A DNA stretch of 64,000 bases from NCBI GenBank assembly GCA_017442155.1, contig JAFSAU010000008.1, positions 67,649 to 131,648 of the forward strand, written 5' to 3'. A model generated the notes under the pieces. The model had not been told where the DNA came from. It ran no database searches and was given only the letters and a program-made list of their open reading frames with translations. Origin of the DNA: Clostridia bacterium (lineage in GTDB: Bacteria; Bacillota; Clostridia; UMGS1883; UMGS1540). Of the stretch, positions 1 through 64,000 are shown one piece after another. A program made the position numbers and the translations under genes. Numbering within the stretch: the first letter of the stretch is position 1; every line of letters begins with the position of its first letter.

Positions 1-497
1 GGTATGTACCGAACAACCCCTTTGAGGAAGGCTATGTGAATATGCTGACCTCCATTCACATCCTGGCACAGGAATGTAAACGGCTGGGGCTGAATGTTCT
101 GTTTGAAACCGGTATGGAAGCACCGATTGTACTGCTGCGCCTGATTCAGGATGTGGGCTTTGACAATCTGTATATCAATTATGACCCGGCAAACATCTTT
201 ATTTATGGCTACGGCAATGCGATGGATGCCCTGCGTGTGTTTGGGAAGTATGTACGAAATATACACGGCAAGGACGGCACATTGCCCACGGATCCGCGCG
301 GTCTCGGAAAGGAAACACCGGCGGGACAGGGTATGGTAGATTTCCCGAAGGTATTTGAGATGCTGAAAGAGCTGGGCTATGATCGCTTCATCACCATTGA
401 ACGTGAAATTACGGGCGAACAGCAGACAAAGGATATTCTTATGGCGAAGGAATATTTTGAAGGTCTGCTGAAAAATCTGGGTTATACCATCGAATAG
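1..497 (+). CDS. Sugar phosphate isomerase/epimerase (xylose-isomerase-like TIM barrel), C-terminal part; 5' end lies outside the window
   Basis: The reading frame is open from the window edge, and the first in-frame start candidate is GTG at 36. The C-terminal motifs 'NIHGKDG...FITIEREITGEQ' are typical of AP-endonuclease-2/xylose-isomerase-like TIM proteins. Only a 14-bp gap separates it from the next gene, so it is probably co-transcribed. Confidence 0.6.
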   Translation, partial: YVPNNPFEEGYVNMLTSIHILAQECKRLGLNVLFETGMEAPIVLLRLIQDVGFDNLYINYDPANIFIYGYGNAMDALRVFGKYVRNIHGKDGTLPTDPRGLGKETPAGQGMVDFPKVFEMLKELGYDRFITIEREITGEQQTKDILMAKEYFEGLLKNLGYTIE

Positions 498-511
498 AGG
501 GAGGTATTTAC

Positions 512-3500
512 ATGAAGAAAGTATTTGCACTTTTGCTGGCAGGTATTATGACCCTTACGACTTTTACGGCTTTTGCAGAAGAGGAAGAAGCAAAGCCGAT
601 TATGATTGCCCCCACTGTGGAGCTGAGCGCAGATAGACAAACGGCCTACTCCATTAAGGAGAGACCCAAAAAATCGGCGGACTATAAGGTTGTAAACTTA
701 GAGGCTCCCACAAAAGTGGCCGAAGAAAATGGGAATGTTGAGCATGTACTGAACCCCGGCTTTGAATCTTCGTCCGACACTTTAAACCTGAATTGGGGAC
801 AGGGCGGTCTTGAAGGCGGAAAATGGGGAGAGTCCGGCGGCTTTTTTGAAAAGAAGGATGTGCATGGCGGCAGTATAGCGGCACATACAGTTGCTGCAGA
901 GGGAAAAAATGTGCATTTTCTTCAGAGCCTCGGCAATGTACTCGGTGGGCAGGAATATGAACTGACTGCGTGGGTAAAGAGGGTTTCCGGTTCACCGACA
1001 ATCTCTTTAACCTGCATTTATAGAGACCCTGAGACGCTTATGAGTATGGAATACACAAATCGTGTCAATTTGCAATTCGGGGATGCACCCGGAGGGGTCT
1101 GGACACGTAAAACCATACGTTTTACCCTTCCTGAAGATGTTATCTCCGTAACGCTGATGGCTCGACTTATTGGTGGCGGAGAAGCCTATTGGGATGATTT
1201 TTCATTAGTCGGACCCAGCCGCCCGGCAAAGAAAATGTCCATGCCGGAATATATTGCTCCGACTGCGGATTCCGTAAATCTTCTGAAGGATGCCAGCTTT
1301 GAAGAGGCGGACGATGTAAAGCATATAAAGCATGGAACGGAAGAGGAAGGCTATTGGTTTGACCGTGATGACGATGTACTCCGCGGCTGGTATACCTATT
1401 CTGACGAAGAAGCTCATACCGGTACAAAATCCCTGAAGCTGAACTGTGACAACAACGTTATGCCCTGGGTTGGCCAGGCCATCAAGGTAAAGCCTGAGAC
1501 CACATACCAGCTTTCTATGTGGGTGAAGATTCCGCGTGGCACACAGGAAACCTATCATTTCCAGGGCGACTGCTTTACCTATAGCTCGAAAGCGACAGAG
1601 CCGGACAATTATTTTAAGGACGGACGACGCTCGCTCCATGTGTATCCGGATTTTGATAATAACGAATGGCAACAGGTTGTAACTGTATTTTCAACGCCGA
1701 CTGAAGCTGCTTACTATCACATTATGATTCGTACGGGAGGAAACAGCGTATCTTATTTTGACGATGTAGAGCTGTATGAGCTTTCCGGTCTGAGTAAAAA
1801 AATCAGAACCTTTAGTCCTGATGATGTATTTTATTATTCTGATTATGAGGGGAATGGTTATGCAGACCTGAAAACCTATCTGTCCACATCCGACGAAGAG
1901 CAGAAGGTACGTTTCCGCTTCTATGATGGCGAAAAGGTTTTACTGGAAGAAATTGCAACTGTTTTACCGGATGGAACCCAGCGGTTCAATTATCCCTTAG
2001 AACTTTTATCTGAGAAAAAGAAGGAATACAGACTGGAAGCAATGATGCTCGGCCCGAATGGGGAAGAAACCGAGGATACACTTAGCAGATACATATATAA
2101 GTATGACCGTCCCACAAAGCTGAACGAAGCCATGCAGTTGATTACAAACGGTGACAAGGTGATTCAGAATTATGTGCTTGCACAGGGGACATCTCCTGAA
2201 ATTATGTATCGTATTTCTGAAGTGGGGGCTACGATAGGCCGTGGTATCGGTACGGTCAGAACGGACAGAACGGAAAGACTTGACGTGGCCTGGCAGGCAG
2301 GTATGTACGCCACGACAACCTTATTTAACCACGAAGATATCCGAGACCCGGAGGTATATGCACAGGTTGTAGATACCATAAACCGTGTAAAAGACCATCC
2401 GGCCCATATTGGCTGGTATTTATGGGAGGAACCGAAATTTGCCGGTGACGATATTGACCTGGATGAAAATCTTCGTATCGGCGCAAAGCTGATTCGTGAT
2501 TTAGACCCGGAGCACCCGCTGTTCGGCGTACTTTCCGAGCGTCTCTATTCCCAGGAATTTGGTAAATATTGCGATATTATCGACATGGACCTTTATCCGG
2601 CACAGATTTATGACAACCGTCGCGGCGAGAATGTCGCAAAGGGTATTGCCATGGGACTGGAGGAAAATGACTGGCAGATTCCCATCGGCATTATGACCCA
2701 GGCTTTTGAATGGTTCGATTTCCAACCGACCTGGAACGACCTTCGGAACTATGTCTATGCCTGTATGTTTGAAGGCGCAAACGGGTTTAGCTTCCATACC
2801 TTCGGTAAGGAAACCTCTACTGCGGAAAACGGAACCTGTGTAAAGCCCGGTGATGAAAGATGGAACGGAATGGTGAAGGCGGCAGAATGGGAATATGACT
2901 TTATCTTTGACCACTTTACCAAGATGAAGGCTCCGCTCTTCAATGAAGGAAGAACAGAAGATGTCTGGTGGAGAACGGTTGTGCGGGATGGCGAACTGTA
3001 TGCCATTGCCATCAACATGTGGGAAAATCAGAAATCTACGATTGATATTCCGCTGGTAGACCATACCGGCAAAATCAAGATAAACGGTGCAAAGGCAGAG
3101 CTTGTAGAAGGCGGCGATGCAAAGACGGTGACTATTACTGGTGACACCTTCCATATAGAGCTGGATAATTTCCAGGTTGCTGTTTATAAAATTACCCCGA
3201 ACGAAGCGGTTGACTTTTCTGATGTAAAGGTTACCCGGTTCCGTGATTTGCAGCACCATGTATGGGCAAGGGATGCTATTATTGAAATGGATGAAAAGGG
3301 CATCGTAAACGACCTTTCTTATATTGCCTACGCACCCGGCAGAAACGTTACTCGCGGTGACTTTGCCATGTTCTTAGTGCGTGCCTTAGGGCTTACCGGT
3401 GACGGAACGGAAGCGAACTTTGACGATGTCTCCGCAAGCCGTGAATACGCAAAGGATATTGCCATCGGAAAGGCGGCCGGCATCTTAAATGGCGTCGGAG

Positions 3501-3760
3501 ACAATAAGTTTAATCCGGATGTGGAAATTTCCCGTCAGGATATGATGACGATTATCAGCCGCGGCATGGCACTTTCCGGCGAAAGCGATTTGTCTGCATT
3601 TTCCGATAGCAGTCAGATTGCCGACTACGCACTTTCCCATGTGAAGGCCATGATTGCTTCCGGCCTTGTAAAAGGCAACGCGGACGGTACATTAAATCCG
3701 CTGGGACAAACCACCCGTGCGGAAGCGGCGGTTATCATGCAGCGTATTGTAAATCGATAA
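512..3760 (+). CDS. Secreted multidomain protein: signal peptide, 2x CBM4/9/22-like jelly-roll modules, Fn3-like sandwich, GH-A-like TIM-barrel putative glycoside hydrolase, 3x C-terminal SLH repeats (paralog A1)
   Basis: 1082-aa ORF with an RBS GGGAGG upstream and signal peptide MKKVFALLLAGIMTLTTFTAFA. CBM-type hallmarks are present: 'NPGFE...YELTAWVK...YWDDFSLVG' and 'FEEADD...YQLSMWVKIP...YFDDVELYE'. The central region has 'DHPAHIGWYLWEEP', 'IRDLDPEHP', 'DIIDMDLYP' and 'TQAFEW'. The last ~180 aa are three SLH repeats: '...NVTRGDFAMFLVRALGL', '...ISRQDMMTIISRGM', '...TTRAEAAVIMQRIV'. It is about 75% identical by eye to the protein at 17783-21037. Confidence 0.8.
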   Translation: MKKVFALLLAGIMTLTTFTAFAEEEEAKPIMIAPTVELSADRQTAYSIKERPKKSADYKVVNLEAPTKVAEENGNVEHVLNPGFESSSDTLNLNWGQGGLEGGKWGESGGFFEKKDVHGGSIAAHTVAAEGKNVHFLQSLGNVLGGQEYELTAWVKRVSGSPTISLTCIYRDPETLMSMEYTNRVNLQFGDAPGGVWTRKTIRFTLPEDVISVTLMARLIGGGEAYWDDFSLVGPSRPAKKMSMPEYIAPTADSVNLLKDASFEEADDVKHIKHGTEEEGYWFDRDDDVLRGWYTYSDEEAHTGTKSLKLNCDNNVMPWVGQAIKVKPETTYQLSMWVKIPRGTQETYHFQGDCFTYSSKATEPDNYFKDGRRSLHVYPDFDNNEWQQVVTVFSTPTEAAYYHIMIRTGGNSVSYFDDVELYELSGLSKKIRTFSPDDVFYYSDYEGNGYADLKTYLSTSDEEQKVRFRFYDGEKVLLEEIATVLPDGTQRFNYPLELLSEKKKEYRLEAMMLGPNGEETEDTLSRYIYKYDRPTKLNEAMQLITNGDKVIQNYVLAQGTSPEIMYRISEVGATIGRGIGTVRTDRTERLDVAWQAGMYATTTLFNHEDIRDPEVYAQVVDTINRVKDHPAHIGWYLWEEPKFAGDDIDLDENLRIGAKLIRDLDPEHPLFGVLSERLYSQEFGKYCDIIDMDLYPAQIYDNRRGENVAKGIAMGLEENDWQIPIGIMTQAFEWFDFQPTWNDLRNYVYACMFEGANGFSFHTFGKETSTAENGTCVKPGDERWNGMVKAAEWEYDFIFDHFTKMKAPLFNEGRTEDVWWRTVVRDGELYAIAINMWENQKSTIDIPLVDHTGKIKINGAKAELVEGGDAKTVTITGDTFHIELDNFQVAVYKITPNEAVDFSDVKVTRFRDLQHHVWARDAIIEMDEKGIVNDLSYIAYAPGRNVTRGDFAMFLVRALGLTGDGTEANFDDVSASREYAKDIAIGKAAGILNGVGDNKFNPDVEISRQDMMTIISRGMALSGESDLSAFSDSSQIADYALSHVKAMIASGLVKGNADGTLNPLGQTTRAEAAVIMQRIVNR

Positions 3761-3794
3761 ACCATACAGGACGTAGAAGAAAGGAAAAACGAAA

Positions 3795-6488
3795 ATGAGA
3801 CAAAAACTTTTTGTAATTCCCCTGATTTTTGCTATGCTTTTGGGCTGCATTTGCCCTGTGAGTGCGGCATTTACCGATACGGTGGGTCTGCCGTGCGAGG
3901 CGGCAGTAGAAAAGCTGTCGGCTTTAGGCATCGTGGAAGGTCGTGGAGATGGCGCATTTGCTCCGGATGAAACCCTGACAAGAGCAGAAATGGCTACGAT
4001 TGTACTCCGTCTTCTGAATCTGCAGGCCGGTGAGACAACCCAGATTTTTTCAGACGTGACAGCAGAGCACTGGGCCTTTGCCGCAGTGGGCGCAGCCTAC
4101 AAGGCAGGTATTGTCAACGGCACGAGCGAAACCACCTTTGCGCCCGATGCGGTGGTAACATATCCGCAGGCGGTGAAAATGCTTGTCTGTGCACTCGGCT
4201 ACGGCGTAAAGGCAGAGGCGGCCGGTGGCTATCCCACGGGATACCTGTCTATCGCCGCCCAGATTGGGTTGCTTGATGGCGTAGCGGCTATAGACGGTGC
4301 AATTACCCGTGGCACCATGGCAATGCTGGTTTCCAACGCTGTGGAAGTTGATATTTTAGAGCGTACCAGCTATGGCGATGACTACACCGTAGCAACAGAG
4401 GAGGGTGCGACTGTCCTTTCAGAATATCTCCATATCCAAAAGCACGAAGGAAAGATTACAGCAAACGGCATGATAACTTTGGAAGGCCGTTCTGTCCGTA
4501 AAGGTGAGGTTGCCATGGGCGAAGAAGTGTTTGCCGTGGGAGAAACGACGGCAGATTCTTTCCTGGGCAGAAAAGTCGTCTTGTATGCAAAAGAGGAAAA
4601 CGATGTAAAAACGGCGCTGTATATTGAAGCAAAGAAAAGCTCTGAGAGTCTTACGGTAGATGCATCGGATATTCTGCCGAAATCTACAATGACAAAGCTT
4701 TGCTATGAGGTGGAAAATAAGGAGCATACGGCAGAAATTGCGGCAGATGCCGTCTGGATATATAACGGCAGCAAAAAAACGGATATGACACCGGATAAAC
4801 TGATTTTTGCAACCGGTACAGTCGAACTGATTACCGCAAACGGCACGGTGGCCGACACGGTTATAATTCGTTCCTATCAGAATGTGATTGTAGATAGCAT
4901 ACGGGCAGAAGAACATAAGCTGATCTTTAAAGACAGAAGTATTCCGCTGACAAGTCTTGTACTGGATCCGACAGATTTCTCGTACCGTTTCAGCTTTAAA
5001 AATACAAACGGAACGGATGCGTCAGTAGGAGAATGTGCCGAGTGGGACGTTCTGTCTGTGGCAAGGAGTGAGGATGGCCGTGTAATTGAGGTAATTCGCA
5101 GCACGGAATTTACCGCAGGTAAAGTGGCAGAAATGAGCGCGGATATGCTTGTGATTGGTGAAAACAGCTACGAAATTGCGGCGAATGTAAAAACCAGTAC
5201 CGAACTGAAAAAGCCGGTGCTTGACATGGAAGCAAACTTCCGTCTCGACTTTACCGGCAAGGTCGCAGCGGTGGACAACGAAAACTACCGGAGCACCAAA
5301 TACGGTTGGCTGGTTGGCGGCCAGAAGCTGAAGGGCATCGACGGCAATACACAGCTTAAAATTTTCACCGAGGATGGCATGATGAAGCTGTTTACGGTTT
5401 CCGATAAATGTAAGGTAAATGGCAATCCCTCTGCGGATGTTTTAGGAGAAAGCGTCCTTTACAGCGGCACGGCCGTTATTGAACAGCTGCTCTTATTCCG
5501 TGCAACGGCAGAGGACGAAATTATAGAGATTGAAACAGCTGTGGAAAATTTAGATTTTACTTTGCAGGAGGCAGAACGTGTTGCGAAGTTCTCCAGAGAC
5601 TTTTACAGCGATAGAATCGGTATTATTGGCTATGAATCCAAAATCTTTGCAACAAGGTATATGATTCGTGAAAACAGTAAAATCTTTATCGTTGCGAATC
5701 AGTATACCGGCGACGATAAGCTCTATTCTATAAGAAACTGGGCTGATGTCGGCCATGTGGGTGCAGGCGGAACCTATAACGGTTTGTCTCTGTATGACAT
5801 AGGTGAAGACAATGTCGCCGCTGTTATGGTTTCCCGTGATACGGTCAGTGCGATTCCCACAGGGGACCCGGGCGTCATTACGCATATTACCCAGACGATT
5901 ACAGCAGACGGCGAACCGGTTATGAAGCTGACGCTGGAGAGAAAGAACGATACGGCTACCGTACTTGTAAAGGAAGACCTGGCAGTTTTAATGGAGAACG
6001 TGCTGTCTGACCCGGCAAAAGACCCGGCGGCAATAGAAGGCGTTTTGCCTGCAACTCTGAAGCCTTCCCAGTTGGAGCGTGGTGACGTGGTGCAGTACGA
6101 TATGTCCACGATAACCGGTGAAGCCACGGCGATGCGGGTGCTTTTAAGAAGCGGTTCCCGCCTGGTGGGTGAGCGAGCCAACAATGAGGGCGGCCGGAAT
6201 GCCACCGGCAATTTGGCGGCTGACTCTGATTATATCGGTAGCGTGTATGCTTATGCACAGACGGATAAAGTTTCCGAATACGGTGCCAGAATTTACGTGA
6301 CGCATGAAAAAAGAACAGGACCGGAAACCTACGAACGCATCCGTCACTTTAATGGTCCCAAAATCGTACTGTATGATTCCCGGCGGGATACATTTAAGAC
6401 AATTACGAGTGCAGAAATTTATGAAGGCGATTGGATTTTTGCTTATAAGTTGAACGCCTCGGAGCGGATTATTGTAGTATACAGATAG
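3795..6488 (+). CDS. Large cell-surface protein with signal peptide and N-terminal SLH triplet (S-layer-like; paralog B1), ~700-aa beta-rich C-terminal region of unknown function
   Basis: 897-aa ORF with RBS GAAAGGA. The N-terminus reads 'AFTDTVGLPCEAAVEKLSALGIVEGRGDGAFAPDETLTRAEMATIVLRLLNL', 'FSDVTAEHWAFAAVGAAYKAGIVNGTSETTFAPDAVVTYPQAVKMLVCALGY', then 'AEGGYPTGYLSIAAQIGLLDGV'. This matches the SLH consensus and the architecture of N-terminal-SLH S-layer proteins. It is a paralog of 60551-63259, with shared 'AEGGYPTGYLS' and a C-terminal '...I(V/I)VYR'. Confidence 0.7.
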   Translation: MRQKLFVIPLIFAMLLGCICPVSAAFTDTVGLPCEAAVEKLSALGIVEGRGDGAFAPDETLTRAEMATIVLRLLNLQAGETTQIFSDVTAEHWAFAAVGAAYKAGIVNGTSETTFAPDAVVTYPQAVKMLVCALGYGVKAEAAGGYPTGYLSIAAQIGLLDGVAAIDGAITRGTMAMLVSNAVEVDILERTSYGDDYTVATEEGATVLSEYLHIQKHEGKITANGMITLEGRSVRKGEVAMGEEVFAVGETTADSFLGRKVVLYAKEENDVKTALYIEAKKSSESLTVDASDILPKSTMTKLCYEVENKEHTAEIAADAVWIYNGSKKTDMTPDKLIFATGTVELITANGTVADTVIIRSYQNVIVDSIRAEEHKLIFKDRSIPLTSLVLDPTDFSYRFSFKNTNGTDASVGECAEWDVLSVARSEDGRVIEVIRSTEFTAGKVAEMSADMLVIGENSYEIAANVKTSTELKKPVLDMEANFRLDFTGKVAAVDNENYRSTKYGWLVGGQKLKGIDGNTQLKIFTEDGMMKLFTVSDKCKVNGNPSADVLGESVLYSGTAVIEQLLLFRATAEDEIIEIETAVENLDFTLQEAERVAKFSRDFYSDRIGIIGYESKIFATRYMIRENSKIFIVANQYTGDDKLYSIRNWADVGHVGAGGTYNGLSLYDIGEDNVAAVMVSRDTVSAIPTGDPGVITHITQTITADGEPVMKLTLERKNDTATVLVKEDLAVLMENVLSDPAKDPAAIEGVLPATLKPSQLERGDVVQYDMSTITGEATAMRVLLRSGSRLVGERANNEGGRNATGNLAADSDYIGSVYAYAQTDKVSEYGARIYVTHEKRTGPETYERIRHFNGPKIVLYDSRRDTFKTITSAEIYEGDWIFAYKLNASERIIVVYR

Positions 6489-6501
6489 AAGGAGTGCGTA
6501 G

Positions 6502-9500
6502 ATGAAATTTAGAAAAATCACAGCATTGCTTTGCTCTCTTCTGTTGTTAAACGGCACGGGGGCAGTAGCGGCAGAAACAGCTGCTCCCTATAGCCGGGAG
6601 GAAATCTCGGCACATACCCTTGTGGCCGGAGAAACAGCACAGGAGCTTTTGGTGAATGGCGGTTTCGAGATGTTAGAGGCAGAAACGAAGCTGCAGGTCT
6701 GGGCATTGTCAACCGGTCCGCTTGTGGAAGGCGGTAGCGAGAGGACAGAAGATGCGCACAGCGGAAGCTATGCCCTCCGTCTTTCAGCCGGTGAGGAGGT
6801 GCACCTTACCCAACAGGTGGCAATCAGCCGTCTGAACAGTGGAAAGATATGTGAGCTATCTCTCTGGGCAAAGCCGGAGAAAAAGGGTAGCAGTCTGACG
6901 CTTACGCAGACCTTTGGCATCCGTAATGAGCAGATACAGGATGAGGTGCTTGAAGATGTAAACATCATTTCATTTACAGACGCGGAGGCCGGAAAATGGA
7001 CACAGAAGATACTGCGCTTTACGATTCCCGAACGCATCTCATATACGGCAATAGATATTTCGGTGCAAAAGGACGAAGCGGTGCTTATCGACGATGTATC
7101 CCTTCTTCTGGAGGGGGCACCGCCAAAGGTGGAAAAGCCCACCAAAAAGGAACCGGTTTTAGAAGACTTTGAAATGGTAAAGAACGGCGACTTTGAACAA
7201 GGTACACTTAACTGGGGCGTGGAGCCCGGCCAGTGGAATGATTTTATCAGTATTGTACCCGGCGGCGCGACCGGCAACTGTGTAAAAATCTTCAAAGAAC
7301 CGGAAAATAGTGGAAAAAACCCACAGCTTCTACAGCATATTTCCGGCTTTGAGGAAGGTGCGGAATATCAGATGCATTTTCGGTTAAAATCGCCGGGCGT
7401 TGACAAGCTGGAATCTATATCCTACGGCTTTCGCTGGGGTGTAAACGGCGTGCGCATGGGACATGACAAAACGGGTAACATGGTACTTCTGCAAAATGAT
7501 AACTGGATTGACGTGTATCTGGACAGTGTTTGTCCACCCGGGGCAAACACCTGCATGATTGACTTCCGGCACTTTGCACCGGTCGGTTATTACATGATTG
7601 ACGATGTAAGTGTTTATATGACGAAAAGAGCGCCTTATGCTGAGGTGGAAACGGATGAGATATTCTATTACACCGAATGGAAGAAGGGCGAGGTGACCGT
7701 TCGCGACAGAACAAAGAACGGTGCGCTGAAAAACGGACGTATTGTGCTGGAAATCCGTGACGGCGAAACGGCTGTATTTACGAGCGAAGGCAGTATGACC
7801 GGCGAAGTGAAGAAACTGGAATTCCCTGTGAGTGTTCTGTCAGAAAAAGGAAAGGAATACACGGCCCATACAGCGGTGTATAACGAAACGGGTTCTCTTT
7901 TGGAGGAATACGACAGTGCAATTTACCGCTACGACAGACCTACTTACTTAGGTGCCGACGGTGTGTTCAGAAAGCCGGACCGAAACGGCGTGATGCGAGA
8001 ATATAATGTTGTCATCGGTAACGGCGTAACGAATCCGAGAATCAGTATTGTCGCCCCCTGCGGTGTTACAGTTGTCCAGCTTGTGGGCGGGGCATCCCTG
8101 CCACTGAAGGAACGGTTGGATATGGTCGAAAAGGAAGGCCTTTTAGCGCAGATTGTTCTTTATAGCGGAAAAAAGAGCGGCGGACACCCGGAAATGTTGC
8201 CACATACAATTGATAAGGTCATGGCAGTAAAGGATCATCCTGCTTTGTTTGGTTATAAAATTCAGGATGAACCCATGCAGAAGGGAAATTCGGATGCGGA
8301 GCTGGCACTGGCATACAAGACAATTCGTGACCTCGACCCCAACCATCCGATTTACACGGTAGACTCCGGTGAAGCAAGTTACGAGAGGCTGGGTAAGTTC
8401 TGCGACCTTATGGATATTGATGTATACCCCGGAAAGGGAGCGGATCGCGCCACACTGCTGGGTGAAAAAATTGAGGCGGCTGTTAAAGCGGTCAAGGGTC
8501 GCAAGCCGGTAGGGCTCCTGCAGCAGGCTTTTGAACTTGACGGTACGTTCCCCACAGCCGATGAATTTCGTCACTATGCCTATCAGGCACTGTTATCAGG
8601 TGCATCTTCTTTTGGGTATCATTCCTTCGGGGAATCGACCACACCACTGAGTCCCGAGCATTCCTCGTGGCCGGGGCTTGTGAAGATGGCCGAGTGGGAA
8701 CAAGGATTTATGTTTGATAGCCTTGTAAAGACGAAGAATCCGATGCTGAATGAGGATAAAACAGATGAAGTATGGTGGCGCACCTACGTGCTGGACGGCA
8801 AAATTTATGCCATTGTCTTAAACCGACAGCTGGAGGAAAATACAGCAACGGTGACCCTTACGGGGGTGAACGGCGGCTATGGGGCAGAGGGGTATACCGT
8901 AAAGCGGATTGCAGGCGGTGAAGAAGAAACCGTTGCCGTAAACGGCACCACCTTTACGACAAAGCTTATACCCCAGGCAGCATATCTCTATGAGATAACG
9001 CCGAACACCCCCGTGGATTTCAGCACGCTTCCCACAATGAAATTCCGCGATTTGACAGGATATAATTGGGCACAAAACGCAATTTCGTCCATGGAAAATG
9101 CAGGCGTGGTTACGGGTACAACAGACTATCTGTTTTCGCCCGGCGAAAAAATTACCCGAGGTGATTTTGCGTATTTCCTGATAACCGCCTTGGGACTTAC
9201 GGGAGAGGAGACTACATCCTTTTCGGATGTTCCGTCAGATGCCTATTATGCTAAGGCGATTGCCGCAGGGAAGGCAGTCGGTATTCTAGAGGGTGTCGGA
9301 GACAATCTTTTCGACCCGCATCGGGAAATTTCACGACAGGATATTATGACGATTACGGCCCGCGGTGCAAAGTTGGTAAAAGCACTTGCAGAAAGTGATA
9401 CCGGAGTGCTGGATACCTTTACGGATGCGGGACAGATTGCAGATTATGCACGTCAGAGCGTGGCAGATATGGTAAATGCAGGCCTTATTCTTGGCAACGG

Positions 9501-9591
9501 AGACGGTACCGTAAATCCTTTGGGTTACACAACGAGAGCAGAAGCGGCCGTCATTGCAAGTCGTATTTATAACATGCCTGTTGGTGCATAG
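6502..9591 (+). CDS. Secreted CBM4/9-like x2 + GH-A-like TIM barrel + C-terminal 3x SLH protein (paralog A2)
   Basis: 1029-aa ORF with RBS AAGGAG and signal peptide MKFRKITALLCSLLLLNGTGAVAA. Motifs include 'LLVNGGFE...YELSLWAKPE', 'MVKNGDFEQGTLNWG', 'IYRYDRPTYLGADGVFRKPDRNG', 'DHPALFGYKIQDEP', 'IRDLDPNHPIY', 'DLMDIDVYP', 'LQQAFEL' and 'EVWWRTYV'. Three C-terminal SLH repeats follow. It is very similar to 9603-12716. Confidence 0.8.
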   Translation: MKFRKITALLCSLLLLNGTGAVAAETAAPYSREEISAHTLVAGETAQELLVNGGFEMLEAETKLQVWALSTGPLVEGGSERTEDAHSGSYALRLSAGEEVHLTQQVAISRLNSGKICELSLWAKPEKKGSSLTLTQTFGIRNEQIQDEVLEDVNIISFTDAEAGKWTQKILRFTIPERISYTAIDISVQKDEAVLIDDVSLLLEGAPPKVEKPTKKEPVLEDFEMVKNGDFEQGTLNWGVEPGQWNDFISIVPGGATGNCVKIFKEPENSGKNPQLLQHISGFEEGAEYQMHFRLKSPGVDKLESISYGFRWGVNGVRMGHDKTGNMVLLQNDNWIDVYLDSVCPPGANTCMIDFRHFAPVGYYMIDDVSVYMTKRAPYAEVETDEIFYYTEWKKGEVTVRDRTKNGALKNGRIVLEIRDGETAVFTSEGSMTGEVKKLEFPVSVLSEKGKEYTAHTAVYNETGSLLEEYDSAIYRYDRPTYLGADGVFRKPDRNGVMREYNVVIGNGVTNPRISIVAPCGVTVVQLVGGASLPLKERLDMVEKEGLLAQIVLYSGKKSGGHPEMLPHTIDKVMAVKDHPALFGYKIQDEPMQKGNSDAELALAYKTIRDLDPNHPIYTVDSGEASYERLGKFCDLMDIDVYPGKGADRATLLGEKIEAAVKAVKGRKPVGLLQQAFELDGTFPTADEFRHYAYQALLSGASSFGYHSFGESTTPLSPEHSSWPGLVKMAEWEQGFMFDSLVKTKNPMLNEDKTDEVWWRTYVLDGKIYAIVLNRQLEENTATVTLTGVNGGYGAEGYTVKRIAGGEEETVAVNGTTFTTKLIPQAAYLYEITPNTPVDFSTLPTMKFRDLTGYNWAQNAISSMENAGVVTGTTDYLFSPGEKITRGDFAYFLITALGLTGEETTSFSDVPSDAYYAKAIAAGKAVGILEGVGDNLFDPHREISRQDIMTITARGAKLVKALAESDTGVLDTFTDAGQIADYARQSVADMVNAGLILGNGDGTVNPLGYTTRAEAAVIASRIYNMPVGA

Positions 9592-9602
9592 AAGGGGGAA
9601 AT

Positions 9603-12600
9603 ATGAAACTCACAAGACTATGTACACTCTTTTGCGCTTTCCTGATGCTGTGCAGTACAGAAATTCCTGCACAGGCGGCGTCTTATTCCTTTACGGAAAT
9701 TTCTGCACACACACTGGTGGATAAAGTGAACGCACAGGAACTTTTGGTAAATGGTGATTTTTCCACGTCGGAGAGCGACACGAAACCGCTGGGCTGGGGA
9801 ATAAATCCCGGAACCTTTGGTGCAGGTGAAACCGCTGAGCATATCCGCGGTAATGCATCGTGTGTAAAGCTGAACTACCCCGGTACAGGATATGCATCAC
9901 TTTCCCAGACTGTGGTGCTGAAGGATGCGGATGGAAAGAAATGTCAGTTTTCTGCACGGATAAAAGGCGAACCCTCGGAACAGGATGTTCGTGTCCGTAT
10001 ATCGTTTTGGGTTTCGCAAAACGGCACGGTGGTAGAACATTCCGATGTTATTAACGTGTTTTTTGCTGATATAAACACAAATACATGGACACAGAAGATT
10101 ATTGCATTTACGTTGCCGGAGAACATTCAAAGAATTACAATCCGCGCACAACTGCACAGCGATCTTGCGATGTATGTGGATGATATGTCTCTGCGTATGG
10201 AGGGGCTTGCAGAGGCAGACGCAGAGGAAAAAAAGCCTGTGCTGGAGGACTATGAGATGCTTGTGAATGGCGATTTTTCGGAAGCAAGTGAGGACGGTCT
10301 GACAGTTACGGGCTGGCGGCCGGAGCCGGGAAAGGGCGGAACCTTTGACGGCCGGGGCGCAGTGCTGGAAAATGACGGCGATGCACAGGGGAACTATGCA
10401 AAGGTCCTGACCGGAGAAACATTGCCGCAGCTGCGGCAGACGGTTACGGGACTTATGCCGACAGCGGAGTACCGCCTGACGTTTAAGTATAAAAATCCAA
10501 CCGCAAACGCCGTAAGTTTTTCCTGCCAGATGCAGTACAGAAAAGGAACAGCAGACATAGAGCTGGACGGCACAAAGAATATGATGGCGTATAGTAGTCA
10601 AACATGGCAGAACGGATTTTTTGATTTTGAATGTCCGGAAGAAGCGGATGGCTGTCTTGTCAGTTTCCGGAATCTTTCAGCCGCCGGGGAGCTTTACATT
10701 GATGATGCCAGCTTGTATATGACAAGAAAGCCCTACCTTGCCCTTGTAGAGACGGATGAACGTTTTTACTATACGGAGTGGAAAACCGGCTTTGTTACAG
10801 TAGAGGACAGAGGGAACGGCGAATCTCTTGCCGGTGGAAAAGCAGTTTTTACTGTTTTGGATGGCAATACAGCGGTGCTTTCGCCGCGGGAAAAGACGCT
10901 GACAGACGAAAAAACTGTATTTGAATTTTCTACAGCGCAGGCACTTTCCGAAAAGGGAAAGGAATATACGTCCGAGGTAAAAATTTATGATGCAGATGGC
11001 AAGCTCGTAGAAACCCAGTGCCATCCCATCTACCGGTATGACCGGCCCACATATCTGGGGGCAGACGGCGTGTTCCGTAAGCCGGACCGAAACGGTGGCA
11101 TGATAGAGAAGAATATTTCTATCGGAAACAACGTACCCTTTACGCTCATAGATAATACGGGAGATGAGATAAGCGATCTTGGAATCACCGTGGTGCAGAT
11201 GGGTACGGATGAGGCAAAACGTCCGCTTCTGGAGCGTATGGATGCGGTAGAGGCGGCCGGCCTGCATGTGCTTATTTCTCTTTATAACGGAAAGAAGAGT
11301 GGCGGTCACCCTGATATGCTGGAAAATACCGTGCAGACGGTAAATGCAGTCAAAGATCATCCTGCACTTTTTGGGTATAAGGTGCAGGATGAGCCGATAC
11401 AGAAGATGAATACAGAGGATGAACTGGCAACGGCCTATAAGCTGATCCGGGATCTTGACCCGCATCATCCTATTTATCTGGATGATTCGGGGGAAGGTTC
11501 TTATAAACGTATGGCTCGGGTCTGCGATATTATGGACATTGACCACTACCCATCGACAGGGGCCTACAGAGCCTCTGTCATCGGTGAAAAAATCGAGGCG
11601 GGCGTAGCGGCAGTAAAGGCCAGAAAGCCGGTATTGCTTCTGCAGCAGGGCTTCGAGATTGGCGGAGAAATGCCGAGCGCAAATGAGTTTCGTCACTATG
11701 CGTACCAAACGATGTTTTCCGGCGGCTCAGCCGTAGGATATCACTCCTTCGGGGGCGAGCCGGGACATCTGGCACCGGGGCTTGACGAATGGGACGGTTT
11801 ATGCAAATTTGCAGATTGGGAGCTTACCTTCCTGTTCGATGCCACCGTCAACCGCAAGTATCCCATGCTAAGCGAAGAAAAGACGGATGCCGTCTGGTGG
11901 CGTACTTATGTAAAGGATGGTAAAATCTATGCCGCAATCCTGAACCGGAAAGTGGCAGAAGAAAATGTGGCCGATGTGGTACTTTCTGATTTTGACGGCA
12001 CGATATCTGCTGATGGCTTTATGGCAAAACGGATTGCAGGCGGAACGGAAGAAACCATAACAGAAACGGGTAACGTTTTCAGGAAGAACCTGGAAGGCAT
12101 GGCCGCATATTTATATGAAATCACGCCAAAGAATACCATGGACTTCAGCGGCCTGAAAACCACAAAATACAGAGACCTGACCGGGTATGGTTGGGCATAC
12201 AACGCTATCTTGACAATGGAAGAAGCCGGGGTTGTCAATGATAAAACAGCGGTAAGCTTTGCACCCGGTGAAAATATTACCCGTGGCGATTTTGCCTCTT
12301 TCCTGATTCGGGCACTGGGGCTGACAGCAGATTCCACCGAAAATTTTGCTGATGTGCCTGCAGATGCACCGTATGCAAAGGAAATTGCAACAGGGAAAAA
12401 GCTTGGTGTATTGAACGGCATTGGTGACAACAGGTTTAATCCCGAAGGCGAAATCACCCGGCAGGACCTTATGGCAATCGCAGCCCGCGGTATGCGGGTT
12501 TGCCGTGAGCTTAATGAAGGAGAGGAGGAGATGCTGCAGGGCTATGCCGACGCCGGACTGATTGCGGAGTACGCAAAGCTGGATGTTGCCGCAATGGTGC

Positions 12601-12716
12601 GTGCTAATATCGTAAAAGGCAATGCGGACGGTACAATTAACCCCCTTGGCAATACAACGAGAGCTGAGGCGGCGGTCATAGCGAACAGAATGAGTCAGTG
12701 GAAGAAGGATCCATGA
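9603..12716 (+). CDS. Secreted CBM4/9-like x2 + GH-A-like TIM barrel + C-terminal 3x SLH protein (paralog A3)
   Basis: 1037-aa ORF with RBS AAGGGGGA and a signal peptide. It shares the motif set 'IYRYDRPTYLGADGVFRKPDRNG', 'DHPALFGYKVQDEP', 'IRDLDPHHPIY', 'DIMDIDHYP', 'LQQGFEI' and 'AVWWRTYV'. Three SLH repeats sit at the C-terminus. It is a tandem paralog of 6502-9591. Confidence 0.8.
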   Translation: MKLTRLCTLFCAFLMLCSTEIPAQAASYSFTEISAHTLVDKVNAQELLVNGDFSTSESDTKPLGWGINPGTFGAGETAEHIRGNASCVKLNYPGTGYASLSQTVVLKDADGKKCQFSARIKGEPSEQDVRVRISFWVSQNGTVVEHSDVINVFFADINTNTWTQKIIAFTLPENIQRITIRAQLHSDLAMYVDDMSLRMEGLAEADAEEKKPVLEDYEMLVNGDFSEASEDGLTVTGWRPEPGKGGTFDGRGAVLENDGDAQGNYAKVLTGETLPQLRQTVTGLMPTAEYRLTFKYKNPTANAVSFSCQMQYRKGTADIELDGTKNMMAYSSQTWQNGFFDFECPEEADGCLVSFRNLSAAGELYIDDASLYMTRKPYLALVETDERFYYTEWKTGFVTVEDRGNGESLAGGKAVFTVLDGNTAVLSPREKTLTDEKTVFEFSTAQALSEKGKEYTSEVKIYDADGKLVETQCHPIYRYDRPTYLGADGVFRKPDRNGGMIEKNISIGNNVPFTLIDNTGDEISDLGITVVQMGTDEAKRPLLERMDAVEAAGLHVLISLYNGKKSGGHPDMLENTVQTVNAVKDHPALFGYKVQDEPIQKMNTEDELATAYKLIRDLDPHHPIYLDDSGEGSYKRMARVCDIMDIDHYPSTGAYRASVIGEKIEAGVAAVKARKPVLLLQQGFEIGGEMPSANEFRHYAYQTMFSGGSAVGYHSFGGEPGHLAPGLDEWDGLCKFADWELTFLFDATVNRKYPMLSEEKTDAVWWRTYVKDGKIYAAILNRKVAEENVADVVLSDFDGTISADGFMAKRIAGGTEETITETGNVFRKNLEGMAAYLYEITPKNTMDFSGLKTTKYRDLTGYGWAYNAILTMEEAGVVNDKTAVSFAPGENITRGDFASFLIRALGLTADSTENFADVPADAPYAKEIATGKKLGVLNGIGDNRFNPEGEITRQDLMAIAARGMRVCRELNEGEEEMLQGYADAGLIAEYAKLDVAAMVRANIVKGNADGTINPLGNTTRAEAAVIANRMSQWKKDP

Positions 12717-12776
12717 AGGGCATTCGGCAGTGATACGGCATTTTATGCCGCACAGCTCACTGCTGAGGAACGAGCG

Positions 12777-13286
12777 GTGTACTACGATATGCTGATGGCA
12801 GAGACCGGCGGTACGTATGACGGCGCGGTGTGGCAATCGACACGGATAGAGAATGGTTTGACGTATACGCTGATTGTCAACGGAGGCCGTACTGCGGTAG
12901 AGAGAGCAGCGGCGGGGACATACGCAAAAGAGCTGGTGATTGAAAACGGAAGCAGCGTTTTTGATAACGCCGGTGGGGGCTTTATAGCTTCGCTCCCTCC
13001 GCACAGCAGTCTCTTTTTCACGACGGGTGATGCACTTTTACCCGGCCTTTACGTCGGGAACACCGCAAAAGCAACTTTTGAAAACGGAGCCGTATTCCGA
13101 GCAGCAGGTGAGACCCGGATTGGGGCAATGTACCAAAAATATGGTACAATGTGGGAGCTCGACTGTCTGTATGCAGATGGCGAAAATGTAACGGCAGACA
13201 AAGGGATTTGCAAATTCAGGGCTTTTTCCTGGGATGCAGCACTTTCGCCGCAGAAGAGTGCAGCTACGGTAATCCAAAAGCCGTAA
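12777..13286 (+). CDS. Uncertain ORF (169 aa, GTG start), no signal peptide and no recognisable domain; in the same frame as the upstream gene across its TGA stop
   Basis: The frame is open from 12717 to 13286 and is the same frame as 9603-12716, separated only by TGA at 12714-12716. A weak GAGGAA lies 10 nt before the GTG. Base composition is coding-like, but there is no supporting similarity. Confidence 0.25.
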   Translation: MYYDMLMAETGGTYDGAVWQSTRIENGLTYTLIVNGGRTAVERAAAGTYAKELVIENGSSVFDNAGGGFIASLPPHSSLFFTTGDALLPGLYVGNTAKATFENGAVFRAAGETRIGAMYQKYGTMWELDCLYADGENVTADKGICKFRAFSWDAALSPQKSAATVIQKP

Positions 13287-13332
13287 CCGGCACACCGGAA
13301 AGAAAACAAAAATTTAGGAGGATTGAACGAGT

Positions 13333-14916
13333 ATGAAAACAAAAATTTTAATTTTGGCACTGGTTCTGGTAATGGTTGGCACATGTATGCCCGCAGTGGC
13401 GGTACAGCCTACGGGTGAAAATTTGATTACAAATGGTTCCTTTGAGGATGGGCTCACGGGCTGGAAGCTTGCAAAGGGCGCCAGCGGAGAGCCGGCACTT
13501 ACCGTGTCTTCCGGTACAGTGACAGCAGATGAAAAAACGGATGGAAGCAGTGCTGTCATGATAACCGGCACAAGCGATGAGAGAGCGGTGCTCCGTCAGT
13601 TTCTGCCTGCCGGAACGCTGGAAGCGGGCAAGCAATATCAGATTTCTGCCTGCATCAATATTACATCCGGTACAAAAGCAAGAATCGCTCTTCGTGAAGG
13701 AGATATTTATAACGGCACTGCGGTGTGCGATTTGATTGGAAGAACGCCGTTTGGTACTGATACCATGTTAAGCACTGGTATTACGAATGGTTGGGTTCGT
13801 CTCTCTAAGGTATTTACTTGTGGGGAATCGACAGCGACAAACGGATGTTCTTTTATCGTGGATACGAATACTAACGCTCTTGAACTTTATATTGATGACG
13901 TGCAGCTTCGGGAAACAGACACGGGTCTTTTGAAAGATAACGGTGAATTTGAGACATTCTCGCCGGATTTTTCCTTTCTGACCGAGGAGCAGCACACCAC
14001 TTGGCTTGGCCGTACAAATGCAACTATGCCGGGAGACCTGACGCTGAAGCGGCTGGAACGGACAGAGGATTACGGTACAGCACTGTGTCTTACCGGTAAA
14101 GGTTCTGGTGTCAACAGCACGATCCTTTTTAATCTTGACAGCGCAAAGCTTTCTGCCCTCGCAGCAGATACCCCGATTAAATTCAGCTTCCGCATAAAGG
14201 TGGTAAAGGAAACGGTGGGTGAAGAAGATAAGAATGCCAATGTGTCCTTCGGTCACAGGAAAAAACAGAGTGGAAATACTGGTGGACGATTTTCAGCATG
14301 GCCCTGCACCATACCGAAGGAATATTTCAATCAGTGGGTCACTGTGGAGCATTGGTTCCCGTATAGACCTGTAGCAGACCAGGTGTACCGTTTGGATCTT
14401 GGTATAAATGATGCGAGCATGCAGTTTTTACTTGATGATTTTTCGGCAGTGGCGGAGGAGACTGCTGCTGTTGCGGAAGGCAAAACAATTTTCCTGTATG
14501 AGGAACTGAAAACGATTGGAAACGGCGGCGATGAATATAGCGCAACACGCCCCGATACCTTCTTAACGACTCGTGCAAGCATCGATGAAGCATACACACT
14601 TGACGAAACAGCAAATATTTATGTACGCTATCCCACCATGGAGGGCACCGAGCAGAAGGGAACCATAGTTTGTGCGGTGTATAGCACAAACGAAGATGGC
14701 ATGAAAATGCTGGAAACGGTAAAAACCGGCGATGCCACTGCCATTGTAGCAGGCGACTGCGGCACAGTGGTTGAGTTCCCCTTGACCGGGATTACCGTAC
14801 AGGATGGTAAGACCTATACGCTGGAGACCATGGTATGGGACGGCGTTTCCGGGCTCAGACCGCTGGCAGGTGCCGCAAAGCTGGTTGCGCCGATTACAGA
14901 AGCGACAGCAGAGTGA
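13333..14916 (+). CDS. Secreted protein with two CBM4/9-like jelly-roll modules and a C-terminal beta-sandwich domain; no catalytic barrel, no SLH
   Basis: 527-aa ORF with a strong RBS AGGAGG and signal peptide MKTKILILALVLVMVGTCMPAVAV. It carries 'ENLITNGSFEDGLTGWKL...YQISACINI...LELYIDDVQLRE' and a second module 'LLKDNGEFETF...QFLLDDFSAV'. The C-terminal ~130 aa end '...TYTLETMVWDGVSGLRPL'. Confidence 0.7.
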   Translation: MKTKILILALVLVMVGTCMPAVAVQPTGENLITNGSFEDGLTGWKLAKGASGEPALTVSSGTVTADEKTDGSSAVMITGTSDERAVLRQFLPAGTLEAGKQYQISACINITSGTKARIALREGDIYNGTAVCDLIGRTPFGTDTMLSTGITNGWVRLSKVFTCGESTATNGCSFIVDTNTNALELYIDDVQLRETDTGLLKDNGEFETFSPDFSFLTEEQHTTWLGRTNATMPGDLTLKRLERTEDYGTALCLTGKGSGVNSTILFNLDSAKLSALAADTPIKFSFRIKVVKETVGEEDKNANVSFGHRKKQSGNTGGRFSAWPCTIPKEYFNQWVTVEHWFPYRPVADQVYRLDLGINDASMQFLLDDFSAVAEETAAVAEGKTIFLYEELKTIGNGGDEYSATRPDTFLTTRASIDEAYTLDETANIYVRYPTMEGTEQKGTIVCAVYSTNEDGMKMLETVKTGDATAIVAGDCGTVVEFPLTGITVQDGKTYTLETMVWDGVSGLRPLAGAAKLVAPITEATAE

Positions 14917-14936
14917 ACAATTGGAGGTAAGACAAA

Positions 14937-15719
14937 ATGAAATTTCGCGATAAGTTATGGCTCTGGGGCCAGACAGAAGGCTCACATCATATAAACGACG
15001 CCTTCAAGCTGCCGGGACAGAGCCGCATGACACCTTTGGAGGGTGCATACTATTTTGGCATCCATAACATGTGCCGTGTTGTTATGATGGGGCTTCCGAA
15101 GCTCCCCTTCGACCAGGACCAGATGGTGCTGGATACGATGGAAAACGTGGTCTGGTCCATTATCGGTGACGGAACAAGCGGAAAAGCCGATTATACAGAC
15201 GAGATTATCCGTCTTTCGCACAAATATCCGAACATTACAGGTGTAATTATGGATGATATTATGCGTTTGCCGAGAATGGAAATCTTTTCGCCGGAGTCGT
15301 ACCGGGTTTTCAAGGAAAAGCTGAAGGATGCGGCACGTCCGATGCCTCTGTGGTGTACCATCTATACCCATCAGCTGACAGAAGAGAGAATTCCTTACAT
15401 TGCGGAATGTGATGTCCTAACGCTCTGGACCTGGCATCAGGAGGATTTACCGGCTATCCGTGAAAACCTGGCAAAGCTTCGCACGCTTTCCGGTGACCAG
15501 CCGATTTACGGCGGTCTGTATATGTGGGATTACGGCAATAAAAAGGAAATCAGCGATGATTTAATGCAGCTGCAGCTGGATACCTATTACGAACTTCTTA
15601 AAAATAAGGAGATTGCCGGCGTGATTGTCTGCTCCAACTGCTGTGCCGATGTGGGGCTGAAGACCTCGGATATGGTGCGGGATTGGATTCGCGAGCATGG
15701 CGATGAAGAAATAGAATAG
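14937..15719 (+). CDS. Hypothetical cytoplasmic protein (260 aa), no signal peptide
   Basis: ORF with RBS GGAGGT. It sits between genes for exported proteins and is co-directional with them. No recognisable motifs. Confidence 0.6.
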   Translation: MKFRDKLWLWGQTEGSHHINDAFKLPGQSRMTPLEGAYYFGIHNMCRVVMMGLPKLPFDQDQMVLDTMENVVWSIIGDGTSGKADYTDEIIRLSHKYPNITGVIMDDIMRLPRMEIFSPESYRVFKEKLKDAARPMPLWCTIYTHQLTEERIPYIAECDVLTLWTWHQEDLPAIRENLAKLRTLSGDQPIYGGLYMWDYGNKKEISDDLMQLQLDTYYELLKNKEIAGVIVCSNCCADVGLKTSDMVRDWIREHGDEEIE

Positions 15720-15801
15720 TTTTTTCGGCCGTGCCGGAGGGTATTTGGAGGGAGCCTTCCGGCATGGCTGAAACTGTAATGCAGCAAAAAGGAGAAATCA
15801 C

Positions 15802-17751
15802 ATGGAAAAACTGAAACGAGGGATTCATCTTGATTTCCACACCTTGCCCGGTATTTATAACTTCGGCGAATCGTTTGATGCCGAGGTGTTTGCTGAGCGG
15901 CTGAAAAACGCAAACGTTGAAATTATCAACGCATTTTTTCAGTGTAATATCGGGCATGTGTACTATCCGACGAAGATAGGCGTGCCTTACCCGGATATGA
16001 AGGGTGATATGTTTGGGGACATCGTTCGTGAATGCCGGAAAAGGGGCATTCGCGTTGTAGGATATACGAATACAGCTATAAATCATGTCCAGGCGATTTT
16101 GCATCCCGAATGGCAGAGAGTAGATAGCGAGGGACGGGTGCTGCAGCATGAGAGGACAATAACCAGCAGTTTTTTCCGTACCATGTGCTATAACAGCGAT
16201 GGATACCGCAAGTATTTGTCTTCCCTCATCCGCGAGGTGATAGAGCTATATGATATAGACGGTATTTTCGCTGACTGTATGACACCGAACCCCTTCTGCC
16301 ATTGCCCAAAATGCACACGGGAGATGATAGAAGAGGGGCTGGATGTCACAAATGAAGACCATGTGCGGTATTTTGCACATAAGAAGTTTTTTGAATTTGC
16401 CCATTTGATTCGCAGTTCCGTTCCGGAGGGGAAGCTGGTGCAGCAAACCGGCGTTCCCTTCGACTGGGACGGGGCACAGGACGTCAGCACCCATGGCGAG
16501 CTGGAATGTCTCCCGGCAGGAAGATGGGGCTACGACTTTTTCGGGCCGCAGGTTGCTTATATGCGGAAATGCCGTGACCAAATTTTGTATATGTCCGGCC
16601 GTTTTCATTATAACTGGGGCGATTTCGGTGGCTACAAATCAAAGGCCTCTATGGAAAATGATTGCTATGATGCGCTTTCACAGGGCGTGCAGGTTTCGAT
16701 TGGCGACCATATGCATCCGGCAGGGAATCTGGATAAAAAATTGTATGAAGATATAGGAGAAATCTACAGCCGTGTAAAGGCGTACGAGGCATGGTCGGAT
16801 GATGCTGTATACCGTTCTGAAATCGGCATTCTCAATGATAAAACTGCGGTTACCAAAGACGAAATGCGGGGCGGTCTCGGGCGAAACCCCTCAGTACGTG
16901 GCGCAGCAAGAATGCTGGCAGAGCTGAAGTATGGCTTCGATATTTTAAATGAGGACATGGACTTTGCGCCGTATAAACTGCTGATTTTGCCGGATGACCT
17001 GCACATGTCAGAAAACCTGCAAAAAAAGATTTCTGCCTTTTTGAAAAATGGTGGTAAGGTGATTGCTTCCGGTAGTGCAGGCTTAAATAAGGAGAAAACG
17101 GATTTTGCATGTAAGGAATGGAATTTCATCCGGTTTGATGGTATAGACGAGCATAATGTGTCATTCTTTACCGATGCCGTCCGTACAAGACCGACGGCGA
17201 TGTACCGGCCGGGGATTCGCATGACCTCCGGGTACAAAACGGCCGACTATATTAAACCATATTTTAACCGCCATTTTGACGGTATTCATGGGTATCGGTA
17301 CGTTCCACCGGAAAAGGCAACGGGACAGGCGGCGATTGCAGAAAAGGAGGGCATATGCCATATTTGCTTCCGCATTTTTGAAAGCTATTACTTTGAGGCG
17401 TATGCGGTGCATAAGCAGCTTTTGAATGAAATCATCCGGCGTTTTCTCCCTGTACCGCTTTTAAAGACAGAAGGGATACCGTCCACGGCAAGAGTAACGC
17501 TGACGGGTACGGAAGCGTATGAGCTTCTCCACGTCAAGACAAGTTTCCCGGAGAAACGAGGACATGCAATGAGCGTGATTGAGGAGCATGTAAAGCTTCC
17601 GGCAGGGGAATGCATCTCAGTAAAGGGTGCATATAAGGCGGTATACCGGCTGCCGGAAAAAACGCCGATTGCATTTGTAGCAGATGGAGCATATACCAAG
17701 GTGCATCTGCCTGAAATTGACGGCTATGCAATGTTTCTCTTGGAAAAATAG
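15802..17751 (+). CDS. Putative cytoplasmic glycoside-hydrolase-like protein (GHL6-type N-terminal TIM-like region plus beta-galactosidase-trimerisation (GH42 M)-like domain)
   Basis: 649-aa ORF with RBS AAGGAG and no signal peptide. The central segment 'ELKYGFDILNEDMDFAPYKLLILPDDLHMSENLQKKISAFLKNGGKVIASGSAG' matches the GH42 trimerisation/class-I glutamine-amidotransferase-like pattern (YKLvvlP...L..yV..GG..v). The N-terminus 'GIHLDFHT...' is consistent with the GHL6 family. The assignment rests on motif recall only. Confidence 0.5.
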   Translation: MEKLKRGIHLDFHTLPGIYNFGESFDAEVFAERLKNANVEIINAFFQCNIGHVYYPTKIGVPYPDMKGDMFGDIVRECRKRGIRVVGYTNTAINHVQAILHPEWQRVDSEGRVLQHERTITSSFFRTMCYNSDGYRKYLSSLIREVIELYDIDGIFADCMTPNPFCHCPKCTREMIEEGLDVTNEDHVRYFAHKKFFEFAHLIRSSVPEGKLVQQTGVPFDWDGAQDVSTHGELECLPAGRWGYDFFGPQVAYMRKCRDQILYMSGRFHYNWGDFGGYKSKASMENDCYDALSQGVQVSIGDHMHPAGNLDKKLYEDIGEIYSRVKAYEAWSDDAVYRSEIGILNDKTAVTKDEMRGGLGRNPSVRGAARMLAELKYGFDILNEDMDFAPYKLLILPDDLHMSENLQKKISAFLKNGGKVIASGSAGLNKEKTDFACKEWNFIRFDGIDEHNVSFFTDAVRTRPTAMYRPGIRMTSGYKTADYIKPYFNRHFDGIHGYRYVPPEKATGQAAIAEKEGICHICFRIFESYYFEAYAVHKQLLNEIIRRFLPVPLLKTEGIPSTARVTLTGTEAYELLHVKTSFPEKRGHAMSVIEEHVKLPAGECISVKGAYKAVYRLPEKTPIAFVADGAYTKVHLPEIDGYAMFLLEK

Positions 17752-17782
17752 AGTATTGTAATTAAAAAAAGGAGATTTTTAC

Positions 17783-20700
17783 ATGAAAAAGATAATAGCA
17801 ACCCTTTTGGCAGGCTTTATGTTGTGTTCCGGTGCCGCAGTTCTATCCGCCCCCGCAGAGGAAAGGGAGTACCCCTTCAAAATTTCCCCCACGGTGGAAA
17901 TGCGGGAGGATGGGGAAGCCTATTCAATCAAGGAGCGTCCGATAAAAGAAGGCGATTATAAAATCCAAACCTTAACAAAGCATACAAAGATAGCGGGGAA
18001 AAATGGAGATGAAAATATTTTCCCGGACGGCGGCTTTGAAAATGCAAAAGAAACCTTTCTTACCGGGTGGAGCGGAAACGGCGTTGAAGGCGGCGTGATC
18101 GGTGAAACCAATGCCTTTATTGTGGATGATACCGCAGAAGGCAAAAAGGCACTCAAGCTATCCGGACCGGAAGGCAAAAATGTACACGGTGTACAGGTGT
18201 TTACGAACATGATACCGGGTGAGGAATATGAATTATCCGCTTGGTGTAAACGGGTTTCCGGCACAGCCAATATTTCTTTAGGCTTTGGTTATGTTGAACC
18301 GGAGACAGACATGAGTCTGGAGTACGGCAATCGAGTGAACTTAAGCTTTGCCGATGCCCCGGCCAATACCTGGACACAGAAAATCATTCAGTTTACGATG
18401 CCGGAGGATGCCAATAAAGTAACTTTGATGGCACGTCTTATGGGCGGCGGTGAAATCTATTATGACGGTATTACGATTCTCGGCCCTCAGAAGCCGGTAG
18501 AGGTTGCAACAATGCCGGAGTATGTCAAACCTAGCGAAGGTACGGAAAACGTCTTTAAAAACGGGGGCTTCGAAGAAGGAACGGAAGTCACGCATATTAA
18601 GCACGGAACGGAATATGAAGGCATTTGGTTTGACCGTGACGACGATGTTATGAAAGGGCACTTTACCTATTCGGATGCGGAAGCACATTCGGGCAAGCAG
18701 TCTATTCATTTAAAGGGCGATAATTTGAATATGCCCTGGCTGGGACAGGTCATAAAGGTTGAGCCGGAAACCACCTATCAGATTTCAGCTTGGGTAAAGG
18801 TGGTAGATCCAAGAAATGTTAATTTCCGTTTCCAGGGTGACGGGTATAAAAATTCCCCGGAGCAGACAGCAGAAAACTATATCTCGGATGCACGAACCAC
18901 AGTCCATCCCGGTATAGATCCGAAAAACCCTGCGTGGCAGCAGATTGTCGGCAACTTTACAACCCATCAGGATGCGGAGTATTATTGCTTTATGCTACGT
19001 GGCGGTGACAAGATACAGGATATGTATTTTGACGATATAGAGCTTTATCCGCTCGCAGGTCTCAGCAAAAAGCTTCGTAGCTTTATTCCGGATGATGTGT
19101 TCTACTATTCTGATTATGAAGGAAACGGGTATGCTGATATAACTACCTATAAAAGTACAACCGACGAAAATCAGAAGGTACGTTTTCGCTTTTATGATGA
19201 AGAAAAGGTTGTAAAGGAAGAAATTGTTACGCTTCCCGAGGAAGGGAAATATCGTTTCCATTACCCCTTGGAGCTTTTGGCTGAAAAGAAAAAGGAATAT
19301 AGGCTTGAAGCTATGATGTTAGGCGCAAATGGGGAAGAAACAGACGACTTTATGGAACGTTTCATTTATAAATATGATCGCCCCACCATGCTGAATGAAG
19401 CATTGGAGCTTATGACGTCTGACGGAACCAAAATTGAAAATTACATACTGGCGCAGGGTACAACGCCGGCGGTTATGTGGCAAATTCCCGAAGTTGGGGC
19501 TACAATCGGCCGTGCAATCGGTACTTGGCGAACGGACAGAATCGAACGGTTGGACGTAGCTTACGAAGCCGGAATGTATGCTACTGTTACCTTATTTAAT
19601 CATGAGGATATTCGTGATCCGGAGGTGTATGCCGATGTGGTAAATACAATTAATATGGTAAAAGACCATCCGGCACTTATCGGCTGGTATTTATGGGAAG
19701 AACCGAAATTTGCAGAGTCTACCTATGATCTGCAGGAAAATATCCGTATTGGTGCGAAGCTGATTCGTGACCTGGATCCCAAGCATCCTCTCTTCGGTGT
19801 TGTTTCTCAGCCGCTCCATGCAGGAGAACTTGGTAAATTTTGCGACATCTTAGACATGGATATTTATCCCGCACAAACATATGACGGACAACGTGGCATG
19901 CGAATTGCAGAAGCAATTTCTATGGGTCTGGAAAGTAATGATTGGCAAAAGGTAGTGTCTATCATGACCCAGGCCTTTGAGTGGTTTGAATTCCAGCCTA
20001 CATGGAATGATCTCAGAAACTATATTTATATGGCCATGTTTGAGGGCGCGGGTGGATTCAGCTTCCATACTTTCGACAAAGTAGGCGGTATTGCCGAAAA
20101 TGGTACGGGGGTTCAGCCCGGGGACGAAAGATGGAATGGTATGGTGAAGGCATCAGAGTGGGAATATGATTTTATCTTTGACCACTTTGTTAATCAAAAA
20201 GCCCCGCTCTTTAATGAGGGCCGTACAGAGGATGTCTGGTGGAGAACAGTTGTGCGGGACGGAGAACTGTATGTGATTGCTGTAAACACCTGGGAAAACA
20301 AGGAAAGTACGGTAAATATTCCGCTTGTCGACTATACTGGCAAAATTAAAATAAACGGTGCAAAAGCAGAACTCATAGAGGGCGGCGAAGCAAAAACAGT
20401 AAATATTTCCGGTGATACCTTCCCTGTAGAACTCGAGAAATTCCAATCAGCCGTCTTTAAGATTACACCGAACGAAGCTGTTGATTTTTCCGGTGTTAAG
20501 GGCACACGATTCCGTGACCTGCAGCACCATGTATGGGCAAGAGAGGCCATAATTGAAATGGATGATAAAGGCATTGTAAATGACCTTTCGGCAGTTGCTT
20601 TTGCACCAGGTAGAAACATAACCCGTGGCGACTTTGCAATGTTCCTGGTGCGTGCTTTGGGGCTTACCGGAAGCGGTGCCAAAGTAAGCTTTGACGATGT

Positions 20701-21037
20701 TTATACAAATAGAGAGTATGCAGAGGCCATTGCCATAGGCAAAGAGGCAGGTATCTTGAACGGGGTAGGGGATAATAAGTTTAATCCGGATGCTGAAATT
20801 TCCCGTCAGGATATGATGACGATTATCAGCCGTGGTATGGCACTTTCGGGTGACAGCGATTTGTCGGCATTTTCTGACAGTAGCGAGATTGCCGATTACG
20901 CACTTTCTCATGTGAAGGCAATGATTGCTTCCGGTCTCATAAAGGGAAATGCCGATGGTACCTTAAATCCCCGCGGCAATACAACCCGCGCAGAGGCGGC
21001 CGTGATTATGCAGCGGATTATAAACCGGTATATGTAA
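17783..21037 (+). CDS. Secreted CBM4/9-like x2 + GH-A-like TIM barrel + C-terminal 3x SLH protein (paralog A4; sister of 512-3760)
   Basis: 1084-aa ORF with RBS AAGGAG and signal peptide MKKIIATLLAGFMLCSGAAVLSA. It is near-collinear with 512-3760: 'FIYKYDRPTMLNEA', 'DHPALIGWYLWEEP', 'IRDLDPKHPLFGV', 'DILDMDIYP', 'TQAFEWFEFQPTWNDLRNY'. Three C-terminal SLH repeats are present. Confidence 0.8.
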   Translation: MKKIIATLLAGFMLCSGAAVLSAPAEEREYPFKISPTVEMREDGEAYSIKERPIKEGDYKIQTLTKHTKIAGKNGDENIFPDGGFENAKETFLTGWSGNGVEGGVIGETNAFIVDDTAEGKKALKLSGPEGKNVHGVQVFTNMIPGEEYELSAWCKRVSGTANISLGFGYVEPETDMSLEYGNRVNLSFADAPANTWTQKIIQFTMPEDANKVTLMARLMGGGEIYYDGITILGPQKPVEVATMPEYVKPSEGTENVFKNGGFEEGTEVTHIKHGTEYEGIWFDRDDDVMKGHFTYSDAEAHSGKQSIHLKGDNLNMPWLGQVIKVEPETTYQISAWVKVVDPRNVNFRFQGDGYKNSPEQTAENYISDARTTVHPGIDPKNPAWQQIVGNFTTHQDAEYYCFMLRGGDKIQDMYFDDIELYPLAGLSKKLRSFIPDDVFYYSDYEGNGYADITTYKSTTDENQKVRFRFYDEEKVVKEEIVTLPEEGKYRFHYPLELLAEKKKEYRLEAMMLGANGEETDDFMERFIYKYDRPTMLNEALELMTSDGTKIENYILAQGTTPAVMWQIPEVGATIGRAIGTWRTDRIERLDVAYEAGMYATVTLFNHEDIRDPEVYADVVNTINMVKDHPALIGWYLWEEPKFAESTYDLQENIRIGAKLIRDLDPKHPLFGVVSQPLHAGELGKFCDILDMDIYPAQTYDGQRGMRIAEAISMGLESNDWQKVVSIMTQAFEWFEFQPTWNDLRNYIYMAMFEGAGGFSFHTFDKVGGIAENGTGVQPGDERWNGMVKASEWEYDFIFDHFVNQKAPLFNEGRTEDVWWRTVVRDGELYVIAVNTWENKESTVNIPLVDYTGKIKINGAKAELIEGGEAKTVNISGDTFPVELEKFQSAVFKITPNEAVDFSGVKGTRFRDLQHHVWAREAIIEMDDKGIVNDLSAVAFAPGRNITRGDFAMFLVRALGLTGSGAKVSFDDVYTNREYAEAIAIGKEAGILNGVGDNKFNPDAEISRQDMMTIISRGMALSGDSDLSAFSDSSEIADYALSHVKAMIASGLIKGNADGTLNPRGNTTRAEAAVIMQRIINRYM

Positions 21038-21207
21038 TAAAATTTTTGGTTACCCGATTGGTTTGTCGTCTGAAAAAGTTGGAGAACTGCGCACTGATAA
21101 AGAGCAGATTTCATGCGAATGAATAAAGCGATATATAAAAGTCTTAACTATCGCAGGTGATTTAGCCGAACTTGTCCAATTTAGTTCGCCGATAGGCGAA
21201 TTTAGCT

Positions 21208-21251
21208 AAAAAAGAGATGATTTTACCGACAGTAAAAATCATCTCTTTTTT
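21208..21251. terminator. Bidirectional rho-independent terminator (13-bp stem, A-run 5' and T-run 3')
   Basis: 'aaaaaAGAGATGATTTTaccgacagtAAAATCATCTCTtttttt' lies directly 3' of tRNA-Trp (minus strand) and downstream of the 17783-21037 operon (plus strand). Confidence 0.75.
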
Positions 21252-21252
21252 A

Positions 21253-21328
21253 TGGCAGGGGCAGAAGGATTCGAACCCTCGACACACGGTTTTGGAGACC
21301 GTTGCTCTACCAGCTGAACTATACCCCT
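21253..21328 (-). tRNA. trnW: tRNA-Trp (anticodon CCA)
   Basis: The reverse complement reads AGGGGTATAGTTCAGCTGGTAGAGCAACGGTCTCCAAAACCGTGTGTCGAGGGTTCGAATCCTTCTGCCCCTGCCA. The 7-bp acceptor stem pairs, the anticodon loop is CT-CCA-AA, the T-loop is GTTCGAATC, and a 3' CCA is encoded. It is close to B. subtilis tRNA-Trp. Confidence 0.9.
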
Positions 21329-21368
21329 ATATGCAATTTTGGAACAAAAGACCCGCTTTCGCGGGCGA

Positions 21369-21444
<76 letters not shown>

Positions 21445-21456
21445 ATGACTTTATCT

Positions 21457-21485
21457 ATTATACTACATAATAACTTTCTTGTCAA
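21457..21485 (-). promoter_or_regulatory. Consensus sigA-type promoter for the tRNA-Ala/tRNA-Trp operon
   Basis: On the minus strand: TTGACA, a 17-nt spacer, then TATAAT ('cTTGACAagaaagttattatgtagTATAATagataaagtcat'). The -10 element ends about 12 nt before the tRNA-Ala 5' end. Confidence 0.75.
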
Positions 21486-21606
21486 GAAAAAGTTTTATTT
21501 TTTTTGTTTTTTTAATTTAGAGCAAATGAAAAAGCTTGCAAACCGCGGAAAACAGTGGTATAATAATTCCGGTTAAAGCTTGAAATCTAAGGAAGAGGGA
21601 TGTAAT

Positions 21607-23064
21607 ATGAAAAGACTTACAGCTATATTTTTAATTTTAACTCTTTTCACAAGTACGCTTGTTGTTTCTGCAGATGGAGCAAGAGTTTTTGAAGAGGAAC
21701 AGACATATGCCCAAAAGCTAAACGCGTTGGGACTTTTTTGCGGTACGGAAAAAGGATTTGAGCTTGAACGGACACTTACCCGTACAGAAGCAATCGTTTT
21801 GATGATAAGAACTCTCGGCAAAGAAGCACAGGCAAAAGAGTACGGAAAAACACACCCCTTTACCGATGTTGCATCGTGGGCAGACGGTTATATCTCTTAT
21901 GCTTATGATATGGGACTTACTAACGGTGTTTCTGATACTATATTTGGTAATGATGACACAGTTGAGTCTAATATGTATCTTACTTTTATTCTCCGTGCCA
22001 TGGGTTATACGGATGAAGGAGATGTTGACTTCATATGGCAGATGCCCTATGCGATGGCAGCTGAAATAGAAATGCTTCCGCCGACAACGGATATAATAAA
22101 CTTTGTTCGTGGAGATGCAGTAACTTTCTTAGCAGCTGCTCTTTTTGCCAAATGCAAGGATGCGGATGTATGCCTTTACGAAAGGCTTATTGAGGAAGGT
22201 GTTTTTACAAAGGAAAAATGGGATACGGTCTTTCCTGATGATCCTTTTGTGACTTACAGAGTGCAAAATCGTGCAGTAGGGGATGCCGTGCGTTCCGAAA
22301 ATGGCGAGACAAGGCTTAATGAGCATTATTTTTACAATCATATGCTTTTAGACATAATGGATAAGGGAGAGTATGTTGAAGCTGTGGTGCCCGTACATCA
22401 CGCGCATTATACGATATGGGAGAATAATCAAATCGGCAGTAGCGGCTCTGGCTCAGGGATTCGCCGGTACATTCTTGACAAGGAAACCTGGCAGGTTGTT
22501 GACGAAATAGAAGGAGGAGCTTTTAAGTGGTCCGAGTTCTTTCCCGAGAGTGCCATAGGTCCTACTAACAATTTCGTATGGAAGGGAATGAATATACGTC
22601 TCGGATTCGAACTGGCAGAGGTTTTTGCCAGTGGTGCCCTTGCTTATACGGCTCCCACATATGAACAGATGATAGAAAAGTACATGGTGGATGAACAGAA
22701 TTTGTACAGTATCAGCGAAAGGATAGAAACTGATGAATGTACTGTACTTTCAGGCTATTTGTCAGGTGTCCCGCATGGACCGGCAGGCTTTGTATGTCTT
22801 ATATACAAGCCCGGTTCAGTGAAGGGCAGCGGAGCGGTTGTTTCTCTTCCGTTACCTGAGACAAGCGCGTGGGGAGCAAGAAAAATTCCTGAGGAGCTGA
22901 GTTTCTCGGAAGATGGAAAAACGCTTTCTTACTCTTTTTGTTTCGACAGTGATATGGTGCTCGAAATAGACGAAGAGGTTAAGAGGGTGGTGCACGAGGC
23001 GGGAACATATAATTATACTGTTGATATTGTAACAGGAGAAACGGTGCTTGAAATTGTAAAGTAA
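21607..23064 (+). CDS. Secreted protein with N-terminal SLH-like repeats, remainder unknown
   Basis: RBS GGAAGAGGGA precedes the ATG at 21607; the ORF track starts 27 nt earlier. Signal peptide MKRLTAIFLILTLFTSTLVVSA. SLH-like segments are 'FCGTEKGFELERTLTRTEAIVLMIRTLG' and 'FTDVASWADGYISYAYDMGLTNGVSDTIFGNDDTVESNMYLTFILRAMGY'. GC is lower (~43%) than in the neighbouring genes. Confidence 0.65.
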   Translation: MKRLTAIFLILTLFTSTLVVSADGARVFEEEQTYAQKLNALGLFCGTEKGFELERTLTRTEAIVLMIRTLGKEAQAKEYGKTHPFTDVASWADGYISYAYDMGLTNGVSDTIFGNDDTVESNMYLTFILRAMGYTDEGDVDFIWQMPYAMAAEIEMLPPTTDIINFVRGDAVTFLAAALFAKCKDADVCLYERLIEEGVFTKEKWDTVFPDDPFVTYRVQNRAVGDAVRSENGETRLNEHYFYNHMLLDIMDKGEYVEAVVPVHHAHYTIWENNQIGSSGSGSGIRRYILDKETWQVVDEIEGGAFKWSEFFPESAIGPTNNFVWKGMNIRLGFELAEVFASGALAYTAPTYEQMIEKYMVDEQNLYSISERIETDECTVLSGYLSGVPHGPAGFVCLIYKPGSVKGSGAVVSLPLPETSAWGARKIPEELSFSEDGKTLSYSFCFDSDMVLEIDEEVKRVVHEAGTYNYTVDIVTGETVLEIVK

Positions 23065-23188
23065 ATATAACAAAAAGCGGAAAGGGAGATATACAATATG
23101 GATTTACAGAAGTTTTCCGAGGAAAAGTTTGAAGAGTTTTTAAATTGATTGGTGAATTTCGTGCTTGACAAATAAAGCGAAAAAGTAA

Positions 23189-23226
23189 GACGTGTAACCT
23201 ATAAAGCTACACGTCCTTTTTCTTTT
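23189..23226. terminator. Rho-independent terminator between convergent genes
   Basis: 'GACGTGTAacctataaagcTACACGTCctttttctttt', with an A-run on the 5' side. It can serve both 21607-23064 (+) and the NlpC/P60 gene (-). Confidence 0.65.
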
Positions 23227-23236
23227 GTATGAAATT

Positions 23237-24001
23237 TTAGAAAATACGCCTTGCGGCATATAATGACCGATGAGCCATACTGTCAATACTGATGGTCCGT
23301 CCGGACTGGGGCGCATGAATATACGTTTCATTTCCTACATAAATACCCACGTGTCCGGCACTCCGGAAGAAGACCAGGTCTCCGGGCATAAGGTCAGAGC
23401 GGGAAACCGAACGTCCGACAGCAATCTGCGAATAGGTTGTACGCGGCAGCGAAACACCGAAATGGCGGTACACATACTGTACAAAGCCACTGCAGTCAAA
23501 TCCGGAAGGGGTGGACCCGCCCCATACATACGGGACGCCAATGAAATTCTTTGCATAGGATACAATCTGGGAGCCCATGGAGCCATCATAGCTTGTGGCT
23601 GCCGGTACACTCGATGAAGATGAAGATGAAGAGCCGGAAGAGCCAGATGAGCCGGAAGACCCGGATGAGCCGGAACGCCCCGAGCTTGTGGGGGGAGCGG
23701 ACGGCGTGGGAACTACAATCGGCTCCGGCACGTCGTTAATATCAAACACAATCAAATCCTTATGCACATAACCAAGCTCGTCACCAACACGGACCTTGCA
23801 CCAGGAGCCCTCTGTAGCTACGACACTTACAGGGTCAGCTAAGTACAGTTCCCCTAAAATTTCGGCATCCATGGCGGGTACCTGGCGGATGTTGATAACA
23901 TCCCCGGCGGTAAAGCCTGTGGTATCAGCTGATGCGCCAATGGCGATCAAAAGAAGGGAAGCCGCCGCTGCGGCAGATAGAAGCAGAATTTTTTTAAGCA
24001 T
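23237..24001 (-). CDS. Secreted NlpC/P60 family cell-wall endopeptidase with N-terminal SH3b-like domain and Ser/Gly-rich linker
   Basis: 254 aa with a signal peptide. The catalytic core reads '[44 protein letters not shown]...GHVGIYVGN...HAP' (Cys-His-His). The linker is '[25 protein letters not shown]'. Confidence 0.85.
23614..23686. repeat. Tandem 6-bp and 9-bp DNA repeats encoding the Ser/Gly linker of the NlpC/P60 protein
   Basis: Plus strand: 'gatgaa' x3 followed by five 9-mers, 'gagccggaa gagccagat gagccggaa gacccggat gagccggaa'. Confidence 0.7.
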
Positions 24002-24066
24002 AGCAAACCTCCGAAAGTTTTTACTGCAATAAGTATACCATACTTTTCGCCGGATGTCAAATTTTA

Positions 24067-24705
24067 TTAAAAAATACGGCGTGCAGCGGTGACGGTACGA
24101 TCAAGCGGGTCAATAGAAACAGAACGTCCGGAGTTGGGAGCATGAATGTATGTGTTATTGCCAACATAGATACCGACGTGTCCGCCGCCGCGAAAAACAA
24201 GAATGTCACCGGGTTGCAGGTCAGACGTGCTGACGGCATAACCACTTTGCATCTGACTGTAGGATGTGCGCGGAAGGGAGATGCCGAAATATTTATACAC
24301 ATACTGCACAAAACCGCTGCAGTCAAACCCATAGGGGGAGGAACCACCGTAGACATAGGGAACGCCAATAAAGTTTTTGGCATATTCTACCACGTTCTGG
24401 CCGGCAGAAGCAGAGGAGGTCTCTTCTGCCACGGTTTCTGCCGCTGCGGCTTCGGCGGGGGTGATGCTTACATAATTACCGTAAATATATCCGGTTTTGT
24501 CACCGTACTGGATTTTACACCAGCCGCCCTCGTACCCAATAACTGTAACGTCCTGCCCATAGGTGAGCTGGCCGATAACGGCGTTGTTTGGTGCTGTGCG
24601 GACATTCAGGGAGTCGGCGGTGATATAACCGGTGTCAGCATAAGCGACGGTGGATATAAAAAGTATGGCGGCGATTACGAAAATCGCATAAGCTTTCTTT
24701 CTCAT
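24067..24705 (-). CDS. Secreted NlpC/P60 family cell-wall endopeptidase with SH3b-like domain (tandem paralog)
   Basis: 212 aa with a signal peptide. '[44 protein letters not shown]...[16 protein letters not shown]'. Confidence 0.85.
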
Positions 24706-24910
24706 AAAATAAACCTTTCTTTTACCGGCCGTCCGGGCCAGTTTTCATTAACTTGATAATAGTATAACACAAATGTTTCATTTTGTCAAACTTTTTTAAC
24801 AATTTTTTAAACGAAAAAGAAATAAATAGAAATCAAATGTTGCTAAAGGCGTTGAAAAACAAGGGTTTTTTACGTAAAAAACGAAAAATAAAAATGTAAT
24901 AATTATTATC

Positions 24911-24939
24911 TTGAAAAATTGTAAAATTTCTGTTATACT
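24911..24939 (+). promoter_or_regulatory. sigA-type promoter upstream of tsaD
   Basis: TTGAAA, a 17-nt spacer, then TATACT ('TTGAAAaattgtaaaatttctgtTATACT'). It lies in the AT-rich divergent intergenic region, about 45 nt before the tsaD ATG. Confidence 0.55.
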
Positions 24940-24981
24940 TTTAGAAGGTAAAGAAAAGTTTTACAGGAAAAGGGGAAAAAT

Positions 24982-25977
24982 ATGGCATATATATTGGGAA
25001 TAGAATCCTCCTGCGACGAAACGGCGGCCTCTGTTTCGCTGGATGGACGGGAGATTTTGAGTGATGTGGTGTATTCTCAGGCGGAAATCCACAAAAAATA
25101 CGGTGGTGTGGTGCCGGAGATTGCTTCGAGAAATCACATTCTTTCAGTTACACAGGTAATCGAGGAAGCCGTAGGACAGGCCGGTATCCGGAAAGAAGAG
25201 CTGGATGCGGTGGCGGTGACAGTGCGTCCGGGGCTTATCGGGGCACTTTTAGTGGGCTTGTCAGCGGCCAAGGGGTACGCGTATGCTCTTGGAAAGCCCC
25301 TGGTGCCGGTCAATCATCTGCACGGGCACATTGCGGCAAATTACATTGCAGATAAAAGTTTGGAGCCTCCCTTCATTTGTCTTGTTGCTTCCGGCGGACA
25401 CAGCCATGTGGTGGAGGTGACGGATTATAACCGGTTTACGGTGCTGGGTGCCACAATGGACGATGCGGCGGGGGAAGCATTCGATAAGGTTGCACGAGTG
25501 CTGGGGCTTGGATATCCCGGCGGTCCGGCGGTGAGCCGCTGTGCCGAACGTGGGAAGTCAGTGATTCCCTTTCCGCGGCCGATTCATGGGCTGGATTTCA
25601 GCTTCAGCGGTGTAAAAACGGCTGTTATCAATTATGTGCATAAATCGGAGCAGAAGGGGGAGACTGTCAGTCGGGAAGATGTGGCGGCTTCCTTTCAGAC
25701 GGCCATTGTGGATGTGCTGACCACCATGACCATGGAAGCGGCAAAAGAGCGCGGCATGAAAAAAATTGCACTGGCCGGCGGTGTGGCGGCAAACAGTTGC
25801 CTGCGTGCCTCACTGGAAAAGGCGGCGAATAGTGCGGGGATGCAGATGTATATGCCGCCGCTGTCCCTCTGTACCGACAATGGTGCTATGATTTCCTGCG
25901 CCGGGTATTACGCATTCCGGGCAGGGGAACGGGCAGAGCTTTCTCAGAACGCATTTGCTTCATTAGAACAAAATTGA
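24982..25977 (+). CDS. tsaD: tRNA N6-adenosine threonylcarbamoyltransferase TsaD (Kae1/Gcp family)
   Basis: 'MAYILGIESSCDETAASV...VPVNHLHGHI...GGVAANS' are the canonical TsaD motifs. 331 aa. Confidence 0.9.
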   Translation: MAYILGIESSCDETAASVSLDGREILSDVVYSQAEIHKKYGGVVPEIASRNHILSVTQVIEEAVGQAGIRKEELDAVAVTVRPGLIGALLVGLSAAKGYAYALGKPLVPVNHLHGHIAANYIADKSLEPPFICLVASGGHSHVVEVTDYNRFTVLGATMDDAAGEAFDKVARVLGLGYPGGPAVSRCAERGKSVIPFPRPIHGLDFSFSGVKTAVINYVHKSEQKGETVSREDVAASFQTAIVDVLTTMTMEAAKERGMKKIALAGGVAANSCLRASLEKAANSAGMQMYMPPLSLCTDNGAMISCAGYYAFRAGERAELSQNAFASLEQN

Positions 25978-26069
25978 CTTCGTCAATAAGTGCTCGCTCC
26001 GCTCGCCTTTTATAAGGTAAATTTTCTTGTTACAGGCAATTGCTGACGCAATTTCCTATGTAATAAAAA
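25969..26069. repeat. ~100-bp direct repeat, copy A (starts in the last codons of tsaD)
   Basis: 'caaaattgacttcgtcaat-aagtgctcgctccgctcgccttttataaggtaaattttcttgttacaggcaattgctgacgcaatttcctatgtaataaaaa'. It is about 85% identical to copy B at 27728-27830. It contains the palindrome TTGAC-TTC-GTCAA. Confidence 0.8.
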
Positions 26070-26164
26070 CAAAGAGGGGCATACTACGGTGAAGCGTGGT
26101 ATACCCCTTATATTATAATCAGCCGCGGCTGTACGATATATTGTATGAAAGAGGGGGATAAAGC

Positions 26165-26887
26165 GTGCATGGTATAAAGGAACCGAATTTGCCGGAGCAT
26201 CAGGTGACAGTGGCAGTTTCTGCTTTGCCGATAGAGGGGATACAATGCATCTCACCGCCCGAGGTTTCCTGTCTGCCGCCCGCTTTGCGTCAACATGCGG
26301 ATTTGCAGCTCTGCCATCTCGGCGGCCGGGTACTGCTGGCGGCACCGGAGGTGTTTTCCTTTTACAAAGACGCACTTAGTACATTCGGGTTTGAAATACT
26401 TTGTGGAGAAACAAATATTGGCAGTACCTACCCCGCGGATGCGGCATATAATATAGCGAGAGTTGGGAATGCGGCCTTTTTACATCCGAAGATTGCCGAC
26501 CCTGTGGCACTGCGTTTTTTTGAAATGCAAAATATACGGGTTATTCCGGTGCGGCAGGGATATACAAAGTGCGCAGTGGTACCGGTGGATGACCGGAGTC
26601 TGATTACGGCAGACGCCGGAATTGCCCGGGCGGCACGCTGTGCCGGCTTTTCTGTTTTGGAAATTCAGCCAGGAGGCGTCACGCTTGCTGGTTTTCCGTA
26701 TGGCTTTCTGGGCGGTGCGGCAGGCAAGACAGCAGCGGACGCGGTGTATGTGACCGGTGCCTTGTCCGCGCATCCGTCGAAGCAGGAAATTTTTGTGTTT
26801 TTACAGAAAAGGGGCATAAAAATCCGGGAAAGGCACATTCCTATACCCATAGATATAGGCTCCGTGTTGCCGCTTATGGAAACGTAG
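26165..26887 (+). CDS. Hypothetical protein (240 aa, GTG start)
   Basis: RBS AGAGGGGGA precedes the GTG. No recognisable motifs. The gene lies between the two direct repeats. Confidence 0.5.
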   Translation: MHGIKEPNLPEHQVTVAVSALPIEGIQCISPPEVSCLPPALRQHADLQLCHLGGRVLLAAPEVFSFYKDALSTFGFEILCGETNIGSTYPADAAYNIARVGNAAFLHPKIADPVALRFFEMQNIRVIPVRQGYTKCAVVPVDDRSLITADAGIARAARCAGFSVLEIQPGGVTLAGFPYGFLGGAAGKTAADAVYVTGALSAHPSKQEIFVFLQKRGIKIRERHIPIPIDIGSVLPLMET

Positions 26888-26917
26888 TCGGTACGGTGCC
26901 CGGAAGGGGAGAATATA

Positions 26918-27736
26918 TTGCAGCACAAATTGACGGTCGCAGGGTCACTACCGCGAAAAAGCATACCCAGTGTCCGTGGTGTGGAAGTAAAAAATGAGAC
27001 GGACAGCGTGACATTTACAGCCGCTTCGGAGGAGGATATGCAGCGGCTGAAACGTCTTTTAGCCCTCCAGCTTGCAGATATGATAACCAGAGAGTACGAG
27101 GAAAAAAGCCTTTCTTCTTATATTGACGCGGCGCACCCGTATTTTCTGCCCGGGGAACGGCAGCATATCCTGCATTCGGCGCGCCTGGCTGTACAGAAAC
27201 AATCGCCTGCAAAACGGGCGCATTATATTGAAAACCGGCTGTACTCTTTTCTGGAGGAATCAGAAGTGCTGTCGTTGGAGGGATTTCTGAATTTCCGCCT
27301 GAAAGAATATAAAGAACTATTGAAAAACGCTGCCCTGACGGCGGTGGATGTATATTTGGCAGAGAGGGAGTATGATGAGTTTATCACATTGCTTCGGTAT
27401 TTTGTAAACACCCAACCGGCGGGAGAGCCGGTTTTGCATGTGGTGACGGAGGAAAACGGCCGTTTCCGGCTACTGAACCGGGCGGGCGAAGATGTACGGG
27501 CTTTGTGTGAGGAAGCGGCACGGACGGGAGACGCGGCAGGGCTAACGGAAGAGGATATTCTTCTGAGTACGCTGATTACCGTAGCCCCCCGGACAATTAC
27601 CTTTCATCGTGCACAGTGGCTACAGAATGTACAGCTTCTGGAAACAGTGATGAAGGTTTTTCCGGGCAGAGTGCACATATGTGAGAATTGTCCCTTGTGT
27701 GAGAAAAATGTGGAATCTGAAAAAAAACAAAATTGA
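26918..27736 (+). CDS. Hypothetical protein, possibly YtxC-like sporulation protein family
   Basis: 272 aa with a TTG start and a GGGGAG RBS. Its size and charged-helical character are compatible with the YtxC-like family, but this rests on weak recall only. Like tsaD, it ends '...QN*' at the start of a repeat copy. Confidence 0.35.
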   Translation: MQHKLTVAGSLPRKSIPSVRGVEVKNETDSVTFTAASEEDMQRLKRLLALQLADMITREYEEKSLSSYIDAAHPYFLPGERQHILHSARLAVQKQSPAKRAHYIENRLYSFLEESEVLSLEGFLNFRLKEYKELLKNAALTAVDVYLAEREYDEFITLLRYFVNTQPAGEPVLHVVTEENGRFRLLNRAGEDVRALCEEAARTGDAAGLTEEDILLSTLITVAPRTITFHRAQWLQNVQLLETVMKVFPGRVHICENCPLCEKNVESEKKQN

Positions 27737-27830
27737 CTTCGTCAATTCAATGTTCGCTATGCTCACTTTTTATAAGATAATTTTTCTTGTTACAAGCAAT
27801 TACTGACGCAATTTCCTATGCAATAAAAAA
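27728..27830. repeat. ~100-bp direct repeat, copy B
   Basis: 'caaaattgacttcgtcaattcaatgttcgctatgctcactttttataagataatttttcttgttacaagcaattactgacgcaatttcctatgcaataaaaaa'. Confidence 0.8.
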
Positions 27831-27908
27831 GAAATTTCAAAAAAACCTTGCAAGGGAAGTGAAATACTGGTATAATTATCCTATTATTATATAGGAGGAA
27901 GATTTGAA

Positions 27909-28940
27909 ATGAAAAAAATGGCACTGGTTTTAGCGGCACTGATGCTTCTGACAATGCTCGGTGGCTGCTATAAGTCGGATACGACGATGAAATTCGGTAT
28001 GGCAGGCGGTATGGAGGTCACATCCACACTTTTAGCCTCTCCGGATACCTATTCCAGCTTCGGCGTGGAAAGCCCGGATGTGATACTGGAACAGTTTTCT
28101 GAAGAATCACTGAACGCGTACCTGGAAGAAAGCGGCAATAAGGAAACAGGGGAGCGGCTGGAACTGAGCCGTATTGATGCGGACGGCAATGTGGTGGCTC
28201 CCGGGACGGAGCTGTCTGCCGAAGGAATGTCCGGTACACGCCTTCGTATGAAGTTTGATAGCTTTTCGGATGCACAGAATTCCATACTGCTGAATAGCTA
28301 CCTGAGCAATCTGGGGACTATGTCCCTCAATAAGGATGCTTCTGGAAACGGATTGGATATTGAAGAAAAACATACTGTGCTGGGCACGAAATATACCGCT
28401 TCCGGCAAGCTCAGTGTGTATGGCACATATGCTGAAATGATGGGGGAGAATACGGCAGAAATGCAGGGAAAGCTTGCGGACGCTTCCAACAGCGTTACCT
28501 TCAGGTTCCCGCTTTTCTCCATTGCAAAGAGTAGTGGGGCCGATTCCAAGGGATTTTTGGGTCAGTCGATGACATGGACGGCGACGGCCGGCGCACCGGA
28601 CAGAGATATTTACTTTGAAGTAACGGTTATCAATCCCCTGGTGCTTGACATGGCACTGATTATTCTCATTCTTGTTATTATTCTGATTGTGGTCCTTCGC
28701 AAAAAGAAAAAGAATGATGAGCCGGACGCATACTTTATGGATGAAAACGGCAACCTGATTCCGGTGTACGATGAAGCAGACCTGGAAGAGCTGGAAGCTA
28801 TGGACGGCGTAGCAGAGGATGTGGATGCTGTGATAGAAGAGATAGAAGAAGCGGAAGCAGATGAGGTTCCGGAAACGGAAGATGGAATGGAAGTATCTGC
28901 CGAAGAAGAAATTACGTCAAATACAGAAGACGAAGAATAA
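27909..28940 (+). CDS. Putative lipoprotein with additional C-terminal transmembrane helix and highly acidic cytoplasmic tail
   Basis: 343 aa. The lipobox is 'LTMLGGC'. A C-terminal TM segment 'MALIILILVIILIVVL' is followed by 'RKKKKND' and then a ~90-aa Asp/Glu-rich tail ('EELEAMDGVAEDVDAVIEEIEEAEADEVPETEDGMEVSAEEE'). Confidence 0.65.
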   Translation: MKKMALVLAALMLLTMLGGCYKSDTTMKFGMAGGMEVTSTLLASPDTYSSFGVESPDVILEQFSEESLNAYLEESGNKETGERLELSRIDADGNVVAPGTELSAEGMSGTRLRMKFDSFSDAQNSILLNSYLSNLGTMSLNKDASGNGLDIEEKHTVLGTKYTASGKLSVYGTYAEMMGENTAEMQGKLADASNSVTFRFPLFSIAKSSGADSKGFLGQSMTWTATAGAPDRDIYFEVTVINPLVLDMALIILILVIILIVVLRKKKKNDEPDAYFMDENGNLIPVYDEADLEELEAMDGVAEDVDAVIEEIEEAEADEVPETEDGMEVSAEEEITSNTEDEE

Positions 28941-29176
28941 GTTCAGATGGCAGAAGCGTTTTCCGCTTCTGCCATTTTTGGGATGCAGACTGTTTTTGTA
29001 CATTCAGAATTTACATACGCATACAGCATATTGTGATGGGACGGACAGGCCGGAGGAACTTGTTATTGCCGCAATATCAAAAAGCTTTGATTCGATAGGG
29101 TTTTCGGGGCGTTTCTTTATGGGGTACTCTCCGGTATTTGTCAGATAGGGAGATAAAACACGAAAGAGGATATCTT

Positions 29177-29908
29177 ATGAGTGAAAAAGAAAATATGGCT
29201 ACAGACTACAGTAAAATCGGATTTTTCATGTCCGAAAATGAAGAGCGGTATGCACGGTATGCGGTTGCTAATTCTGAGATGGATGCAGAGGAAATTGTAT
29301 GGCGGGTAAACAACAATCTCGATAAAGAAAAATACCAGTTTGATATTCAGATTTCCGACGGCGATGACCTCTATGTTATCGTGAATAAATTTTTTAAACT
29401 TCCTGCAGAGTATAGTCCGTCTGACCTTGTTGAGGTGGATGAAAGACGTATGCGAAAAGCCGTTGCAAAGGCGTATGTGAAAATGCGGGACGCGGCACAA
29501 AAAGAGGGGTTTTCCATAAGAGTGACTTCAGCCTATCGTTCGATAGAAGAACAAGAGAGGCTGTATAATAAATTTCTTTTAAATGATCCGATGGAGGTCG
29601 TGGATGAAACATGTGCCAGGCCTTGCTATAGCGAGCATCATACTGGTCTGGCTATAGATGTCGAGGGCTCAATTCCGGGAGGACGAAATATCAGTAAAAC
29701 ACCGGAGGCAGCCTGGGTAAAAGAAAATTGCTATAGGTTTGGGTTTATTCTTCGGTATCTGCCGGAAATCGTGGACATAACAGGCTATGCATCGGAACCC
29801 TGGCATTTACGTTATATTGGAGTGCAGGCGAGTACCGATATGAAAGAAAAAAATATAAAGTCCTTTGAAGAGTACAAAGAAAGGTTTTTAAATACAAAAC
29901 ATGCATAG
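29177..29908 (+). CDS. D-alanyl-D-alanine carboxypeptidase, VanY/peptidase M15B family
   Basis: RBS AAAGAGGA sits 7 nt before the ATG at 29177; the track's 29138 start lacks an RBS. The M15B zinc-site motifs 'SAYRSIEEQERLY', 'CYSEHHTGLAIDV' and 'EPWHLRYIG' are present. Confidence 0.8.
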   Translation: MSEKENMATDYSKIGFFMSENEERYARYAVANSEMDAEEIVWRVNNNLDKEKYQFDIQISDGDDLYVIVNKFFKLPAEYSPSDLVEVDERRMRKAVAKAYVKMRDAAQKEGFSIRVTSAYRSIEEQERLYNKFLLNDPMEVVDETCARPCYSEHHTGLAIDVEGSIPGGRNISKTPEAAWVKENCYRFGFILRYLPEIVDITGYASEPWHLRYIGVQASTDMKEKNIKSFEEYKERFLNTKHA

Positions 29909-30032
29909 GAGTTTTGGGCCAGATTTGATATGAGCATAGTAAAGAATGTCGAAGTATGATAATTTGACGATGCTTGGCACGAGAGAGCATTATGTCCCTT
30001 ATACATAGGGTTAAAAAAGAAGGTAAGTTGTT

Positions 30033-30962
30033 ATGGTTCAATATGATGTTTTTGAAAAAGCTGGAATTTTGTTGGAAGATATACCGTATGTTATGGAATT
30101 TGACAGGACATATGGTAAAATGATTGAAGAGATTGCAAATGATTATAAAACGGAGCTTTTCCAATTTCCGTTCAAACCGATGGACAATAATACTTTTATG
30201 AAAGAACACAGAAAGTCCACAGAATTTGTAAAGATTGTTTCAGAACTTTCTCCAGAGCATAGCTATACGTTACAACTTATTTTTTGGTTATATCTTGTCC
30301 CATATATGGAAGAAAATTATAAAAAATATAATATTGATAAGGGAATTTTCAGAGATACCGCAGCAAATATTTCATATAAAGTAAATGAATGTAAAAATGT
30401 CTACGGCGTTGTGGGTGTTTTTACTTCGTGGTTTTTCTTGGAGCAAGAGCTTAATTTATTTGCACTTGGTAGGCTACAGTATAATTTCAGAACATATGAA
30501 TGTAATGATTATCAATGGGGCGATTATACACTAAGGAAAGGTGATTCGGTATATTCATGTCATATTCCGTCATCGGGGCCGCTAAAAGAAGAAGATTGTA
30601 TTTTATCATTTAAGAAAGCATATGAATTTTTTGACGGCGCAAAGCTAAAATGCGGGATACTGCCAATCCTTTGTCAGTCGTGGTTGTTGTATCCTCCGTA
30701 CATAGAAAAGGTATACGACAAGAATTCAAATCTGAAAAAATTTGCAAAGATGTTTGATGTTGTGAGACAGATAGATGCAGGCAGAAAATTTGATGATTGC
30801 TGGAGAGTATTCAATACATCATATAAGGGTTCATCGAAAGGACTGCCTGATGATACTCGTTTACGTCAAAATATGATAAGTTATATCGATAATTATGGTG
30901 TTTTTGGTATAGGAGAGGGTATTATCCTGTTCGATGGCGAAAAAATAGTAAATAGAGAATGA
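30033..30962 (+). CDS. Hypothetical protein (309 aa), possibly an acyltransferase-like (GNAT-related) family
   Basis: RBS AAGGT. Low-GC gene. The family guess rests on weak recall of motifs such as 'CQSWLLYPP'. Confidence 0.45.
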   Translation: MVQYDVFEKAGILLEDIPYVMEFDRTYGKMIEEIANDYKTELFQFPFKPMDNNTFMKEHRKSTEFVKIVSELSPEHSYTLQLIFWLYLVPYMEENYKKYNIDKGIFRDTAANISYKVNECKNVYGVVGVFTSWFFLEQELNLFALGRLQYNFRTYECNDYQWGDYTLRKGDSVYSCHIPSSGPLKEEDCILSFKKAYEFFDGAKLKCGILPILCQSWLLYPPYIEKVYDKNSNLKKFAKMFDVVRQIDAGRKFDDCWRVFNTSYKGSSKGLPDDTRLRQNMISYIDNYGVFGIGEGIILFDGEKIVNRE

Positions 30963-31127
30963 TTTTAAGGCTTTGGACAGGCACAGCTTATATCACATCG
31001 CGAATCGAACAAGTGTGAGCGAGTATATCGTCAAATTTTTTGTCCCAGTCTTGACACGAACCTGGCGACGGTTAAGGAATATATCGGTAAAGGATGAAAT
31101 TTTCATAATGTAAAAGGGGATAGAGTA

Positions 31128-31820
31128 ATGAAAATTAAAATTTTACACATGGTAGATGGAGCGAAAAAAGCAACGGGAACAACGGTGGTAATAGACGTTT
31201 TTAGAGCTTTTTCAGTAGAGGCATATTGCCTTTTTATGGGTGCTGAAAAAATTATTCCCGTAGGCGATGTAAAGCTTGCGTATGAGTTTAAAGAAAAAAA
31301 TCCTGATTATATCTTAGCAGGAGAGAGACATGGTAAAATCCTTCCGGGTTTTGATTGTGGTAATTCGCCTTCTGAGATTGTAAAGCTTGATTTGAAGGGC
31401 AAAACGGTAATTCATACAACAAGTGCGGGCACGCAAGGGATAGTTAACGCTGACGGTGCAGATGAAATAATCGGCGGAAGTCTTTTGTGTGCAAAGGCAA
31501 TAGCAAATTATATTAAAAAAACTGACAAAAAGGATATTTCTTTAGTATGTATGGGACTTGAAGCCGTTTCGCAAACTGAAGAGGATAATCTGTGCGCCAA
31601 TTATATAAAGAGTTTGCTTTTGGAATGTGAGACAGATTTACAATCGGAAATAGAAAATCTTAAAACAACAAGTGGGGCAAAGTTTTTTGATAAAGCTCAA
31701 AATGAAGTTTTTCCAGAGGCAGATTTTCATATGTGTGTGGAGTATGACAAATTTGATTTCATAGTCAAACTCGAAAAAGGTGAAGACGGAATCAGTTATA
31801 TGAGAAAGTATAATGTATAA
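31128..31820 (+). CDS. 2-phosphosulfolactate phosphatase (ComB) family protein
   Basis: 'TTVVIDVFRAFSVEAY' and 'FDCGNSPSEI' are ComB-family hallmarks. 230 aa with RBS AAAGGGGA. Confidence 0.65.
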   Translation: MKIKILHMVDGAKKATGTTVVIDVFRAFSVEAYCLFMGAEKIIPVGDVKLAYEFKEKNPDYILAGERHGKILPGFDCGNSPSEIVKLDLKGKTVIHTTSAGTQGIVNADGADEIIGGSLLCAKAIANYIKKTDKKDISLVCMGLEAVSQTEEDNLCANYIKSLLLECETDLQSEIENLKTTSGAKFFDKAQNEVFPEADFHMCVEYDKFDFIVKLEKGEDGISYMRKYNV

Positions 31821-32021
31821 GATAATAACACAAGGGACGGTTATGATGTGTTTGTGTCAAGTCCATACAATTTTAAACATTAGTTTGCCGATTTTGATAT
31901 TTACATACACTATCGGGAGCGAGAAAATTCAGTATTCTCGCGGGTTCTAAGGAAAAGTGATTAAGGAAAAACAGTTGAAAAAACAGGCTGAAAATAGTAG
32001 GTCCTATTATTCACTGTTCTC

Positions 32022-32040
32022 CTGACTTGACAATATCATA
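32022..32040 (+). promoter_or_regulatory. Island promoter box 1 ('ctgacTTGACAATATCATA') upstream of 32086
   Basis: A variant of the box TTGACAAAA(T/C)CATA that recurs upstream of 33471, 34772 and 36185. Confidence 0.45.
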
Positions 32041-32085
32041 TTTGCTGAAATGTAAAAACTGATTTAATACAAAGGAGTAATTATT

Positions 32086-33414
32086 ATGTTTGAATTTGGA
32101 TTTTATGAAAAAGAAATCACACCACCATTAGGAAGCGGAATACCGGGGTATTTTAATATTCGCAGAAGTTGCGATGTTCTTGACAGACTTTACGCAAGAG
32201 CAGTTGTAGTAAAATCAGGGGAAGAAAAGCTGGCTATTCTTTCGATAGACGGACTTCACCCTAAAACAGATATATGTGCCGGTATAGCAAAAAGAATAAC
32301 AGAGTATACAGGAATAGGACGCAAAAATATCATGATTGCCTTTACTCATTCGCACACTGCAATACCATTTAGATTTGAAGGGATTGCATTTGAAGATGAT
32401 GAGATTGCAGCAGACTCAATAAAGGGGTATATAGATGTATTTACAAGATTAGTTGCAGATTGTGTAACATTGGCGAATTTAAGACTGAAAAAAGCGTCTG
32501 CACACTTTGGTAAAGGTGAGGTACACGGTATTTCTTTCTGTCGTGATTATTTTATGAAAAATGGTACACCACAGACAAATCCGCCAAGAACCAGCCCTGA
32601 AATAGTTAAATCGGTTACAGAGTCTGACAAAGAACTGCCTATTCTTATGATAAAAGATGAAATGAATAACCCCATGGGTGCAATTGTTGGTTTTGCTTGT
32701 CATGCAGATTGTGTTAGCGGAGAAAAACTTACAGGAGACTATGTTTCGGTATTATCAAAGGAATTAAAAAAATTCTACGGGGAAGATTTTGTAACCATAT
32801 TCCTTCTGGGTTGCAGTGGAGATGTAAATCATTTCGATGTTTCCAAAGAGTCAGATTTAGATGATCATTATATTATAATGGGTAAAAAATTAGCTGCCGA
32901 AGCTATAAAAACTGCAGAATATGCAAAAGAATTAGAAAAAACACAAATAAGCTCACAGCTTGAATACATAACTATTGCCCGCATTGAAGTGGAAAAAGAA
33001 AAAATAGAAGACGCAAGGAATACAATAGCAACAATAAAAGAGAAAAAAGGTGTTAAAATTTCTGCAGATAATACCGATCCTGAGCAGTATAAATTAGCAA
33101 TGGCAAAAAGACTTGTTAACTTTTTAGATTCAACACCCGAAAGCTTTGATGTTCCTGTGCAATGTATTCAAATAGGTGAATTTACCATTTATGGATTTAA
33201 CTCGGAAATATTTACTGAATTTGGGAAAATAGTTAAAGAGGGAGATGGAACAGGAATAAATCTTGTTGCAACGCTTTGTAATGAGGCTTTTGGCTATGTT
33301 CCAACACGCGATATGTTTTATGATACAATATATGAATCCAGACCTGGCTCCAGCCGCCTTGACAAGGAAGCGGGCTATATTATGGCCGAAAAGCTTATTT
33401 CTATGAAACAATAA
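32086..33414 (+). CDS. Neutral/alkaline ceramidase-like hydrolase (N-terminal ceramidase domain family)
   Basis: The N-terminus 'FGFYEKEITPPLGSGIPGYFNIRRSCDVLDRLYARAVVV...LAILSIDG' matches the ceramidase N-domain pattern (G..K.DITPP.G.P..GY......G..D.L.ARA.V....). 442 aa with RBS AAAGGAG. Confidence 0.45.
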   Translation: MFEFGFYEKEITPPLGSGIPGYFNIRRSCDVLDRLYARAVVVKSGEEKLAILSIDGLHPKTDICAGIAKRITEYTGIGRKNIMIAFTHSHTAIPFRFEGIAFEDDEIAADSIKGYIDVFTRLVADCVTLANLRLKKASAHFGKGEVHGISFCRDYFMKNGTPQTNPPRTSPEIVKSVTESDKELPILMIKDEMNNPMGAIVGFACHADCVSGEKLTGDYVSVLSKELKKFYGEDFVTIFLLGCSGDVNHFDVSKESDLDDHYIIMGKKLAAEAIKTAEYAKELEKTQISSQLEYITIARIEVEKEKIEDARNTIATIKEKKGVKISADNTDPEQYKLAMAKRLVNFLDSTPESFDVPVQCIQIGEFTIYGFNSEIFTEFGKIVKEGDGTGINLVATLCNEAFGYVPTRDMFYDTIYESRPGSSRLDKEAGYIMAEKLISMKQ

Positions 33415-33428
33415 TTTTTCTCCCCGGC

Positions 33429-33459
33429 TTGACAAAATCATAAAGTTTGATATACAAGG
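33429..33459 (+). promoter_or_regulatory. Island promoter module: box 1 TTGACAAAATCATA plus box 2 GTTTGATATACAAGG
   Basis: 'TTGACAaaatcataaagtttgaTATACAaggagg' gives a -35, a 16-nt spacer and a TATACA -10, with the RBS immediately after. Confidence 0.5.
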
Positions 33460-33470
33460 AGGTAAATCAA

Positions 33471-34622
33471 ATGATTGATTATGAAAAAGTTTTTAAAAGA
33501 ATAGATGCACTGGAAAAACAGTACATTACATTATTGGAGGAATTTTGCCTTATCGAAAGTCCTACTGATTATAAAGAGGGCGTAGATGCCGCAGGCAACT
33601 ATATTATAGAAAAGGCAAAGGCTTTTGGTTGGAAGATTGAAAAACAAGATCAGACAATATCAGGGGACTGCATTTGTATTACTATGAATCCAGAGGCTAC
33701 AGAAACTCCGGTATGCCTTTCGGGACATATTGATACTGTTCATCCTGTAGGGCTTTTTGGAACGCCTGCTGTTAAAATAGATGGAGACAAAATTTATGGT
33801 CCCGGAGTTTCTGACTGTAAGGGAGGAATTGTGGCAGCTTTTTTGGCGATGGCAGCCCTTGATGAAGAAGGCTTTCGCACACGCCCTATAAAGTTAATAT
33901 TGCAGTCCGATGAAGAAACAAGCAGTAGCGAAAGCAACAAAACCACTGTTCAATATATGTGTGAATGTGCCCGTAATGCTGTTGCGTTTTTGAATTGCGA
34001 ACCTTGTATTGCCGGCACGGCTGTGTTACAAAGAAAGGGAATAGCAAAATATGTCTTTACTATCACAGGAAAAGCCGCGCATGCTGCCAACTGCTTTAAT
34101 GGCATAAGTGCAATAACTGAAGCAGCTCATAAAATTCTTGAATTGGAAAAATACAAAGATAAAAACGGAATTACAGCAAATTGCGGTATAGTTTCGGGTG
34201 GAACAAAAGAAAACACAGTTCCCGAAAAATGTGTCCTCAAGGTAGATTTTAGATTTTCAAACAGCGAAGAACTTTCAGAGGTAAAAAATATCGCCCAAAG
34301 AGTAGCAGACACTTCTTATGTCGAAGGAACCACCTGTGAATTAGTTTTGAAAAGTCTGCGAGATGCTATGGAACTTAATGATATAAACATCAGATTGCTT
34401 GAAAAAGCAAACGAGGTTTTTGAAGCAACAAATTTGCCAAAACTTTCACCTCGCGCAACGGGAGGCGGTTCGGATGCAGCATATACAACACAGTGCGGTA
34501 TTCCTACATTGGATTCATTTGGAGTTGAGTGTGGAAACATTCACTCGAAAAACGAATATGCACTAATACCATCGTTAAAAGAATCTGCAAAGAGAATAGC
34601 GGCAATCTGCTGTTATATATAA
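33471..34622 (+). CDS. M20 family metallopeptidase / amidohydrolase (ArgE/DapE/CPG2-like)
   Basis: The ATG at 33471 is preceded by AGGAGGT; the track's earlier start contains the RBS itself. Metal-ligand motifs are 'LSGHIDTVHP' and 'GVSDCKGG'. Confidence 0.75.
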   Translation: MIDYEKVFKRIDALEKQYITLLEEFCLIESPTDYKEGVDAAGNYIIEKAKAFGWKIEKQDQTISGDCICITMNPEATETPVCLSGHIDTVHPVGLFGTPAVKIDGDKIYGPGVSDCKGGIVAAFLAMAALDEEGFRTRPIKLILQSDEETSSSESNKTTVQYMCECARNAVAFLNCEPCIAGTAVLQRKGIAKYVFTITGKAAHAANCFNGISAITEAAHKILELEKYKDKNGITANCGIVSGGTKENTVPEKCVLKVDFRFSNSEELSEVKNIAQRVADTSYVEGTTCELVLKSLRDAMELNDINIRLLEKANEVFEATNLPKLSPRATGGGSDAAYTTQCGIPTLDSFGVECGNIHSKNEYALIPSLKESAKRIAAICCYI

Positions 34623-34665
34623 AATTAGCAAGGCAAGTGTGATGTGATTCAATTTTTTGCCTAAC

Positions 34666-34703
34666 TTGACAAAACCATATGAATAAGCTTTGATATACAA
34701 GGG
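34666..34703 (+). promoter_or_regulatory. Island promoter module (box 1 TTGACAAAACCATA plus box 2 GCTTTGATATACAAGGG) upstream of 34772
   Basis: The near-identical two-box element is duplicated from the 33471 upstream region. Confidence 0.45.
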
Positions 34704-34771
34704 ATAAATTTTTATATTGACTTTACATGAGTCGGATTGCGTATAAATTTATCAAAATGGAGGACTTTAAA

Positions 34772-36052
34772 ATGGATAGTATCACAATCACCAAAAAGTT
34801 AAATGTAAAGAAGCAATACGATATTATTGTATGTGGAGGCGGTGTGGCGGGGGTCGCCGCTGCAGTCACCGCAGCAAATGGTGGACACTCGGTGCTCATT
34901 ATAGAAAAGTCAAATATTCTTGGTGGACTTGCAACCTTGGGTTTAATCAATCTTTTTGTTCCAATGTGTAATGGGCGCGGTAAGCAAATTATTTTTGGTT
35001 TATGTGAAAAATGGGCAAGATTAAGTGCGGAATATGGTTATGATACAATACCAAAGGAATGGAGAAACGGAGAACCGAAAGAACCTACAGACATAAGATA
35101 TATTCAACGGTTTTCTCCCCATATTTTTGCACTTCAGCTTACAGAAGAAATAACCAAGTCAGGGGCGGATATTCTTTTTGATTGCATGGCTTGTGAACCT
35201 GTTATGGATGGAAATGTATGCAAAGGTGTTGTTACTGAAAGTAAGTCAGGCACAGAGTATTATGCATGCAAAATGATGATAGATGTAACGGGCGATTGTG
35301 ATGTTTTGCGTCGTGGTGGAGTCCCTGTTGTTGCAGGTGAAAACTTTTTTACATATAGTGCAAAAATGATTACGCTTGCATCCTGTGAAAAAGCTGTCAA
35401 AGAACAAAATATTTACCATGCCTTTACCGGCATTTCCGGTGGGAATATAAATCTGTTCGGAGATAATCAGCCGGATGACATACCGAAATGGTCTGGTCTT
35501 ACAGTTGAAGAGGTTACAGATTATTTGATAAGAAATCAACATTTGGTTCTTGAAAAGTTAAAAGATACAGACAGATTTAGCCGTGAAATTACACATCTTC
35601 CGTTTATGCCTCAGTTCAGGACAACTTGCAGACTTGATGCTGACTATGCCTTAAGGGTTGAAGATGCATACAGGCATTTTGACGATTCAATATGTGCAAT
35701 AAATGATTTTGAACACAGAAACCACTTGTTTGAGGTGCCATTAAGATGCATAACCCGAAAAGAATATCCAAATATGTTAACAGCAGGCAGAAGTGCTGCC
35801 GGTATAGGGTATGGATGGGATATCCTTCGTGTTATTCCGCCTGCGATTATTACGGGTCAGGCTGCTGCAAAGGTGGCATGTATGGCAATTGAAGATAAGA
35901 CAGATGTTGCTAAAGTAAATATTTCCATATTGCAATCAAGGCTTGAAAAAGATAATATTATGGTTCATTTTCCTGATGAATATGTTCCTGAGGATAAAAC
36001 TGTTATTATTCATGGTAAAAATACTGCGGAAATTGATGGCGGGCATCTATAA
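34772..36052 (+). CDS. FAD-dependent oxidoreductase (PF12831-like)
   Basis: The ATG at 34772 is preceded by GGAGGA. The dinucleotide-binding motif is 'YDIIVCGGGVAGVAAAVTAANGGHSVLIIEKSNILGGLAT'. Confidence 0.7.
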   Translation: MDSITITKKLNVKKQYDIIVCGGGVAGVAAAVTAANGGHSVLIIEKSNILGGLATLGLINLFVPMCNGRGKQIIFGLCEKWARLSAEYGYDTIPKEWRNGEPKEPTDIRYIQRFSPHIFALQLTEEITKSGADILFDCMACEPVMDGNVCKGVVTESKSGTEYYACKMMIDVTGDCDVLRRGGVPVVAGENFFTYSAKMITLASCEKAVKEQNIYHAFTGISGGNINLFGDNQPDDIPKWSGLTVEEVTDYLIRNQHLVLEKLKDTDRFSREITHLPFMPQFRTTCRLDADYALRVEDAYRHFDDSICAINDFEHRNHLFEVPLRCITRKEYPNMLTAGRSAAGIGYGWDILRVIPPAIITGQAAAKVACMAIEDKTDVAKVNISILQSRLEKDNIMVHFPDEYVPEDKTVIIHGKNTAEIDGGHL

Positions 36053-36129
36053 TATATCAGGAAGACAAATGCCGAAATAAAAGGCTTCCCCTCAAGGAGA
36101 AACCTCTGAGAAAACAAAATTTTTTGTCC

Positions 36130-36147
36130 CTGACTAACAAAATCATA
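36130..36147 (+). promoter_or_regulatory. Degenerate island box 1 ('ctgacTAACAAAATCATAg') upstream of 36185
   Basis: It shares the CTGAC prefix and AAAATCATA core with the 32022 and 33429 boxes. Confidence 0.35.
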
Positions 36148-36184
36148 GCGTAAATTATACCTAAAATAACGGAGGGAAACAAGT

Positions 36185-37057
36185 ATGAACCTTGCAACTA
36201 CAACGGAAGATTTTTCTTTTTACACCAATGACCAGACTAAGATAATAAAATGCATTAAAAAATCCGGGTTTACGTATGCAGATTACAGTTTCGGGGTGGA
36301 TTATAAAAACCGAAGCGGTATATATGCATCGGATTGGAAAAAGTATGTAAAGGAGCTGCAGGAGCATTGTAAAACCATAGGGGTAACGCTCATACAGGCA
36401 CATTCTCCAATGGGAACACCGCTTGCAGATAACAATGAAGAATTTATCAATGCTACAAAAAGATGCATAGAAGCTTGCGGCGTATTGGGGATAAAAAATA
36501 TAGTTGTCCATTCGGGCTACTTAAAAGGGATTTCTAAAAAAGAAACCCTTGAGAAAAATAAGCTGTTTTATGAAAACCTTCTTGGGACGGCAGAAAAATA
36601 TGAAGTAAACATACTGACTGAAAACTTCAATAAAATGTGCATTGAGGATATGTACTGGATTGATAATGCGACGGATTTACTGGAACTGATTGAATGCGTA
36701 AATCATCCTCTTTTTCACGCCGTATGGGACACCGGTCATGCCAATATGCAGGAAATGTCGCAGGAGGAAGAATTAACACGTTTGGGCAAGCACGTGAAAG
36801 CACTTCATATACATGATAACAACGGGGAGAAGGATCAGCATATGTGCCCGTTTTTTGGGACGCTGAACGTGGATTCTCTTGTAAAAGGATTGAAAAAAAT
36901 CGGGTATGACGGTTATTTTACTTTTGAGGCATCCAATTTCTTTGAACCGGCAACAATCTCAAATTCGGATTTTGAACCGGATCTGGACCTGAAGCTTGAA
37001 GCAGAAAAGTTACTCTGCAAAATAGGTGAGAAGATTCTGGAGAGGTATTCACTGTAA
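36185..37057 (+). CDS. Sugar phosphate isomerase/epimerase (xylose-isomerase-like TIM barrel)
   Basis: 'IVVHSGYLKG', 'VNILTENF', 'HAVWDTGHANM' and 'ALHIHDNNGEKDQH' are typical of AP-endo-2/XylI-like TIM proteins. RBS GGAGGG. Confidence 0.75.
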   Translation: MNLATTTEDFSFYTNDQTKIIKCIKKSGFTYADYSFGVDYKNRSGIYASDWKKYVKELQEHCKTIGVTLIQAHSPMGTPLADNNEEFINATKRCIEACGVLGIKNIVVHSGYLKGISKKETLEKNKLFYENLLGTAEKYEVNILTENFNKMCIEDMYWIDNATDLLELIECVNHPLFHAVWDTGHANMQEMSQEEELTRLGKHVKALHIHDNNGEKDQHMCPFFGTLNVDSLVKGLKKIGYDGYFTFEASNFFEPATISNSDFEPDLDLKLEAEKLLCKIGEKILERYSL

Positions 37058-37113
37058 TTTTTTGTTTCTGCCTTGACACGGTCTGAAATGGTGGTTTTAT
37101 TGAAAAGAATAGG

Positions 37114-37142
37114 TTGACAATATTTTGAAAATTGTATATAAT
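37114..37142 (+). promoter_or_regulatory. Consensus sigA promoter upstream of the GDPD gene
   Basis: TTGACA, a 17-nt spacer, then TATAAT ('TTGACAatattttgaaaattgtaTATAAT'). Confidence 0.65.
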
Positions 37143-37193
37143 ATACTCTATAAGGAAAAATATGAATTATTCTGCCGGAGGTGACGGACACGA

Positions 37194-37904
37194 ATGATCA
37201 ATTATGCACACAGAGGGGCAAGTGAATATGCGCCGGAAAACACACTGTCATCTTTTTATCTTGGATTGCAGCAAGGCGCAAACGGGATAGAAACGGATGT
37301 GCAGCGAACGAAAGACGGTACGTTGGTCTTGTTTCATGATGATACACTGGAACGAGTCACAAATGGAAAGGGAAGACTATCGGAACACACGTGGGAAGAG
37401 CTTAAAGCTTTGAAGGTTTACGGAAACAGTACGGTTGATTTTTTTGACAGAATCGTTACAGTAAGAGAGTTTTTAGAAAAATTTGCGTGTTATGATATAC
37501 ACTTTGCAATAGAACTTAAGGGCGAGGGCGTGGAGGCAGAAACACTTTCGCTGATAAAAGAGTACGGTGTTATCGGTAAAACCACATTTACAAGCTTTAA
37601 TTTTGAATATATCAAAAAAATAAAGGAAATCGACCCAAGTGCAAGAGTAGGATGGCTTACAGAAAACCCGGGAGAACAGGAGATAGAAAAATTATTGCGT
37701 ATCTCCGGTGAGGAAATGGCCCCAAAAGCCGAATATATCACGGAAGATTTAATGAACACGCTGCGAAAAAGAGGACTTGGAGTAAGAGCATGGGGCGTTT
37801 CAAACGTTTCGATTATGAAGAAAATGTGTCAGCTAAACGTTGACGGTATGACAGTGAATTTTCCGGATAGATTATTTGAGTGGCTGCATTGCAGGGGGAA
37901 ATAG
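37194..37904 (+). CDS. Glycerophosphodiester phosphodiesterase (GDPD family)
   Basis: '[16 protein letters not shown]', '[28 protein letters not shown]' and 'IELKG' are GDPD catalytic motifs. RBS GGAGGTG. Confidence 0.85.
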
Positions 37905-37985
37905 ATTGGTTTTTGCGCTAATATGCGCGGGTCTATCGAATAAAATAAAAAAGTACGGGTAAACCCCGGAGAAAGGACGAATCAA

Positions 37986-38303
37986 ATGGCAGAAATTATT
38001 AAAACAGCTGATTTTGAAGAAAAGGTAAAAAAGGCAGACAAGCCGGTTCTGGTGGATTTTTACGCGGATTGGTGCGGGCCATGCAAAATGCTCAGCCCTA
38101 CAGTGGAAAAGCTGGCAACAGAGTTTGCAGGAAAGGCATATGTGTATAAAGTGAACACGGATGCCGACGGAGCACTGGCGGCAGGCTTTGGCATCATCAG
38201 CATTCCCACGCTGATTTTCTTTAAAAACGGAGAAGAGGCAGACCGCGTGGTGGGTTTTGTGCCGGAAGATACGCTCCGTGGAAAGCTGGAAGCGTTATGC
38301 TGA
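37986..38303 (+). CDS. trxA: Thioredoxin
   Basis: 'WCGPCK' active site, 105 aa. Confidence 0.9.
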   Translation: MAEIIKTADFEEKVKKADKPVLVDFYADWCGPCKMLSPTVEKLATEFAGKAYVYKVNTDADGALAAGFGIISIPTLIFFKNGEEADRVVGFVPEDTLRGKLEALC

Positions 38304-39247
38304 ATACAGAATGGATAAAAGTCAGTATTGAAACCACCAGCGCGGGGATAGAGCCGCTGTACGGGATGCTTCTTTCCATGGGAATTGAGGGAGCAGAAAT
38401 TGAGGACGAAGCGGATTTTGAGAATTTTCTTGAAAATAACACGCGGTACTGGGATTATGTGGATGACGCACTGCGCGAGGCCAAAAAGGGACCTACGACA
38501 GTGAGTGTATATCTCCGGGATGATGAAAACGGACGGGAAACGCTGTTGCTTCTGCGGGAAAACCTGGCCCGCCTTTCCGGGGACCCGATGCTGGGGACGC
38601 TGGCCGTCACGCTTTGCAATATTGACGAGAATGACTGGTTTGAAAAATGGAAGCAGTATTATAAGCCTTTCACGGTGGGAAAGAACATCACGGTGGTGCC
38701 GGCCTGGACAGAGTACGAGGGAAAAGGAACGGTGCTTAGAATTAACCCCGGAATGCTGTTCGGTACGGGCAGCCATAATACAACACGCTTGTGCATTACG
38801 CTTTTAGAGGAAATTGTAAAGCCTGGAATGACTGTGTTTGACGTAGGATGCGGCAGTGGAATTTTGTCGATTCTGGCCCTGCTTTTAGGAGCAGAACACG
38901 CCACAGCGGTGGATATAGACGCCGCCGCTCCGCGGATTGCCTATGAAAATGCGGCACTCTCCGGGATTACGAAGGAAAAGTATACGGTTCTCTGCGGCAA
39001 CGTGCTGGAACAGGAAGTGACGGACGAAAAATTTGACGTGGTGGTGGCCAACATTGTGGCAGATGTGATTATTCCCTTGTCCGGGAAAGCGGGCCGTTAT
39101 CTGAAAAAGGGCGGGAAATTCCTTTGCTCCGGCATTATCAATGACCGGGTAGAGGAGGTGCTTGAAGCACTTTCAGAAAATGGATTTTCTGTTCTTTCCA
39201 AACAGCAGGATGGGGAATGGTGGGCCATACTGACGGAAGTAAAGTAA
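38297..39247 (+). CDS. prmA: Ribosomal protein L11 methyltransferase
   Basis: The N-terminus 'W..V.IET...' is PrmA-like, and the SAM motif 'VFDVGCGSGILSI' is present. Its start overlaps the trxA stop. Confidence 0.85.
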   Translation: MLNTEWIKVSIETTSAGIEPLYGMLLSMGIEGAEIEDEADFENFLENNTRYWDYVDDALREAKKGPTTVSVYLRDDENGRETLLLLRENLARLSGDPMLGTLAVTLCNIDENDWFEKWKQYYKPFTVGKNITVVPAWTEYEGKGTVLRINPGMLFGTGSHNTTRLCITLLEEIVKPGMTVFDVGCGSGILSILALLLGAEHATAVDIDAAAPRIAYENAALSGITKEKYTVLCGNVLEQEVTDEKFDVVVANIVADVIIPLSGKAGRYLKKGGKFLCSGIINDRVEEVLEALSENGFSVLSKQQDGEWWAILTEVK

Positions 39248-39258
39248 AGGGAAACAAC

Positions 39259-39975
39259 ATGGCGAGATTTTTTGTGCCGGAGAAAGCAATTTCCGGCAAT
39301 ACAATTTTAATTGAGGGCGAGGATGTGTCGCATATTACTAAGGTACTTCGTCTGCGGGAAGGGGATACCTTTACCGTCTGTGACGGAATGCGGCATGATT
39401 ATCTTTGCAGTCTCGAAGCGGCTGATAAAAAAACAGTGACGGCGAAAATCCTGGAAGAACAGGAGAATACGGCAGAGCCGCCGTGCTTTATTACACTGTA
39501 CCAGGGCTTGCCGAAGGCATCGAAACTGGACTATATTGTGCAAAAATGCGTGGAAATCGGCGTCAGCCGTATCGTGCCAATGCTTACGGACCGGGTGGTA
39601 AAGGAAGGGAATCCGAAGCGGGAGCGTCTTGCTAAAATTGCTTTGGAAGCGGCCAAGCAGTCGGGAAGAGGAATTGTGCCGGATGTAGGTACCCCGGTTT
39701 CTTTCGCGGAGGCCGTGGAAGGTGCAAAGAGGGCAGAGCTTTCTTTTATTCCCTATGAATGTGAAACAAAGCGAAGCCTTAAAGCTGCCATGCGGGATAA
39801 GAAGCCGGAGACGGTGAGCGTTCTTATCGGACCGGAGGGCGGTTTTACGGAAGATGAAATCAACCGGGCTTCGGCGGCGGGAATTGTTTCCGTCACCCTG
39901 GGCCGCCGGATTCTCCGCACCGAAACGGCGGGGCCGGTGACCTGCGGCAATATTTTATACGAAATTGAGGGATAA
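39259..39975 (+). CDS. rsmE: 16S rRNA (uracil1498-N3)-methyltransferase
   Basis: The ATG at 39259 ('MARFFV') is preceded by RBS AAGGGAAA. 'LYQGLPK...KLD' and 'LIGPEGGFTEDE' are present. It lies in the prmA-rsmE synteny typical of Firmicutes. Confidence 0.8.
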   Translation: MARFFVPEKAISGNTILIEGEDVSHITKVLRLREGDTFTVCDGMRHDYLCSLEAADKKTVTAKILEEQENTAEPPCFITLYQGLPKASKLDYIVQKCVEIGVSRIVPMLTDRVVKEGNPKRERLAKIALEAAKQSGRGIVPDVGTPVSFAEAVEGAKRAELSFIPYECETKRSLKAAMRDKKPETVSVLIGPEGGFTEDEINRASAAGIVSVTLGRRILRTETAGPVTCGNILYEIEG

Positions 39976-39977
39976 CC

Positions 39978-40643
39978 ATGCAGTACAAAGCAGTTATTTT
40001 TGATTTGGACGGGACACTTCTTGACACACTGGAAACGCTGTCCTATTACAGCAATTCCACGCTGGAAAAGCTGGGACTTACGCCATACGAAAAAGATGCG
40101 TACCGCTATATGATAGGGAACGGTGCCAAAAAATTGATTCAGCGGATGCTGGCCGGCCGGGATGCGGACGAGCTGTTTGAAAAAGCCTATGATATGTACA
40201 TAACAGCCTATAACAGCGACACGCTTTTCAAAACGGAAATTTACCCCGGCATCACCGAACTTTTGGCGGTGCTGAAGAAAGCAGGAATAAAACTTGCCGT
40301 GCTTTCCAATAAGCCGCACGAGGCCACGGTTCCCATTATCAAAAGCTTTTTCGGCGAAGAAACCTTTGCAGATATCCGGGGAGCCATGGAGGGCGTGCCC
40401 ATAAAGCCGGACCCTGCGGCGGCCCTTGATATTGCCGGAAAGCTGGGATGCAAACCTGGGGAATGTCTTTATGTGGGTGACACAGGTGTGGATATGGAAA
40501 CAGGCAGACGCGCCGGATTTCACACTGTCGGTGTTCTCTGGGGCTTCCGCGACAGGGAAGAGCTTGTAGCAAACGGTGCAGACTGTATCGTGGAAACGCC
40601 GATGGAAATTGAAAAATGTCTGATGGAGGAAGAATATGCCTAA
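39978..40643 (+). CDS. HAD-superfamily hydrolase (phosphoglycolate-phosphatase-like)
   Basis: 'VIFDLDGTLLDT' is HAD motif I, and 'VGDTGVDMETGRRAG' is motif IV. Confidence 0.75.
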   Translation: MQYKAVIFDLDGTLLDTLETLSYYSNSTLEKLGLTPYEKDAYRYMIGNGAKKLIQRMLAGRDADELFEKAYDMYITAYNSDTLFKTEIYPGITELLAVLKKAGIKLAVLSNKPHEATVPIIKSFFGEETFADIRGAMEGVPIKPDPAAALDIAGKLGCKPGECLYVGDTGVDMETGRRAGFHTVGVLWGFRDREELVANGADCIVETPMEIEKCLMEEEYA

Positions 40644-41316
40644 AATCGGGAACGATTGGGATGCTGTTATCGGCGGTGAATTTAAAAAAAGCTATTATAC
40701 GGCACTACGTGGATTCCTGAAAGAGGAATACGCAAATCAGACGGTTTATCCCGATATGTATAATCTTTTTGCGGCACTGAAAGCAACACCCTATGAAAAA
40801 GTGAAGGTGGTTATTCTGGGACAGGATCCGTACCACGGCCCCGGTCAGGCACACGGTATGTGTTTTTCTGTGTTACCGGGGGTCCCGGCTCCGCCGTCTC
40901 TTGTGAATATTTATAAGGAGATTGAAAGTGAGACCGGCGGCTTTGTACCGGACAACGGATATCTGATGCCTTGGGCAGAGCAGGGTGTCCTCCTTTTAAA
41001 TACCGTCCTTTCCGTGCGGGAAGGGCAGCCCAATTCTCATAAAGGGAAGGGGTGGGAGGAATTTACGGATGCGGTTATTGATGCGCTGGACAAACGTGAA
41101 AAGCCCATGGTGTTCCTTCTTTGGGGAGCCAATGCCCGTCAGAAAGCAGCCCGGGTAAACCGGGAAAGGCATCTCTGCCTTTCTGCACCGCACCCGAGTC
41201 CGCTGTCGGCGTATAACGGTTTTTTTGGCTGCGGTCATTTTGAAAAAGCCAATGAATTTTTGATTGAAACGGTACAAAGCCCTATTGATTGGCAGATTCC
41301 CAACATAAATCCATAA
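40636..41316 (+). CDS. ung: Uracil-DNA glycosylase (family 1)
   Basis: 'VVILGQDPYHGPGQAHGMCFSV' and 'GVLLLNTVLSV' are Ung catalytic motifs. Confidence 0.9.
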   Translation: MPKIGNDWDAVIGGEFKKSYYTALRGFLKEEYANQTVYPDMYNLFAALKATPYEKVKVVILGQDPYHGPGQAHGMCFSVLPGVPAPPSLVNIYKEIESETGGFVPDNGYLMPWAEQGVLLLNTVLSVREGQPNSHKGKGWEEFTDAVIDALDKREKPMVFLLWGANARQKAARVNRERHLCLSAPHPSPLSAYNGFFGCGHFEKANEFLIETVQSPIDWQIPNINP

Positions 41317-41333
41317 AAAATTAAAATTGATAT

Positions 41334-41362
41334 TTGACAAAACGCTTACAATGTAGTATAAT
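41334..41362 (+). promoter_or_regulatory. Consensus sigA promoter upstream of carD
   Basis: TTGACA, a 17-nt spacer, then TATAAT ('TTGACAaaacgcttacaatgtagTATAAT'). Confidence 0.65.
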
Positions 41363-41397
41363 AATACCATAAGAAAGAGTGGGAGGCGTAATCAGAT

Positions 41398-41877
41398 ATG
41401 TACAGCATCGGCGACAAGGTGGTCTACCCCATGTACGGTGCCGGAATTATCGAATCAATTGAGGAACAGGAGTTTCAGGGCACGGTTAATAAATATTATG
41501 TTATGAAGATGCCCATGGGAGACATGAAGGTCATGATTCCTATGCTCAATGCCGAAAAAATTGGTATTCGTGATGTAATTGACGATAAGGAAGCCGACAG
41601 GGTAATCGGTGAATTTGCAACACTGGAAACGGAGTGCGAGCACAGCTGGAACAAGCGATACCGTGAAAATATGCTGAAAATCAAGGGCGGAAATATTTAC
41701 GAGGTGGCGGCAGTGGTGAAAGCCCTGATGTGCCGCGACAGGGAGAAGGGCCTTTCCACCGGTGAGAAGAAAATGCTGACAAATGCAAAGCAGATTCTTA
41801 TAAGCGAACTCGTACTTGCGAAGAACATCGCCCAGGAAGAAATCGAACGGCTGTTTGAAGCAGCACTCGATGCGTAG
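41398..41877 (+). CDS. carD: CarD/CdnL family transcriptional regulator (RNAP-binding)
   Basis: 'YSIGDKVVYPMYGAGIIESIEE...YYVMKM' is the CarD_CdnL_TRCF N-domain. Confidence 0.8.
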   Translation: MYSIGDKVVYPMYGAGIIESIEEQEFQGTVNKYYVMKMPMGDMKVMIPMLNAEKIGIRDVIDDKEADRVIGEFATLETECEHSWNKRYRENMLKIKGGNIYEVAAVVKALMCRDREKGLSTGEKKMLTNAKQILISELVLAKNIAQEEIERLFEAALDA

Positions 41878-41925
41878 AAAAGAGAAAGGCAAGCTGGACG
41901 CTTCGGGCGGTCAGCCCTCTGGTGT

Positions 41926-42609
41926 ATGAATGAAAAGATAGCGGCGGTGGTGACCGCAGCAGGCCTGGGCACCCGGATGGGTGCCGGTAAAAATAAACTA
42001 TTGCTGGAGGTTTTGGGACGTCCTGTGCTATCGTGGACGCTGGAAGCCTTTGAAAGTTGTCCCCTCGTTGACGAAATTCTGGTTGTCGCAAACGAACAGG
42101 ACATCTTTTCATATAGAGATATTGTTGCGGCGGAAGGATTCACCAAAGTAACAACCATTGTCTGCGGCGGAGAAACCCGCGCGGACAGCGTGTATAAGGG
42201 TGTTTGTGCGGCGGAGAATGCAGACGTCGTGGTGATTCATGACGGAGCACGGCCGCTGATAACGCCGGAAATGATTGAAAAAACGGTGGAAGCCAGCCGG
42301 GAGACCGGCGCGGCTATTGCGGCGGTGAAGGCAGTTGACACTATCAAGCGGGTTGAGGACGGTATCATTGTAGAAACACCAAACCGGGAAACCCTCTGGC
42401 AGGCTCAAACGCCGCAGGTGTTTCGCCGGAATCTGTTTCTGGAAGCAATGGAAAAATGCACCGGCAAAATTACCGACGATGCCTCTGCGCTCGAACAAAT
42501 GGGCGGGCGCGTGCGGGTGGCGGACGCCGGATATGAAAATATTAAAATTACCACACCCTTTGACCTTCTCGTGGCCGAAGCGGTGCTTGCAAAGAGGATA
42601 GAAGCATGA
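41926..42609 (+). CDS. ispD: 2-C-methyl-D-erythritol 4-phosphate cytidylyltransferase
   Basis: 'AAVVTAAGLGTRMG...NKLLL' is present. It lies in ispD-ispF synteny. Confidence 0.9.
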   Translation: MNEKIAAVVTAAGLGTRMGAGKNKLLLEVLGRPVLSWTLEAFESCPLVDEILVVANEQDIFSYRDIVAAEGFTKVTTIVCGGETRADSVYKGVCAAENADVVVIHDGARPLITPEMIEKTVEASRETGAAIAAVKAVDTIKRVEDGIIVETPNRETLWQAQTPQVFRRNLFLEAMEKCTGKITDDASALEQMGGRVRVADAGYENIKITTPFDLLVAEAVLAKRIEA

Positions 42610-43082
42610 TGCGGATAGGACATGGGTATGATGCCCACAGGTTTGCGGAGGGCAGGCCGCTCTATTTAGGCGGTGTGCTGATTTCTGAAAACGGCGGTCT
42701 GCTTGGACACTCGGATGCGGATGTGGCACTTCATGCGCTGATGGATGCTATGCTGGGTGCGGCGGCACATGGAGATATCGGCAAGCTTTTTCCGCCGGCG
42801 GATGCCACATGGAAAGGTGCGAGGAGCACAGACCTTCTGCAGATTGTCCGGCAGAAACTTGACGAAGCCGGGTATAGGGTGGGAAATGCCGATATCACAG
42901 TCATTGCGCAAAAGCCCCGTCTCGCCCCGTATATTGACACAATGCGCCGCACGATTGCGGATATTCTGAGTACGGATATTGAGGACATCAGCGTTAAGGC
43001 AACCACGACGGAACGGATGGGCTTTACAGGAAGGGAGGAAGGCATTGCGGCAGAAGCCGTATGTCTTTTATATAAAAAATAA
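42606..43082 (+). CDS. ispF: 2-C-methyl-D-erythritol 2,4-cyclodiphosphate synthase
   Basis: '[12 protein letters not shown]...GHSDADV' is present. Confidence 0.9.
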
Positions 43083-43095
43083 AAGGAGATTTAAA

Positions 43096-44436
43096 ATGCA
43101 GTTTTCGTGGCAGTATGCAAAGGATTTCTTGACAACAAATGAAATGGAGACAATGCAGAACAGAGTTTCTGCTGCACACGATGAATTACACGAAAGAAAA
43201 GGCCTTGGAAGCGATTTTACGGGCTGGCTGGATCTGCCGGCAAAAGTCGACGCCGGGGAATATACCCGTATAAAGGCGGCAGCCGCCAAAATCCGTCAGC
43301 AGGCGGAGGTGTTGATTGTCATCGGTATCGGTGGTTCTTATCTGGGAGCCAAAGCGGCGATAGAAATGCTTTGCGCGCCGTTTTATAATATTCGGAAGGA
43401 CCGGAGCGGACCGCAGATTTTCTTTGCGGGTCACAATATCAGCAGCAATTATCTTGCAGAACTTAAAGAGTTGATTGCCGACAAATCGTTTGCCGTGAAT
43501 GTAATTTCCAAATCCGGTACCACTACGGAGCCTGCGATTGCGTTTCGTTTTTTCAAGCTTCTTCTGGAGGAAAAGTATGGGAAGGATGAAGCACGTGAGC
43601 GTATTTATGTCACCACGGATAAAAGCCGCGGCGCCCTTTTTTCTCTGGCAAAAGAGGAAGGGTATGAACGGTTTGTCATTCCGGATGATGTGGGAGGCCG
43701 GTACTCTGTTCTGACGCCGGTGGGCCTTCTGCCCATGGCGGCAGCGGGTATTGACACGGATGCGGTGCTGTCCGGTGCCAGAGATGCGATGGATGCCTAT
43801 GGCGAACGTTCTATTGAGAAAAATGATTGCTATGCCTATGCGGCAGCAAGAAATATTTTATATGAAAAGGGCAAGACAATCGAAGTTCTTGCCAACTATG
43901 AAGGTAGCCTGCATGATTTTGCCGAGTGGTGGAAGCAACTGTACGGCGAGAGTGAGGGAAAGGATGGCAAGGGGATTTTTCCGGCCGCGGTGGATTTTTC
44001 CACGGATCTGCACTCTATGGGACAGTATCTGCAGGATGGAAAACGGAATCTTTTTGAAACCGTTATACGTATAAAAACGCCGCGACGGGACATGGATGTA
44101 CCGGAAATGGCAGGGAATATTGACGGTCTCGGCTTTCTGGAAGGAAAGACCGTGGACTATGTGAACACCCGGGCATTTCTGGGAACACTGCTCGCCCACA
44201 CGGACGGCGGTGTACCCTGTCTCCTTCTGGAAATGGAGAAGCAGGATGCCTATCATTTCGGACGGGCTGTGTACTTTTTTGAAAAGGCCTGCGGTATCAG
44301 CGGCTATATTTTGGGGGTAAATCCCTTTGACCAGCCGGGTGTGGAAGCATACAAGAAAAATATGTTTGCACTTCTCGGAAAACCGGGCTATGCGGAGGAT
44401 GGAGAGCGTCTGTCCCGGCGGCTCGGCACTATGTAG
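43096..44436 (+). CDS. pgi: Glucose-6-phosphate isomerase (bacillus-type, ~447 aa)
   Basis: The ATG at 43096 is preceded by AAGGAG; the track's 42979 start is unsupported. '[10 protein letters not shown]' and 'GGRYSVL' are PGI motifs. Confidence 0.9.
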
Positions 44437-44498
44437 TGAAAAACAGTTCTGTTTTATCGCAGACTGTTTAAATAAACAATGAAAGGTTGGCGAAAAAC

Positions 44499-44906
44499 AT
44501 GATTAGAGTTATTCTTGGAGAAAAAGGAACAGGTAAAACCAAAATGCTGCTGGACAGCGTACATGCCGCTGTGGAGAGCGAGAAAGGCAATGTGGTTTTC
44601 ATTAACAACGGTTCCCAGCATATTACGGATGTGAGCCATAAAATCCGTCTCGTTGACACCTCTGAATTCTCTGTAGGGACCTATCCGGAATTTTACGGAT
44701 TGGTGAGCGGCATTCTGGCGCAGAATTATGATGTATCTTACATTTTTGTGGACAGCATCACGAAGATTGCCTCCGGCACTGATGAGGAACTGGAAGCACT
44801 TCTGGAAAAACTGAATGCTCTCTGTGAAAAGTTTGAGGTACAGATGGCTATGACACTCAGCATGAGTGCTGCAGACGCAAGCGACAAGATTAAGGCGTTC
44901 GCATAA
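44499..44906 (+). CDS. Small P-loop (Walker A 'GEKGTGKT') protein of unknown function
   Basis: 135 aa from the ATG at 44499. The track's TTG start 12 nt earlier is less likely. Confidence 0.55.
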   Translation: MIRVILGEKGTGKTKMLLDSVHAAVESEKGNVVFINNGSQHITDVSHKIRLVDTSEFSVGTYPEFYGLVSGILAQNYDVSYIFVDSITKIASGTDEELEALLEKLNALCEKFEVQMAMTLSMSAADASDKIKAFA

Positions 44907-44929
44907 GACAGAAAGGGATGTAACAGAAC

Positions 44930-46411
44930 ATGAATTACAAGAGTACCCGCGGCAGTGCCGCAGTTTCTGCCTCGGCGGCCATTGTAAAAGGCCTGGCACC
45001 GGATGGCGGTCTGTATGTGCCGGAATCGTTTCCTGCTCTGGAAGGGGTCAGCACTTTTGTCGGACTTTCGTACCGCGAGCGGGCAAAAAAAGTACTGTCG
45101 GCATTTTTGCGGGACTTTACGCCCGAGGAAGTGGACCACTGTGTGGAAAAAGCTTATACTGCTGAAAAATTTGGTTCTGACGAAATTGCGCCTATGCATC
45201 GATTGAGCAGTACTGCGCATGTGTTAGAGCTGTGGCATGGACCCACCTGTGCGTTTAAGGATATGGCACTGCAGATTCTGCCTCATCTTCTCACCGTTTC
45301 CATGCGGAAAAGCGGCATTCGCGATGAGGTGGCTATTTTAGTGGCAACCAGTGGCGATACAGGCAAGGCAGCCCTGGAGGGCTTCCGGGATGTGGATGGA
45401 ACAAGGGTGCTTGTATTCTTCCCGAGAGACGGCGTCAGCAATATCCAGCGGAAGCAGATGGTTACACAGGAAGGGAAAAACGTGGGTGTGGCCGCGGTGG
45501 AGGGTAATTTTGACGATGCTCAAAACGGCGTAAAATCCATTTTCACAGATGCGGAATACAATGCCTTTTTAAAGGAAAACGGCATTGTGCTGTCATCGGC
45601 GAATTCCATTAACTGGGGGCGGCTTGTACCACAGATTGTATACTACGTTTCTGCTTGGGTCAGTCTTGTTGAAAAAGGCGAAATTAAAGAGGGCGAGAGC
45701 TTCAATGTGGTCGTTCCTACGGGTAATTTCGGCAATATTCTGGCCGCATATTATGCAAAGAAAATGGGCGTACCCATTGCTCGGCTGATTTGTGCATCCA
45801 ACGCAAATGACGTACTTACCGAGTTTATCAGCACCGGTGTGTATAATCGCAAACGGGATTTTCATCTGACGATTTCGCCGTCCATGGACATCCTGATTTC
45901 CAGCAATCTGGAACGGTTCCTCTATGATATTTCGGGTGAGGATAGTGAAAAGGTTTCCGGCTGGATGGAAGAACTGAAAACGGACGGAGAGTACCATGTG
46001 GATGCGGATACCCTCTCTAAAATGCAGGAGATTTTGTGGGCCGGTAGCTGTGACGATGCGGAAACGCTGGACACCATCCGCGAAACGTATGAAAAATATG
46101 CGTACCTGGCAGATACGCATACGGCCGTGGCTCTGCGGGTGTATGACAATTATGTAAAGAAAACTGGGGATGCAGCCGTAACGGTGATTGCCTCTACCGC
46201 AAGCCCATATAAATTCGGACAGAGTGTACTTGGCGCAATAAGCGAAAACGTACCGGAAGACGATTTTGAAATTCTCGAAGAAATCGAAAAAGAGAGCGGG
46301 CTTCCCGTGCCAAAGGCACTGGGGGAACTTCGCACCAAGCCTGAACGGTTTGGCATGACATGCCCGCCGGATAAAATGCGGGATGCGGTCAAGACACTTT
46401 TAGATTTGTAA
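44930..46411 (+). CDS. thrC: Threonine synthase (long form)
   Basis: 493 aa. The PLP-lysine motif 'PTCAFKDMALQ' is present, with the C-terminal domain typical of long ThrC. Confidence 0.9.
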   Translation: MNYKSTRGSAAVSASAAIVKGLAPDGGLYVPESFPALEGVSTFVGLSYRERAKKVLSAFLRDFTPEEVDHCVEKAYTAEKFGSDEIAPMHRLSSTAHVLELWHGPTCAFKDMALQILPHLLTVSMRKSGIRDEVAILVATSGDTGKAALEGFRDVDGTRVLVFFPRDGVSNIQRKQMVTQEGKNVGVAAVEGNFDDAQNGVKSIFTDAEYNAFLKENGIVLSSANSINWGRLVPQIVYYVSAWVSLVEKGEIKEGESFNVVVPTGNFGNILAAYYAKKMGVPIARLICASNANDVLTEFISTGVYNRKRDFHLTISPSMDILISSNLERFLYDISGEDSEKVSGWMEELKTDGEYHVDADTLSKMQEILWAGSCDDAETLDTIRETYEKYAYLADTHTAVALRVYDNYVKKTGDAAVTVIASTASPYKFGQSVLGAISENVPEDDFEILEEIEKESGLPVPKALGELRTKPERFGMTCPPDKMRDAVKTLLDL

Positions 46412-46459
46412 ACAAAACGAAACCGCCCTGCGGAAAAGGTATTTCCTCCCGCAGGGCGG
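46411..46459 (-). terminator. Rho-independent terminator for the minus-strand DUF1540 gene
   Basis: Perfect 11-bp stem CCGCCCTGCGG/CCGCAGGGCGG. The T-run on the minus strand corresponds to plus-strand 'aaacaaaacgaaa'. Confidence 0.7.
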
Positions 46460-46477
46460 CAACGTGTGCGAAAGACC

Positions 46478-46666
46478 TTAGAAGCAGCTGTCACACTTGT
46501 CTTTGTCCACGAAAGTGGCGCAAAGCGTACCCTCGCAGCCGGACCCGCTGCAGGGGCTGACTTCGATTTCTTCTGCAGTGCATTTGCCGCTGCAGTTGTT
46601 AAAATGACAGTTTTTCACACTGCAGCGCACATCGCGCAGTGCCTCGCGGTTTTCATTCGGTCGCAT
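46478..46666 (-). CDS. DUF1540-family small cysteine-rich protein
   Basis: 62 aa from the ATG at 46666, with RBS GAAGGAGG 9 nt upstream. Repeated 'C..(K/E)NC.(F/Y)N...C.A' patterns give 10 Cys. Confidence 0.7.
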   Translation of the reverse strand: MRPNENREALRDVRCSVKNCHFNNCSGKCTAEEIEVSPCSGSGCEGTLCATFVDKDKCDSCF

Positions 46667-46744
46667 AGAAAAAACCTCCTTCAAAATTGGCTTTCGCATA
46701 TAGCTTGCACAGAAAGTAAAAAGTTATACTAAGGGAGAATGTAA

Positions 46745-47416
46745 ATGGCTGTTTTTGCCATATCGGACCTGCATCTGCCGCTCGGGATTGATAAACCGAT
46801 GGATGTTTTTGGCGGTGGATGGGAAAATTATGTGGAGCGGATTTCCGAAAACTGGAAATCGGCCGTAAAAGAATCGGATACCGTTCTGATTGGCGGTGAT
46901 GTCTCCTGGGCTACATACCTGGAAGAGGCATTGCCGGATTTTCATTTTATTGAGGCTCTGCCCGGCCGGAAGCTGATTTCCAAGGGCAACCATGACTATT
47001 GGTGGACAACCGCCGCAAAGCTTTCAGCTTTTTTGGAGGCTAACGCCCTGAAAACAATTTCCTTCATGCATAACAACAGCACCCTTGCGGACGGATATGC
47101 CATCTGCGCCTGCCGTGGCTGGAAATCTCCGTTTGAATCGGATTTCAACGGCGAGGACCGTAAAATTTATGAACGGGAGATGGTGCGGCTGGAATTATCC
47201 CTGAAAGAAGGGAAGAAGCTGTCGGAAAAGCGGATTGTGATGATGCACTATCCGCCGGATGTGGGCTTTGCGGAATTACTTGACGAATACAACGTGGAAT
47301 TTTGCGTGTATGGACATCTGCACGGAAAAAATGCGTGGAATAAATTTGCACAGAGCGAGAGGGATTTACTCGTTTCGGCAGACTATCTGGAATTTATGCC
47401 GAGACGGATTGTATAA
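46745..47416 (+). CDS. Metallophosphoesterase (calcineurin-like)
   Basis: 'AISDLHLP', 'GGDVSW' and 'GNHDYW' metal-binding motifs are present. Confidence 0.8.
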   Translation: MAVFAISDLHLPLGIDKPMDVFGGGWENYVERISENWKSAVKESDTVLIGGDVSWATYLEEALPDFHFIEALPGRKLISKGNHDYWWTTAAKLSAFLEANALKTISFMHNNSTLADGYAICACRGWKSPFESDFNGEDRKIYEREMVRLELSLKEGKKLSEKRIVMMHYPPDVGFAELLDEYNVEFCVYGHLHGKNAWNKFAQSERDLLVSADYLEFMPRRIV

Positions 47417-47432
47417 AAGGAGGAGAAAAAAT

Positions 47433-47717
47433 ATGGCAATTACGATGCAGGAAATCGAACATCTGGCCCGGCTTTCCAAGCTGGCTCTCAGCAATGAGGA
47501 AAAAGAGCGGCTGACGGGAGAAATGCAGAGTATTCTCAGCTTTGCGGACAAGCTTTCCGGACTGGATACGGCAGCCGACCCCACTATGTTTGCCTCGGAC
47601 GGACAGAATGTGTTTCGGGAGGATGAAATTCATCCCTCCTTGCCCACGTCGGCCATTTTACAGAACGCACCCGAAAAGGATATGGAATGCTTTGTGGTGC
47701 CGAAAACCGTTGAATAG
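47433..47717 (+). CDS. gatC: Asp-tRNA(Asn)/Glu-tRNA(Gln) amidotransferase subunit C
   Basis: The ATG at 47433 is preceded by AAGGAGGAG. 'MQEIEHLARLSKLALSNEEKE' is GatC-like. It lies upstream of gatA and gatB. Confidence 0.9.
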   Translation: MAITMQEIEHLARLSKLALSNEEKERLTGEMQSILSFADKLSGLDTAADPTMFASDGQNVFREDEIHPSLPTSAILQNAPEKDMECFVVPKTVE

Positions 47718-47732
47718 AAAGGACGAACTGAT

Positions 47733-49180
47733 ATGAATGAGTTTACAAAGCTTTCGGTAGATGCACTTCAGAAGATGTTGCGAAATAAAGAAGTATCTGC
47801 TTGCGAAATTGCACAGGCCCATCTTACCCATATTCAAAAGATGGAGCCCGAGATTGACAGTCTCCTTACTATAACGCAGGACGAAGCACTTGAAAAGGCC
47901 GCGGCGGTTGATAAGAAGATTGCTGACGGAGAGCCGATTGCACCGCTTGCTGGCATACCGGTCGCCATTAAGGATAACATTTCCACAAAGGGTGTAAAAA
48001 CGACTTGTGCATCCAAAATGCTGCATAATTATGTTCCTCCCTATGATGCCACAGCCTATGCGCGACTGATGGAGCAGGACGCCGTTATGATTGGTAAGGC
48101 CAACATGGACGAATTTGCCATGGGGTCTTCTACAGAAAACTCTTATTTTAAAAAGACAAAAAATCCGGTCAACCCTGCACATGTGCCCGGTGGATCGTCC
48201 GGTGGCAGTGCAGCAGCAGTTGCATCGGGGGAGGCGGTCGTTTCTTTAGGCTCTGATACGGGCGGTTCCATTCGGCAGCCTGCATCCTTTTGCGGCATTG
48301 TTGGTATGAAGCCAACCTACGGCCTTGTATCCCGTTATGGTCTGATGCGTTTGCATCGTCACTGGATCAGATTGGACCGTTTGCCCGAAATGTGAAGGAC
48401 TGCGCAACGGTTCTTTCCGCAATCTGCGGAAAAGACGCGAAGGATTCTACATCCCTATCCGTTCCTACCCCTGATTTTATGGGTGCACTGACGGGCGAAT
48501 GCAAGGGCATGAAAATCGGACTTCCGAAGGAATATTTCAGTGACGCGGTGGACCCGGCAGTCCGGGATGCAGTGCTTTCGGCGGCAAAGAGTTATGAGGC
48601 TATGGGCGCAGAGGTTGCGGAATGTACCCTTCCCATGCTTGATTACGCACTGGAAGCATACTACCTGATTTCTTCTGCTGAAGCCAGCTCCAATCTCGCC
48701 CGGTATGACGGCGTACGGTATGGCTTTAGGGCAGAGGGCTGCAAGGATTTGGAAGACCTGTTCCTGAAAACAAGAAGCGAAGGCTTCGGGAAGGAAGTCA
48801 AACGCCGCATCATGCTGGGTACATTCGTTCTCAGCAGCGGCTATTATGATGCATATTATAAGAAAGCACAGCAGACCCGGACTTTGATTTGTCAGGACTT
48901 TGCCCGCGTGTTTGAAAGCTTTGATTGTATCCTGACGCCCACCTCGCCTTGCACGGCGTGGAAATTCGGAGAAAAATCGGCAGATCCTGTACAGATGTAC
49001 CTGGCAGATATCTGTACGGTATCGGTAAACATTGCAGGACTTCCGGCACTCAGTATGCCCTGCGGCACTGATGCGGCGGGGTTGCCGGTAGGCGTTCAGC
49101 TTATCGGCGGCAGACTCCGGGACGATGTGATTTTGCGGGCGGCCTACGCATTAGAACAAAACGGAAAGGGAGGCAGATAA
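47733..49180 (+). pseudogene. gatA: gatA (Glu-tRNA(Gln) amidotransferase subunit A) interrupted by a -1 frameshift near 48345
   Basis: Frame 1 carries the amidase signature '[14 protein letters not shown]...[32 protein letters not shown]' to about 48344. The canonical continuation '(I)[20 protein letters not shown]' is in the +1 frame (ORF 48290-49180). One nucleotide appears to be missing in 'ggtctgAT-gcgtttgca'. This is either a sequencing error or an authentic pseudogene. Confidence 0.8.
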
Positions 49181-49181
49181 A

Positions 49182-50618
49182 ATGAAGTATGAAACCGTTA
49201 TCGGACTTGAGGTCCATGCAGAGCTTTCTACGAAAACGAAAATTTACTGCAGCTGTGAAAACAGCTTCGGCGGCGATACGAATACGCGGTGTTGCCCCGT
49301 ATGTATCGGCCTCCCCGGCGCACTGCCTGTTTTAAACCGTACCGTGGTGGACTATGGTATCAAGGCAGGTCTTGCTATGCACTGCAGTATTGCATCTTAT
49401 TGTAAACAGGACAGAAAAAATTATTTTTACCCCGACCTTCCCAAGGCATATCAGATTTCCCAGTTTGACCTGCCCCTTTGTTCGGCGGGCTATGTGGAAA
49501 TCGACACAGAAGAGGGTATGAAAAATATCGGTATTACCCGGATTCATATTGAGGAGGATGCCGGAAAGCTCCTCCATGCCGAAGGAGCAAACTTTTCGCT
49601 GGTTGACTATAATCGCGGCGGCGTACCGCTTATCGAGATTGTCAGTGAGCCGGATATGCGTTCGCCTGAGGAGGCTATGGCTTTTCTGGAAGCGATTAAA
49701 TCCACGCTTCAGGCCATTGGCGTTTCCGATTGTAAGATGCAGGAGGGATCACTCCGCTGTGATATAAATGTTTCCGTCCGTCCGGAAGGACAGGAGGAAT
49801 TCGGTGTCCGCAGTGAATGTAAAAACGTGAATTCCTTCCATGCGGCCGTCCGTGCGATTAAATACGAAAGAGACCGGCAGATTGCTGTCTTAGAAGCCGG
49901 TGGAACCGTGGAGCAGGAAACACGCCGTTGGGACGATGCAAAGGGCGAAAGCTTCCTGATGCGCTCCAAAGAAGAGGCGCATGATTACCGGTATTTTCCG
50001 GAGCCGGACCTCGCCCCCATCTACGTGGATGATGCCTGGATTGAAGACCTCCGCACATCGCTGCCGGAACTTCCCTCGGAAAAGAAAAAGCGGTATGTGG
50101 AAACCTATAGCTTGCCGAAGTACGATGCCGGACTGATAGGCGCGTCTTTGGGACTTTCAAAGCTTTTTGAGGACACGGTGGCGGCCGGTGCCGCGCCGAA
50201 AACGGCTTCCAACTGGCTGCTTGGTGAAATCAGCAAAATTTTGAATGAATCGATGCTGGAGGCTGAAGCGATTCCGTTTGATGGTAAGGCATTGGCTGAA
50301 CTGATTGCCATGATTGAAAGCGGTGCTATTTCCGGCACGATTGCCAAGCAGGTGTTGCCCGAAATGTTTGCAGGAAACAAGAGCCCGAAGCAGATTGTAG
50401 AGGAAAAGGGCCTGGCTCAAATCAGCGATGAGGGGGCCATTATGGATATGATACAGGAGGTGCTCGCGCAGAATGAGGCGGCCGTGGCAGACTTCCGCGC
50501 CGGTAAAGATAAGGCCATCGGATTTTTGACGGGCCAGGTAATGCGCGCCTCAAAAGGAAAGGCCAACCCCGGCGTAATCCAGAAGATGCTCCGTGAGGCA
50601 CTCACCGCTTTGAAATAA
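49182..50618 (+). CDS. gatB: Asp-tRNA(Asn)/Glu-tRNA(Gln) amidotransferase subunit B
   Basis: 'MKYETVIGLEVHAELSTKTKIYCSC' is the GatB N-terminus. 478 aa. Confidence 0.9.
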   Translation: MKYETVIGLEVHAELSTKTKIYCSCENSFGGDTNTRCCPVCIGLPGALPVLNRTVVDYGIKAGLAMHCSIASYCKQDRKNYFYPDLPKAYQISQFDLPLCSAGYVEIDTEEGMKNIGITRIHIEEDAGKLLHAEGANFSLVDYNRGGVPLIEIVSEPDMRSPEEAMAFLEAIKSTLQAIGVSDCKMQEGSLRCDINVSVRPEGQEEFGVRSECKNVNSFHAAVRAIKYERDRQIAVLEAGGTVEQETRRWDDAKGESFLMRSKEEAHDYRYFPEPDLAPIYVDDAWIEDLRTSLPELPSEKKKRYVETYSLPKYDAGLIGASLGLSKLFEDTVAAGAAPKTASNWLLGEISKILNESMLEAEAIPFDGKALAELIAMIESGAISGTIAKQVLPEMFAGNKSPKQIVEEKGLAQISDEGAIMDMIQEVLAQNEAAVADFRAGKDKAIGFLTGQVMRASKGKANPGVIQKMLREALTALK

Positions 50619-50725
50619 AGAAAGAAATTTTCATCCATAAAAAACAGATCTGAATGTATGAACTGCACCAGTTTGGGCAGACAGTACAAAAAGCCTTTAT
50701 GGTAAATATTAGATTTTTAAGCAAC

Positions 50726-50770
50726 AAACTGACTTCTCGTTTCAAGGGGAGTCAGTTTTGTTTTTAGTTG
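50726..50770 (+). terminator. Rho-independent terminator after gatCAB
   Basis: 'AACTGACTtctcgtttcaaggggAGTCAGTTttgttttt'. Confidence 0.6.
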
Positions 50771-50867
50771 TGTCATTGTCCGTTTTTACTGGTTCTGTTT
50801 AAAATCCTGCAAGGTCTTTTTTGTTTTCGTGATAAAAGTGATTGCCGGTAAGGTAAAAGCAATATTT

Positions 50868-51632
50868 CTAATTTATTTTCAGCTTTGCCTTGCGGTACTG
50901 TGAAGCTGTGGTACCGGTTATTTTTTTAAAGGTTTTTGAAAAATAATTATAGTCACCAAAGCCACAAAGCTCGGCAATTTCATAAAGGGAGTTAGTCTGT
51001 GTGATAATCATACGTTTTGCAAAATCTATCCGTTCTTCAGTAATATATTGTACGACTGTACCAGATGTATGCTTTTTGAAAAGGGAGCAGAGATATTGCG
51101 GAGCAAGATGAACGGCATCGGCTATCCTTTCAAGTGTCAGCGGTTCGGAAAGATGTGCAGCGATATACTGTTTTGCTTTTTTTATATGGGGATTTTCTAT
51201 ATCCAGCACTGTGTCAATCAGTTGATAATATAAATATGCAAAAATAGAGGCACATTTCTCCTGCTTATGGGCTGATACGGAGGTGAATTCCTTCTTAAAT
51301 GCTTCAAGCATGACAGGGGTATTGGATCGGATGCAGTTTGGTAAGTGACCGCAGATGAGTGGCTGAAAGTCATTGGGGAATAGGATGTTAAAACTGGCAT
51401 ACATAGCAGGTGCACTGCTGGGTGTACGCTTGCGGACCGAACCAGGGGGATACAAAATGGCATCACCGGCGTGCAGAAGAATTTTCTCGCCGTTCAGATA
51501 ATATTCCATGCTGCCTTCCAGCAGATATGTTAAATCCATATAGGGAATTGTAAGTTCGGGAAGCGGAATGACTGATTTTCGTCGGTAAAACGAGAATATT
51601 AAATATTTAGCAGACCGGAAAAGCGTGTCCAT
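50868..51632 (-). CDS. AraC family transcriptional regulator (cupin sensor domain plus HTH)
   Basis: 254 aa. The C-terminal 'RIADAVHLAPQYLCSLFKKHTSGT...YEIAELCGFGDYNYFSKTFKKITG' is an AraC HTH. It is divergent from the downstream isomerase/oxidoreductase/surface-enzyme locus. Confidence 0.85.
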   Translation of the reverse strand: MDTLFRSAKYLIFSFYRRKSVIPLPELTIPYMDLTYLLEGSMEYYLNGEKILLHAGDAILYPPGSVRKRTPSSAPAMYASFNILFPNDFQPLICGHLPNCIRSNTPVMLEAFKKEFTSVSAHKQEKCASIFAYLYYQLIDTVLDIENPHIKKAKQYIAAHLSEPLTLERIADAVHLAPQYLCSLFKKHTSGTVVQYITEERIDFAKRMIITQTNSLYEIAELCGFGDYNYFSKTFKKITGTTASQYRKAKLKIN

Positions 51633-51883
51633 TTAAATCACTCCTTAAAAAGATTCTGTATTCAGTATATCAGAAGGGTGAATAGATTTCAACCCTTTTT
51701 AATTTTTTTAAAGTAAAAATGTTAATTTTTAGTAAGCATAGCGTAATTTCAGATTTTTTAAAAAAGTGAAATCTTAAAATAAGACGAATTTTGATATAAT
51801 ATTGTTAAGATTGCTTATAGTATATAAGTGCAAAATCATTTATAATGAAATCAACAATATTGTTAATTGGGGAGCGATACAAA

Positions 51884-52633
51884 ATGGTAAAACTTGGGGT
51901 TGCCGACTACGGAATGCTTGTGTGGTACGGCGGACATTACGATTATGACGAACGCATTCAGGCAATCAGAAAAATTGGATACGACGGTCTGGAACGGCTG
52001 TATCCGGACAGTGCGGAGGATGCGCTTCGTAAGGCGGCACAGCTTCGAAAGCTGGGGATGGGCTTTGCAACCTGCAATGCCGCAACGCCGGAGCTTTCCA
52101 TTAAATGGACTGCGGCACTGGGAGCCTCATATGTATGGGCACAGGTAAAAGGACAGTCTTATGAGGCGTATCTCCGGCAAGTTTACGAAATGACCAAGGC
52201 GGCAGAAAAATACGGCGTAAAAATTGCGGTACATAATCATCTGGGCTCAATGGCGGAAAGTCAGGAGCAGGTAGAAACGATTCTTCACGAATGTCCGGAC
52301 ACGTATCTTCTGCTGGATACGGGTCATTTGGCCGTGGCCGGCGGGGATGTCCGCTATATTGCAGAAAAATATTACGACCGCATTGCAGCATATCATCTGA
52401 AGGGCTGGAAGCAAAGCACAACGCCGGATGCGGAAAAATGGCAGGACCGAGGGCATTTCTGCGGCCTTGGACAAGGTGACTTTTTCATTGATAATGAATT
52501 TGTATTCAAGAACGCAATCAAAAATGGCTTTGACGGCTGGGTTCACATCGAGCATGACACCCACGAGCAGGACCCTCACATTGATTTAAAGGAAAGCTTC
52601 GATATTTTACAGAAATGGAGGACAGAAGTATGA
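51884..52633 (+). CDS. Sugar phosphate isomerase/epimerase (xylose-isomerase-like TIM barrel)
   Basis: The ATG at 51884 is preceded by GGGGAG. 'AVHNHLGS', 'LLLDTGHL' and 'WVHIEHD' are present. Confidence 0.75.
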   Translation: MVKLGVADYGMLVWYGGHYDYDERIQAIRKIGYDGLERLYPDSAEDALRKAAQLRKLGMGFATCNAATPELSIKWTAALGASYVWAQVKGQSYEAYLRQVYEMTKAAEKYGVKIAVHNHLGSMAESQEQVETILHECPDTYLLLDTGHLAVAGGDVRYIAEKYYDRIAAYHLKGWKQSTTPDAEKWQDRGHFCGLGQGDFFIDNEFVFKNAIKNGFDGWVHIEHDTHEQDPHIDLKESFDILQKWRTEV

Positions 52634-53664
52634 GCAAACCTATAAAGCTCGGTATGGTAGGTCTCGGACGCGCCGGCTACGGGATGCACCTGAAAGAAAT
52701 GGAAGGGAAGGAGGACCTTTTTTCTATTACTGCCGTGTGTGATGTGGAGCCGGACCGGTGCGAGGCCATGAAAGAAAAGTACGGCTGTAAAACCTACATA
52801 AATGTGGAGGATTTGGTAGAGGACCCCGATGTGGAGGTGGTGGATATTGCCACCCGCTCCTGCGATCATTTCCGCCACGCGAAAACAGCACTGGAAGCCG
52901 GAAAAATTGTTTTCCTGGAAAAGCCCATTACGGAAACATATGAAGAAGCAAAGGCACTGATGGCACTGAACGAGAGCCTTGGCGGCAACAAGCTTTATAT
53001 CCGGCATAACCGCCGTTTTGAAGCGAAGTTCATGCAGGTGAATAAAATAATCGAGTCCGGTATTTTAGGGGATGTGTACCTGATTCGCCGCACTGTTGCG
53101 AATTATTCGCCCAGAACGGATTGGCAGACGCTTTCCCAGTATGGCGGCGGACAGCTCTTAAACTGGGGACCGCATATCGTGGACCAGGCACTGTGTTTTT
53201 GTGGTGGCGAGTATAAAAGAGTACAGGCCATTACAAGACAGGTGACCGCAGCAGGGGATTGTGAGGATTTTGTCCGCGCCGTTTTCGAGGGCGTAAATGA
53301 CAGAATTGTGGAAATCGAGATAAGTGGCGGAACGGCATTGCCGATACCGGAATACGTATTGTACGGCACGCGGGGTGCGCTGATTGATAAGGGAAAGACG
53401 TATACAATCAGGTGTCTGGCCGATTCGTATGTGATTCCGGAAAGAAAGGCGGACCCCCACACGCCCGAGGGTGCAAAGTTCAAGGCTTCAGAGCCGCTTC
53501 CCTTCGTAGAAGAGGAAAAGGAATGGGAAACCAATAAGCTGGACCATACCTGGACGTATCTTTACGAAACAGTGCGGGAAGGAAAAGCTTATCCCATAAA
53601 GAGTAAGGAAGCACTCAAGGTCATGGAAACAATTGACGAAATCATGCACCAAAATGTGCGCTAA
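52630..53664 (+). CDS. Gfo/Idh/MocA family NAD(P)-dependent oxidoreductase
   Basis: The ATG at 52630 is preceded by GGAGGA and overlaps the upstream stop (ATGA). The Rossmann N-terminus is 'IKLGMVGLGRAGYGMH'. 'FLEKP' and 'RHNRRF' are present. Confidence 0.8.
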   Translation: MSKPIKLGMVGLGRAGYGMHLKEMEGKEDLFSITAVCDVEPDRCEAMKEKYGCKTYINVEDLVEDPDVEVVDIATRSCDHFRHAKTALEAGKIVFLEKPITETYEEAKALMALNESLGGNKLYIRHNRRFEAKFMQVNKIIESGILGDVYLIRRTVANYSPRTDWQTLSQYGGGQLLNWGPHIVDQALCFCGGEYKRVQAITRQVTAAGDCEDFVRAVFEGVNDRIVEIEISGGTALPIPEYVLYGTRGALIDKGKTYTIRCLADSYVIPERKADPHTPEGAKFKASEPLPFVEEEKEWETNKLDHTWTYLYETVREGKAYPIKSKEALKVMETIDEIMHQNVR

Positions 53665-53712
53665 GTGCAGGGTACACTTTAAAATAAAAGTAAAAACAGG
53701 AGGTAATAAAGG

Positions 53713-55164
53713 ATGAATACTGTATTCAAAAAAATCATGGCTATGGGTATGGCCGCACTTCTGGGCATCGGCACAATGGGAATGATGGCGGTTTCGGCGG
53801 ATAATACAGCACTGAACACGGAACTGCTTGTAAATGGTGATTTTTCGCTCAAAGATGAAGACGGAGCGGTGGTAGGATGGAGCCTTACCAAGCCCAGTGG
53901 CTCAGGCGGATCTATTAAAGTTGAAAACGAGGTGCTTAGAATCAATGCATCACACGGCACTGTTGAAGGCGGAAATCTTGATGTGAGTAAGAGCTTATAT
54001 GCACTTAACAGATGGGACTACGCCAAATCTGCAAACGGAACAACTGTTATCTCCGGCAAAATATTTATTGAGTCCATGGAAGCCGGTTCGTCCGTAGTGA
54101 TTGATTCCAACCGCAAAGGCTTTGGTGCCGCGAATACTATGGGAGCCCAAATTACATATACGGAAGCGACAAAAGGTTGGAAGACTTTTGAAAGCACCAT
54201 TACGGACACAACTACAACAACAGAAGGATACATGTTCTATGTGCGCGTGTACGGAACTGCACTTGTATGGGTAGATGATGTTTCCATCCAGCATAAAGAA
54301 AGACTTTTGTTACCCGGAAACCTCTCATGGAGCGGTACAACTGCGTTAGCAAATGCTACGCATGGTTATATTAGTAATGAAGGCTATGGAGGAACTCCGA
54401 TAACACCGTATTCCGGGGATGACTGTTTTTATATATGGAACGGAACATTTAATGAAACGACGTATAGTTCGGCAAGGGCAACCACCCGTTTGGCAGCTAA
54501 TCCTGTCGCAGGGCAAACATATCGGGTGAGCATGCGGTTTAAACCGAATGTAAATGAGGCCACCTATTTAGGTCCACGAATAGATATTTTAGATTGGGCT
54601 TCTTATAGTAGCAACGATAAATTTCTAAGGATAGATAAGGATGACTGGACGGTCGGGAATGTTACAAATGGCTGGAGTGAGATTTCTGCATATTTCACTA
54701 TGCCAACATATGAGGCAAGTACCGTAGCAATAAAGTTTTATGGATATTTCGGTGGTTGGATTGATGATTTGATGATTGAACGGGATTGTGATAGAAATGT
54801 GGAAATCCTCAGCTCCAATTTTGAACCCATTGAAAAGGAAACCCCGGGTGCGACCGTTAAAGTGAAGGCCCATATTGTTTCCGACAAAATTGCAGACGAT
54901 GGCGGCAGAAAGGTGAAACTGGTGTTGGCACGTTATGCAAAGGTTGGTGATGCCATGCAGTGTATAGAAGTAAGTGTTTTAGATGAAACCGTAAATATGG
55001 GTACTGCAATGACAGGGTATACCACCGCAGCGAAAGATATTAGACTTGACTATGTAATTCCTGCAGATGCCGAAGGTCAGAGTATCAAGGCATTCCTGTG
55101 GGATGGCGAAAATGGAATTAATCCTATTGGAAAGAGAAGCGCAATTACGGTGAGTGCAAACTAA
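53713..55164 (+). CDS. Secreted protein with N-terminal CBM4/9-like module and C-terminal beta-sandwich domain; no SLH and no catalytic barrel
   Basis: 483 aa with RBS AGGAGGT and signal peptide MNTVFKKIMAMGMAALLGIGTMGMMAVSA. 'TELLVNGDFSLKDEDGAVVGWSL...' is present. The C-terminus '...IKAFLWDGENGINPIG' resembles the C-terminal domains of 13333-14916 and 58317-60530. Confidence 0.65.
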   Translation: MNTVFKKIMAMGMAALLGIGTMGMMAVSADNTALNTELLVNGDFSLKDEDGAVVGWSLTKPSGSGGSIKVENEVLRINASHGTVEGGNLDVSKSLYALNRWDYAKSANGTTVISGKIFIESMEAGSSVVIDSNRKGFGAANTMGAQITYTEATKGWKTFESTITDTTTTTEGYMFYVRVYGTALVWVDDVSIQHKERLLLPGNLSWSGTTALANATHGYISNEGYGGTPITPYSGDDCFYIWNGTFNETTYSSARATTRLAANPVAGQTYRVSMRFKPNVNEATYLGPRIDILDWASYSSNDKFLRIDKDDWTVGNVTNGWSEISAYFTMPTYEASTVAIKFYGYFGGWIDDLMIERDCDRNVEILSSNFEPIEKETPGATVKVKAHIVSDKIADDGGRKVKLVLARYAKVGDAMQCIEVSVLDETVNMGTAMTGYTTAAKDIRLDYVIPADAEGQSIKAFLWDGENGINPIGKRSAITVSAN

Positions 55165-55193
55165 AATAAAATAAGGGAAAATGAAATTTACTG

Positions 55194-55235
55194 CGGGGTT
55201 GTTTGGAAAAAGCAGAACAAACAACCCCGTTTGCA
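55194..55235 (+). terminator. Possible terminator/attenuator hairpin (12-bp stem, weak T-run)
   Basis: 'CGGGGTTGTTTGgaaaaagcagaaCAAACAACCCCGtttgc' lies between 53713-55164 and 55275. Confidence 0.4.
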
Positions 55236-55274
55236 AAATAGGAAGAGAATAAGTGAAAAAAAAGGAGTCATGCT

Positions 55275-58200
55275 ATGAAAAAAATACTAACAGTTTGTTT
55301 GTCTCTTCTGCTGTTGTTTGGCACGGCGGGAGTGCTTGCGGCTGATATGACAGACATCGTGACAAACGGCGGCTTTGAAGAGTATGCAGACCATATGCCC
55401 ACAGGGTGGAGTGTTCCGGTGGGAACACCGGGAGAGGATATCACAATCTCCGATGCGGCAGAGGAAGGAAAGGCTTCTGTCCGTCTTTCCGGAAAAAGTG
55501 ATAATGCATATATCAGTCAGGAAATAGAAGGCTTACGTGCCGGTGCGAAATACACGCTTTCTTTTTATATGCTCAGAAAGAAAGGCACTGAGATTACAGC
55601 CCGCGTTGATTTTTCCTACACGGAAAACGGAAGCAGACGGTATTTTTCCGATAATGCCGTCGTAACACCCCTGGGGGAAACGGAAATCGGAAAATGGATT
55701 AAAAAGGATATTCAGTTCACCGTTCCGCCCGGCACGGAAAAAACAGTAATTGCATTCCGCAAGGTAGGGGAGGCAGACGTATACTTTGATACTGTTTCCG
55801 TTTCCGGTGGAGACGAGAGTGGTGAGATTGCAGAGGTAGAGAAAACCGGCACCTGGACGCCCAGTGTCTTCGAGGACGCTGACAACATGATTACTAATCC
55901 TGATTTAGAGAAGATTTCCGACAATTTCCCCGCAGACTGGACACCCATTGCAAAGGATAAGGTAACCCTCAACACCAACAAAGAGTATGCAAGATCGGGT
56001 GACAAGTCTATTAAGATTACAGCGCAGGATTCCAGCTTGCCCTGGGCAAAGTTTGTTATCAGTGAAGGCATTATACCGGGGGCGGAATGTACGTATTCTG
56101 CATGGGTATATTCTCCGACGGAAGCCAACAACGTTGGTTTTAAAACGGAATATTATGTGCAAAACTATGACCATTCCGTTATGACGGGCTTCGCCAATTC
56201 TCCCCGCGTAAACCCCCGTGCAGCAGACGGATGGGTGCAGATAACAGGCACCGACATCATCCCCGATTCCTCTGATTCCGTAACGATTTATATACGTATG
56301 TATGGGCAGGGTGAGGTTTATATTGATGATGTGGAATTCAAACTCACAAAAGGCCCGGAAGCTTTTAATACTTTCCTTACAGATGAAGTATTCTATTATA
56401 GCGAATGGGAAGGTGCAGGCAAGGCAACCGTGACAGCGAACACCACATTTTATCCTGAATTTGCAGGCATGCCCCTGCACTTTACGGTACAGGATAAGGA
56501 AATGGTAATCTATGAAGAAACCATTCCCCTCCATGAATCGGGTAGCACTACCTTTGAGTTTCCGCTTACAGCGCTGGAAGAAAAAATGAAGGGATACACC
56601 ATCCGCGTAAAACTACACGACCATGAGGGTGGCTTTATTGCGCAGAAACAGGATACGGTTTATAAAGTGGACCGACCGAAGTATATTACCGAAGAAGGAT
56701 ATTATGTGGAAAATGGCGAACGGTTTGACCCCGTGTATCTGTATCACATTGCAAGAACAGAAGAAGATTTATCCAAAGCTTCGGAAGCAGGCTTTAACAT
56801 GATTCAGGGATATCCCGTGCAGGAACAGCTTGATCTGCTTGCAGAACATGGCATGAAGTGCTTTGCAGTTCTCTATACCGGCGGCTCCTCGGGCCAGAGT
56901 GCAGGTCACGAATCGAAAATTGAAAATACTATAAAACATGTAACCCAGTTTAAAGACCATCCTGCCATATTCGGCTGGTCCCTCATGGACGAACCGACCC
57001 CGGCGGCTTGGGAAGACCTGAAAAGAGCATATATCGAAATTCGCAAAATCGACCCGAATCACCCTGTTTTCATCACCATGAACAGTCATTTTGATACGTC
57101 CGGTCGATTTGCAGATACCATTTCTGCCGATAGCTACCCCTATGGTTTTTCACCCTTTACGACGACAGATTTTAAAAACGTAGATAAAGTGGTCGATATT
57201 GTTCGTAACCGTAAACCGGTGTATGACCTCCTTCAGGCTTTTGATTATCGGAATTCCTACCCCACAGCCAATGAAATGCGGAATATGATGTACCAGAATT
57301 TCTGGGCAGGGGCGGAAGGTATCGGCATATACTCTTGGAACGATTCCGGAAGAAATGAGGACGGCACAGCCATTCCGCTTTACGATACTCATCTTTGGGA
57401 ACCCATTACATCTTTCTTTGAACTGGAATATGACGAAGTGATTGACCACTTTGTATATAAGAAATATCCGACCTTCAATGAAGTAAGAGAAGAAGGATTC
57501 TGGTACCGCTCCTGGGTAAATGACGGAAGACTCAGCCTCGTTCTTTTAAACCGAAAGGACGAGGAGAATGTAGAGGCAACCGTAAATCTTACAAGTGCAG
57601 ACGGAAAAGTCAAAGTGGAAAACTTTACCGCACGGGTCATAAACGGTGCGGAAGCGGGAATCATAACCGGTAAAGACGGCACGTTTAAGGTAAATCTTGA
57701 ACCGGGACAGACAATTTTGTATAGCATTGATGTAGATAAGAATCTTTCCGGCACGGTTTCCAGCGGCTTCTTCGATATGTATCAGCACGGCTGGGCAGAA
57801 GAAGCGGTAAAAACCTTAAATGAAAAAGATGTTTTATACACAAACGGTCACAAATACTATCCCGGCGAAAATGTAACACGTGCAGATTTTGCATATATGC
57901 TGATGCGTGCTCTGGAGATTCCAGGGGCAGAAGCGGAGCAGTTTGCCGATGTGAAGGAATGGGATTACTATAAGGATGAACTTTCCGCCGGTCGTGATGC
58001 AGGTCTTTTGAACGGCATGGGCGAAAACATTTTCGGTGTAGATAATGACATTTCCCGTCAGGACATGATGGTCATGTGCATCCGTGCACTGGAATATACA
58101 GGAAAGCTGGAAGGCGCACAGGCGGCTGACCTAACCAAATTTACCGATAGCGCATCCATTGCAGATTATGCCGTGGAAGCCGTTGGCAAAATGGTAGGCT

Positions 58201-58301
58201 CCGGCCTCATCGTCGGCAATGCCGATGGTACGGTGAATCCCCTCGGCAATGCAACAAGAGCCGAAGCGGCAGTGATGATTGCACGTCTTATGGCACTTTG
58301 A
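55275..58301 (+). CDS. Secreted CBM4/9-like x2 + GH-A-like TIM barrel + C-terminal 3x SLH protein (paralog A5)
   Basis: 1008 aa with RBS AAGGAG and signal peptide MKKILTVCLSLLLLFGTAGVLA. Motifs include 'IVTNGGFEEYADHMPTGW', 'VYKVDRPKYITEEGYYVENGERF', 'DHPAIFGWSLMDEP', 'IRKIDPNHPVF', 'ISADSYP' and 'LLQAFDY'. Three C-terminal SLH repeats are present ('...NVTRADFAYMLMRALEI'). Confidence 0.8.
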   Translation: MKKILTVCLSLLLLFGTAGVLAADMTDIVTNGGFEEYADHMPTGWSVPVGTPGEDITISDAAEEGKASVRLSGKSDNAYISQEIEGLRAGAKYTLSFYMLRKKGTEITARVDFSYTENGSRRYFSDNAVVTPLGETEIGKWIKKDIQFTVPPGTEKTVIAFRKVGEADVYFDTVSVSGGDESGEIAEVEKTGTWTPSVFEDADNMITNPDLEKISDNFPADWTPIAKDKVTLNTNKEYARSGDKSIKITAQDSSLPWAKFVISEGIIPGAECTYSAWVYSPTEANNVGFKTEYYVQNYDHSVMTGFANSPRVNPRAADGWVQITGTDIIPDSSDSVTIYIRMYGQGEVYIDDVEFKLTKGPEAFNTFLTDEVFYYSEWEGAGKATVTANTTFYPEFAGMPLHFTVQDKEMVIYEETIPLHESGSTTFEFPLTALEEKMKGYTIRVKLHDHEGGFIAQKQDTVYKVDRPKYITEEGYYVENGERFDPVYLYHIARTEEDLSKASEAGFNMIQGYPVQEQLDLLAEHGMKCFAVLYTGGSSGQSAGHESKIENTIKHVTQFKDHPAIFGWSLMDEPTPAAWEDLKRAYIEIRKIDPNHPVFITMNSHFDTSGRFADTISADSYPYGFSPFTTTDFKNVDKVVDIVRNRKPVYDLLQAFDYRNSYPTANEMRNMMYQNFWAGAEGIGIYSWNDSGRNEDGTAIPLYDTHLWEPITSFFELEYDEVIDHFVYKKYPTFNEVREEGFWYRSWVNDGRLSLVLLNRKDEENVEATVNLTSADGKVKVENFTARVINGAEAGIITGKDGTFKVNLEPGQTILYSIDVDKNLSGTVSSGFFDMYQHGWAEEAVKTLNEKDVLYTNGHKYYPGENVTRADFAYMLMRALEIPGAEAEQFADVKEWDYYKDELSAGRDAGLLNGMGENIFGVDNDISRQDMMVMCIRALEYTGKLEGAQAADLTKFTDSASIADYAVEAVGKMVGSGLIVGNADGTVNPLGNATRAEAAVMIARLMAL

Positions 58302-58316
58302 TAAAAGGAGCAAGGT

Positions 58317-60530
58317 ATGTTTTTAAAAAGAATACTTGTGCTGACTCTTTTATGTATCCTATGTCTGTCCCCCGGCACCAATGCCGGGGCGGCAGATGCG
58401 GCAATTACAAATCCGTCCTTTGAAACCCTTCGGGCAGATAACGGATTTCCATCCTCCTGGAGTCGGTCGCATTCTGACCGCATCACAACAAACTCGGATA
58501 AACAGTATGTGCATTCGGGCGATTACTCTCTGAAGTTTGCACAAACAGTTTCGGACTATCCATATGCAAGAACGACCATTACTGGCATTGTCGGCGGTGC
58601 GGAATATACCTTCGGGGCATGGGCACTGACGATGAATCAAAATGTCGGCCTACGGTTTCGCTTCACCTGTATAGACGAAAACGGTGTCTGGCTTCATGAT
58701 GCCATGGGACTTGAAAGCTATAACGGCTATACCGGTTCGTGGTATCATTTTACCGAAAAATTCCGTCCGCCCCGCGGCACAGTCAGCATGTATCTGCAGC
58801 TGAGAATCAGCAGTCCCGGTGAGGCGTATTATGATGATGTATCCATAAGCATGACGGATGGACCGGAAATGCTGTATGATTTTGAAAGTGACAGCACATT
58901 CATTTATTCCGACAGCACCGGGAATGGAACGGTAAGTGTAAAAGTGGATACAGCGTATTATCCTGAGCTTTCGGGGGAGGATGTGACCTTTTCGTTATTC
59001 CGGGAAGATGCACCGGAGACCATACTGAAAACGCAAACCGTGAAGGTGCCGGAAAACGGGGAAGCTTCGTTTTCCTATCCTGTAAGTCTTCTTTCGGAAA
59101 AGCTGAAAGGGTATACCGTAAAATGCAGCTTCAAACCGCCGGAAGGGGAGGAAATCGTAAAAACCCATACGGTTTATAAAGTGGACAGACCGACACATAT
59201 TGATAAGAAAGGCTTTTTCCTGGATGAGAACAACAAAATTTTCACGCCTTCCATTATGTACGGTGTAAATTCCGAGCATTTTGATAAGCTGGAGGAAGTT
59301 GGTGTAAACGCTGTGCAGGGATATCATTCCACGGAGTGGCTCGATGCCCTGCATGAACGGAAAATGAAATGCTTTGTGGTACTGTACGGCGGCGGAAATT
59401 CCGCGGGCAGTGCCGCCCGTCTCAGCACCACAGTGAAGTACGTGAAAAGTGCCATGGAACATCCTGCGGTTTTCGGCTGGCTGATTTTTGACGAACCGAA
59501 TGCTGGAAAATCAACGGATTTGGAAGAATTGGTAAATGCTTATTTGGCAATCCGGGAAATTGATTCCGACCATCCGATTGTTATCACGGCGAATAACCAC
59601 TATGATGTTCTGCATCAGTATACCGATGCAATAATTCAGGACTCCTATCCGTACAACAACACGCGGTTTACCACATATCCGTACACGCGGAATGTGCAGG
59701 CTGTTGCCGAATCGGACGGAAGACCCGTGTATCACCTTATGCAGACCTTTGAGCATTTAAATACCTTCCCCCAGCCACAGGAGGTACGGAATATGCAGTA
59801 CGCATCCCTCTGGGCAGGCTGTAAGGGGTTTGGATGCTTCAAATACAAAGATTGCACAAGTGGAGGGGATAATCTGGATGAAACTGCACTCTGGGCACCG
59901 ATGAAAGCTTTTGCAGAGAGAGAACAGGAAATTGCACTGAATCTTTTTATATATAATAAATACGAAAAGATTGGTGAAGCGGAAACGGAAGCTTGTCAGT
60001 GGGGCGTATGGAAGGATGACGAAGAATATTTCGTCATTGTACGAAGCAAAAAATATAATGAGAGCATAACAGCCGAAGTGTCGGTTACGGCAGAGGGCTC
60101 ATGGCAGGCACAGCCAATTGGGGGCACACTTCAGTCCTTTTCCTCCGGAAACGGCAAGGCAAGTGTTACGGTGGGTGCCGGAGATGTGGTGCTTTTGCGG
60201 ATGAAAAAGGCACTGTTTCTGACAGAGGACGGTGAGCCGGTTACCGAAATTAAAGCCGGTATGAAATTAAATGTTCTTACAGGCGTGGAAACCGATGATA
60301 CAAATAGCCCGTTGCTTTTCATTTCGGTTGTCCGCGAGGATGCGGGAACAGAAGAATGTGTGGATGTCCGCATACCGGACTATACTGTGACAGCATCCGG
60401 CGAAAACAAAAATGTCTACAGCGTGGATGAAACGGTTGAAATTCCACGGGGAATGGGAAGATACAGCGTGAAAATTTTTTATTGGAACCGAAGCCTGCAT
60501 TGCCTGGATGAGGCAAGACAGGTGGGGTAG
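58317..60530 (+). CDS. Secreted CBM4/9-like + GH-A-like TIM barrel protein with C-terminal beta-sandwich instead of SLH (paralog A6)
   Basis: 737 aa with RBS AAGGAG and signal peptide MFLKRILVLTLLCILCLSPGTNAGA. Motifs include 'ITNPSFETLRADNGFPSSW', 'VYKVDRPTHIDKKGFFLDENNKIFTPSIMYGVNSEHF', 'EHPAVFGWLIFDEP', 'IREIDSDHPIV', 'IIQDSYP' and 'LMQTFEH'. The C-terminal ~120 aa end '...KIFYWNRSLHCL'. Confidence 0.8.
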   Translation: MFLKRILVLTLLCILCLSPGTNAGAADAAITNPSFETLRADNGFPSSWSRSHSDRITTNSDKQYVHSGDYSLKFAQTVSDYPYARTTITGIVGGAEYTFGAWALTMNQNVGLRFRFTCIDENGVWLHDAMGLESYNGYTGSWYHFTEKFRPPRGTVSMYLQLRISSPGEAYYDDVSISMTDGPEMLYDFESDSTFIYSDSTGNGTVSVKVDTAYYPELSGEDVTFSLFREDAPETILKTQTVKVPENGEASFSYPVSLLSEKLKGYTVKCSFKPPEGEEIVKTHTVYKVDRPTHIDKKGFFLDENNKIFTPSIMYGVNSEHFDKLEEVGVNAVQGYHSTEWLDALHERKMKCFVVLYGGGNSAGSAARLSTTVKYVKSAMEHPAVFGWLIFDEPNAGKSTDLEELVNAYLAIREIDSDHPIVITANNHYDVLHQYTDAIIQDSYPYNNTRFTTYPYTRNVQAVAESDGRPVYHLMQTFEHLNTFPQPQEVRNMQYASLWAGCKGFGCFKYKDCTSGGDNLDETALWAPMKAFAEREQEIALNLFIYNKYEKIGEAETEACQWGVWKDDEEYFVIVRSKKYNESITAEVSVTAEGSWQAQPIGGTLQSFSSGNGKASVTVGAGDVVLLRMKKALFLTEDGEPVTEIKAGMKLNVLTGVETDDTNSPLLFISVVREDAGTEECVDVRIPDYTVTASGENKNVYSVDETVEIPRGMGRYSVKIFYWNRSLHCLDEARQVG

Positions 60531-60550
60531 AGAGAAAGGCAGGTAACAAA

Positions 60551-63259
60551 ATGAAAAGAAGAATATTAGGAATATTTGTTCTGATAACAATTCTTCTGGC
60601 AGGTATTCCGGCTGGTGCGGAATTTATTGATGTACATGGAACAAAATATGAGGACGCCGTACGGCTGTTATGCGACATCGAAATCATGGAAGGGGTATCT
60701 CCTGATTTTTTTGAGCCGTCAGAACCTGTCCGGCGCAGCGATGCCGCAAGGTACATTGCTTTACTTTCCGGTGTACAGGGTACCGGAGGCGTGGAAGTAT
60801 TTACGGACGTTCCGTCGTCACATCCCGATTTTGCGGCCATTGGTCTTGTGCATCAGATGGGAATTGTTTCCGGTGTGGGTGACGGATGTTTTGACCCGGA
60901 CGGGTTTGTTTCTGCGGCACAGGCGGCAAAAATGCTCGTAACGCTTGCCGGATATCAGCCGCACGCAGAAGCGGAGGGCGGCTATCCTACAGGATATCTG
61001 TCTCTTGCGCATCGTCTGGAAATTCTCGATGGTGTTTCCACAGACGCTTCCTTTGCAAAAGGTGATTTTGCCCGGATGCTTTATAACACTTTGTTTGTCT
61101 TTCCGGCAGAACAGGCTTCATACGGGGATACGGACGGCAGTTATACAGAAAACGAGAAAAATATTTTAAAGCAGTTCCTGCATATCAGCGAAGTAAAAGG
61201 AATGGTCACGGCAAATGCGGCAACGGCTGTGAGAGGTGCTGTTCTCCGCAGCGGGGAAGTGGCTGTGGAAGGAAGCGTGTTTTATGCACCGGATGCCCTT
61301 GCACAGAAAATCGGCAGACAGGTAGTTGTGTATTATAAAGAAAATGAATTCGGGGAAAAAGAGGTTATTTCTTTCCGGGATGCGGGGAATACAACTACAC
61401 TTACTCTGGATGCAGAGGATGTATTGCCTGCCACAACGGTTAATTCCATTGTGTATCAAAGAAGTGAGGACACACGTGCATTGACTCTGGCAATTGCATC
61501 GGATGCGGTAGTGCTTTATAATGGAAGTGCGTGCGCTCCCTTTACAGCAGACGATCTTAGGCCCTTGCAGGGAAGAGTTTGTATTACCGAAACCAGAAGC
61601 GGCACGGCCTCTCTGATTGTGGTGGAAGAGTACAAAGACATGATAGTGGCTGACGTAAACAAAGAAGAAAGCATTCTGTATTTTAAAAATGCTCTGCCCG
61701 GAGAAACCGAGCTTTCTTATGCTGATACCAACGTATATACTACGGTAACAGATACAAAAGGGAATCTGGCAGACTTGGGAAGCTGTAGCAAAGGTACGGT
61801 ACTTTCTGTTATGGAAAGCCGGGATAAGAGCGTGCGGAAAATTGTTGTAAGCACAGAGAAAATCGGAGGCATCATAACGGAAAAGACAGATGATACAGTA
61901 TATATCGACGGCAAATCCTATGCATTTTCTGCAAACTTTGCCGAAACCATTCCGGCAATAGGCGACAATGTACAGCTTGCATTAAACTTTGTCGGAGAAA
62001 TAGTGGCAGTGGAAGCAAATGTTTCTTCCCGAAAATACGGGTATCTGATGTATGCTACCTTTGAGGGAAAAGGACTTTCCAGAGCACCGAAGGTAAAGAT
62101 TCTGACTTCCGATGATGAAATCAAGGTGTTTGAGGCTGCGGAATCTGTAAAGATTAATTCGGTCACAGTCGGAAAAAATGAGCTGTTTAATTCTGAAGCC
62201 ACGCTTTCCGATGCTGCAAATGCGGAGGTTTCTAAGATTTATAACAATAATGAAACAGTGGAACAGCTGATTGTATACGAGCTGAACGAGAAGGGAGAAT
62301 TTAGCTCTATTACAACGGCGGAAAACCGCACAGAGATATTCGAAAGAGACAGAAGCGTATTCTCCCTGCAGTATGAAGCAGACAGCGGAATGTTCCTCGC
62401 ATACGGACTTCGTATGTTTAACTCGAAGCTTAGAATTCCTACAGACACAATTGTTTTCTCTGTCGGTGAAAGCTATACGGGGAGCAACGATGACCAGTAT
62501 AAAGTGACCGCAGGTTCATCCCTGGAGCATTCCGGCCACTATCCGGGTCTGAAATTATACGACTTGAACGAAGAAAATGAAGCGGCAGTGATGGTCACAA
62601 AGCTGGATTTGAGTGATGCTGCATCGATGTACGAATCAAATGCCGTGCTTGTTAAGAGTGTTTCGACAGTGGCACTGGAGGATGGCGAGATTTGTGAGGC
62701 AGTACGTGTTGTAGGTGCCGGCGGAAAAGAACAGCTTCTTTATAATCCGAACGAAATTCAGGCAGTCTTTTCTGCAACGGCAATCACAAATGCGGAGGCA
62801 GATGCAACGGCTGTGGTCGGTGCGGATGGCGCAAAAAAGCTTCCTGCGAACATTGCAATTTCACAGCTTGAACCGGGGGATGTTATCAAGTATGCGGCAG
62901 TTAATGACAATCTGACAAATGCGATGGTATGCTTTAGGGCCGGTTCTCCCAAAGAACTGGAAATGGCTTTTGAAGGAACAACAAGAAAATGGCCTTCAGC
63001 AACTAACGACTATTATCTGGGGCTGTGGGTATATTCAAAAGTAATTTATGCAGGAGAAAACGGCTTCCGTTTCTATGCTACCAACCATAAGGATGAACAG
63101 CGTGAGCGAGTGCATACATACGGCAGTGCAACGGTACTGATCTTTGATACGGTGCGGCAGTCCATTAAAGTAGGAAGTGCGAATTCTCTTTCAAAAGACG
63201 ATATGTTCTTTGCTTCCCGAAAGAATGCGGCAGAACATCTGATTGTAATTTACAGATAA
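60551..63259 (+). CDS. Large cell-surface protein with N-terminal SLH triplet (S-layer-like; paralog B2)
   Basis: 902 aa with RBS GAAAGG and signal peptide MKRRILGIFVLITILLAGIPAGA. The N-terminal SLH repeats are 'FIDVHGTKYEDAVRLLCDIEIMEGV...', 'FTDVPSSHPDFAAIGLVHQMGIVSGVGDGCFDPDGFVSAAQAAKMLVTLAGY' and 'AEGGYPTGYLSLAHRLEILDGV'. The C-terminal '...HLIVIYR' matches B1's '...RIIVVYR'. Confidence 0.7.
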   Translation: MKRRILGIFVLITILLAGIPAGAEFIDVHGTKYEDAVRLLCDIEIMEGVSPDFFEPSEPVRRSDAARYIALLSGVQGTGGVEVFTDVPSSHPDFAAIGLVHQMGIVSGVGDGCFDPDGFVSAAQAAKMLVTLAGYQPHAEAEGGYPTGYLSLAHRLEILDGVSTDASFAKGDFARMLYNTLFVFPAEQASYGDTDGSYTENEKNILKQFLHISEVKGMVTANAATAVRGAVLRSGEVAVEGSVFYAPDALAQKIGRQVVVYYKENEFGEKEVISFRDAGNTTTLTLDAEDVLPATTVNSIVYQRSEDTRALTLAIASDAVVLYNGSACAPFTADDLRPLQGRVCITETRSGTASLIVVEEYKDMIVADVNKEESILYFKNALPGETELSYADTNVYTTVTDTKGNLADLGSCSKGTVLSVMESRDKSVRKIVVSTEKIGGIITEKTDDTVYIDGKSYAFSANFAETIPAIGDNVQLALNFVGEIVAVEANVSSRKYGYLMYATFEGKGLSRAPKVKILTSDDEIKVFEAAESVKINSVTVGKNELFNSEATLSDAANAEVSKIYNNNETVEQLIVYELNEKGEFSSITTAENRTEIFERDRSVFSLQYEADSGMFLAYGLRMFNSKLRIPTDTIVFSVGESYTGSNDDQYKVTAGSSLEHSGHYPGLKLYDLNEENEAAVMVTKLDLSDAASMYESNAVLVKSVSTVALEDGEICEAVRVVGAGGKEQLLYNPNEIQAVFSATAITNAEADATAVVGADGAKKLPANIAISQLEPGDVIKYAAVNDNLTNAMVCFRAGSPKELEMAFEGTTRKWPSATNDYYLGLWVYSKVIYAGENGFRFYATNHKDEQRERVHTYGSATVLIFDTVRQSIKVGSANSLSKDDMFFASRKNAAEHLIVIYR

Positions 63260-63284
63260 AAATTTATTTCTTTTGCATGCAGAG

Positions 63285-63331
63285 CCCCCCTTTTATCAGA
63301 TATTTTTGTCTGATAAAGGGGGTCGTTTTTT
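63285..63331 (+). terminator. Strong rho-independent terminator ending the second surface-enzyme operon
   Basis: 'CCCCCCTTTTATCAGAtatttttgTCTGATAAAGGGGGGtcgttttttg'. Confidence 0.8.
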
Positions 63332-63350
63332 GCTCTGGCTGCGGTTTTGC

Positions 63351-63614
63351 TTAGTTCATGGAAAACTTATTTTTCACCTGGTCGATCTGCTGGGCCGGGG
63401 CCTCGGTTGTGGTATACCAGCCCTTCTGTTCCATCACAGTATAGATGTTATGCTGCATATCCAGTGACTGATTCAGAATGGTTTTAAATTCGCAGTGTAC
63501 GCTTTCCGTGGGGGATTCCTGCACGGCATAGTGATAAAGATTTGATACGGTTTTGGAGGTCAGGAGAATATCATCCATATACTCCCGGTCGGTCATATTC
63601 TGTTTTGCTGCCAT
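63351..63614 (-). CDS. Spore coat protein, Coat F domain family
   Basis: 87 aa with RBS AAAGGAG. 'MTDREYMDDILLTSKTVSNLYHYAVQESPTESVHCEFKTILNQSLDMQHNIY' fits the Coat_F pattern (DILLT.K...Y..A..E). Confidence 0.65.
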   Translation of the reverse strand: MAAKQNMTDREYMDDILLTSKTVSNLYHYAVQESPTESVHCEFKTILNQSLDMQHNIYTVMEQKGWYTTTEAPAQQIDQVKNKFSMN

Positions 63615-63632
63615 TTTTTATGCTCCTTTCAA

Positions 63633-63812
63633 TTACTGGTTCAGTTGTTTTAAGAGGCAGGAATAATGCTGCTGATGCTGCGTGGCAAATTGACGCAGTG
63701 TATTCTGCAGATTTGGGTCCTGTACTTTGGAAGCATAATCGTTGCACTTGGTTTCAAGCTGCTGCTCCATTCCAAGTGCGTCCTCCATATACATCAGTTC
63801 TTTCGGGGTCAT
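63633..63812 (-). CDS. Small spore-coat-associated protein (Coat-F-related, 59 aa)
   Basis: The ATG at 63812 is preceded by AAAGGAG; the track's longer start lacks an RBS. 'MTPKELMYMEDALGMEQQLETKCNDYASKVQDPNLQNTLRQF...' is present. It is in tandem with the Coat-F gene. Confidence 0.5.
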   Translation of the reverse strand: MTPKELMYMEDALGMEQQLETKCNDYASKVQDPNLQNTLRQFATQHQQHYSCLLKQLNQ

Positions 63813-63891
63813 TGTATTCGCTCCTTTACTTTTTTGAATTACAAATTCAGTATTGCCGGAAACGAAACGAAGCATACATGGAAAGAAAGAC

Positions 63892-63920
63892 TTGCTTTTT
63901 TGCTGGAAAGCATGTATAAT
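63892..63920 (+). promoter_or_regulatory. sigA-type promoter upstream of the glycerate kinase gene
   Basis: TTGCTT, a 17-nt spacer, then TATAAT ('TTGCTTttttgctggaaagcatgTATAAT'). Confidence 0.55.
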
Positions 63921-63941
63921 AAGGGAAAAGGAGAGATTTTA

Positions 63942-64000
63942 ATGAAAATTTTGATTGCACCGGATTCTTTTAAGGGAAGTCTTTCGGCGGGGGAAGCCGC
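63942..64000 (+). CDS. Glycerate kinase, N-terminal fragment (truncated by window end)
   Basis: 'MKILIAPDSFKGSLSAGEA' is the hallmark glycerate kinase N-terminus. RBS AAGGAGAG. Confidence 0.7.
   Translation, partial: MKILIAPDSFKGSLSAGEA

Follow-up and report, generated by a model that had tools for sequence, protein, structure and literature searches.

A remote GH2/GH158-like barrel family in tandemly encoded, SLH-anchored proteins of a gut Clostridia genome

Two loci in the analysed DNA encode surface proteins (A1–A6) whose (β/α)8 barrel is, by sequence comparison, a remote GH2/GH158-like version of the clan GH-A fold that descends from clan GH-A glycosidases. The residues serving the nucleophile and the C2 side of the −1 subsite appear to have been rebuilt in this family. 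Being undescribed and devoid of the usual catalytic nucleophile, it qualifies as a promising candidate for a novel family of glycosidases. With a probability of about 0.5, we favour a system of SLH-displayed glycan capture and cutting, with non-classical catalysis (most likely by a neighbouring group) and finishing in the cytoplasm. The window, i.e. the whole stretch of DNA that was analysed (64 kb), belongs to a MAG of an uncultured gut member of the Clostridia (Oscillospiraceae-like).

Gene organisation of the two loci

Locus 1 features nine genes in the same direction between positions 512 and 21037 (Table 1), each preceded by a Shine-Dalgarno-like site and separated by gaps of 11–82 nt. 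Inspection of the source contig placed the start of the putative operon ~3 kb ahead of the window start, three genes before A1, where a 356-aa uncharacterised gene, a Gfo/Idh/MocA gene and a 280-aa AP_endonuc_2 gene follow each other; the last is separated from A1 by 14 nt. The full operon probably comprises 12 genes on a single transcript of about 24 kb. The only convincing terminator hairpin of the locus lies downstream of A4 and was missed by the consensus scanner because its stem has few G-C pairs. Plus-strand matches resembling terminators within the locus all fall inside genes, and their count is not above that in shuffled sequence. Two tRNA genes form the downstream boundary; an ORF at 21217–21576 turned out to be an artefact of these genes.

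A preliminary description had reported four paralogous proteins in one orientation, and the coordinates on the plus strand agree with this. It had also proposed one long operon with gaps of 12–60 bp and no terminator before 21208. The operon-like signals and the hairpin at 21208–21250 speak for such a unit and the gaps are short, but their range is wider than given and the start lies outside of the window. The listed genes were recovered, although s169 (12777–13286) had been omitted as the ninth ORF. The second locus, said to repeat the theme, was found at 51845–63259, with the difference that A6 lacks SLH repeats and one CBM.

Table 1 Features of both loci and their boundaries (nucleotide positions in the window)
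Feature	Position	Strand	Description	Basis
AP_endonuc_2 gene	36..497	+	3' part, cut by window start; third gene of putative operon; xylose-isomerase-like TIM barrel	Pfam PF01261, profile positions 104–239 only
A1	512..3760	+	1082 aa	
B1	3795..6488	+	897 aa; signal peptide, N-terminal SLH triplet	Pfam SLH
A2	6502..9591	+	1029 aa; architecture as A1	
A3	9603..12716	+	1037 aa; architecture as A1	
s169	12777..13286	+	169 aa; GTG start, no signal peptide	
C527	13333..14916	+	527 aa; secreted, non-anchored	
c260	14937..15719	+	260 aa; cytoplasmic, compact (β/α)8 barrel, uncharacterised family	
G649	15802..17751	+	649 aa; cytoplasmic, GH151-type α-L-fucosidase	Pfam GHL6 (99.5 bits), Glyco_hydro_42M
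A4	17783..21037	+	1084 aa	
Hairpin	21208..21250	+	AT-rich hairpin and T-run (AAAGAGATGATTTT...AAAATCATCTCTTTTTT); likely bidirectional terminator closing the operon	Read directly from sequence
tRNA-Trp(CCA), tRNA-Ala(GGC)	21253..21444	-	Convergent to locus 1	ARAGORN, Rfam
AraC-family regulator	50868..51632	-	Divergent from locus 2	Pfam HTH_AraC, HTH_18, Cupin_2
AP_endonuc_2 and Gfo/Idh/MocA genes	51845..53664	+	51845–52633 and 52615–53664, 19-nt overlap; cytoplasmic	
y483	53713..55164	+	483 aa; secreted, weakly CBM-like, C-terminal module of ~100 aa	
A5	55275..58301	+	1008 aa; full A architecture with SLH triplet	
A6	58317..60530	+	737 aa; one CBM, β-sandwich, barrel, β-sandwich	
B2	60551..63259	+	902 aa; B1 paralog, N-terminal SLH, uncharacterised body	

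As previously noted, no ABC, PTS or solute-binding-protein domains occur in any locus protein; likewise, the 64-kb window as a whole has neither an ABC/PTS transporter nor a solute-binding protein, and none is among the genes most often adjacent in related MAGs. Cohesin, dockerin and scaffoldin domains were not found in the locus proteins, and the locus has no nagA/nagB-type HexNAc catabolic genes. The operon that diverges upstream looks inositol-like, with an IolB match above cutoff. Genes for an NlpC/P60 peptidase and a further SLH protein follow just downstream in the window.

The body of B1 (~700 aa after the SLH triplet) matched no Pfam family, even at E ≤ 1, and shows no internal repeats; its PDB match is limited to the SLH part of Sap. 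B1 and B2 are 30% identical over the full length. NCBI names B1 'S-layer homology domain-containing protein', which is also the only public annotation of the A proteins. C527 features one clear CBM_4_9, one weak CBM-like module and a C-terminal module of ~100 aa. An HMM of this module, which C527 shares with y483 and A6, also matched the C-terminal ~100 aa of s169. Pfam gave no match for s169, and its N-terminus is not significantly similar to the post-barrel sandwich. The protein is conserved at 60% in the related MAG SIG447 and is called as a gene of 165–169 aa in public annotation.

The A proteins and their barrel family

A1–A4 are paralogs of ~1,000 aa consisting of a signal peptide, two CBM_4_9 modules, a β-sandwich, a (β/α)8 barrel, a second β-sandwich and three SLH repeats. 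In A1, CBM_4_9-like modules span residues 72–233 and 248–423, followed by the β-sandwich (431–530), the barrel (~531–805), the second sandwich (806–900) and the SLH repeats (905–1080). In A6, a C-terminal module of ~100 aa replaces the SLH repeats. SLH domains bind secondary cell-wall polymer, and CBM_4_9 classically binds xylan or β-glucan. Domain and fold comparison support the SLH display, CBM modules and clan-GH-A-like barrel of the preliminary description, including the predicted TIM-barrel fold; Pfam matched CBM_4_9 and SLH and placed the barrel in no existing family. The shared architecture holds for the main modules, but the β-sandwich after the barrel had been missed, and the sandwich before it, while present, is not identified as Fn3 by Pfam.

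The A2 motifs follow the family consensus, with Q-D589-E590-P at the end of β4 (nt 8266–8271), D640-x-Y642, and LLQQAFE in β7 (nt 8515–8535). A3 (Q-D596-E597-P, nt 11388–11393; LLQQGFE), A5 (M-D572-E573-P, nt 56988–56993; DLLQAFD) and A6 (F-D392-E393-P) carry similar motifs. A1 has W-E639-E640-P (nt 2426–2431) and IMTQAFE (nt 2690–2710), and its divergent motifs are common to A4 (E639-E640, nt 19697–19702; Arg at β2; IMTQAFE), for which A1 is the nearest paralog (67% identity). Between the two, identity is 49–51% for the CBMs, 73% for the barrel and 86% for the SLH part, so the CBMs diverged faster than the barrel and the SLH part.

Metagenomic searches yielded 430 clusters of the barrel family at E < 1e-30 and 2,500 at E < 1e-10, with at least 26 copies in the goat-gut MAG RGIG3022. 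Among 45 sampled members, 39 contain CBM_4_9 and 24 contain SLH. Gene order is kept in the MAGs SIG447 and SUG1177. We count the large family size, conserved gene order and faster CBM divergence as evidence suggestive of selection.

No Pfam or NCBIfam family was found for the A barrel. The family profile matched GH158 (E 1e-13) and GH2 β-glucuronidases (E 3e-12), with the family D-E-P aligned on GNES and ANEP and the family D-x-Y on N-x-Y. Weak matches to Pfam Glyco_hydro_2_C were obtained for 24 of 39 members; the window A proteins score under the Pfam gathering thresholds. Identity to GH2, GH158 and GH42 is at most 17%, with alignments that end before β7; 'LMEQ'/'LMES' of GH42 and 'QSEYG' of GUS align with the family 'LLQ'. 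The A barrel shares with these families (by fold also with GH164, GH140 and GH5) the preceding Ig-like β-sandwich, and retains the acid/base Glu at the end of β4, the β6 Tyr and the Trp after β8. In contrast, Asp-Glu (Glu-Glu in A1 and A4) takes the place of Asn-Glu, the β2 Arg is changed to Gln, the β6 Asn/His to Asp, and the loop-7 Glu nucleophile to Leu, Gln or Thr. Neither the NE motif nor the loop-7 Glu varies in GH2 (PMC12243196).

The residues were counted across 156 family sequences. The β4 pair starts with Asp in 153 sequences and continues with Glu in all of them, Tyr695 is present in 156/156, D688 and D693 are likewise invariant, and the β2 Arg equivalent is Gln in 111. An acid at positions 728–730 occurs in just 15 sequences (~10% of members have one at or beside the canonical nucleophile position), and positions 728–733 are acid-free in 87. 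The same residue pattern recurs in distantly related sequences of Kiritimatiellae, Victivallales, Thermoguttaceae and Bacteroidales. Without a canonical β7 nucleophile and with Asp/Glu-Glu for Asn-Glu, catalysis is therefore either non-classical or absent.

A doubtful though possible reading is that the barrels are ordinary retaining glycosidases that relocated their nucleophile to the β6 Asp (A1 D693), to the β4 Asp or, in the window clade, to the Glu/Asp at A1 position 733, and that degrade plant or other fucose-bearing polysaccharides. The invariance of D688, D693 and Y695 is in line with this, as are CBM_4_9 modules typical of hemicellulases, the GH151 fucosidase within the operon and the ruminant gut habitat. 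In each of the six window paralogs, the third residue past the conserved Gln is Glu or Asp (A1 E733), a possible displaced nucleophile of this clade; the A1 model drops below pLDDT 50 at this very site. However, just 55 of the 156 members have an acid at position 733, which thus cannot be the catalytic residue of the family. A nucleophile on β4 is known from GH27, GH29 and GH151, but E640 falls on the clan GH-A acid/base by homology, so this layout needs a complete change of roles. No clan GH-A family is known to have a β6 nucleophile.

The barrels may also be inactive. It seems unlikely, however, that they are pseudo-enzymes forming SLH-anchored lectin or adhesin arrays, which capture glycans or particles for hydrolysis by other enzymes. 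Loss of the canonical nucleophile and of the Arg that supports it would fit such arrays, as would the lack of a linked transporter; the extreme paralog expansion in RGIG3022 and the fastest divergence in the binding modules are both usual in families of adhesins or receptors. Against this, conservation is complete or almost complete for the Asp-Glu pair, D688, D693, Y695 and W784 across phyla, at an overall identity of 25–35%, indicating an active site that is preserved rather than relaxed, and the same putative transcript encodes dedicated cytoplasmic glycosidases.

Proposed function and comparison with known systems

In the favoured system of glycan capture and cutting, A1–A4 and B1 would be held on the wall through their SLH triplets, and each A protein would present two CBM_4_9 jelly-rolls ahead of a GH2-like unit of sandwich, barrel and sandwich. 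As the acid/base Glu is kept while the nucleophile and C2-side residues are rebuilt, the A proteins would bind glycan and cleave it on the cell surface through a non-classical mechanism, most likely with participation of the substrate C2 substituent. This group may be 2-acetamido, as in GH20, GH84 and GH123, or 2-OH, as in GH99, and would be polarised by the new Asp. The fast-diverging CBMs may direct each paralog to a separate target. Fragments would be imported by a transporter encoded elsewhere, a step we purely infer since none is linked, and finished by the GH151 α-L-fucosidase, c260 and the Gfo/Idh/MocA and xylose-isomerase-like pair. The functional analogy proposed for the A barrels is with GH20 and GH123 (Asp-Glu), which have adjacent carboxylates at the end of β4, a conserved Tyr and no protein nucleophile. 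Several points speak against the favoured reading: the A barrel shows no similarity to GH20, GH84, GH123, GH163 or GH185 by sequence or fold rank, nagA/nagB-type genes are missing from the locus, the upstream operon looks inositol-like, and CBM_4_9 modules classically bind xylan or β-glucan.

A target in the own envelope or in the walls of other bacteria instead of dietary or host glycans (remodelling of secondary cell-wall polymer, peptidoglycan or capsule, or necromass scavenging) is highly improbable. SLH anchoring, the NlpC/P60 peptidase and SLH protein downstream, the β-lactamase/PBP-fold genes in RGIG3022 and an Asp-Glu pair that would suit GlcNAc-, MurNAc- or ManNAc-containing polymers point in this direction. 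Yet GH151, CBM_4_9 arrays, AraC-type regulators and sugar-catabolic partners resemble nutrient acquisition, and dozens of paralogs are unexpected in housekeeping wall remodelling.

Gram-positive bacteria possess SLH-anchored multimodular glycoside hydrolases such as Thermoanaerobacterium XynA, C. thermocellum Lic16A, Paenibacillus ChiW (PDB 5gzu) and R. cellulolyticum Cel5I (PMC4976890). Like the A proteins, such enzymes combine a signal peptide, tandem CBMs, a (β/α)8 module and an SLH triplet as tether, and are displayed without cohesin or dockerin. Unlike them, the A proteins have a barrel outside the described GH families and without the classical nucleophile, are encoded in tandem paralog arrays (six in the window) and share a putative operon with the uncharacterised SLH protein B as well as non-anchored proteins having a private C-terminal module. 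Cellulosomes also gather many carbohydrate-directed modules, encoded in large clusters, on a Gram-positive surface, whereas here each A protein of the locus has its own SLH anchor. The preliminary description had seen a polysaccharide-processing apparatus and an alternative to the cellulosome. Surface display, CBMs and the absence of cohesin and dockerin agree with this, but the former presumes a working hydrolase in spite of the missing β7 nucleophile, and the display concept is not new, because SLH-anchored multimodular glycosidases are a well-known cellulosome alternative. Gram-positive polysaccharide utilisation loci resemble the system in placing extracellular glycan-binding or -cutting proteins beside cytoplasmic glycosidases, and an AraC regulator is a further shared feature at locus 2. 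The system differs by the missing transporter and solute-binding protein.

Cytoplasmic enzymes and gene neighbourhood

Members of GH151 act on fucosyl disaccharides. G649 is composed of a GHL6 barrel, a GH42M-like domain and a C-terminal sandwich, and matches PDB 6tvk over the full length (E 5.3e-86), with equivalents of its nucleophile D154 and acid/base E235. This structure is the GH151 enzyme ALfuk2 (PMC10154630), which shares the three-domain layout. The equivalent of its His503 is unaligned in G649, which has a Tyr there, and inter-subunit complementation of the active site is only putative. c260 appears to be a glycosidase-like TIM barrel of a new compact type, in whose family D106-D107 at the end of β4, Y143, D159, W164, Y195 and D238 are invariant; a functional analogy with the Asp-Asp pair at this position in the TIM barrel of GH84 is proposed. 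The earlier view that no catalytic family can be assigned thus applies to the A barrel, but not to G649 and c260.

The nearest relatives of the Gfo/Idh/MocA protein of locus 2 are uncharacterised oxidoreductases of this type; inositol dehydrogenases and C-glycoside 3-oxidase DgpA were further matches. There is also a weak IolE match. The pair with AP_endonuc_2 recurs beside A genes in other MAGs, with orthologous pairs in L016, L017 and L018. Among genes flanking A genes in other MAGs, AraC regulators are the most frequent, accounting for 7 of 110 neighbour ORFs. In the arrays of RGIG3022, β-lactamase/PBP-fold genes lie between A genes. Weak hints of HexNAc among A-gene neighbours consist of GH109_C in two loci and one ROK protein.

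Gene order and modules of the two loci

Locus 1 comprises nine ORFs that lie back-to-back on the plus strand at positions 512-21037 (see table). The intergenic gaps range from 11 to 82 nt and each start has a ribosome-binding site of the GGAGG/AGGAG type. Terminator-like matches on the plus strand within the locus were never intergenic, and their number (26 vs 19.4 ± 4.6 after shuffling) shows no excess. An AT-rich hairpin with a T-run is located at 21208-21250, followed by convergent genes for tRNA-Trp and tRNA-Ala. The proteins from A1 to A4 exactly match MBQ7032462 to MBQ7032470 of the NCBI MAG 'Clostridia bacterium'. Long antisense ORFs across the locus were dismissed, since they overlap the genes of the A1-A4 block and lack support.

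The coordinates and gene inventory of the preliminary description were right, except that the 169-aa ORF s169 was omitted, the gaps were given as 12-60 nt and a second beta-sandwich in the A proteins was missed. The start of the locus, as then described, was cut by the window edge. Positions 36-497 belong to an AP_endonuc_2 gene; they cover its 3' half, which ends 14 nt before A1. On the source contig, the co-directional block begins three genes before A1, with genes for a 356-aa unknown protein, a Gfo/Idh/MocA protein and the AP_endonuc_2 protein. This brings the unit to 12 genes over about 24 kb. The gene order of locus 1 is retained in two other MAGs, with protein identities of 60-96% in Oscillospiraceae SIG447 (contig regions L001, L003) and about 60-86% in Clostridia SUG1177 (L002).

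Coordinates of the locus 1 genes and of the C-terminal module
Feature	Position in window	Strand
A1	512-3760	+
B1	3795-6488	+
A2	6502-9591	+
A3	9603-12716	+
s169	12777-13286	+
C527	13333-14916	+
c260	14937-15719	+
G649	15802-17751	+
A4	17783-21037	+
C-terminal module of A6	60210-60530	
C-terminal module of C527	14500-14916	
C-terminal module of y483	54780-55164	
C-terminal module of s169	12980-13286	

The A proteins start with typical signal peptides. SLH domains (PF00395) score 87-101 bits in A1-A5 and 80 bits in the N-terminal-SLH protein B1, compared to a Pfam gathering cutoff of 20.8. They form three tandem repeats of about 55 aa, and a 167-aa alignment with the SLH triplet of Bacillus anthracis Sap (3pyw) spans all of them. 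CBM_4_9 modules (PF02018; jelly-rolls of the CAZy CBM4/9/16/22 type) exceed the Pfam cutoff of 25.9 in A1 (36.8 bits), A2 (39.1), A3 (26.4, borderline), A4 (78.6), A5 (48.5) and the secreted protein C527 (43.2); this is a prediction of module type, not of ligand. A second CBM module was detected in each of A1-A5 with a local HMM (E 1e-16 to 1e-32), while A6 has one CBM. Neither locus encodes a protein with a cohesin or dockerin match in Pfam, nor do the 45 family representatives. Transporter domains are likewise absent from both loci and from the window ORFs scanned with Pfam. Nor are transporters among the 25 most frequent families of 110 neighbour ORFs in related MAGs, a list led by AraC regulators (7), proteins of the beta-lactamase fold (4), extra Gfo/Idh/MocA proteins (3) and GH109_C (2). 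The SLH and CBM assignments of the preliminary description, and its claims that the system lacks cohesin, dockerin and transporter genes, were borne out, and its observation as a whole is confirmed.

Full-length identities are 67% for A1/A4, 48% for A2/A3 and 29-33% for the remaining pairs among A1-A5; A6 is 26-35% identical to the other A proteins over a shorter common region. The A1/A4 identity is 49-51% in the CBMs, 73% in the barrel and 86% in the SLH part. This module-dependent divergence, fastest in the CBMs, suggests that ligand recognition is the property under diversification.

Distribution and active site of the barrel family

No model of Pfam or NCBIfam reaches its threshold on the barrel, and public annotation of the A proteins is limited to 'S-layer homology domain-containing protein'. 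When 1.84 billion cluster representatives were searched exhaustively with a profile, 5,985 clusters matched at E<=1e-3, of which 2,500 remained at E<=1e-10 and 430 at E<=1e-30. Most represent proteins of about 1,000 aa. CBM_4_9 was present in 39 of 45 sampled members and SLH in 24 of them. A word-indexed search of 5.8 billion proteins with residues 431-900 of A1 gave two fragments only, which reflects limited sensitivity of the index rather than rarity, given the outcome of the profile search. The close relatives among species-representative genomes all belong to uncultured Clostridia MAGs, and those with a source in the title stem from gut samples of goats and sheep. Their A-family genes commonly stand in tandem arrays of 3-7. 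The goat rectum MAG RGIG3022 (L005-L013) carries at least 26 such genes in tandem arrays, with up to seven consecutive on contig JAFSCR010000019; genes of the beta-lactamase/PBP fold are interspersed among these arrays. More distant relatives of the barrel were found in Kiritimatiellae, Victivallales/Lentisphaerae, Thermoguttaceae, Armatimonadota and Bacteroidales.

As proposed in the preliminary description, the barrel has the (beta/alpha)8 fold of clan GH-A. A profile of 39 barrel sequences matched GH158 (9oro, E 1e-13), GH2 beta-glucuronidases (E 3e-12 to 1e-7), GH5 and GH42. The GH158 match is confined to beta2-beta5 (profile positions 33-158 of 281) and leaves the nucleophile region unaligned; membership, which calls for homology over the full catalytic domain with both catalytic Glu residues, was rejected. 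Glyco_hydro_2_C matched weakly in 24 of 39 members; within the window the best score was that of A5 (20.9 bits, cutoff 21), and no other protein matched. The loop-7 Glu, NE motif and beta2 Arg, invariant in GH2 (PMC12243196), are missing from the family consensus, so that together with the score below the gathering threshold GH2 membership was rejected as well. New groups of beta-N-acetylgalactosaminidases (PMC11087588, PMC10570127) found no support from sequence or fold. GH20, GH123, GH163 and GH185 were discarded because they showed neither Pfam membership (Glyco_hydro_20, GH123_cat, DUF4838) nor fold support. None of GH2, GH158, GH42, GH5 and Apiosidase was accepted as the family of the barrel: all match only in part and below threshold, and their catalytic residues are not those of the barrel.

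The canonical catalytic set of clan GH-A is established for GH5 and GH2. In alignments, the family motif 'M-D-E-P' falls on 'G-N-E-S' and 'A-N-E-P', 'D-x-Y' on 'N-x-Y' and 'G-x-N-V-V-Q' on 'G-G-N-S-I-R', while 'KPIIQSEYG' of GUS and 'QPFMLMEQ'/'KPFVLMES' of GH42 fall on 'KPVYxLLQAF'. Among 156 aligned family sequences, the acid/base Glu and the beta6 Tyr are invariant (156/156 each) and the Trp after beta8 is retained in 131. The residue before the acid/base Glu is Asp in 153 of 156 or Glu (A1, A4) and never the Asn of the NEP-type motif. Asp also replaces the beta6 Asn/His equivalent (153/156), and Gln takes the place of the beta2 Arg in 111 sequences. The canonical nucleophile site of beta7 is occupied by Leu (79 of 156), Gln (18) or Asn (13), and is followed by Gln in 125 and Glu in 11 sequences; the six window paralogs have Leu, Gln or Thr and then Gln. 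No acid is thus conserved at the end of beta7, where clan GH-A has its nucleophile Glu. The DEP, DxYP and QAF signature recurs in the distant-phylum relatives, and a few paralogs of RGIG3022 read 'LME-QAF', with Glu at the ancestral nucleophile position. A2, A3, A5 and A6 have the consensus active site. A1 and A4 are a divergent pair that combines Glu-Glu with a retained beta2 Arg and has lost near-invariant residues (Y605F, Y658A, K723I, G541M).

An alternative is that the nucleophile was relocated to D693, D639 or E733 (A1 numbering). Glu or Asp occupies position 733 in all six window paralogs, in a part of the A1 model that is unreliable (pLDDT below 50 at model residues 299-305). Just 15 of 156 sequences have an acid at 728-730, and 87 have none through 733. 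E733 was rejected as nucleophile of the whole family, as only 35% of the members are acidic there; a clade-specific role is kept as possible. A second alternative regards the barrel as a lectin-like pseudo-enzyme, which agrees with the missing nucleophile. The strong conservation of the remodelled site argues for a function rather than decay.

Proposed mechanism and partner proteins

The NEP-motif Asn of clan GH-A enzymes makes contact with the C2 substituent of the -1 sugar. Its exchange for Asp, with both the nucleophile and the associated Arg lost, is what would be expected for neighbouring-group catalysis. Examples are GH20, GH123 (Asp-Glu pair) and GH84 (Asp-Asp pair), which act on 2-acetamido sugars, and the 2-OH participation of the GH99 type; they serve as analogies for the A barrel and have no link to it by sequence or fold rank. 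The barrel would thus be a scaffold of the GH2/GH158 type without a protein nucleophile, on which catalysis proceeds via the C2 group of the substrate itself. Such catalysis is not known to occur in clan GH-A. We assign a probability of roughly 30% to the combined reading that the A barrel and the cytoplasmic c260 protein found new GH families, that the A proteins act via the substrate C2 group and that the B proteins possibly are docking partners.

The cytoplasmic protein G649 matches GHL6 and GH42M in Pfam and aligns with 6tvk over residues 6-648 (E 5.3e-86), with the equivalents of D154 and E235 kept (FAD, GELE) and that of His503 unaligned. With its beta4 nucleophile Asp and beta6 acid/base Glu, it is predicted to be a GH151 alpha-L-fucosidase. 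Enzymes of GH151 cleave aryl-fucosides and fucosyl disaccharides but not larger glycans (PMC10154630), and this restriction to small fucosides fits a cytoplasmic clean-up role of G649. The c260 family consists of 'hypothetical' proteins of about 260 aa without a Pfam model. Its members occur in Clostridia, and two matches come from MAGs named Omnitrophota and Brocadiaceae. In its model (pLDDT 97), c260 adopts a minimal TIM barrel that resembles those of glycosidases, and the Asp-Asp pair where beta4 ends is invariant. The c260 family is therefore a candidate for a new GH family in its own right. Pairs of Gfo/Idh/MocA and AP_endonuc_2 genes precede the A genes in the two loci of the window as well as in L001, L002 and L016-L018; they resemble IolG/IolE, DgpA and levoglucosan dehydrogenase, with all scores under the cutoff.

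B1 and B2 consist of an N-terminal SLH triplet and a body of 700 aa, for which no family or repeats were found with Pfam (E<=1), NCBIfam, PDB or self-comparison. A6, s169 and the secreted, SLH-less proteins C527 and y483 all end in a common module of about 100 aa with the motif F/W-x-W-D/N...L-x-P. In metagenomes, this module likewise forms the C-terminus of several family members without SLH (E 1e-16 to 3e-4 among 152 sequences). Each window locus combines a single B protein with two carriers of the module, a hint that the two kinds of protein may dock to each other. The B proteins may therefore be SLH-anchored docking partners of the module, a cohesin/dockerin-like pairing of a new type. For s169, an origin as a decayed A gene lacks support, since its N-terminal likeness to the post-barrel sandwich is insignificant (E 0.1-1.4) and the C-terminal module alone is supported.

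Surface-anchored fusions of CBMs and enzymes are a route of glycan attack in many Gram-positive gut bacteria. The A proteins most likely form a wall-tethered set that recognises and probably cuts glycans, each paralog with its own CBMs. A transporter encoded elsewhere would take up the products, which the GH151 enzyme, c260 and the oxidoreductase/isomerase-like pair would then dismantle. Our best guess for the substrate, a tentative one, is a fucosylated, possibly HexNAc-containing glycan of host or microbial origin.

SLH-anchored CBM-GH fusions are well known, as in Cel5I (PMC4976890) and ChiW (5gzu), so that non-cellulosomal display, which the preliminary description had proposed for the system, has precedents; its overall interpretation is supported in part. 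Literature searches revealed no description of the barrel family, the locus, the arrays, the c260 family or the pairing of B proteins with the C-terminal module. What is new is a predicted clan GH-A-derived family that crosses phyla, is unnamed in Pfam and NCBIfam and shows a remodelled catalytic centre. Also new are the expansion of this family into arrays, the second unnamed TIM-barrel family (c260) and the proposed B protein/C-terminal-module pairing. With thousands of metagenomic clusters, the barrel family departs from the rules of its clan in the active site. If active, it would mean one or two additional glycosidase families and a novel mechanism for a classical scaffold, and would explain the diet of a group of uncultured ruminant-gut Clostridia that carry up to about 26 copies per genome. 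If inactive, it would represent a striking enzyme-to-lectin conversion at scale.

Flanking and additional features

Upstream of the window, a divergent minus-strand operon (1-6677 of source contig region L052) shares a 288-bp gap/promoter region with the A operon. It encodes IolB (above cutoff), a PfkB kinase, a class II ketose-bisphosphate aldolase, a XylB-like kinase, GlcD/Fer4-type oxidase subunits and an amidohydrolase. Judged by these genes, it looks like an operon for inositol-type catabolism. A HexNAc or fucose catabolic context was considered and rejected, and the operon does not inform on the substrate.

Wall-associated proteins are abundant downstream of locus 1 (21580-24001). A further secreted SLH protein (21580-23064, 494 aa) has no other domain and is convergent with an SH3-NlpC/P60 cell-wall peptidase (23237-24001, minus strand). 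A 119-aa ORF at 21217-21576 is an artefact, being antisense to the tRNA-Trp and tRNA-Ala genes (21253-21444, minus strand).

The region at about 30000-38000 is a low-GC island (GC 0.35-0.39, compared to about 0.48 elsewhere), which may have been horizontally acquired. It codes for a GNAT-like acyltransferase, a protein of the 2-phosphosulfolactate phosphatase family, a ceramidase-like protein, an M20 peptidase, an FAD oxidoreductase, a further AP_endonuc_2 protein and a GDPD phosphodiesterase. The phosphoglucose isomerase ORF (42979-44436) overlaps ispF by about 100 nt from its listed TTG start, and the true start is probably located further downstream. The gatA gene for the amidase subunit of Glu-tRNA(Gln) amidotransferase (47733-49180) is broken up into two ORFs that overlap. 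The sequence is ...CTGATGCGTTTGCATCGTCACTGGATCAG... around 48343-48346, and one G inserted after ATG would restore a conserved stretch of 12 residues. As gatA is essential, this 1-nt deletion is probably an assembly or sequencing error of the MAG rather than the mark of a true pseudogene.

Follow-up and report, generated by a model that had tools for sequence, protein, structure and literature searches.

B1 and B2, two genes of the window (the whole stretch of 64,000 nucleotides that was analysed), code for surface proteins anchored to the wall, from a large family of gut Clostridia that is still unnamed and uncharacterised and is referred to below as B. B1 (3795..6488, + strand) is an ORF of 897 aa (MBQ7032463.1) and B2 (60551..63259, + strand), the last gene of locus 2, encodes 902 aa (MBQ7032507.1). 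Both display a putative signal peptide, a triplet of S-layer homology (SLH) repeats and an all-beta array. We consider, with about even confidence, that B, wall-anchored and specific to its locus, assists a Gram-positive polysaccharide-utilisation operon as an accessory protein, likely non-catalytic, which captures or presents glycan. It is more likely to be such a locus-specific helper than the main S-layer protein of the cell, because it is encoded inside polysaccharide-degrading operons and is sometimes fused to an enzyme. In the sources, B1 is annotated as 'S-layer homology domain-containing protein' and the members of the family are named only in this way or as 'hypothetical protein'. A full-text search of the literature returned no description of the family.

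The original prediction that B1 and B2 are clear paralogs was borne out by full-length BLASTP (30% identity, E 9e-116, far beyond chance), and B2 reached a score of 850 against the B-family HMM. The string 'AEGGYPTGYLS', previously given as common to both, is exact in B2 only, because the context reads AEAAGGYPTGYLS in B1 and AEAEGGYPTGYLS in B2; the shared part is 'GGYPTGYLS'. The corresponding GGYPxGY motif lies in the SLH region of B1 and is nearly invariant over 111 family members. The C-terminal motif is indeed common to both proteins, but its pattern has to be corrected from I(V/I)VYR to IV[VI]YR, since the termini read ...IIVVYR in B1 and ...LIVIYR in B2.

An exhaustive profile search with the region following the SLH repeats recovered 5,956 clusters at 50% identity (E<=1e-3), and 4,216 clusters at E<=1e-30. 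Nearly all of them measure ~880-1000 aa, and their array begins at residue ~190. The true size of the family became visible by this search; a word-index homolog search gave only 10 to 21 relatives and missed B2. One carrier flagged by the scan, Acetivibrio sp. MSJd-27 (L035), is in culture. The copies present in one genome are divergent, each being located in its own CAZyme locus (at least 7 contig matches in JAZROH01, 4 in SVJY01). Over 111 members, N324 and G763 (B1 numbering) are invariant while D668 and D764 are nearly so; the residues conserved across the family (G, Y, F, P, N, D) look structural.

The translations of both B1 and B2 start with signal-peptide-like N-termini. In B1, a putative Sec-type signal peptide was recognised by eye from the translation at residues 1-24 (3795..3866, + strand), with a basic N-terminus, a hydrophobic core and a V-S-A cleavage motif (predicted cut between ...CPVSA and AF). 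It is followed by the SLH triplet, the predicted wall anchor, at residues ~26-185 (3870..4349, + strand). Pfam SLH matched with E 1e-22 in B1, where two repeats were scored, and 4e-10 in B2, where one was scored. Residues ~26-185 of B1, as modelled by AF2, can be superposed on SpaA and Sap over the whole of their three-repeat SLH domains (153-163 columns, target TM 0.68-0.76, E ~1e-6). The modelled triplet of B1 is considered real because of this match, and the triplet of B2 would follow by homology; the three tandem repeats of the B proteins are thus predicted to form one pseudo-trimeric domain. A TRAE-type motif is used by SLH domains for binding pyruvylated wall polymer. Such a motif is found in the first repeat of B1 ('LTRAEMATIV') and is conserved across the family alignment. 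Together with the secretion signal, as deduced from the translations, it places B among the SLH-domain proteins, with a predicted binding to the wall polymer.

The original prediction had further described the remainder of ~700 aa as free of recognisable motifs, and suggested to predict its structure. Both points were addressed. The ~710-aa remainder of B1 and B2 has no match in Pfam or NCBIfam, where nothing beyond SLH was detected, and a profile search of PDB sequences gave zero matches. The proposed architecture, with the SLH triplet at the N-terminus, stands, also in the AF2 model of B1. A first AF2 run with 10 sequences reached a pLDDT of 74 only and was replaced by a run with a 111-sequence alignment (pLDDT 94.2, pTM 0.72). 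According to this model, the body of B1 (residues 186-897; 4350..6485, + strand) is all-beta, some 50 strands making up an array of roughly eight small barrels of OB-like fold. It consists of a conserved core (~186-740) and a more variable C-terminal module (~750-897), and distant family members match the profile at positions 1 to ~545 or ~604 only. Comparison of eight array segments by hhalign gave no convincing repeat (best probability 60% over 20 columns); therefore the barrels are not recent duplications.

Foldseek comparison of the pLDDT-94 model with 350,542 PDB chains returned OB-fold proteins only, as local matches with TM <0.3 (SSB, HIN, CSD, LysRS N-terminal domain). No S-layer protein was among the matches, and over its whole chain the model matched neither an enzyme nor a CBM or S-layer protein. 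The body of B can thus be regarded as a confidently predicted new all-beta architecture, unlike any solved S-layer protein, CBM or enzyme. A phage-derived receptor-binding protein was also considered for B and rejected, since no match to viral structures was obtained.

It is highly improbable that B is a new carbohydrate-active enzyme, for example an all-beta lyase or hydrolase working in series with the neighbouring A-type enzymes. In its favour, N324, G763, D668 and D764 are invariant or nearly so, B is always found in CAZyme loci, and a protein made of two enzymes would equally account for the fusions with a glycoside hydrolase. However, the conserved residues are part of glycine turns (YNG, GD), as is typical of structural positions, and the Foldseek matches of the B1 model comprise OB-like barrels with no catalytic beta-sandwich, beta-helix or propeller. 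Neither Pfam and NCBIfam nor the PDB sequences gave a match to the array.

Both B genes are immediately adjoined by A-type genes, as had been proposed, and the spacings of 34, 13 and 20 bp given in the original prediction are exact by ORF coordinates. In locus 1, A_512 (512..3760, + strand; 1082 aa), which carries CBM_4_9, a clan GH-A TIM barrel and a C-terminal SLH triplet, lies directly upstream of B1, 34 bp separating its stop at 3760 from B1. After a gap of 13 bp, B1 is directly followed by two further A-type enzymes (6502..12716, + strand), A_6502 at 6502-9591, with its start at 6502, and a second one at 9603-12716, which are 48% identical. The fourth A-type enzyme of this locus (17783..21037, + strand) is 67% identical to the one at 512-3760. 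Locus 2 starts with genes for a xylose-isomerase-like TIM barrel (AP_endonuc_2) and a GFO/IDH/MocA oxidoreductase (51845..53664, + strand), a pair that recurs in the homologous locus L001. Further downstream are an A-type enzyme of 1008 aa with a weak GH2_C TIM-barrel match (55275..58301, + strand) and X_58317 (58317..60530, + strand; 737 aa), an A paralog with a signal peptide and devoid of SLH repeats. Its stop at 60530 is followed by 20 bp and then by B2.

A gene for an AraC-family regulator (50868..51632, - strand; Pfam HTH_AraC, HTH_18 and Cupin_2) is divergent from locus 2, and AraC genes also flank the homologous loci L001, L003, L004, L005 and L086. An intrinsic terminator with a 16-bp stem followed by a T-run was predicted 28 bp past the stop of B2 (63287..63322, + strand), the strongest terminator-like site in the 50.5-64 kb region, while no promoter-like or terminator-like site was detected by the scan in the 34-bp and 13-bp gaps flanking B1. 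As the counts of the promoter and terminator scan were at background overall, it was used only for these two statements. Judged by gene layout only (gaps of 34, 13 and 20 bp), B does not appear as the stand-alone constitutive gene that is expected of an S-layer protein. By the same kind of evidence, obtained from the window loci and at least 20 related loci, B is encoded within, and would be co-regulated with, a polysaccharide-utilisation locus; the related loci contain CAZymes, ABC sugar transporters and AraC regulators.

Gene organisation therefore argues, at the level of sequence, against B as the constitutive bulk S-layer protein. The same distinction had been drawn in the original prediction, and it is favoured by the tiny gaps, the AraC regulator, the terminator after B2 and the several divergent copies. 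The bulk S-layer protein was rejected on gene layout and copy number. A related possibility is that B is an alternative or inducible lattice protein of the S-layer, the fusions being enzyme-decorated subunits. S-layer proteins such as Sap and EA1 of B. anthracis, SbsB of G. stearothermophilus and SpaA of P. alvei share with B a signal peptide, the N-terminal three-repeat SLH, TRAE and a multi-domain all-beta body of ~700 aa. In Sap, EA1 and SbsB, the beta domains follow an N-terminal SLH, which is the domain order of B, and other Bacillota have S-layer proteins that form families of paralogs. The size of B (~95 kDa) is typical as well, and its body is rigid and multi-domain in the AF2 model. 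Nevertheless, we regard a lattice function as improbable. The body of B lacks fold similarity to the solved assembly domains of S-layer proteins, and only its SLH part matches Sap and SpaA. B1 is located mid-operon with gaps of 13-34 bp and no predicted promoter or terminator of its own, and locus 2 is flanked by the AraC regulator. Moreover, paralogs with only 30% identity would not co-crystallise, genomes hold up to seven copies, each in a different CAZyme locus, and B differs from the S-layer proteins by enzyme fusions in 14 clusters.

The original prediction had named as an outcome against it that homologs of B would never co-occur with the A family in other genomes. This does not hold, because relatives of B adjoin A genes elsewhere and 14 clusters are A-B fusions. 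A-B synteny was observed in L001, L002, L003, L005, L006, L007, L013, L014, L017 and L018. An A gene was present within 10 kb of B in 7 of 35 loci and in none of the 44 control loci with SLH only (p 0.002), the loci being ascertained through B so that these counts run from B to A only. By distance class, the pairing was seen in 6 of the 15 close genome loci and in 1 of the 20 distant ones. A metagenome scan seeded with A recovered remote TIM-barrel relatives only, none of which had SLH or B.

Fusions of A and B were identified in 14 of 158 representatives, which stand for independent clusters, in the order A core, SLH, SLH, B. The fusions P0049 and P0029 align with A proteins of the window at 31% identity (E 5e-114 and 4e-89, respectively), and P0049 is a single called gene on its contig. 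Appended modules occur in some members: P0050 has F5/8-type-C (CBM32-like) modules after the array, P0020 a CBM_4_9 after the core and P0067 an A-like CBM before the SLH repeats.

The pairing of A and B is thus real and recurrent, yet not exclusive. Elsewhere, B is also found beside genes for GH92, GH2, GH42-like/DUF4832, heparinase-II-like and GH123 proteins, ABC sugar-binding proteins, AraC regulators and other SLH-anchored giants, and a gene with a C-terminal SLH triplet directly abuts 17 of 43 B genes. The idea of dedicated partners of the A enzymes is consequently retained for the recurrent link and not for its exclusiveness.

Four proteins of the window lack an SLH anchor and share a C-terminal module of ~110 aa. 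Besides X_58317, locus 1 encodes two SLH-less proteins (12777..14916, + strand), at 12777-13286 and 13333-14916, the latter with CBM_4_9, and locus 2 one of 483 aa (53713..55164, + strand). The N-terminus is signal-peptide-like in the 483-aa protein and in 13333-14916, and not in 12777-13286 from the listed GTG start. All end with this 'W[DN]' module, which in X_58317 is found where the anchored paralogs have their SLH triplet. B might then be an anchoring scaffold that does not bind glycan and tethers these secreted proteins to the wall, the 'W[DN]' module docking in the manner of cohesin and dockerin. Every A/B locus examined contains at least one SLH-less protein with a terminal 'W[DN]' module. 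An HMM of the module revealed further copies in 12 loci, always at the extreme C-terminus, and 11 of these loci also hold B, including L082 which has no A. A genes devoid of SLH are direct neighbours of B in the window as well as in L002 and L017, and the pTM of 0.72 indicates a rigid body fit for a platform. However, the module co-occurs with A as well, which confounds its link to B, most A paralogs own an SLH anchor and need no scaffold, and Pfam searches of B1, B2, the A paralogs and the small neighbours gave neither a cohesin nor a dockerin match. We consider the scaffold rather unlikely. Its far-reaching version is less probable still: gut Clostridia would have a docking system that is non-cellulosomal and has so far gone unrecognised, with B as the wall receptor into which the 'W[DN]' modules plug. 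In that case, every operon would build an enzyme complex of its own on the wall, with the A-B fusions as the covalent version of it.

Returning to the favoured role in glycan capture, the SLH triplet would fix B to the wall and display the rigid ~710-aa body of OB-like barrels. Made from the same regulated operon as the surface glycoside hydrolases of the A type, B would hold or present polysaccharide, or fragments of it, at the wall beside these enzymes; the conserved core may serve as platform and the more variable C-terminal module may confer locus specificity. We infer that B is non-catalytic, binds glycan and acts jointly with A at the surface. This reading draws on the synteny and fusions with A, the CBMs appended in some members, the other carbohydrate-related neighbours and the operon layout. 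For the scaffold or substrate-capture function considered in the original prediction, Pfam and fold matches revealed no binding site, conserved aromatic platform or cohesin-like module in B1 and B2, nor any CBM. The few members with appended CBMs could mean that the array itself binds no sugar, and pairing with A covers part of the B family only; both observations speak against a capture role.

Surface glycan-binding proteins (SGBPs, SusE/SusF-like) of Bacteroidota polysaccharide-utilisation loci offer a functional analogy only, B being in the favoured reading their Gram-positive counterpart. As is seen or presumed for B, they are non-catalytic, all-beta and multi-domain, present as one divergent copy per locus, co-regulated with surface enzymes and transporters, and poorly conserved in sequence between loci. 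In contrast, B would be attached by SLH to the wall polymer and not by a lipid tail to the outer membrane, it has no sequence or fold homology with them, and glycan binding is only presumed for B. The scaffoldins SdbA, OlpB and Orf2p of C. thermocellum organise enzymes at the cell surface. Like B, which is likely non-catalytic too, they are SLH-anchored, non-catalytic and encoded with polysaccharide-degrading machinery. They differ by cohesin modules, a C-terminal SLH and dockerin partners, whereas the SLH of B is N-terminal, cohesins are absent from B, and no dockerin was found by Pfam in A or other neighbours of the window loci. A cohesin-type scaffoldin was rejected for B on the lack of these modules.

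Gram-positive gut bacteria are major fibre degraders. To our knowledge, their polysaccharide-utilisation loci have no marker gene comparable to SusC/SusD, and we know of almost nothing on non-catalytic surface components outside cellulosomes in these bacteria. With thousands of clusters, a single copy in each CAZyme locus and repeated fusions to neighbour enzymes, the B family could serve as such a marker. It points to a common surface mechanism, either substrate capture or enzyme organisation, in SLH-bearing, mostly uncultured Clostridia.

The A proteins resemble SLH-anchored glycoside hydrolases such as Thermoanaerobacterium XynA, the Caldicellulosiruptor SLH glucanases and R. cellulolyticum Cel5I, with which they share CBM4/9/22-like modules, a clan GH-A barrel and a C-terminal SLH triplet; B differs from these enzymes in having no catalytic module. 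Cel5I has been described as an SLH-anchored multidomain glycoside hydrolase (PMC4976890). The catalytic core of A falls outside every Pfam GH family, its closest solved relative being GH158 (E 7e-11 over ~120 residues), and the A paralogs are flagged as an unclassified hydrolase family of clan GH-A. This family has an invariant Glu within a 'DEP' motif and a second invariant Glu some 145 residues further on. A truncated AP_endonuc_2 gene was also noticed at 36-497, 5' of locus 1.

The two paralogous proteins with an N-terminal SLH triplet, B1 (3795-6488, + strand; 897 aa, MBQ7032463.1) and B2 (60551-63259, + strand; 902 aa, MBQ7032507.1), were found as ORFs as originally predicted, with exactly the intergenic spacings of 34, 13 and 20 bp described. 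They align from end to end with 30% identity (E 9e-116), and both display a signal-peptide-like start, with putative cleavage between CPVSA and AF in B1 and between IPAGA and EF in B2. The proposed shared motifs are real but were worded slightly off; the strings common to both are GGYPTGYLS and the C-terminal IV[VI]YR, which are also signatures of the whole family. The N-terminal SLH repeats are the only Pfam matches, and NCBIfam added no further domain. No internal sequence repeats were detectable in the non-SLH remainder (the array), and its profile matched no PDB sequence.

The array of B1 (residues 186-897) was modelled with AF2 from 111 aligned representatives (pLDDT 94.2, pTM 0.72) as an all-beta body of about 50 strands, whose high pTM points to a rigid, well-defined body instead of beads on a string. 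A model based on a 10-sequence alignment reached pLDDT 74, and its helical N-terminal part superposes on the complete SLH domains of SpaA and Sap. Foldseek searches against PDB and viral models gave no whole-chain relative (TM <0.15) and only local likeness to OB-type small barrels (SSB, HIN-200, cold-shock domain arrays, the LysRS N-terminal domain, LEF-3 and S1). Neither an S-layer assembly domain nor a CBM, cohesin or catalytic fold was among the matches, and that B represents a new enzyme is considered highly improbable.

Searching 1.84 billion cluster representatives with a profile of the non-SLH region detected 5,956 proteins at E<=1e-3, of which 4,216 reached E<=1e-30. Among 158 family members examined, the median length is 914 aa and the array begins at residue 150-250 in 130, i.e. 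SLH followed by the array. In distant members, only profile positions 1 to ~545 or ~604 are matched, so the family has a conserved core followed by a C-terminal module that is variable (residues ~750-897 in B1). Known sugar-binding modules occur in some representatives: CBM_4_9 after the conserved core (P0020), F5/8-type-C modules after the array (P0050) and an A-like CBM before the SLH domains (P0067). All 79 loci retrieved from species-representative genomes belong to Clostridia, mostly gut MAGs (Oscillospiraceae, Eubacteriales, Monoglobus and others; goat, rabbit, deer and Hadza among the sources) with a small number of isolates (e.g. Acetivibrio sp. MSJd-27), and a B-family ORF was identified by HMM in 35 of the loci. 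The window is part of a Clostridia MAG. Several copies can occur per genome, with at least seven contig matches from one species-level bin and another four from the genome that carries the 82% ortholog of B1. Source annotations read only 'S-layer homology domain-containing protein' or 'hypothetical protein', and a literature search retrieved no paper on the family.

Five paralogs adjacent to the B genes or in their vicinity (512-3760, 6502-9591, 9603-12716, 17783-21037 and, in the B2 cluster, 55275-58301), referred to as A, share 28-67% pairwise identity and one architecture, in which one or two CBM_4_9 modules precede a central region and an SLH triplet forms the C-terminus. A sixth (58317-60530) combines a signal peptide with the same core and lacks SLH. 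The core profile matched clan GH-A enzymes in the PDB, GH158 best (E 7e-11 over only ~120 residues), followed by GH2 glucuronidases and then GH5 glucanases/mannanases, while Pfam gave only a sub-threshold GH2_C match; the N-terminal modules match CBM4/22-type modules binding xylan and glucan. Two glutamates are invariant, one within a W-x-x-x-DEP motif, and would fit the catalytic pair of a retaining GH-A enzyme. The earlier label of enzyme paralogs is therefore fair, and the six A proteins probably form an unclassified clan GH-A glycoside hydrolase family, outside the named GH families.

The pairing of A and B proved to be recurrent. In a genome scan, an A-family ORF was present within 10 kb in 7/35 B loci and in 0/44 control loci, which were retrieved with the same query but contained only an SLH protein (Fisher p 0.002). 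Where genes were called on contigs of relatives, the neighbours of B are CBM_4_9/SLH proteins of 1,045-1,265 aa (L001, L003, L005) or a CBM_4_9 protein lacking SLH (L002). The first three contigs also carry upstream AraC regulators and, downstream, a ~525-aa CBM protein (L003, L005) or, at the same position, a 535-aa protein without Pfam match (L001). Moreover, 14 of the 158 representatives, less than 50% identical to one another, are single A-B fusion proteins of 1,659-1,815 aa in which the A core is followed by SLH, SLH and the B array. Two align with the A proteins of the window at 31% identity (E 5e-114 and 4e-89, respectively), and one of these two was confirmed to be a single called gene on its contig. 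Fusions of this 'Rosetta stone' type are strong evidence that A and B would act together. Since the SLH domains lie between both parts, B would not simply be the stalk of A and probably has a surface function of its own. A further ORF (L084, 8375-14293; 1,973 codons from stop to stop) comprises ~1,100 aa without Pfam match, SLH and a B array, and is thus B fused to something outside the A family.

The association is, however, not exclusive, as A is present in only 6/15 close and 1/20 distant B loci. Elsewhere B is abutted by GH92, GH2 and GH123 genes, a GH42-like/DUF4832 protein with DUF5107 or a heparinase-II-like protein with F5/8-type-C; other neighbours are large C-terminal-SLH proteins with Ig-like domains, ABC sugar-binding proteins and permeases, and AraC regulators. 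Of 43 B genes, 17 lie directly next to a gene on the same strand whose product ends in an SLH triplet. The view of B as a dedicated partner of A must be widened to a general component of CAZyme loci. Distant B genes are also repeatedly adjoined by a protein of ~545-560 aa whose only Pfam domain is a C-terminal SLH triplet (L004 8355-10001, L039 3280-4908, L057 8852-10540, L031 4966-6636), which may be a second conserved partner family.

B1 lies mid-cluster between gaps of 34 and 13 bp, which contain ribosome-binding sites and no promoter-like or terminator-like site. The B2 cluster is preceded by a divergent AraC gene (50868-51632, - strand) and encodes, in this order, AP_endonuc_2, a GFO/IDH/MocA oxidoreductase, a protein of 483 aa whose N-terminus resembles a signal peptide, A, the A paralog without SLH and finally B2. 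Among the terminators of the region, the strongest (63287-63322, 16-bp stem) starts 28 bp past the B2 stop codon, and the second strongest lies upstream of the cluster. As predicted from gene layout, this fits substrate-induced co-expression with the operon and not a stand-alone constitutive S-layer gene, in line with the original prediction that B is not the bulk S-layer protein. That B is instead an inducible S-layer lattice protein is quite improbable.

The SLH-less proteins of these loci share a ~110-aa C-terminal module ending in [FYL][LFM]W[DN]xxxGLxP, and most have a signal-peptide-like N-terminus. In the window they are encoded at 12777-13286, 13333-14916, 53713-55164 and 58317-60530, the last with the module in place of the SLH triplet; in relatives, at L001 16823-18430, L003 16881-18452, L005 14630-16198, L085 1750-3204, L002 1386-3992, L021 13014-14684 and L082 17048-21196. 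The module has no Pfam match and may serve in alternative anchoring or docking. That B is an anchoring scaffold for the SLH-less secreted proteins of the operon, all of which end in this module, is considered rather unlikely; less likely still is that B is the receptor of the module in a new docking system of non-cellulosomal type. The best-supported reading, with about even probability, is that B serves the polysaccharide-utilisation operons of Gram-positive bacteria as a wall-anchored surface partner that is locus-specific and non-catalytic and would capture or present substrate beside the anchored enzymes, a functional analogy to the SGBPs of Bacteroidota PULs. With association and non-bulk status backed, exclusivity failing and the scaffold or capture role still inferred, the original reading is partly supported. 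Neither the SLH anchor nor the concept of accessory surface proteins encoded in polysaccharide loci is new; as far as our searches show, the ~710-aa array, its family comprising thousands of clusters, the distribution of one per locus and the enzyme fusion are undescribed.

A xylose-isomerase-like TIM barrel gene (AP_endonuc_2) precedes both clusters (36-497 and within 51845-53664), and is paired with one or two GFO/IDH/MocA oxidoreductases in the B2 cluster and in L001 (19545-22399). Pairs of this kind function in pathways of oxidative (3-keto) glycoside cleavage, which hints at unusual downstream sugar processing. The B1 cluster also encodes a GHL6 protein with a GH42 trimerisation domain (15802-17751) and a 260-aa protein without Pfam match (14937-15719); judging from the latter, which has no signal-peptide-like N-terminus, both may belong to an intracellular arm of the pathway. 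Beyond this cluster, a 494-aa SLH protein with one Pfam-scored repeat near its N-terminus (21580-23064) is tied to B through SLH only and lies outside the family. Two tandem NlpC/P60 + SH3 peptidoglycan hydrolase genes follow on the - strand (23237-24705), and a perfect 12/12 sigma-70 consensus (TTGACA, 17 nt, TATAAT; - strand, 21485-21457) has no obvious gene assigned.

Follow-up and report, generated by a model that had tools for sequence, protein, structure and literature searches.

A low-GC islet of single-gene modules in the trxA leader of a ruminant-gut Clostridia bacterium, very probably acquired horizontally and in steps

Accessory genes are known to accumulate module by module beside a fixed chromosomal site. 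In staphylococci, SCC composite islands consist of tandem modules beside rlmH (orfX), including ccr-less pseudo-SCC elements, with direct repeats of the short integration-site sequence between them, and depend on large serine recombinases. In Streptococcus thermophilus, ICESt1 and ICESt3 illustrate ICE/CIME accretion at one att site: the modules are many kilobases long, and a tyrosine integrase acts at the 3′ end of fda. We know of no integrons reported in Clostridia.

The locus described here lies in a 64-kb stretch of DNA, analysed as a whole and called the window below, from an uncultured ruminant-gut bacterium of the Clostridia/Oscillospiraceae. A low-GC block lies directly upstream of trxA (Table 1) and is, with high probability, a horizontally acquired accessory islet that was built stepwise. 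The kind of gene transfer is ordinary and the build is unusual: single-gene modules are divided by one repeated junction sequence. This junction motif, separating the genes of the islet, is what is new here.

Table 1. Features of the islet and its borders (positions in the window)
Feature	Position	Strand	Evidence and remarks
Inserted low-GC islet, 8.9 kb, eight co-oriented genes	29060..37954	+	L176 alignment and GC
Native left flank: lineage-specific 343-aa protein (unk343) and terminator hairpin 28947-28975	27909..28975	+	no Pfam family
Left copy of trxA-leader segment, ACGGACAGGCCGGAGGAA	29041..29058	+	imperfect direct repeat of 37955-37977
Left junction sequence, CTTGTTATTGCCGCAATATCAAAAAGCTTTGAT	29059..29091	+	weak observation
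VanY/LdcB-like D-Ala-D-Ala carboxypeptidase, 243 aa	29177..29908	+	PF02557 1.2e-35; GC3 0.40
Variant junction element, VanY-GNAT spacer, CTTGGCACGAG ... TTATACATAGG	29973..30009	+	read from sequence
GNAT-like acyltransferase-fold protein, NAT_N and GNAT_C, 309 aa	30033..30962	+	PF18164 3.6e-28, PF18082 1.7e-8; GC3 0.29
Junction motif copy 1, upstream of ComB, AATTTTTTGTCCCAGTCTTGACACGAAC	31034..31064	+	0 mismatches to pattern
ComB-like 2-phosphosulfolactate-phosphatase-family protein, 230 aa	31128..31820	+	PF04029 7.6e-46; GC3 0.28
Non-coding element, about 190 nt, two hairpins, ending in motif copy 2 (32014-32040)	31842..32040	+	
Truncated neutral-ceramidase-like Zn amidohydrolase, catalytic domain only, 442 aa	32086..33414	+	PF04734 N-terminal domain; GC3 0.24
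Junction motif copy 3, beginning at ceramidase-like stop codon, TAATTTTTCTCCCCGGCTTGACAAAATCATAAAGTTTGATATACAAGG	33412..33459	+	
M20 metallo-hydrolase (glutamate-carboxypeptidase / ArgE-DapE-like), 383 aa	33471..34622	+	PF01546, PF07687; GC3 0.29
Junction motif copy 4 and decayed duplicate of M20 leader, ATAAGCTTTGATATACAAGG	34650..34702	+	repeats D1, D12
FAD-dependent oxidoreductase (FADox; PF12831 family), 426 aa	34772..36052	+	PF12831 6e-48; GC3 0.29
Junction motif copy 5, AATTTTTTGTCCCTGACTAACAAAATCATA	36118..36147	+	
Xylose-isomerase-like TIM-barrel protein (AP_endonuc_2), 290 aa	36185..37057	+	PF01261 3e-35; GC3 0.42
Junction motif copy 6, overlapping TIM stop codon, TAATTTTTTGTTTCTGCCTTGACACGG; a perfect sigma-70-like promoter (37114-37142) comes after it	37056..37085	+	
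Glycerophosphodiester phosphodiesterase (GDPD), 236 aa	37194..37904	+	PF03009 1e-43; GC3 0.40
Sequence after GDPD stop codon, TTGGTTTTTGCGCTAA	37906..37921	+	read from sequence; weak observation
Native right flank: right trxA-leader copy 37955-37977 and trxA 37986-38303	37955..38303	+	PF00085, homology

The insertion site and its empty counterpart

The closest relative found, L176, belongs to a sister lineage and has the same flanks, tsaD-DUF6873-YtxC-unk343 and trxA-prmA-rsmE-HAD, both about 84% identical at the nucleotide level. At the position of the islet it carries 105 nt only, with trxA directly after unk343, a gene with a GC3 of 0.52 whose 16 homologs all come from related Clostridia or Oscillospiraceae MAGs. 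Homology to L176 stops near 28795 in coding sequence, the terminator and leader matching up to about 29058, and resumes on the right, as does homology to eight congeners, at 37954-37971. The trxA-leader segment, single-copy in L176 (ACGGGCACAGCCCGGAGAAAGGA in the alignment), lies on both sides of the islet and agrees with L176 at 16/22 positions in the left copy and 20/23 in the right, forming a short and imperfect flanking direct repeat. The VanY-like gene is absent from the empty site and belongs to the insertion. The alignment thus shows an insertion into the trxA leader after the lineage had split from its closest sampled relative.

The eight congeneric species keep trxA-prmA-rsmE-HAD-UDG-CarD and vary upstream of trxA, with at least five different contexts; none has islet genes there (within 10 kb, or less where the contig ends sooner). 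Rather than being conserved at the same locus in all relatives, the block is absent from them. The earlier note had seen no integrase, transposase or tRNA at the borders, which holds for the entire 64-kb window, borders included, and no long ORF of the window contains a recombinase domain; with none of these present, the mechanism of insertion remains a proposal.

Composition, origin and gene content

The islet has a GC content of 0.377, against 0.478 for the rest of the window. From 30 to 38 kb, GC falls to 0.34-0.40 in 1-kb windows, those outside the islet having a mean of 0.478 (sd 0.031). The GC3 values of the islet genes depart from those of 35 flanking genes (mean 0.51, sd 0.048) with z-scores of -1.9 to -5.6 (Mann-Whitney p = 3e-7); the outer genes (VanY, TIM, GDPD) are intermediate and the inner five lowest. 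In 4-kb windows, the tetranucleotide TUD correlation with the core is 0.71-0.73 in the islet versus 0.85-0.94 elsewhere, and the L1 distance 0.40-0.43 versus 0.14-0.19. Measured against low-GC loci from other genomes, the L1 distance of the islet is 0.136 (L071) and 0.151 (L069), a closeness found among windows of one genome. GC, GC3 and tetranucleotide usage all bear out the low-GC island of the earlier note, and the deviation is strong, although the background had been set too high: the supposed ~52% is about 48%, and the ~55% given for trxA/prmA is 0.49-0.50 (GC3 0.50-0.56).

That the low GC is intrinsic, with native genes subject to unusual constraints of mutation or expression, or that two organisms were joined by mis-assembly, is highly improbable. 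The islet genes do have the orientation of their neighbours and normal ribosome-binding sites, and the GC skew stays positive across the block, but this reading is already contradicted by the empty site in L176, by the native composition of the congener FADox ortholog, and by the recurrence of both islet junctions in several independent assemblies (ENA, JGI, NCBI, Logan), including contigs of 204-259 kb.

The origin of the DNA is clearest for FADox, whose homologs are nearly all 426 aa long. The window protein is 87% identical (82.7% in nucleotides) to that of L069, a low-GC locus (GC 0.39, FADox GC3 0.28), and 85% identical (73.9% in nucleotides) to that of the congener L053, where the gene has native composition (GC3 0.56). 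By this comparison, the window copy is a xenolog of a gene native in congeners, and its source is shown to lie in Clostridia of lower GC content (about 0.36-0.39) that share the habitat, the gene being unameliorated since. For the other islet genes we infer the same source and the same lack of amelioration. The nearest homologs of low GC reach only about 83% nucleotide identity, so none counts as the actual donor. The horizontal acquisition suggested in the earlier note is thus supported by composition, the L176 empty site, absence from congeners and the FADox xenolog evidence.

The previous gene list is right, with corrections: the supposedly unknown 309-aa protein carries two acyltransferase-fold domains, and the starts of the VanY, M20 and FADox genes have moved to those of Table 1. 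Every NCBIfam match to an islet protein lies below the model cut-off, including the top match of M20 (NF004788, 207 bits, cut-off 349), that of GDPD (NF006989, 98.6 bits, cut-off 264) and all equivalogs for the ComB-like protein; for the TIM protein, IolO and CbiR fall far under their cut-offs, and the best PDB sequence match is MJ1311 (3.9e-14). The VanY-like protein has no N-terminal membrane anchor. The GNAT-like protein has no sequence match in the PDB, and the exact protein was found in window-type context only. For the ceramidase-like protein, the AF2 model (pLDDT 92.5) has as best Foldseek matches the neutral ceramidases 2zws, 2zxc and 4wgk (E 1e-29 to 1e-32, down to 7.5e-32; TMq 0.71-0.74). 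The predicted fold matches the catalytic domain of neutral/alkaline ceramidase (PF04734; PDB 2zws, 4wgk), and 53 homologs share invariant His, Glu, Tyr and Arg residues, yet sequence identity is only 16-17%, and the C-terminal Ig-like domain and signal peptide of those enzymes are missing. Homologs with 70-85% identity lie on contigs of 0.34-0.42 GC. By family-level annotation, the islet products would be cytoplasmic hydrolases and one flavoenzyme. Most likely, though with low confidence, they widen the range of compounds (N-acyl amides, peptides, phosphodiesters) that can be scavenged from the debris of cell envelopes.

Junction elements and the mosaic they divide

The motif AATTTTTTGTCCC-N3-CTTGACA is found in six internal spacers and as a variant in the seventh; the variant is similar to the CTTGACACGAA and ATTATACAG blocks in the copies from L007 and L053. 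Within the islet, the copies share one orientation, with one behind each gene, often beginning at the stop codon, and are mutually only 55-76% alike. A motif profile finds six copies in the islet, one in 474 kb of related loci and none in the remaining 55 kb of the window. The motif palindrome has no compensatory changes, and the repeats form no significant single-strand hairpin. Copy 4 together with the duplicated leader means that direct repeats of about 50-65 nt stand on both sides of the M20 gene. At the islet borders the resemblance is faint: the left junction recalls the right two-thirds of the element upstream of FADox (direct repeat D3, 29072-29091 versus 34675-34694, 85% identity), and a left-arm-like half-copy without the CTTGACA arm appears to follow GDPD.

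These elements delimit a mosaic, in that they stand at both ends of the homology blocks that the islet has in common with other genomes. The block common to L039 and the window is exactly 32043-33443, running from directly behind one motif up to where the following one ends; the ceramidase-like homolog of L039 has the same motif behind it, and homology ends right after that motif. In L007, a DUF559 module sits between two long-form junction elements. Strain variants diverge from the window upstream of 34711 (L002, L006) or 32038 (L007), making the left part of the islet polymorphic among 99% identical strains; the alternative junction of L002, which runs into low-GC YabP/YqfD genes, is possibly an assembly chimera. 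Between 34.7 and 38.0 kb there are 14-22 SNPs per kb, compared with 1-2 between 32 and 34 kb and 2-7 over most of the core. Because its genes occupy unrelated contexts in other genomes, the block is not a conserved operon; it is a stepwise, strain-polymorphic mosaic instead of one coherent metabolic operon.

The islet was accordingly very probably assembled stepwise and not taken up as one operon, its modules being single genes each followed by a junction element, often from the stop codon on. Cassettes may have been accreted and exchanged modularly at the junction repeats, either through a recombinase acting in trans or because the repeats recombined with one another, and the incoming DNA would afterwards have been fixed beside the housekeeping gene. 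Such cassette-wise accretion is plausible; a cassette-like modular architecture is somewhat favoured, and a site-specific recombinase as its mechanism is put forward tentatively.

A sharper version of this mechanism takes the motif as the recombination site of a large serine recombinase encoded elsewhere, and the islet as tandem recombinase-less mini-elements resembling SCC composite islands at rlmH, CIME accretion next to ICEs, or a CALIN-type array. It is possible, if doubtful. The exact pattern TTTTTTGTCCCNNNCTTGACA has 14 matches in IMG/VR contigs versus 0 for the reversed control, although this viral-contig link consists of 18 specified bases that are themselves the search pattern. In two of the contigs (L067, L060) the motif lies 100-115 nt behind the last of three tandem large-serine-recombinase genes, and in six (L057, L058, L061, L065, L066, L068) 5′-truncated genes (Fic, serine recombinase, ugd, GT4) directly follow it, so that it marks the end of an inserted element. 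The orientation and placement of the islet copies at gene ends, the termination of homology blocks at the motif and the half-site-like borders also agree with it. However, the window lacks a recombinase, neither an excised circle nor an empty cassette site was observed, and large serine recombinases normally require distinct attP and attB sites instead of an array in which a single arm is repeated; in L002 and L006 the variant junctions fall about 30-40 nt past the motif with no fixed point, and the motif copies are no more than 55-76% alike.

Instead of a recombination site, the motif could have a regulatory role or be the decayed remnant of a small repeat. In the former case, donor DNA came in as the whole block or as a few sub-blocks through homologous or illegitimate recombination, and the motif, with its TTGACA -35 box, upstream T-tract and TTTTGTC-N8-GACAAAA dyad, is a promoter/operator shared by the genes of one regulon. 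The motif indeed contains a perfect or near-perfect TTGACA box and stands 38-122 nt upstream of every start codon, and it is an imperfect dyad of the type bound by dimeric regulators. A motif-like sequence also lies behind FADox in the divergent orthologs of L069 and L053, which suggests long-term conservation with the gene; yet it is with the upstream gene that the motif stays while the downstream gene changes (ceramidase-like in L039; FADox in L069 and L053). Only poor -10 elements at variable spacing accompany the boxes, and the predicted transcription start of M20 would sit within its ribosome-binding site (TTGACA 33429, TATACA 33451, AGGAGG 33459, ATG 33471). With no regulator gene in the islet and no co-occurrence of its genes elsewhere, a shared regulon is rather improbable.

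In the latter case, the junctions are decayed non-autonomous repeats of MITE/REP type, donor-borne or spread in the genus, whose homology patches reshuffle neighbouring genes. The 190-nt element, which has no Rfam match, points this way: it is 77-81% identical to L053 13809-14005, behind a different low-GC islet of that congener; a 9-nt inverted repeat (TGTCAAGTC 31855-31863 / GACTTGACA 32024-32032) lies close to its two ends, and its hairpin at 31919-31941 shows two compensatory pair changes relative to L053; and contigs from many other samples break at it, as at multi-copy repeats. The DUF559 gene of L007 lies between inverted hairpin repeats, and CGATAT repeat arrays fill other junctions (L002, L039). 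Against this, only right-end-like copies were detected, all on one strand and with no left ends, the putative inverted repeat is preceded by about 13 nt that are already homologous to L053, and the element has no exact match in IMG/VR. Decayed repeats are thus a possible but unlikely origin of the junctions. Motif-like sequences also follow genes of an independent low-GC islet in L053, with weak profile matches (E 0.13-0.5), and the motif is absent beside homologous genes in the low-GC genomes L040, L042, L043 and L071.

Comparison with known systems

SCC composite islands share with the islet the tandem modules beside one housekeeping gene, the short direct repeats between them, the recombinase-less members and, in the IMG/VR contigs, the class of recombinase adjoining the motif. 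In contrast with SCC, the window has no ccr-like gene, each module consists of one gene (0.9-1.5 kb), and the target is the 5′ leader of trxA instead of the rlmH 3′ end; that the motif recombines is here a proposal. Integron cassette arrays and CALINs likewise have co-oriented single-gene units with a trailing repeat that can overlap the stop codon, units that recur in other combinations and, in CALINs, no integrase nearby. The motif repeats, however, have neither the R″/R′ cores of attC (RYYYAAC, GTTRRRY) nor its single-strand hairpin, no IntI-type tyrosine recombinase was found, and several units have promoter-like sequences of their own. With ICE/CIME accretion the islet shares tandem arrays, internal att-like direct repeats and modules devoid of recombination genes, but its modules are pared down to single cargo genes.

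With classical genomic islands and islets it shares strong compositional deviation, a cargo of accessory enzymes, presence in one genome and absence from a close relative whose flanks are conserved, and insertion directly beside a conserved gene between short, imperfect direct repeats. Unlike these, the present islet is very small (8.9 kb), lacks an integrase, a transposase and a tRNA/tmRNA target, is subdivided by a repeated junction motif and is polymorphic module by module.

The low-GC islet in the trxA leader

The eight plus-strand genes upstream of trxA (VanY, GNAT-like, ComB-like, ceramidase-like, M20, an FAD-dependent oxidoreductase (FADox), a xylose-isomerase-like TIM barrel and GDPD) form a recently and stepwise acquired accessory islet, which comes from low-GC Clostridia, lies in the trxA leader and varies among strains. 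Its GC content is 0.377, compared with 0.478 for the rest of the window; in 1-kb windows it falls to 0.34-0.40 across 30-38 kb (outside mean 0.478, s.d. 0.031). This bears out the low-GC block of the earlier note, though the background is about 48% GC and not 52%. The deviation is mostly at third codon positions: GC3 is 0.24-0.30 in the inner five genes (GNAT-like, ComB-like, ceramidase-like, M20, FADox), 0.40-0.42 in VanY, the TIM-barrel gene and GDPD, and 0.51 on average (s.d. 0.048) in the other 35 genes of the window, giving z-scores of -1.9 to -5.6 for the island genes (Mann-Whitney p = 3e-7). Tetranucleotide usage corrected for base composition correlates with that of the core at 0.71-0.73 in the island and 0.85-0.94 elsewhere, with L1 distances of 0.40-0.43 and 0.14-0.19, respectively. 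Of the composition checks proposed at the outset, sliding-window GC and tetranucleotides return a strong deviation.

The limits of the insertion emerge from L176, the closest relative found, which belongs to a sister lineage. The left-flank protein unk343 (343 aa) is lineage-specific, with only 16 homologs, and the closest of these (84% identity) is on L176, where the order is NlpC/P60(-), tsaD, DUF6873, YtxC, unk343, 105 nt, trxA, prmA, rsmE, HAD. L176 is therefore an empty site, with unk343 and trxA 105 nt apart and the island genes absent. The flanks are ~82-84% identical to those of the window at the nucleotide level, and DNA homology covers 27822-28795 and begins again at 37955. In the intergenic alignment, the left side shows the terminator of unk343 together with a trxA promoter/leader copy that has diverged, and a second leader segment stands directly before trxA; these imperfect copies of the trxA leader, about 18-23 nt long, are candidate direct repeats flanking the islet. 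Because this segment is doubled around the island and single in L176, the inserted DNA is ~29060-37954, which includes VanY, as first proposed. Numerous MAGs and independently assembled metagenomes (ENA, JGI, NCBI, Logan), including contigs of 204-259 kb, contain DNA that is identical or 99% identical to that of the window, and both island junctions are therefore real.

Eight congeners keep trxA-prmA-rsmE-HAD-UDG-CarD, and none has island genes upstream of trxA (up to 10 kb, less where contigs end sooner). Comparison with relatives thus finds the block missing both from L176, with both flanks kept, and from eight congeners. Horizontal acquisition, the reading of the earlier note, is supported by the composition, by this empty site and by the foreign FADox described below. 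The DNA upstream of trxA varies among congeners, with at least five contexts, so the site is a recurrent break point in the genus. The congener L020, in which low-GC DNA (0.38-0.42) encoding TrkH, TrkA and a MATE-like transporter lies directly upstream of trxA, suggests that the site repeatedly takes in foreign DNA.

At the borders there is no tRNA and no integrase, transposase or recombinase domain, in agreement with the earlier reading of the sequence (Pfam over long ORFs, covering the whole 64-kb window for the domains). The only tRNAs of the window, tRNA-Trp(CCA) and tRNA-Ala(GGC), are minus-strand genes in a low-GC patch (21-22 kb, GC 0.39) surrounded by genes that are nearly all on the plus strand; the next ORF, of 494 aa, has no Pfam family and a GC3 of 0.37.

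Elsewhere the window codes for housekeeping proteins, sugar-related enzymes and large SLH/CBM surface proteins. The surface proteins are paralogs, about 900-1080 aa long, that carry SLH and CBM_4_9 domains, and a GHL6/GH42M-like protein is found among them. A divergently oriented AraC-family regulator gene of low GC (0.38) has beside it a second AP_endonuc_2 TIM-barrel gene and a GFO/IDH/MocA oxidoreductase gene; in L176, a ceramidase-like paralog adjoins a GFO/IDH/MocA gene and an AraC gene. PrmA is 78-87% identical in species-representative MAGs named 'Clostridia bacterium' or 'Oscillospiraceae bacterium', one of them labelled goat rectum.

Positions of features in the window and in comparison loci
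Feature	Locus	Position	Sequence or remark
trxA-leader segment, left copy	window	29041-29058	ACGGACAGGCCGGAGGAA; alignment to L176
trxA-leader segment, right copy	window	37955-37977	ACGGGTAAACCCCGGAGAAAGGA; alignment to L176
trxA-leader segment, single copy	L176		ACGGGCACAGCCCGGAGAAAGGA
Variant junction element	window	29973-30009	VanY-GNAT spacer
Junction motif copies	window	starts 31034, 32014, 33412, 34650, 36118, 37056	co-oriented
Left-arm-like piece	window	37906-37921	after GDPD stop codon
190-nt element	window	31842-32040	ComB-ceramidase spacer
Perfect sigma-70 promoter	window	37114-37142	upstream of GDPD
CGATAT/ATATCG arrays	L002; L039; window	3620-3810; 9650-9880; 30985-31030	
tRNA-Trp(CCA), tRNA-Ala(GGC)	window	21253-21444 (-)	
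494-aa ORF	window	21580-23064	
Paralogous surface proteins	window	512-21037; 55275-63259	
GHL6/GH42M-like protein	window	15802-17751	
AraC-family regulator	window	50868-51632 (-)	region 50868-53664
Ceramidase-like paralog	L176	1838-3151	
Low-GC transporter DNA	L020	1-3985	
Alternative left junction of FADox	L002; L006	1-3864; 1-150	
DUF559 gene and 26-codon ORF	L007	196-925	
Independent islet	L053	11378-14050	assembly JAZSIR
Isochorismatase; GH35	L053	11378-11884; 12022-13767	GC3 0.26-0.27
Serine recombinase-motif region	L067	1988-6990	IMG/VR contig

Gene content, source and mosaic build

The first gene list holds overall, except that the 309-aa protein termed unknown has NAT_N and GNAT_C domains; a solved structure of a relative of this protein was not found. 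Gene calls on identical contigs, together with the length of FADox homologs (uniformly 426 aa), place the true starts at 29177 (VanY), 33471 (M20) and 34772 (FADox). No obvious signal peptide is seen in any of the eight products when the N-termini of the translated ORFs are read by eye. The ceramidase-like protein has a confident predicted fold (pLDDT 92.5), the model of which matches only the catalytic domain of neutral ceramidases (E down to 7.5e-32, TMq 0.71-0.74), and His, Glu, Tyr and Arg residues are invariant among 53 homologs. The nearest relative of the TIM-barrel protein is the uncharacterised MJ1311. Upstream of GDPD lies a perfect sigma-70 consensus promoter (TTGACA, 17 nt, TATAAT), the sole 12/12 match in the scanned 10-kb region.

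All NCBIfam equivalog scores of the eight products are well under cut-off, and a coenzyme M pathway (ComB) and cobamide remodelling (CbiR-like TIM barrel) were rejected on these scores, which are far below the cut-offs. An anti-phage defence island was likewise rejected: PADLOC models match none of the island proteins apart from FADox, over its Rossmann segment only. Read from family names alone, the products might jointly salvage cell-envelope debris, a role that we consider doubtful. The possible enzymes would be a VanY/LdcB-type carboxypeptidase, an M20 peptidase, an N-acyl amidase, GDPD, a phosphatase and a flavoenzyme; their possible targets would be peptidoglycan peptides, N-acyl lipids or ceramides, and teichoic-acid or lipid head-group phosphodiesters.

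Gene contexts elsewhere, retrieved for the ceramidase-like gene and FADox, comprise six or more unrelated settings, with neighbours such as an EamA transporter, a normal-GC GNAT_C gene, and GH1, GH35, GH36, GH95, GH123 and GDSL genes. A search of these loci with all eight proteins found no second island gene at high identity. A conserved pathway cluster or single catabolic operon is therefore unsupported, and a coherent pathway was rejected on the same lack of co-occurrence in the loci examined.

Similarity to foreign lineages was compared for one gene, FADox, by identities and composition. The family is large and found in gut Clostridia; in low-GC genomes the gene lies within glycan-utilisation loci and matches its host in composition. 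The ortholog in the congener L053 (same assembly as the comparison locus L023) has a native GC3 of 0.56 and is 85% identical to the window copy in protein and 73.9% in nucleotides, whereas the copy in the low-GC Clostridia locus L069 (GC 0.39, GC3 0.28) is 87% and 82.7% identical. The window FADox is nearer to the low-GC copy and therefore a xenolog from a low-GC lineage. The tetranucleotide profile of the island is as close to L071 (GC 0.36) and L069 (L1 0.136 and 0.151) as windows within one genome are to each other. Homologs of the ceramidase-like protein (70-85% identity) are on contigs of 0.34-0.42 GC; a metagenome scan with an alignment of the family gave only 11 loci, mostly short. No amelioration is detectable in the inner five genes, whose GC3 is the same as in the putative donors. 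Outside the species, the highest DNA identity in the databases is about 83%, and the actual donor is therefore unsampled. Megablast against plasmid collections gave no match to the islet or to the element end on the IMG/VR contig L061.

Strains of the window species differ module by module. On L002 and L006 (two samples; ~99% identical contigs) the window match begins only at 34711, and on L007 (~99% identical) only at 32038, with a DUF559 gene in place of the GNAT-like and ComB-like genes; many other ~99%-identical contigs stop at 31043, 31737-31770, 32004 or near 35950. Strain groups differ by 14-22 SNPs per kb over 34.7-38.0 kb, by 1-2 per kb over 32-34 kb and by 2-7 per kb in most of the core, so parts of the island have different histories. 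The outer genes (VanY, TIM, GDPD; GC3 about 0.40) may be older than the inner five or come from another source.

To the left of FADox, L002 and L006 carry alternative low-GC DNA (0.34-0.41) with adh_short, YqfD, YabP and Gate-domain transporter genes, which includes core sporulation genes and is foreign in composition. Either the genome is truly rearranged at this junction, or the assembly has switched here into a low-GC organism living alongside, whose FADox is nearly identical. In L007, the 122-aa DUF559 gene and a 26-codon hydrophobic ORF are upstream of the ceramidase-like gene.

The junction motif and associated repeats

Six internal spacers of the islet carry a co-oriented motif, AATTTTTTGTCCC-N3-CTTGACA, followed by AAATCATA or CGAA; the VanY-GNAT spacer has a variant, and half-site-like sequences mark both islet borders. 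A profile of the six copies finds no further copy elsewhere in the window (55 kb), and in 474 kb of related cellular loci a single one, 3' of the ceramidase-like homolog of L039. The DNA common to the window and L039 (82% nucleotide identity) is exactly 32043-33443, from just past one motif to the end of the next, with unrelated flanks on either side. In L007, the DUF559 gene and 26-codon ORF lie between two long-form junction copies of about 75 nt each, the second of which abuts the ceramidase-like unit at the same point as in the window. In the islet itself, direct repeats of about 50-65 nt, each consisting of motif and leader, stand on both sides of M20. The motif starts at the stop codon of the upstream gene in four cases, and travels with that gene. 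No clear pattern emerges as to whether nearest-neighbour copies are the most alike.

What is new here is, on our hypothesis, a cassette-like architecture whose repeated junction motif is also found with serine-recombinase elements. The exact pattern (18 specified bases) has 14 matches in IMG/VR contigs and 0 for a reversed control, although this link is made by the very bases used as the search pattern. On L067 and L060 the motif TTTTTTGTCCCnnnCTTGACA lies 100-115 nt past the last of three tandem large serine recombinase genes (Pfam-confirmed). On L057, L058, L061, L065, L066 and L068 it directly precedes genes that have lost their 5' part: Fic (cut within the signature motif), a serine recombinase, UDP-glucose dehydrogenase (ugd) and a GT4 enzyme. 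The motif therefore marks the end of inserted integrative elements in those contigs, which makes a recombination site plausible for the island as well. The cut inside the Fic signature is identical on L058 and L066, which suggests a preferred target. Against a recombination site stand the window, whose 64 kb contain no recombinase; the copies, only 55-76% alike, with uncompensated mismatches in the TTTTGTC/GACAAAA dyad when tested for covariation; the variant junctions, which in L002 and L006 fall 30-40 nt past the motif; and the unsupported crossover within the N3 spacer, the left motif half not recurring with other right halves.

A promoter or operator would account for the TTGACA box, and so fits in part; for M20, however, the predicted transcription start would land in the ribosome-binding site, and the association of the motif with the upstream gene would go unexplained. 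A scan of the islet gives 39 sigma-70 promoter-like sites (30.6 in shuffled sequence) and 8 terminator-like sites (6.4), close to expectation. Consensus sites for sporulation sigma factors, sigma-54, cre, Spo0A, dif and attC were rejected on visual comparison, and the 16-mers CTTGACAAAATCATAA and TTTTTTTGTCCCATAC were set aside as probes, their matches being mostly chance or coding. A relic repeat of MITE or REP type is another possible reading.

Within the ComB-ceramidase spacer (266 nt) there is also a ~190-nt element. Its counterpart in L053, at 77-81% identity, closes a different low-GC two-gene islet, and one hairpin of the element has two compensatory changes between window and L053. Motif-like sequence follows each of the L053 islet genes, with weak profile matches (E 0.13-0.5). 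The islet of L053 is independent and comes directly after the native-GC FADox gene. Rfam, at gathering and E-value thresholds, has no match in the islet, the spacers or the 190-nt element, and IMG/VR has 0 matches for block 2 (GATTATACAGTCTTTATA) or the core of the element. Two other repeats occur at junctions: (i) inverted hairpin repeats, GCCTCCCCTGTGTAAGGGGAGG and GCTCCCTTTACACAAGGGAGC, on either side of the L007 DUF559 gene, with a solo copy following the motif in L039 near 11345; (ii) CGATAT/ATATCG arrays, 5-9 copies in about 200 nt, which fill some cassette junctions and in L039 and L002 overlap small called ORFs of 62-66 aa.

Taken jointly, a recombination-site motif and its 190-nt relative would amount to a non-integron cassette-capture system of uncultured ruminant-gut Clostridia, served by serine recombinases in trans, a reading that we regard as improbable. 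Accessory genes would come singly from lower-GC neighbours, each bringing along at its 3' end a recombination site of about 30-75 nt, consisting of the motif and an extension. Large serine recombinases from integrative elements ending in the same site would stack these cassettes one-way at chromosomal hotspots such as the trxA leader, and the miniature element of 190 nt would belong to this family too, as a non-autonomous member.

Comparison with known systems

Low-GC islets like this one are textbook products of the gene flow within dense gut communities, and known biology suffices to explain them. The use of this one is as a clean and dated case from an uncultured lineage, which combines a sister empty site, a xenolog comparable with a native ortholog, and strains that are 99% identical yet polymorphic module by module. 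If the motif is a recombination site, the islet would show a trade in recombinase-less single-gene cassettes among rumen Clostridia and would extend cassette-type gene capture beyond integrons; should it prove to be regulatory, or the relic of a repeat, the finding stays ordinary. Topic and motif-string searches of the literature returned nothing relevant.

With genomic islands the islet shares deviating composition, an empty site with both flanks in a close relative and a foreign-like FADox, but it has no border mobility gene or tRNA target. Integron cassettes and CALINs resemble it in their co-oriented single-gene units that recur in other arrays, as do the ceramidase-like unit in L039 (same limits) and the DUF559 unit in L007, with a different array in L053. 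In contrast with integrons, the motif copies lack the attC cores RYYYAAC and GTTRRRY, and no IntI-type integrase domain occurs within 64 kb (long-ORF Pfam); CALINs likewise have no integrase. Single-strand DNA folds of four long-form copies give z-scores of -0.3 to -2.7 and no common structure. An SCC-like composite island would differ in its large serine recombinase gene, which the window lacks; such genes are found only beside the same 21-nt motif on L067 and L060. Its modules are separated by direct repeats of the integration-site sequence, to be compared here with six co-oriented copies, one variant and two half-site-like borders. By analogy, the closest plausible counterparts of this motif arrangement are SCC composite islands, CIME accretion and CALIN-like arrays.
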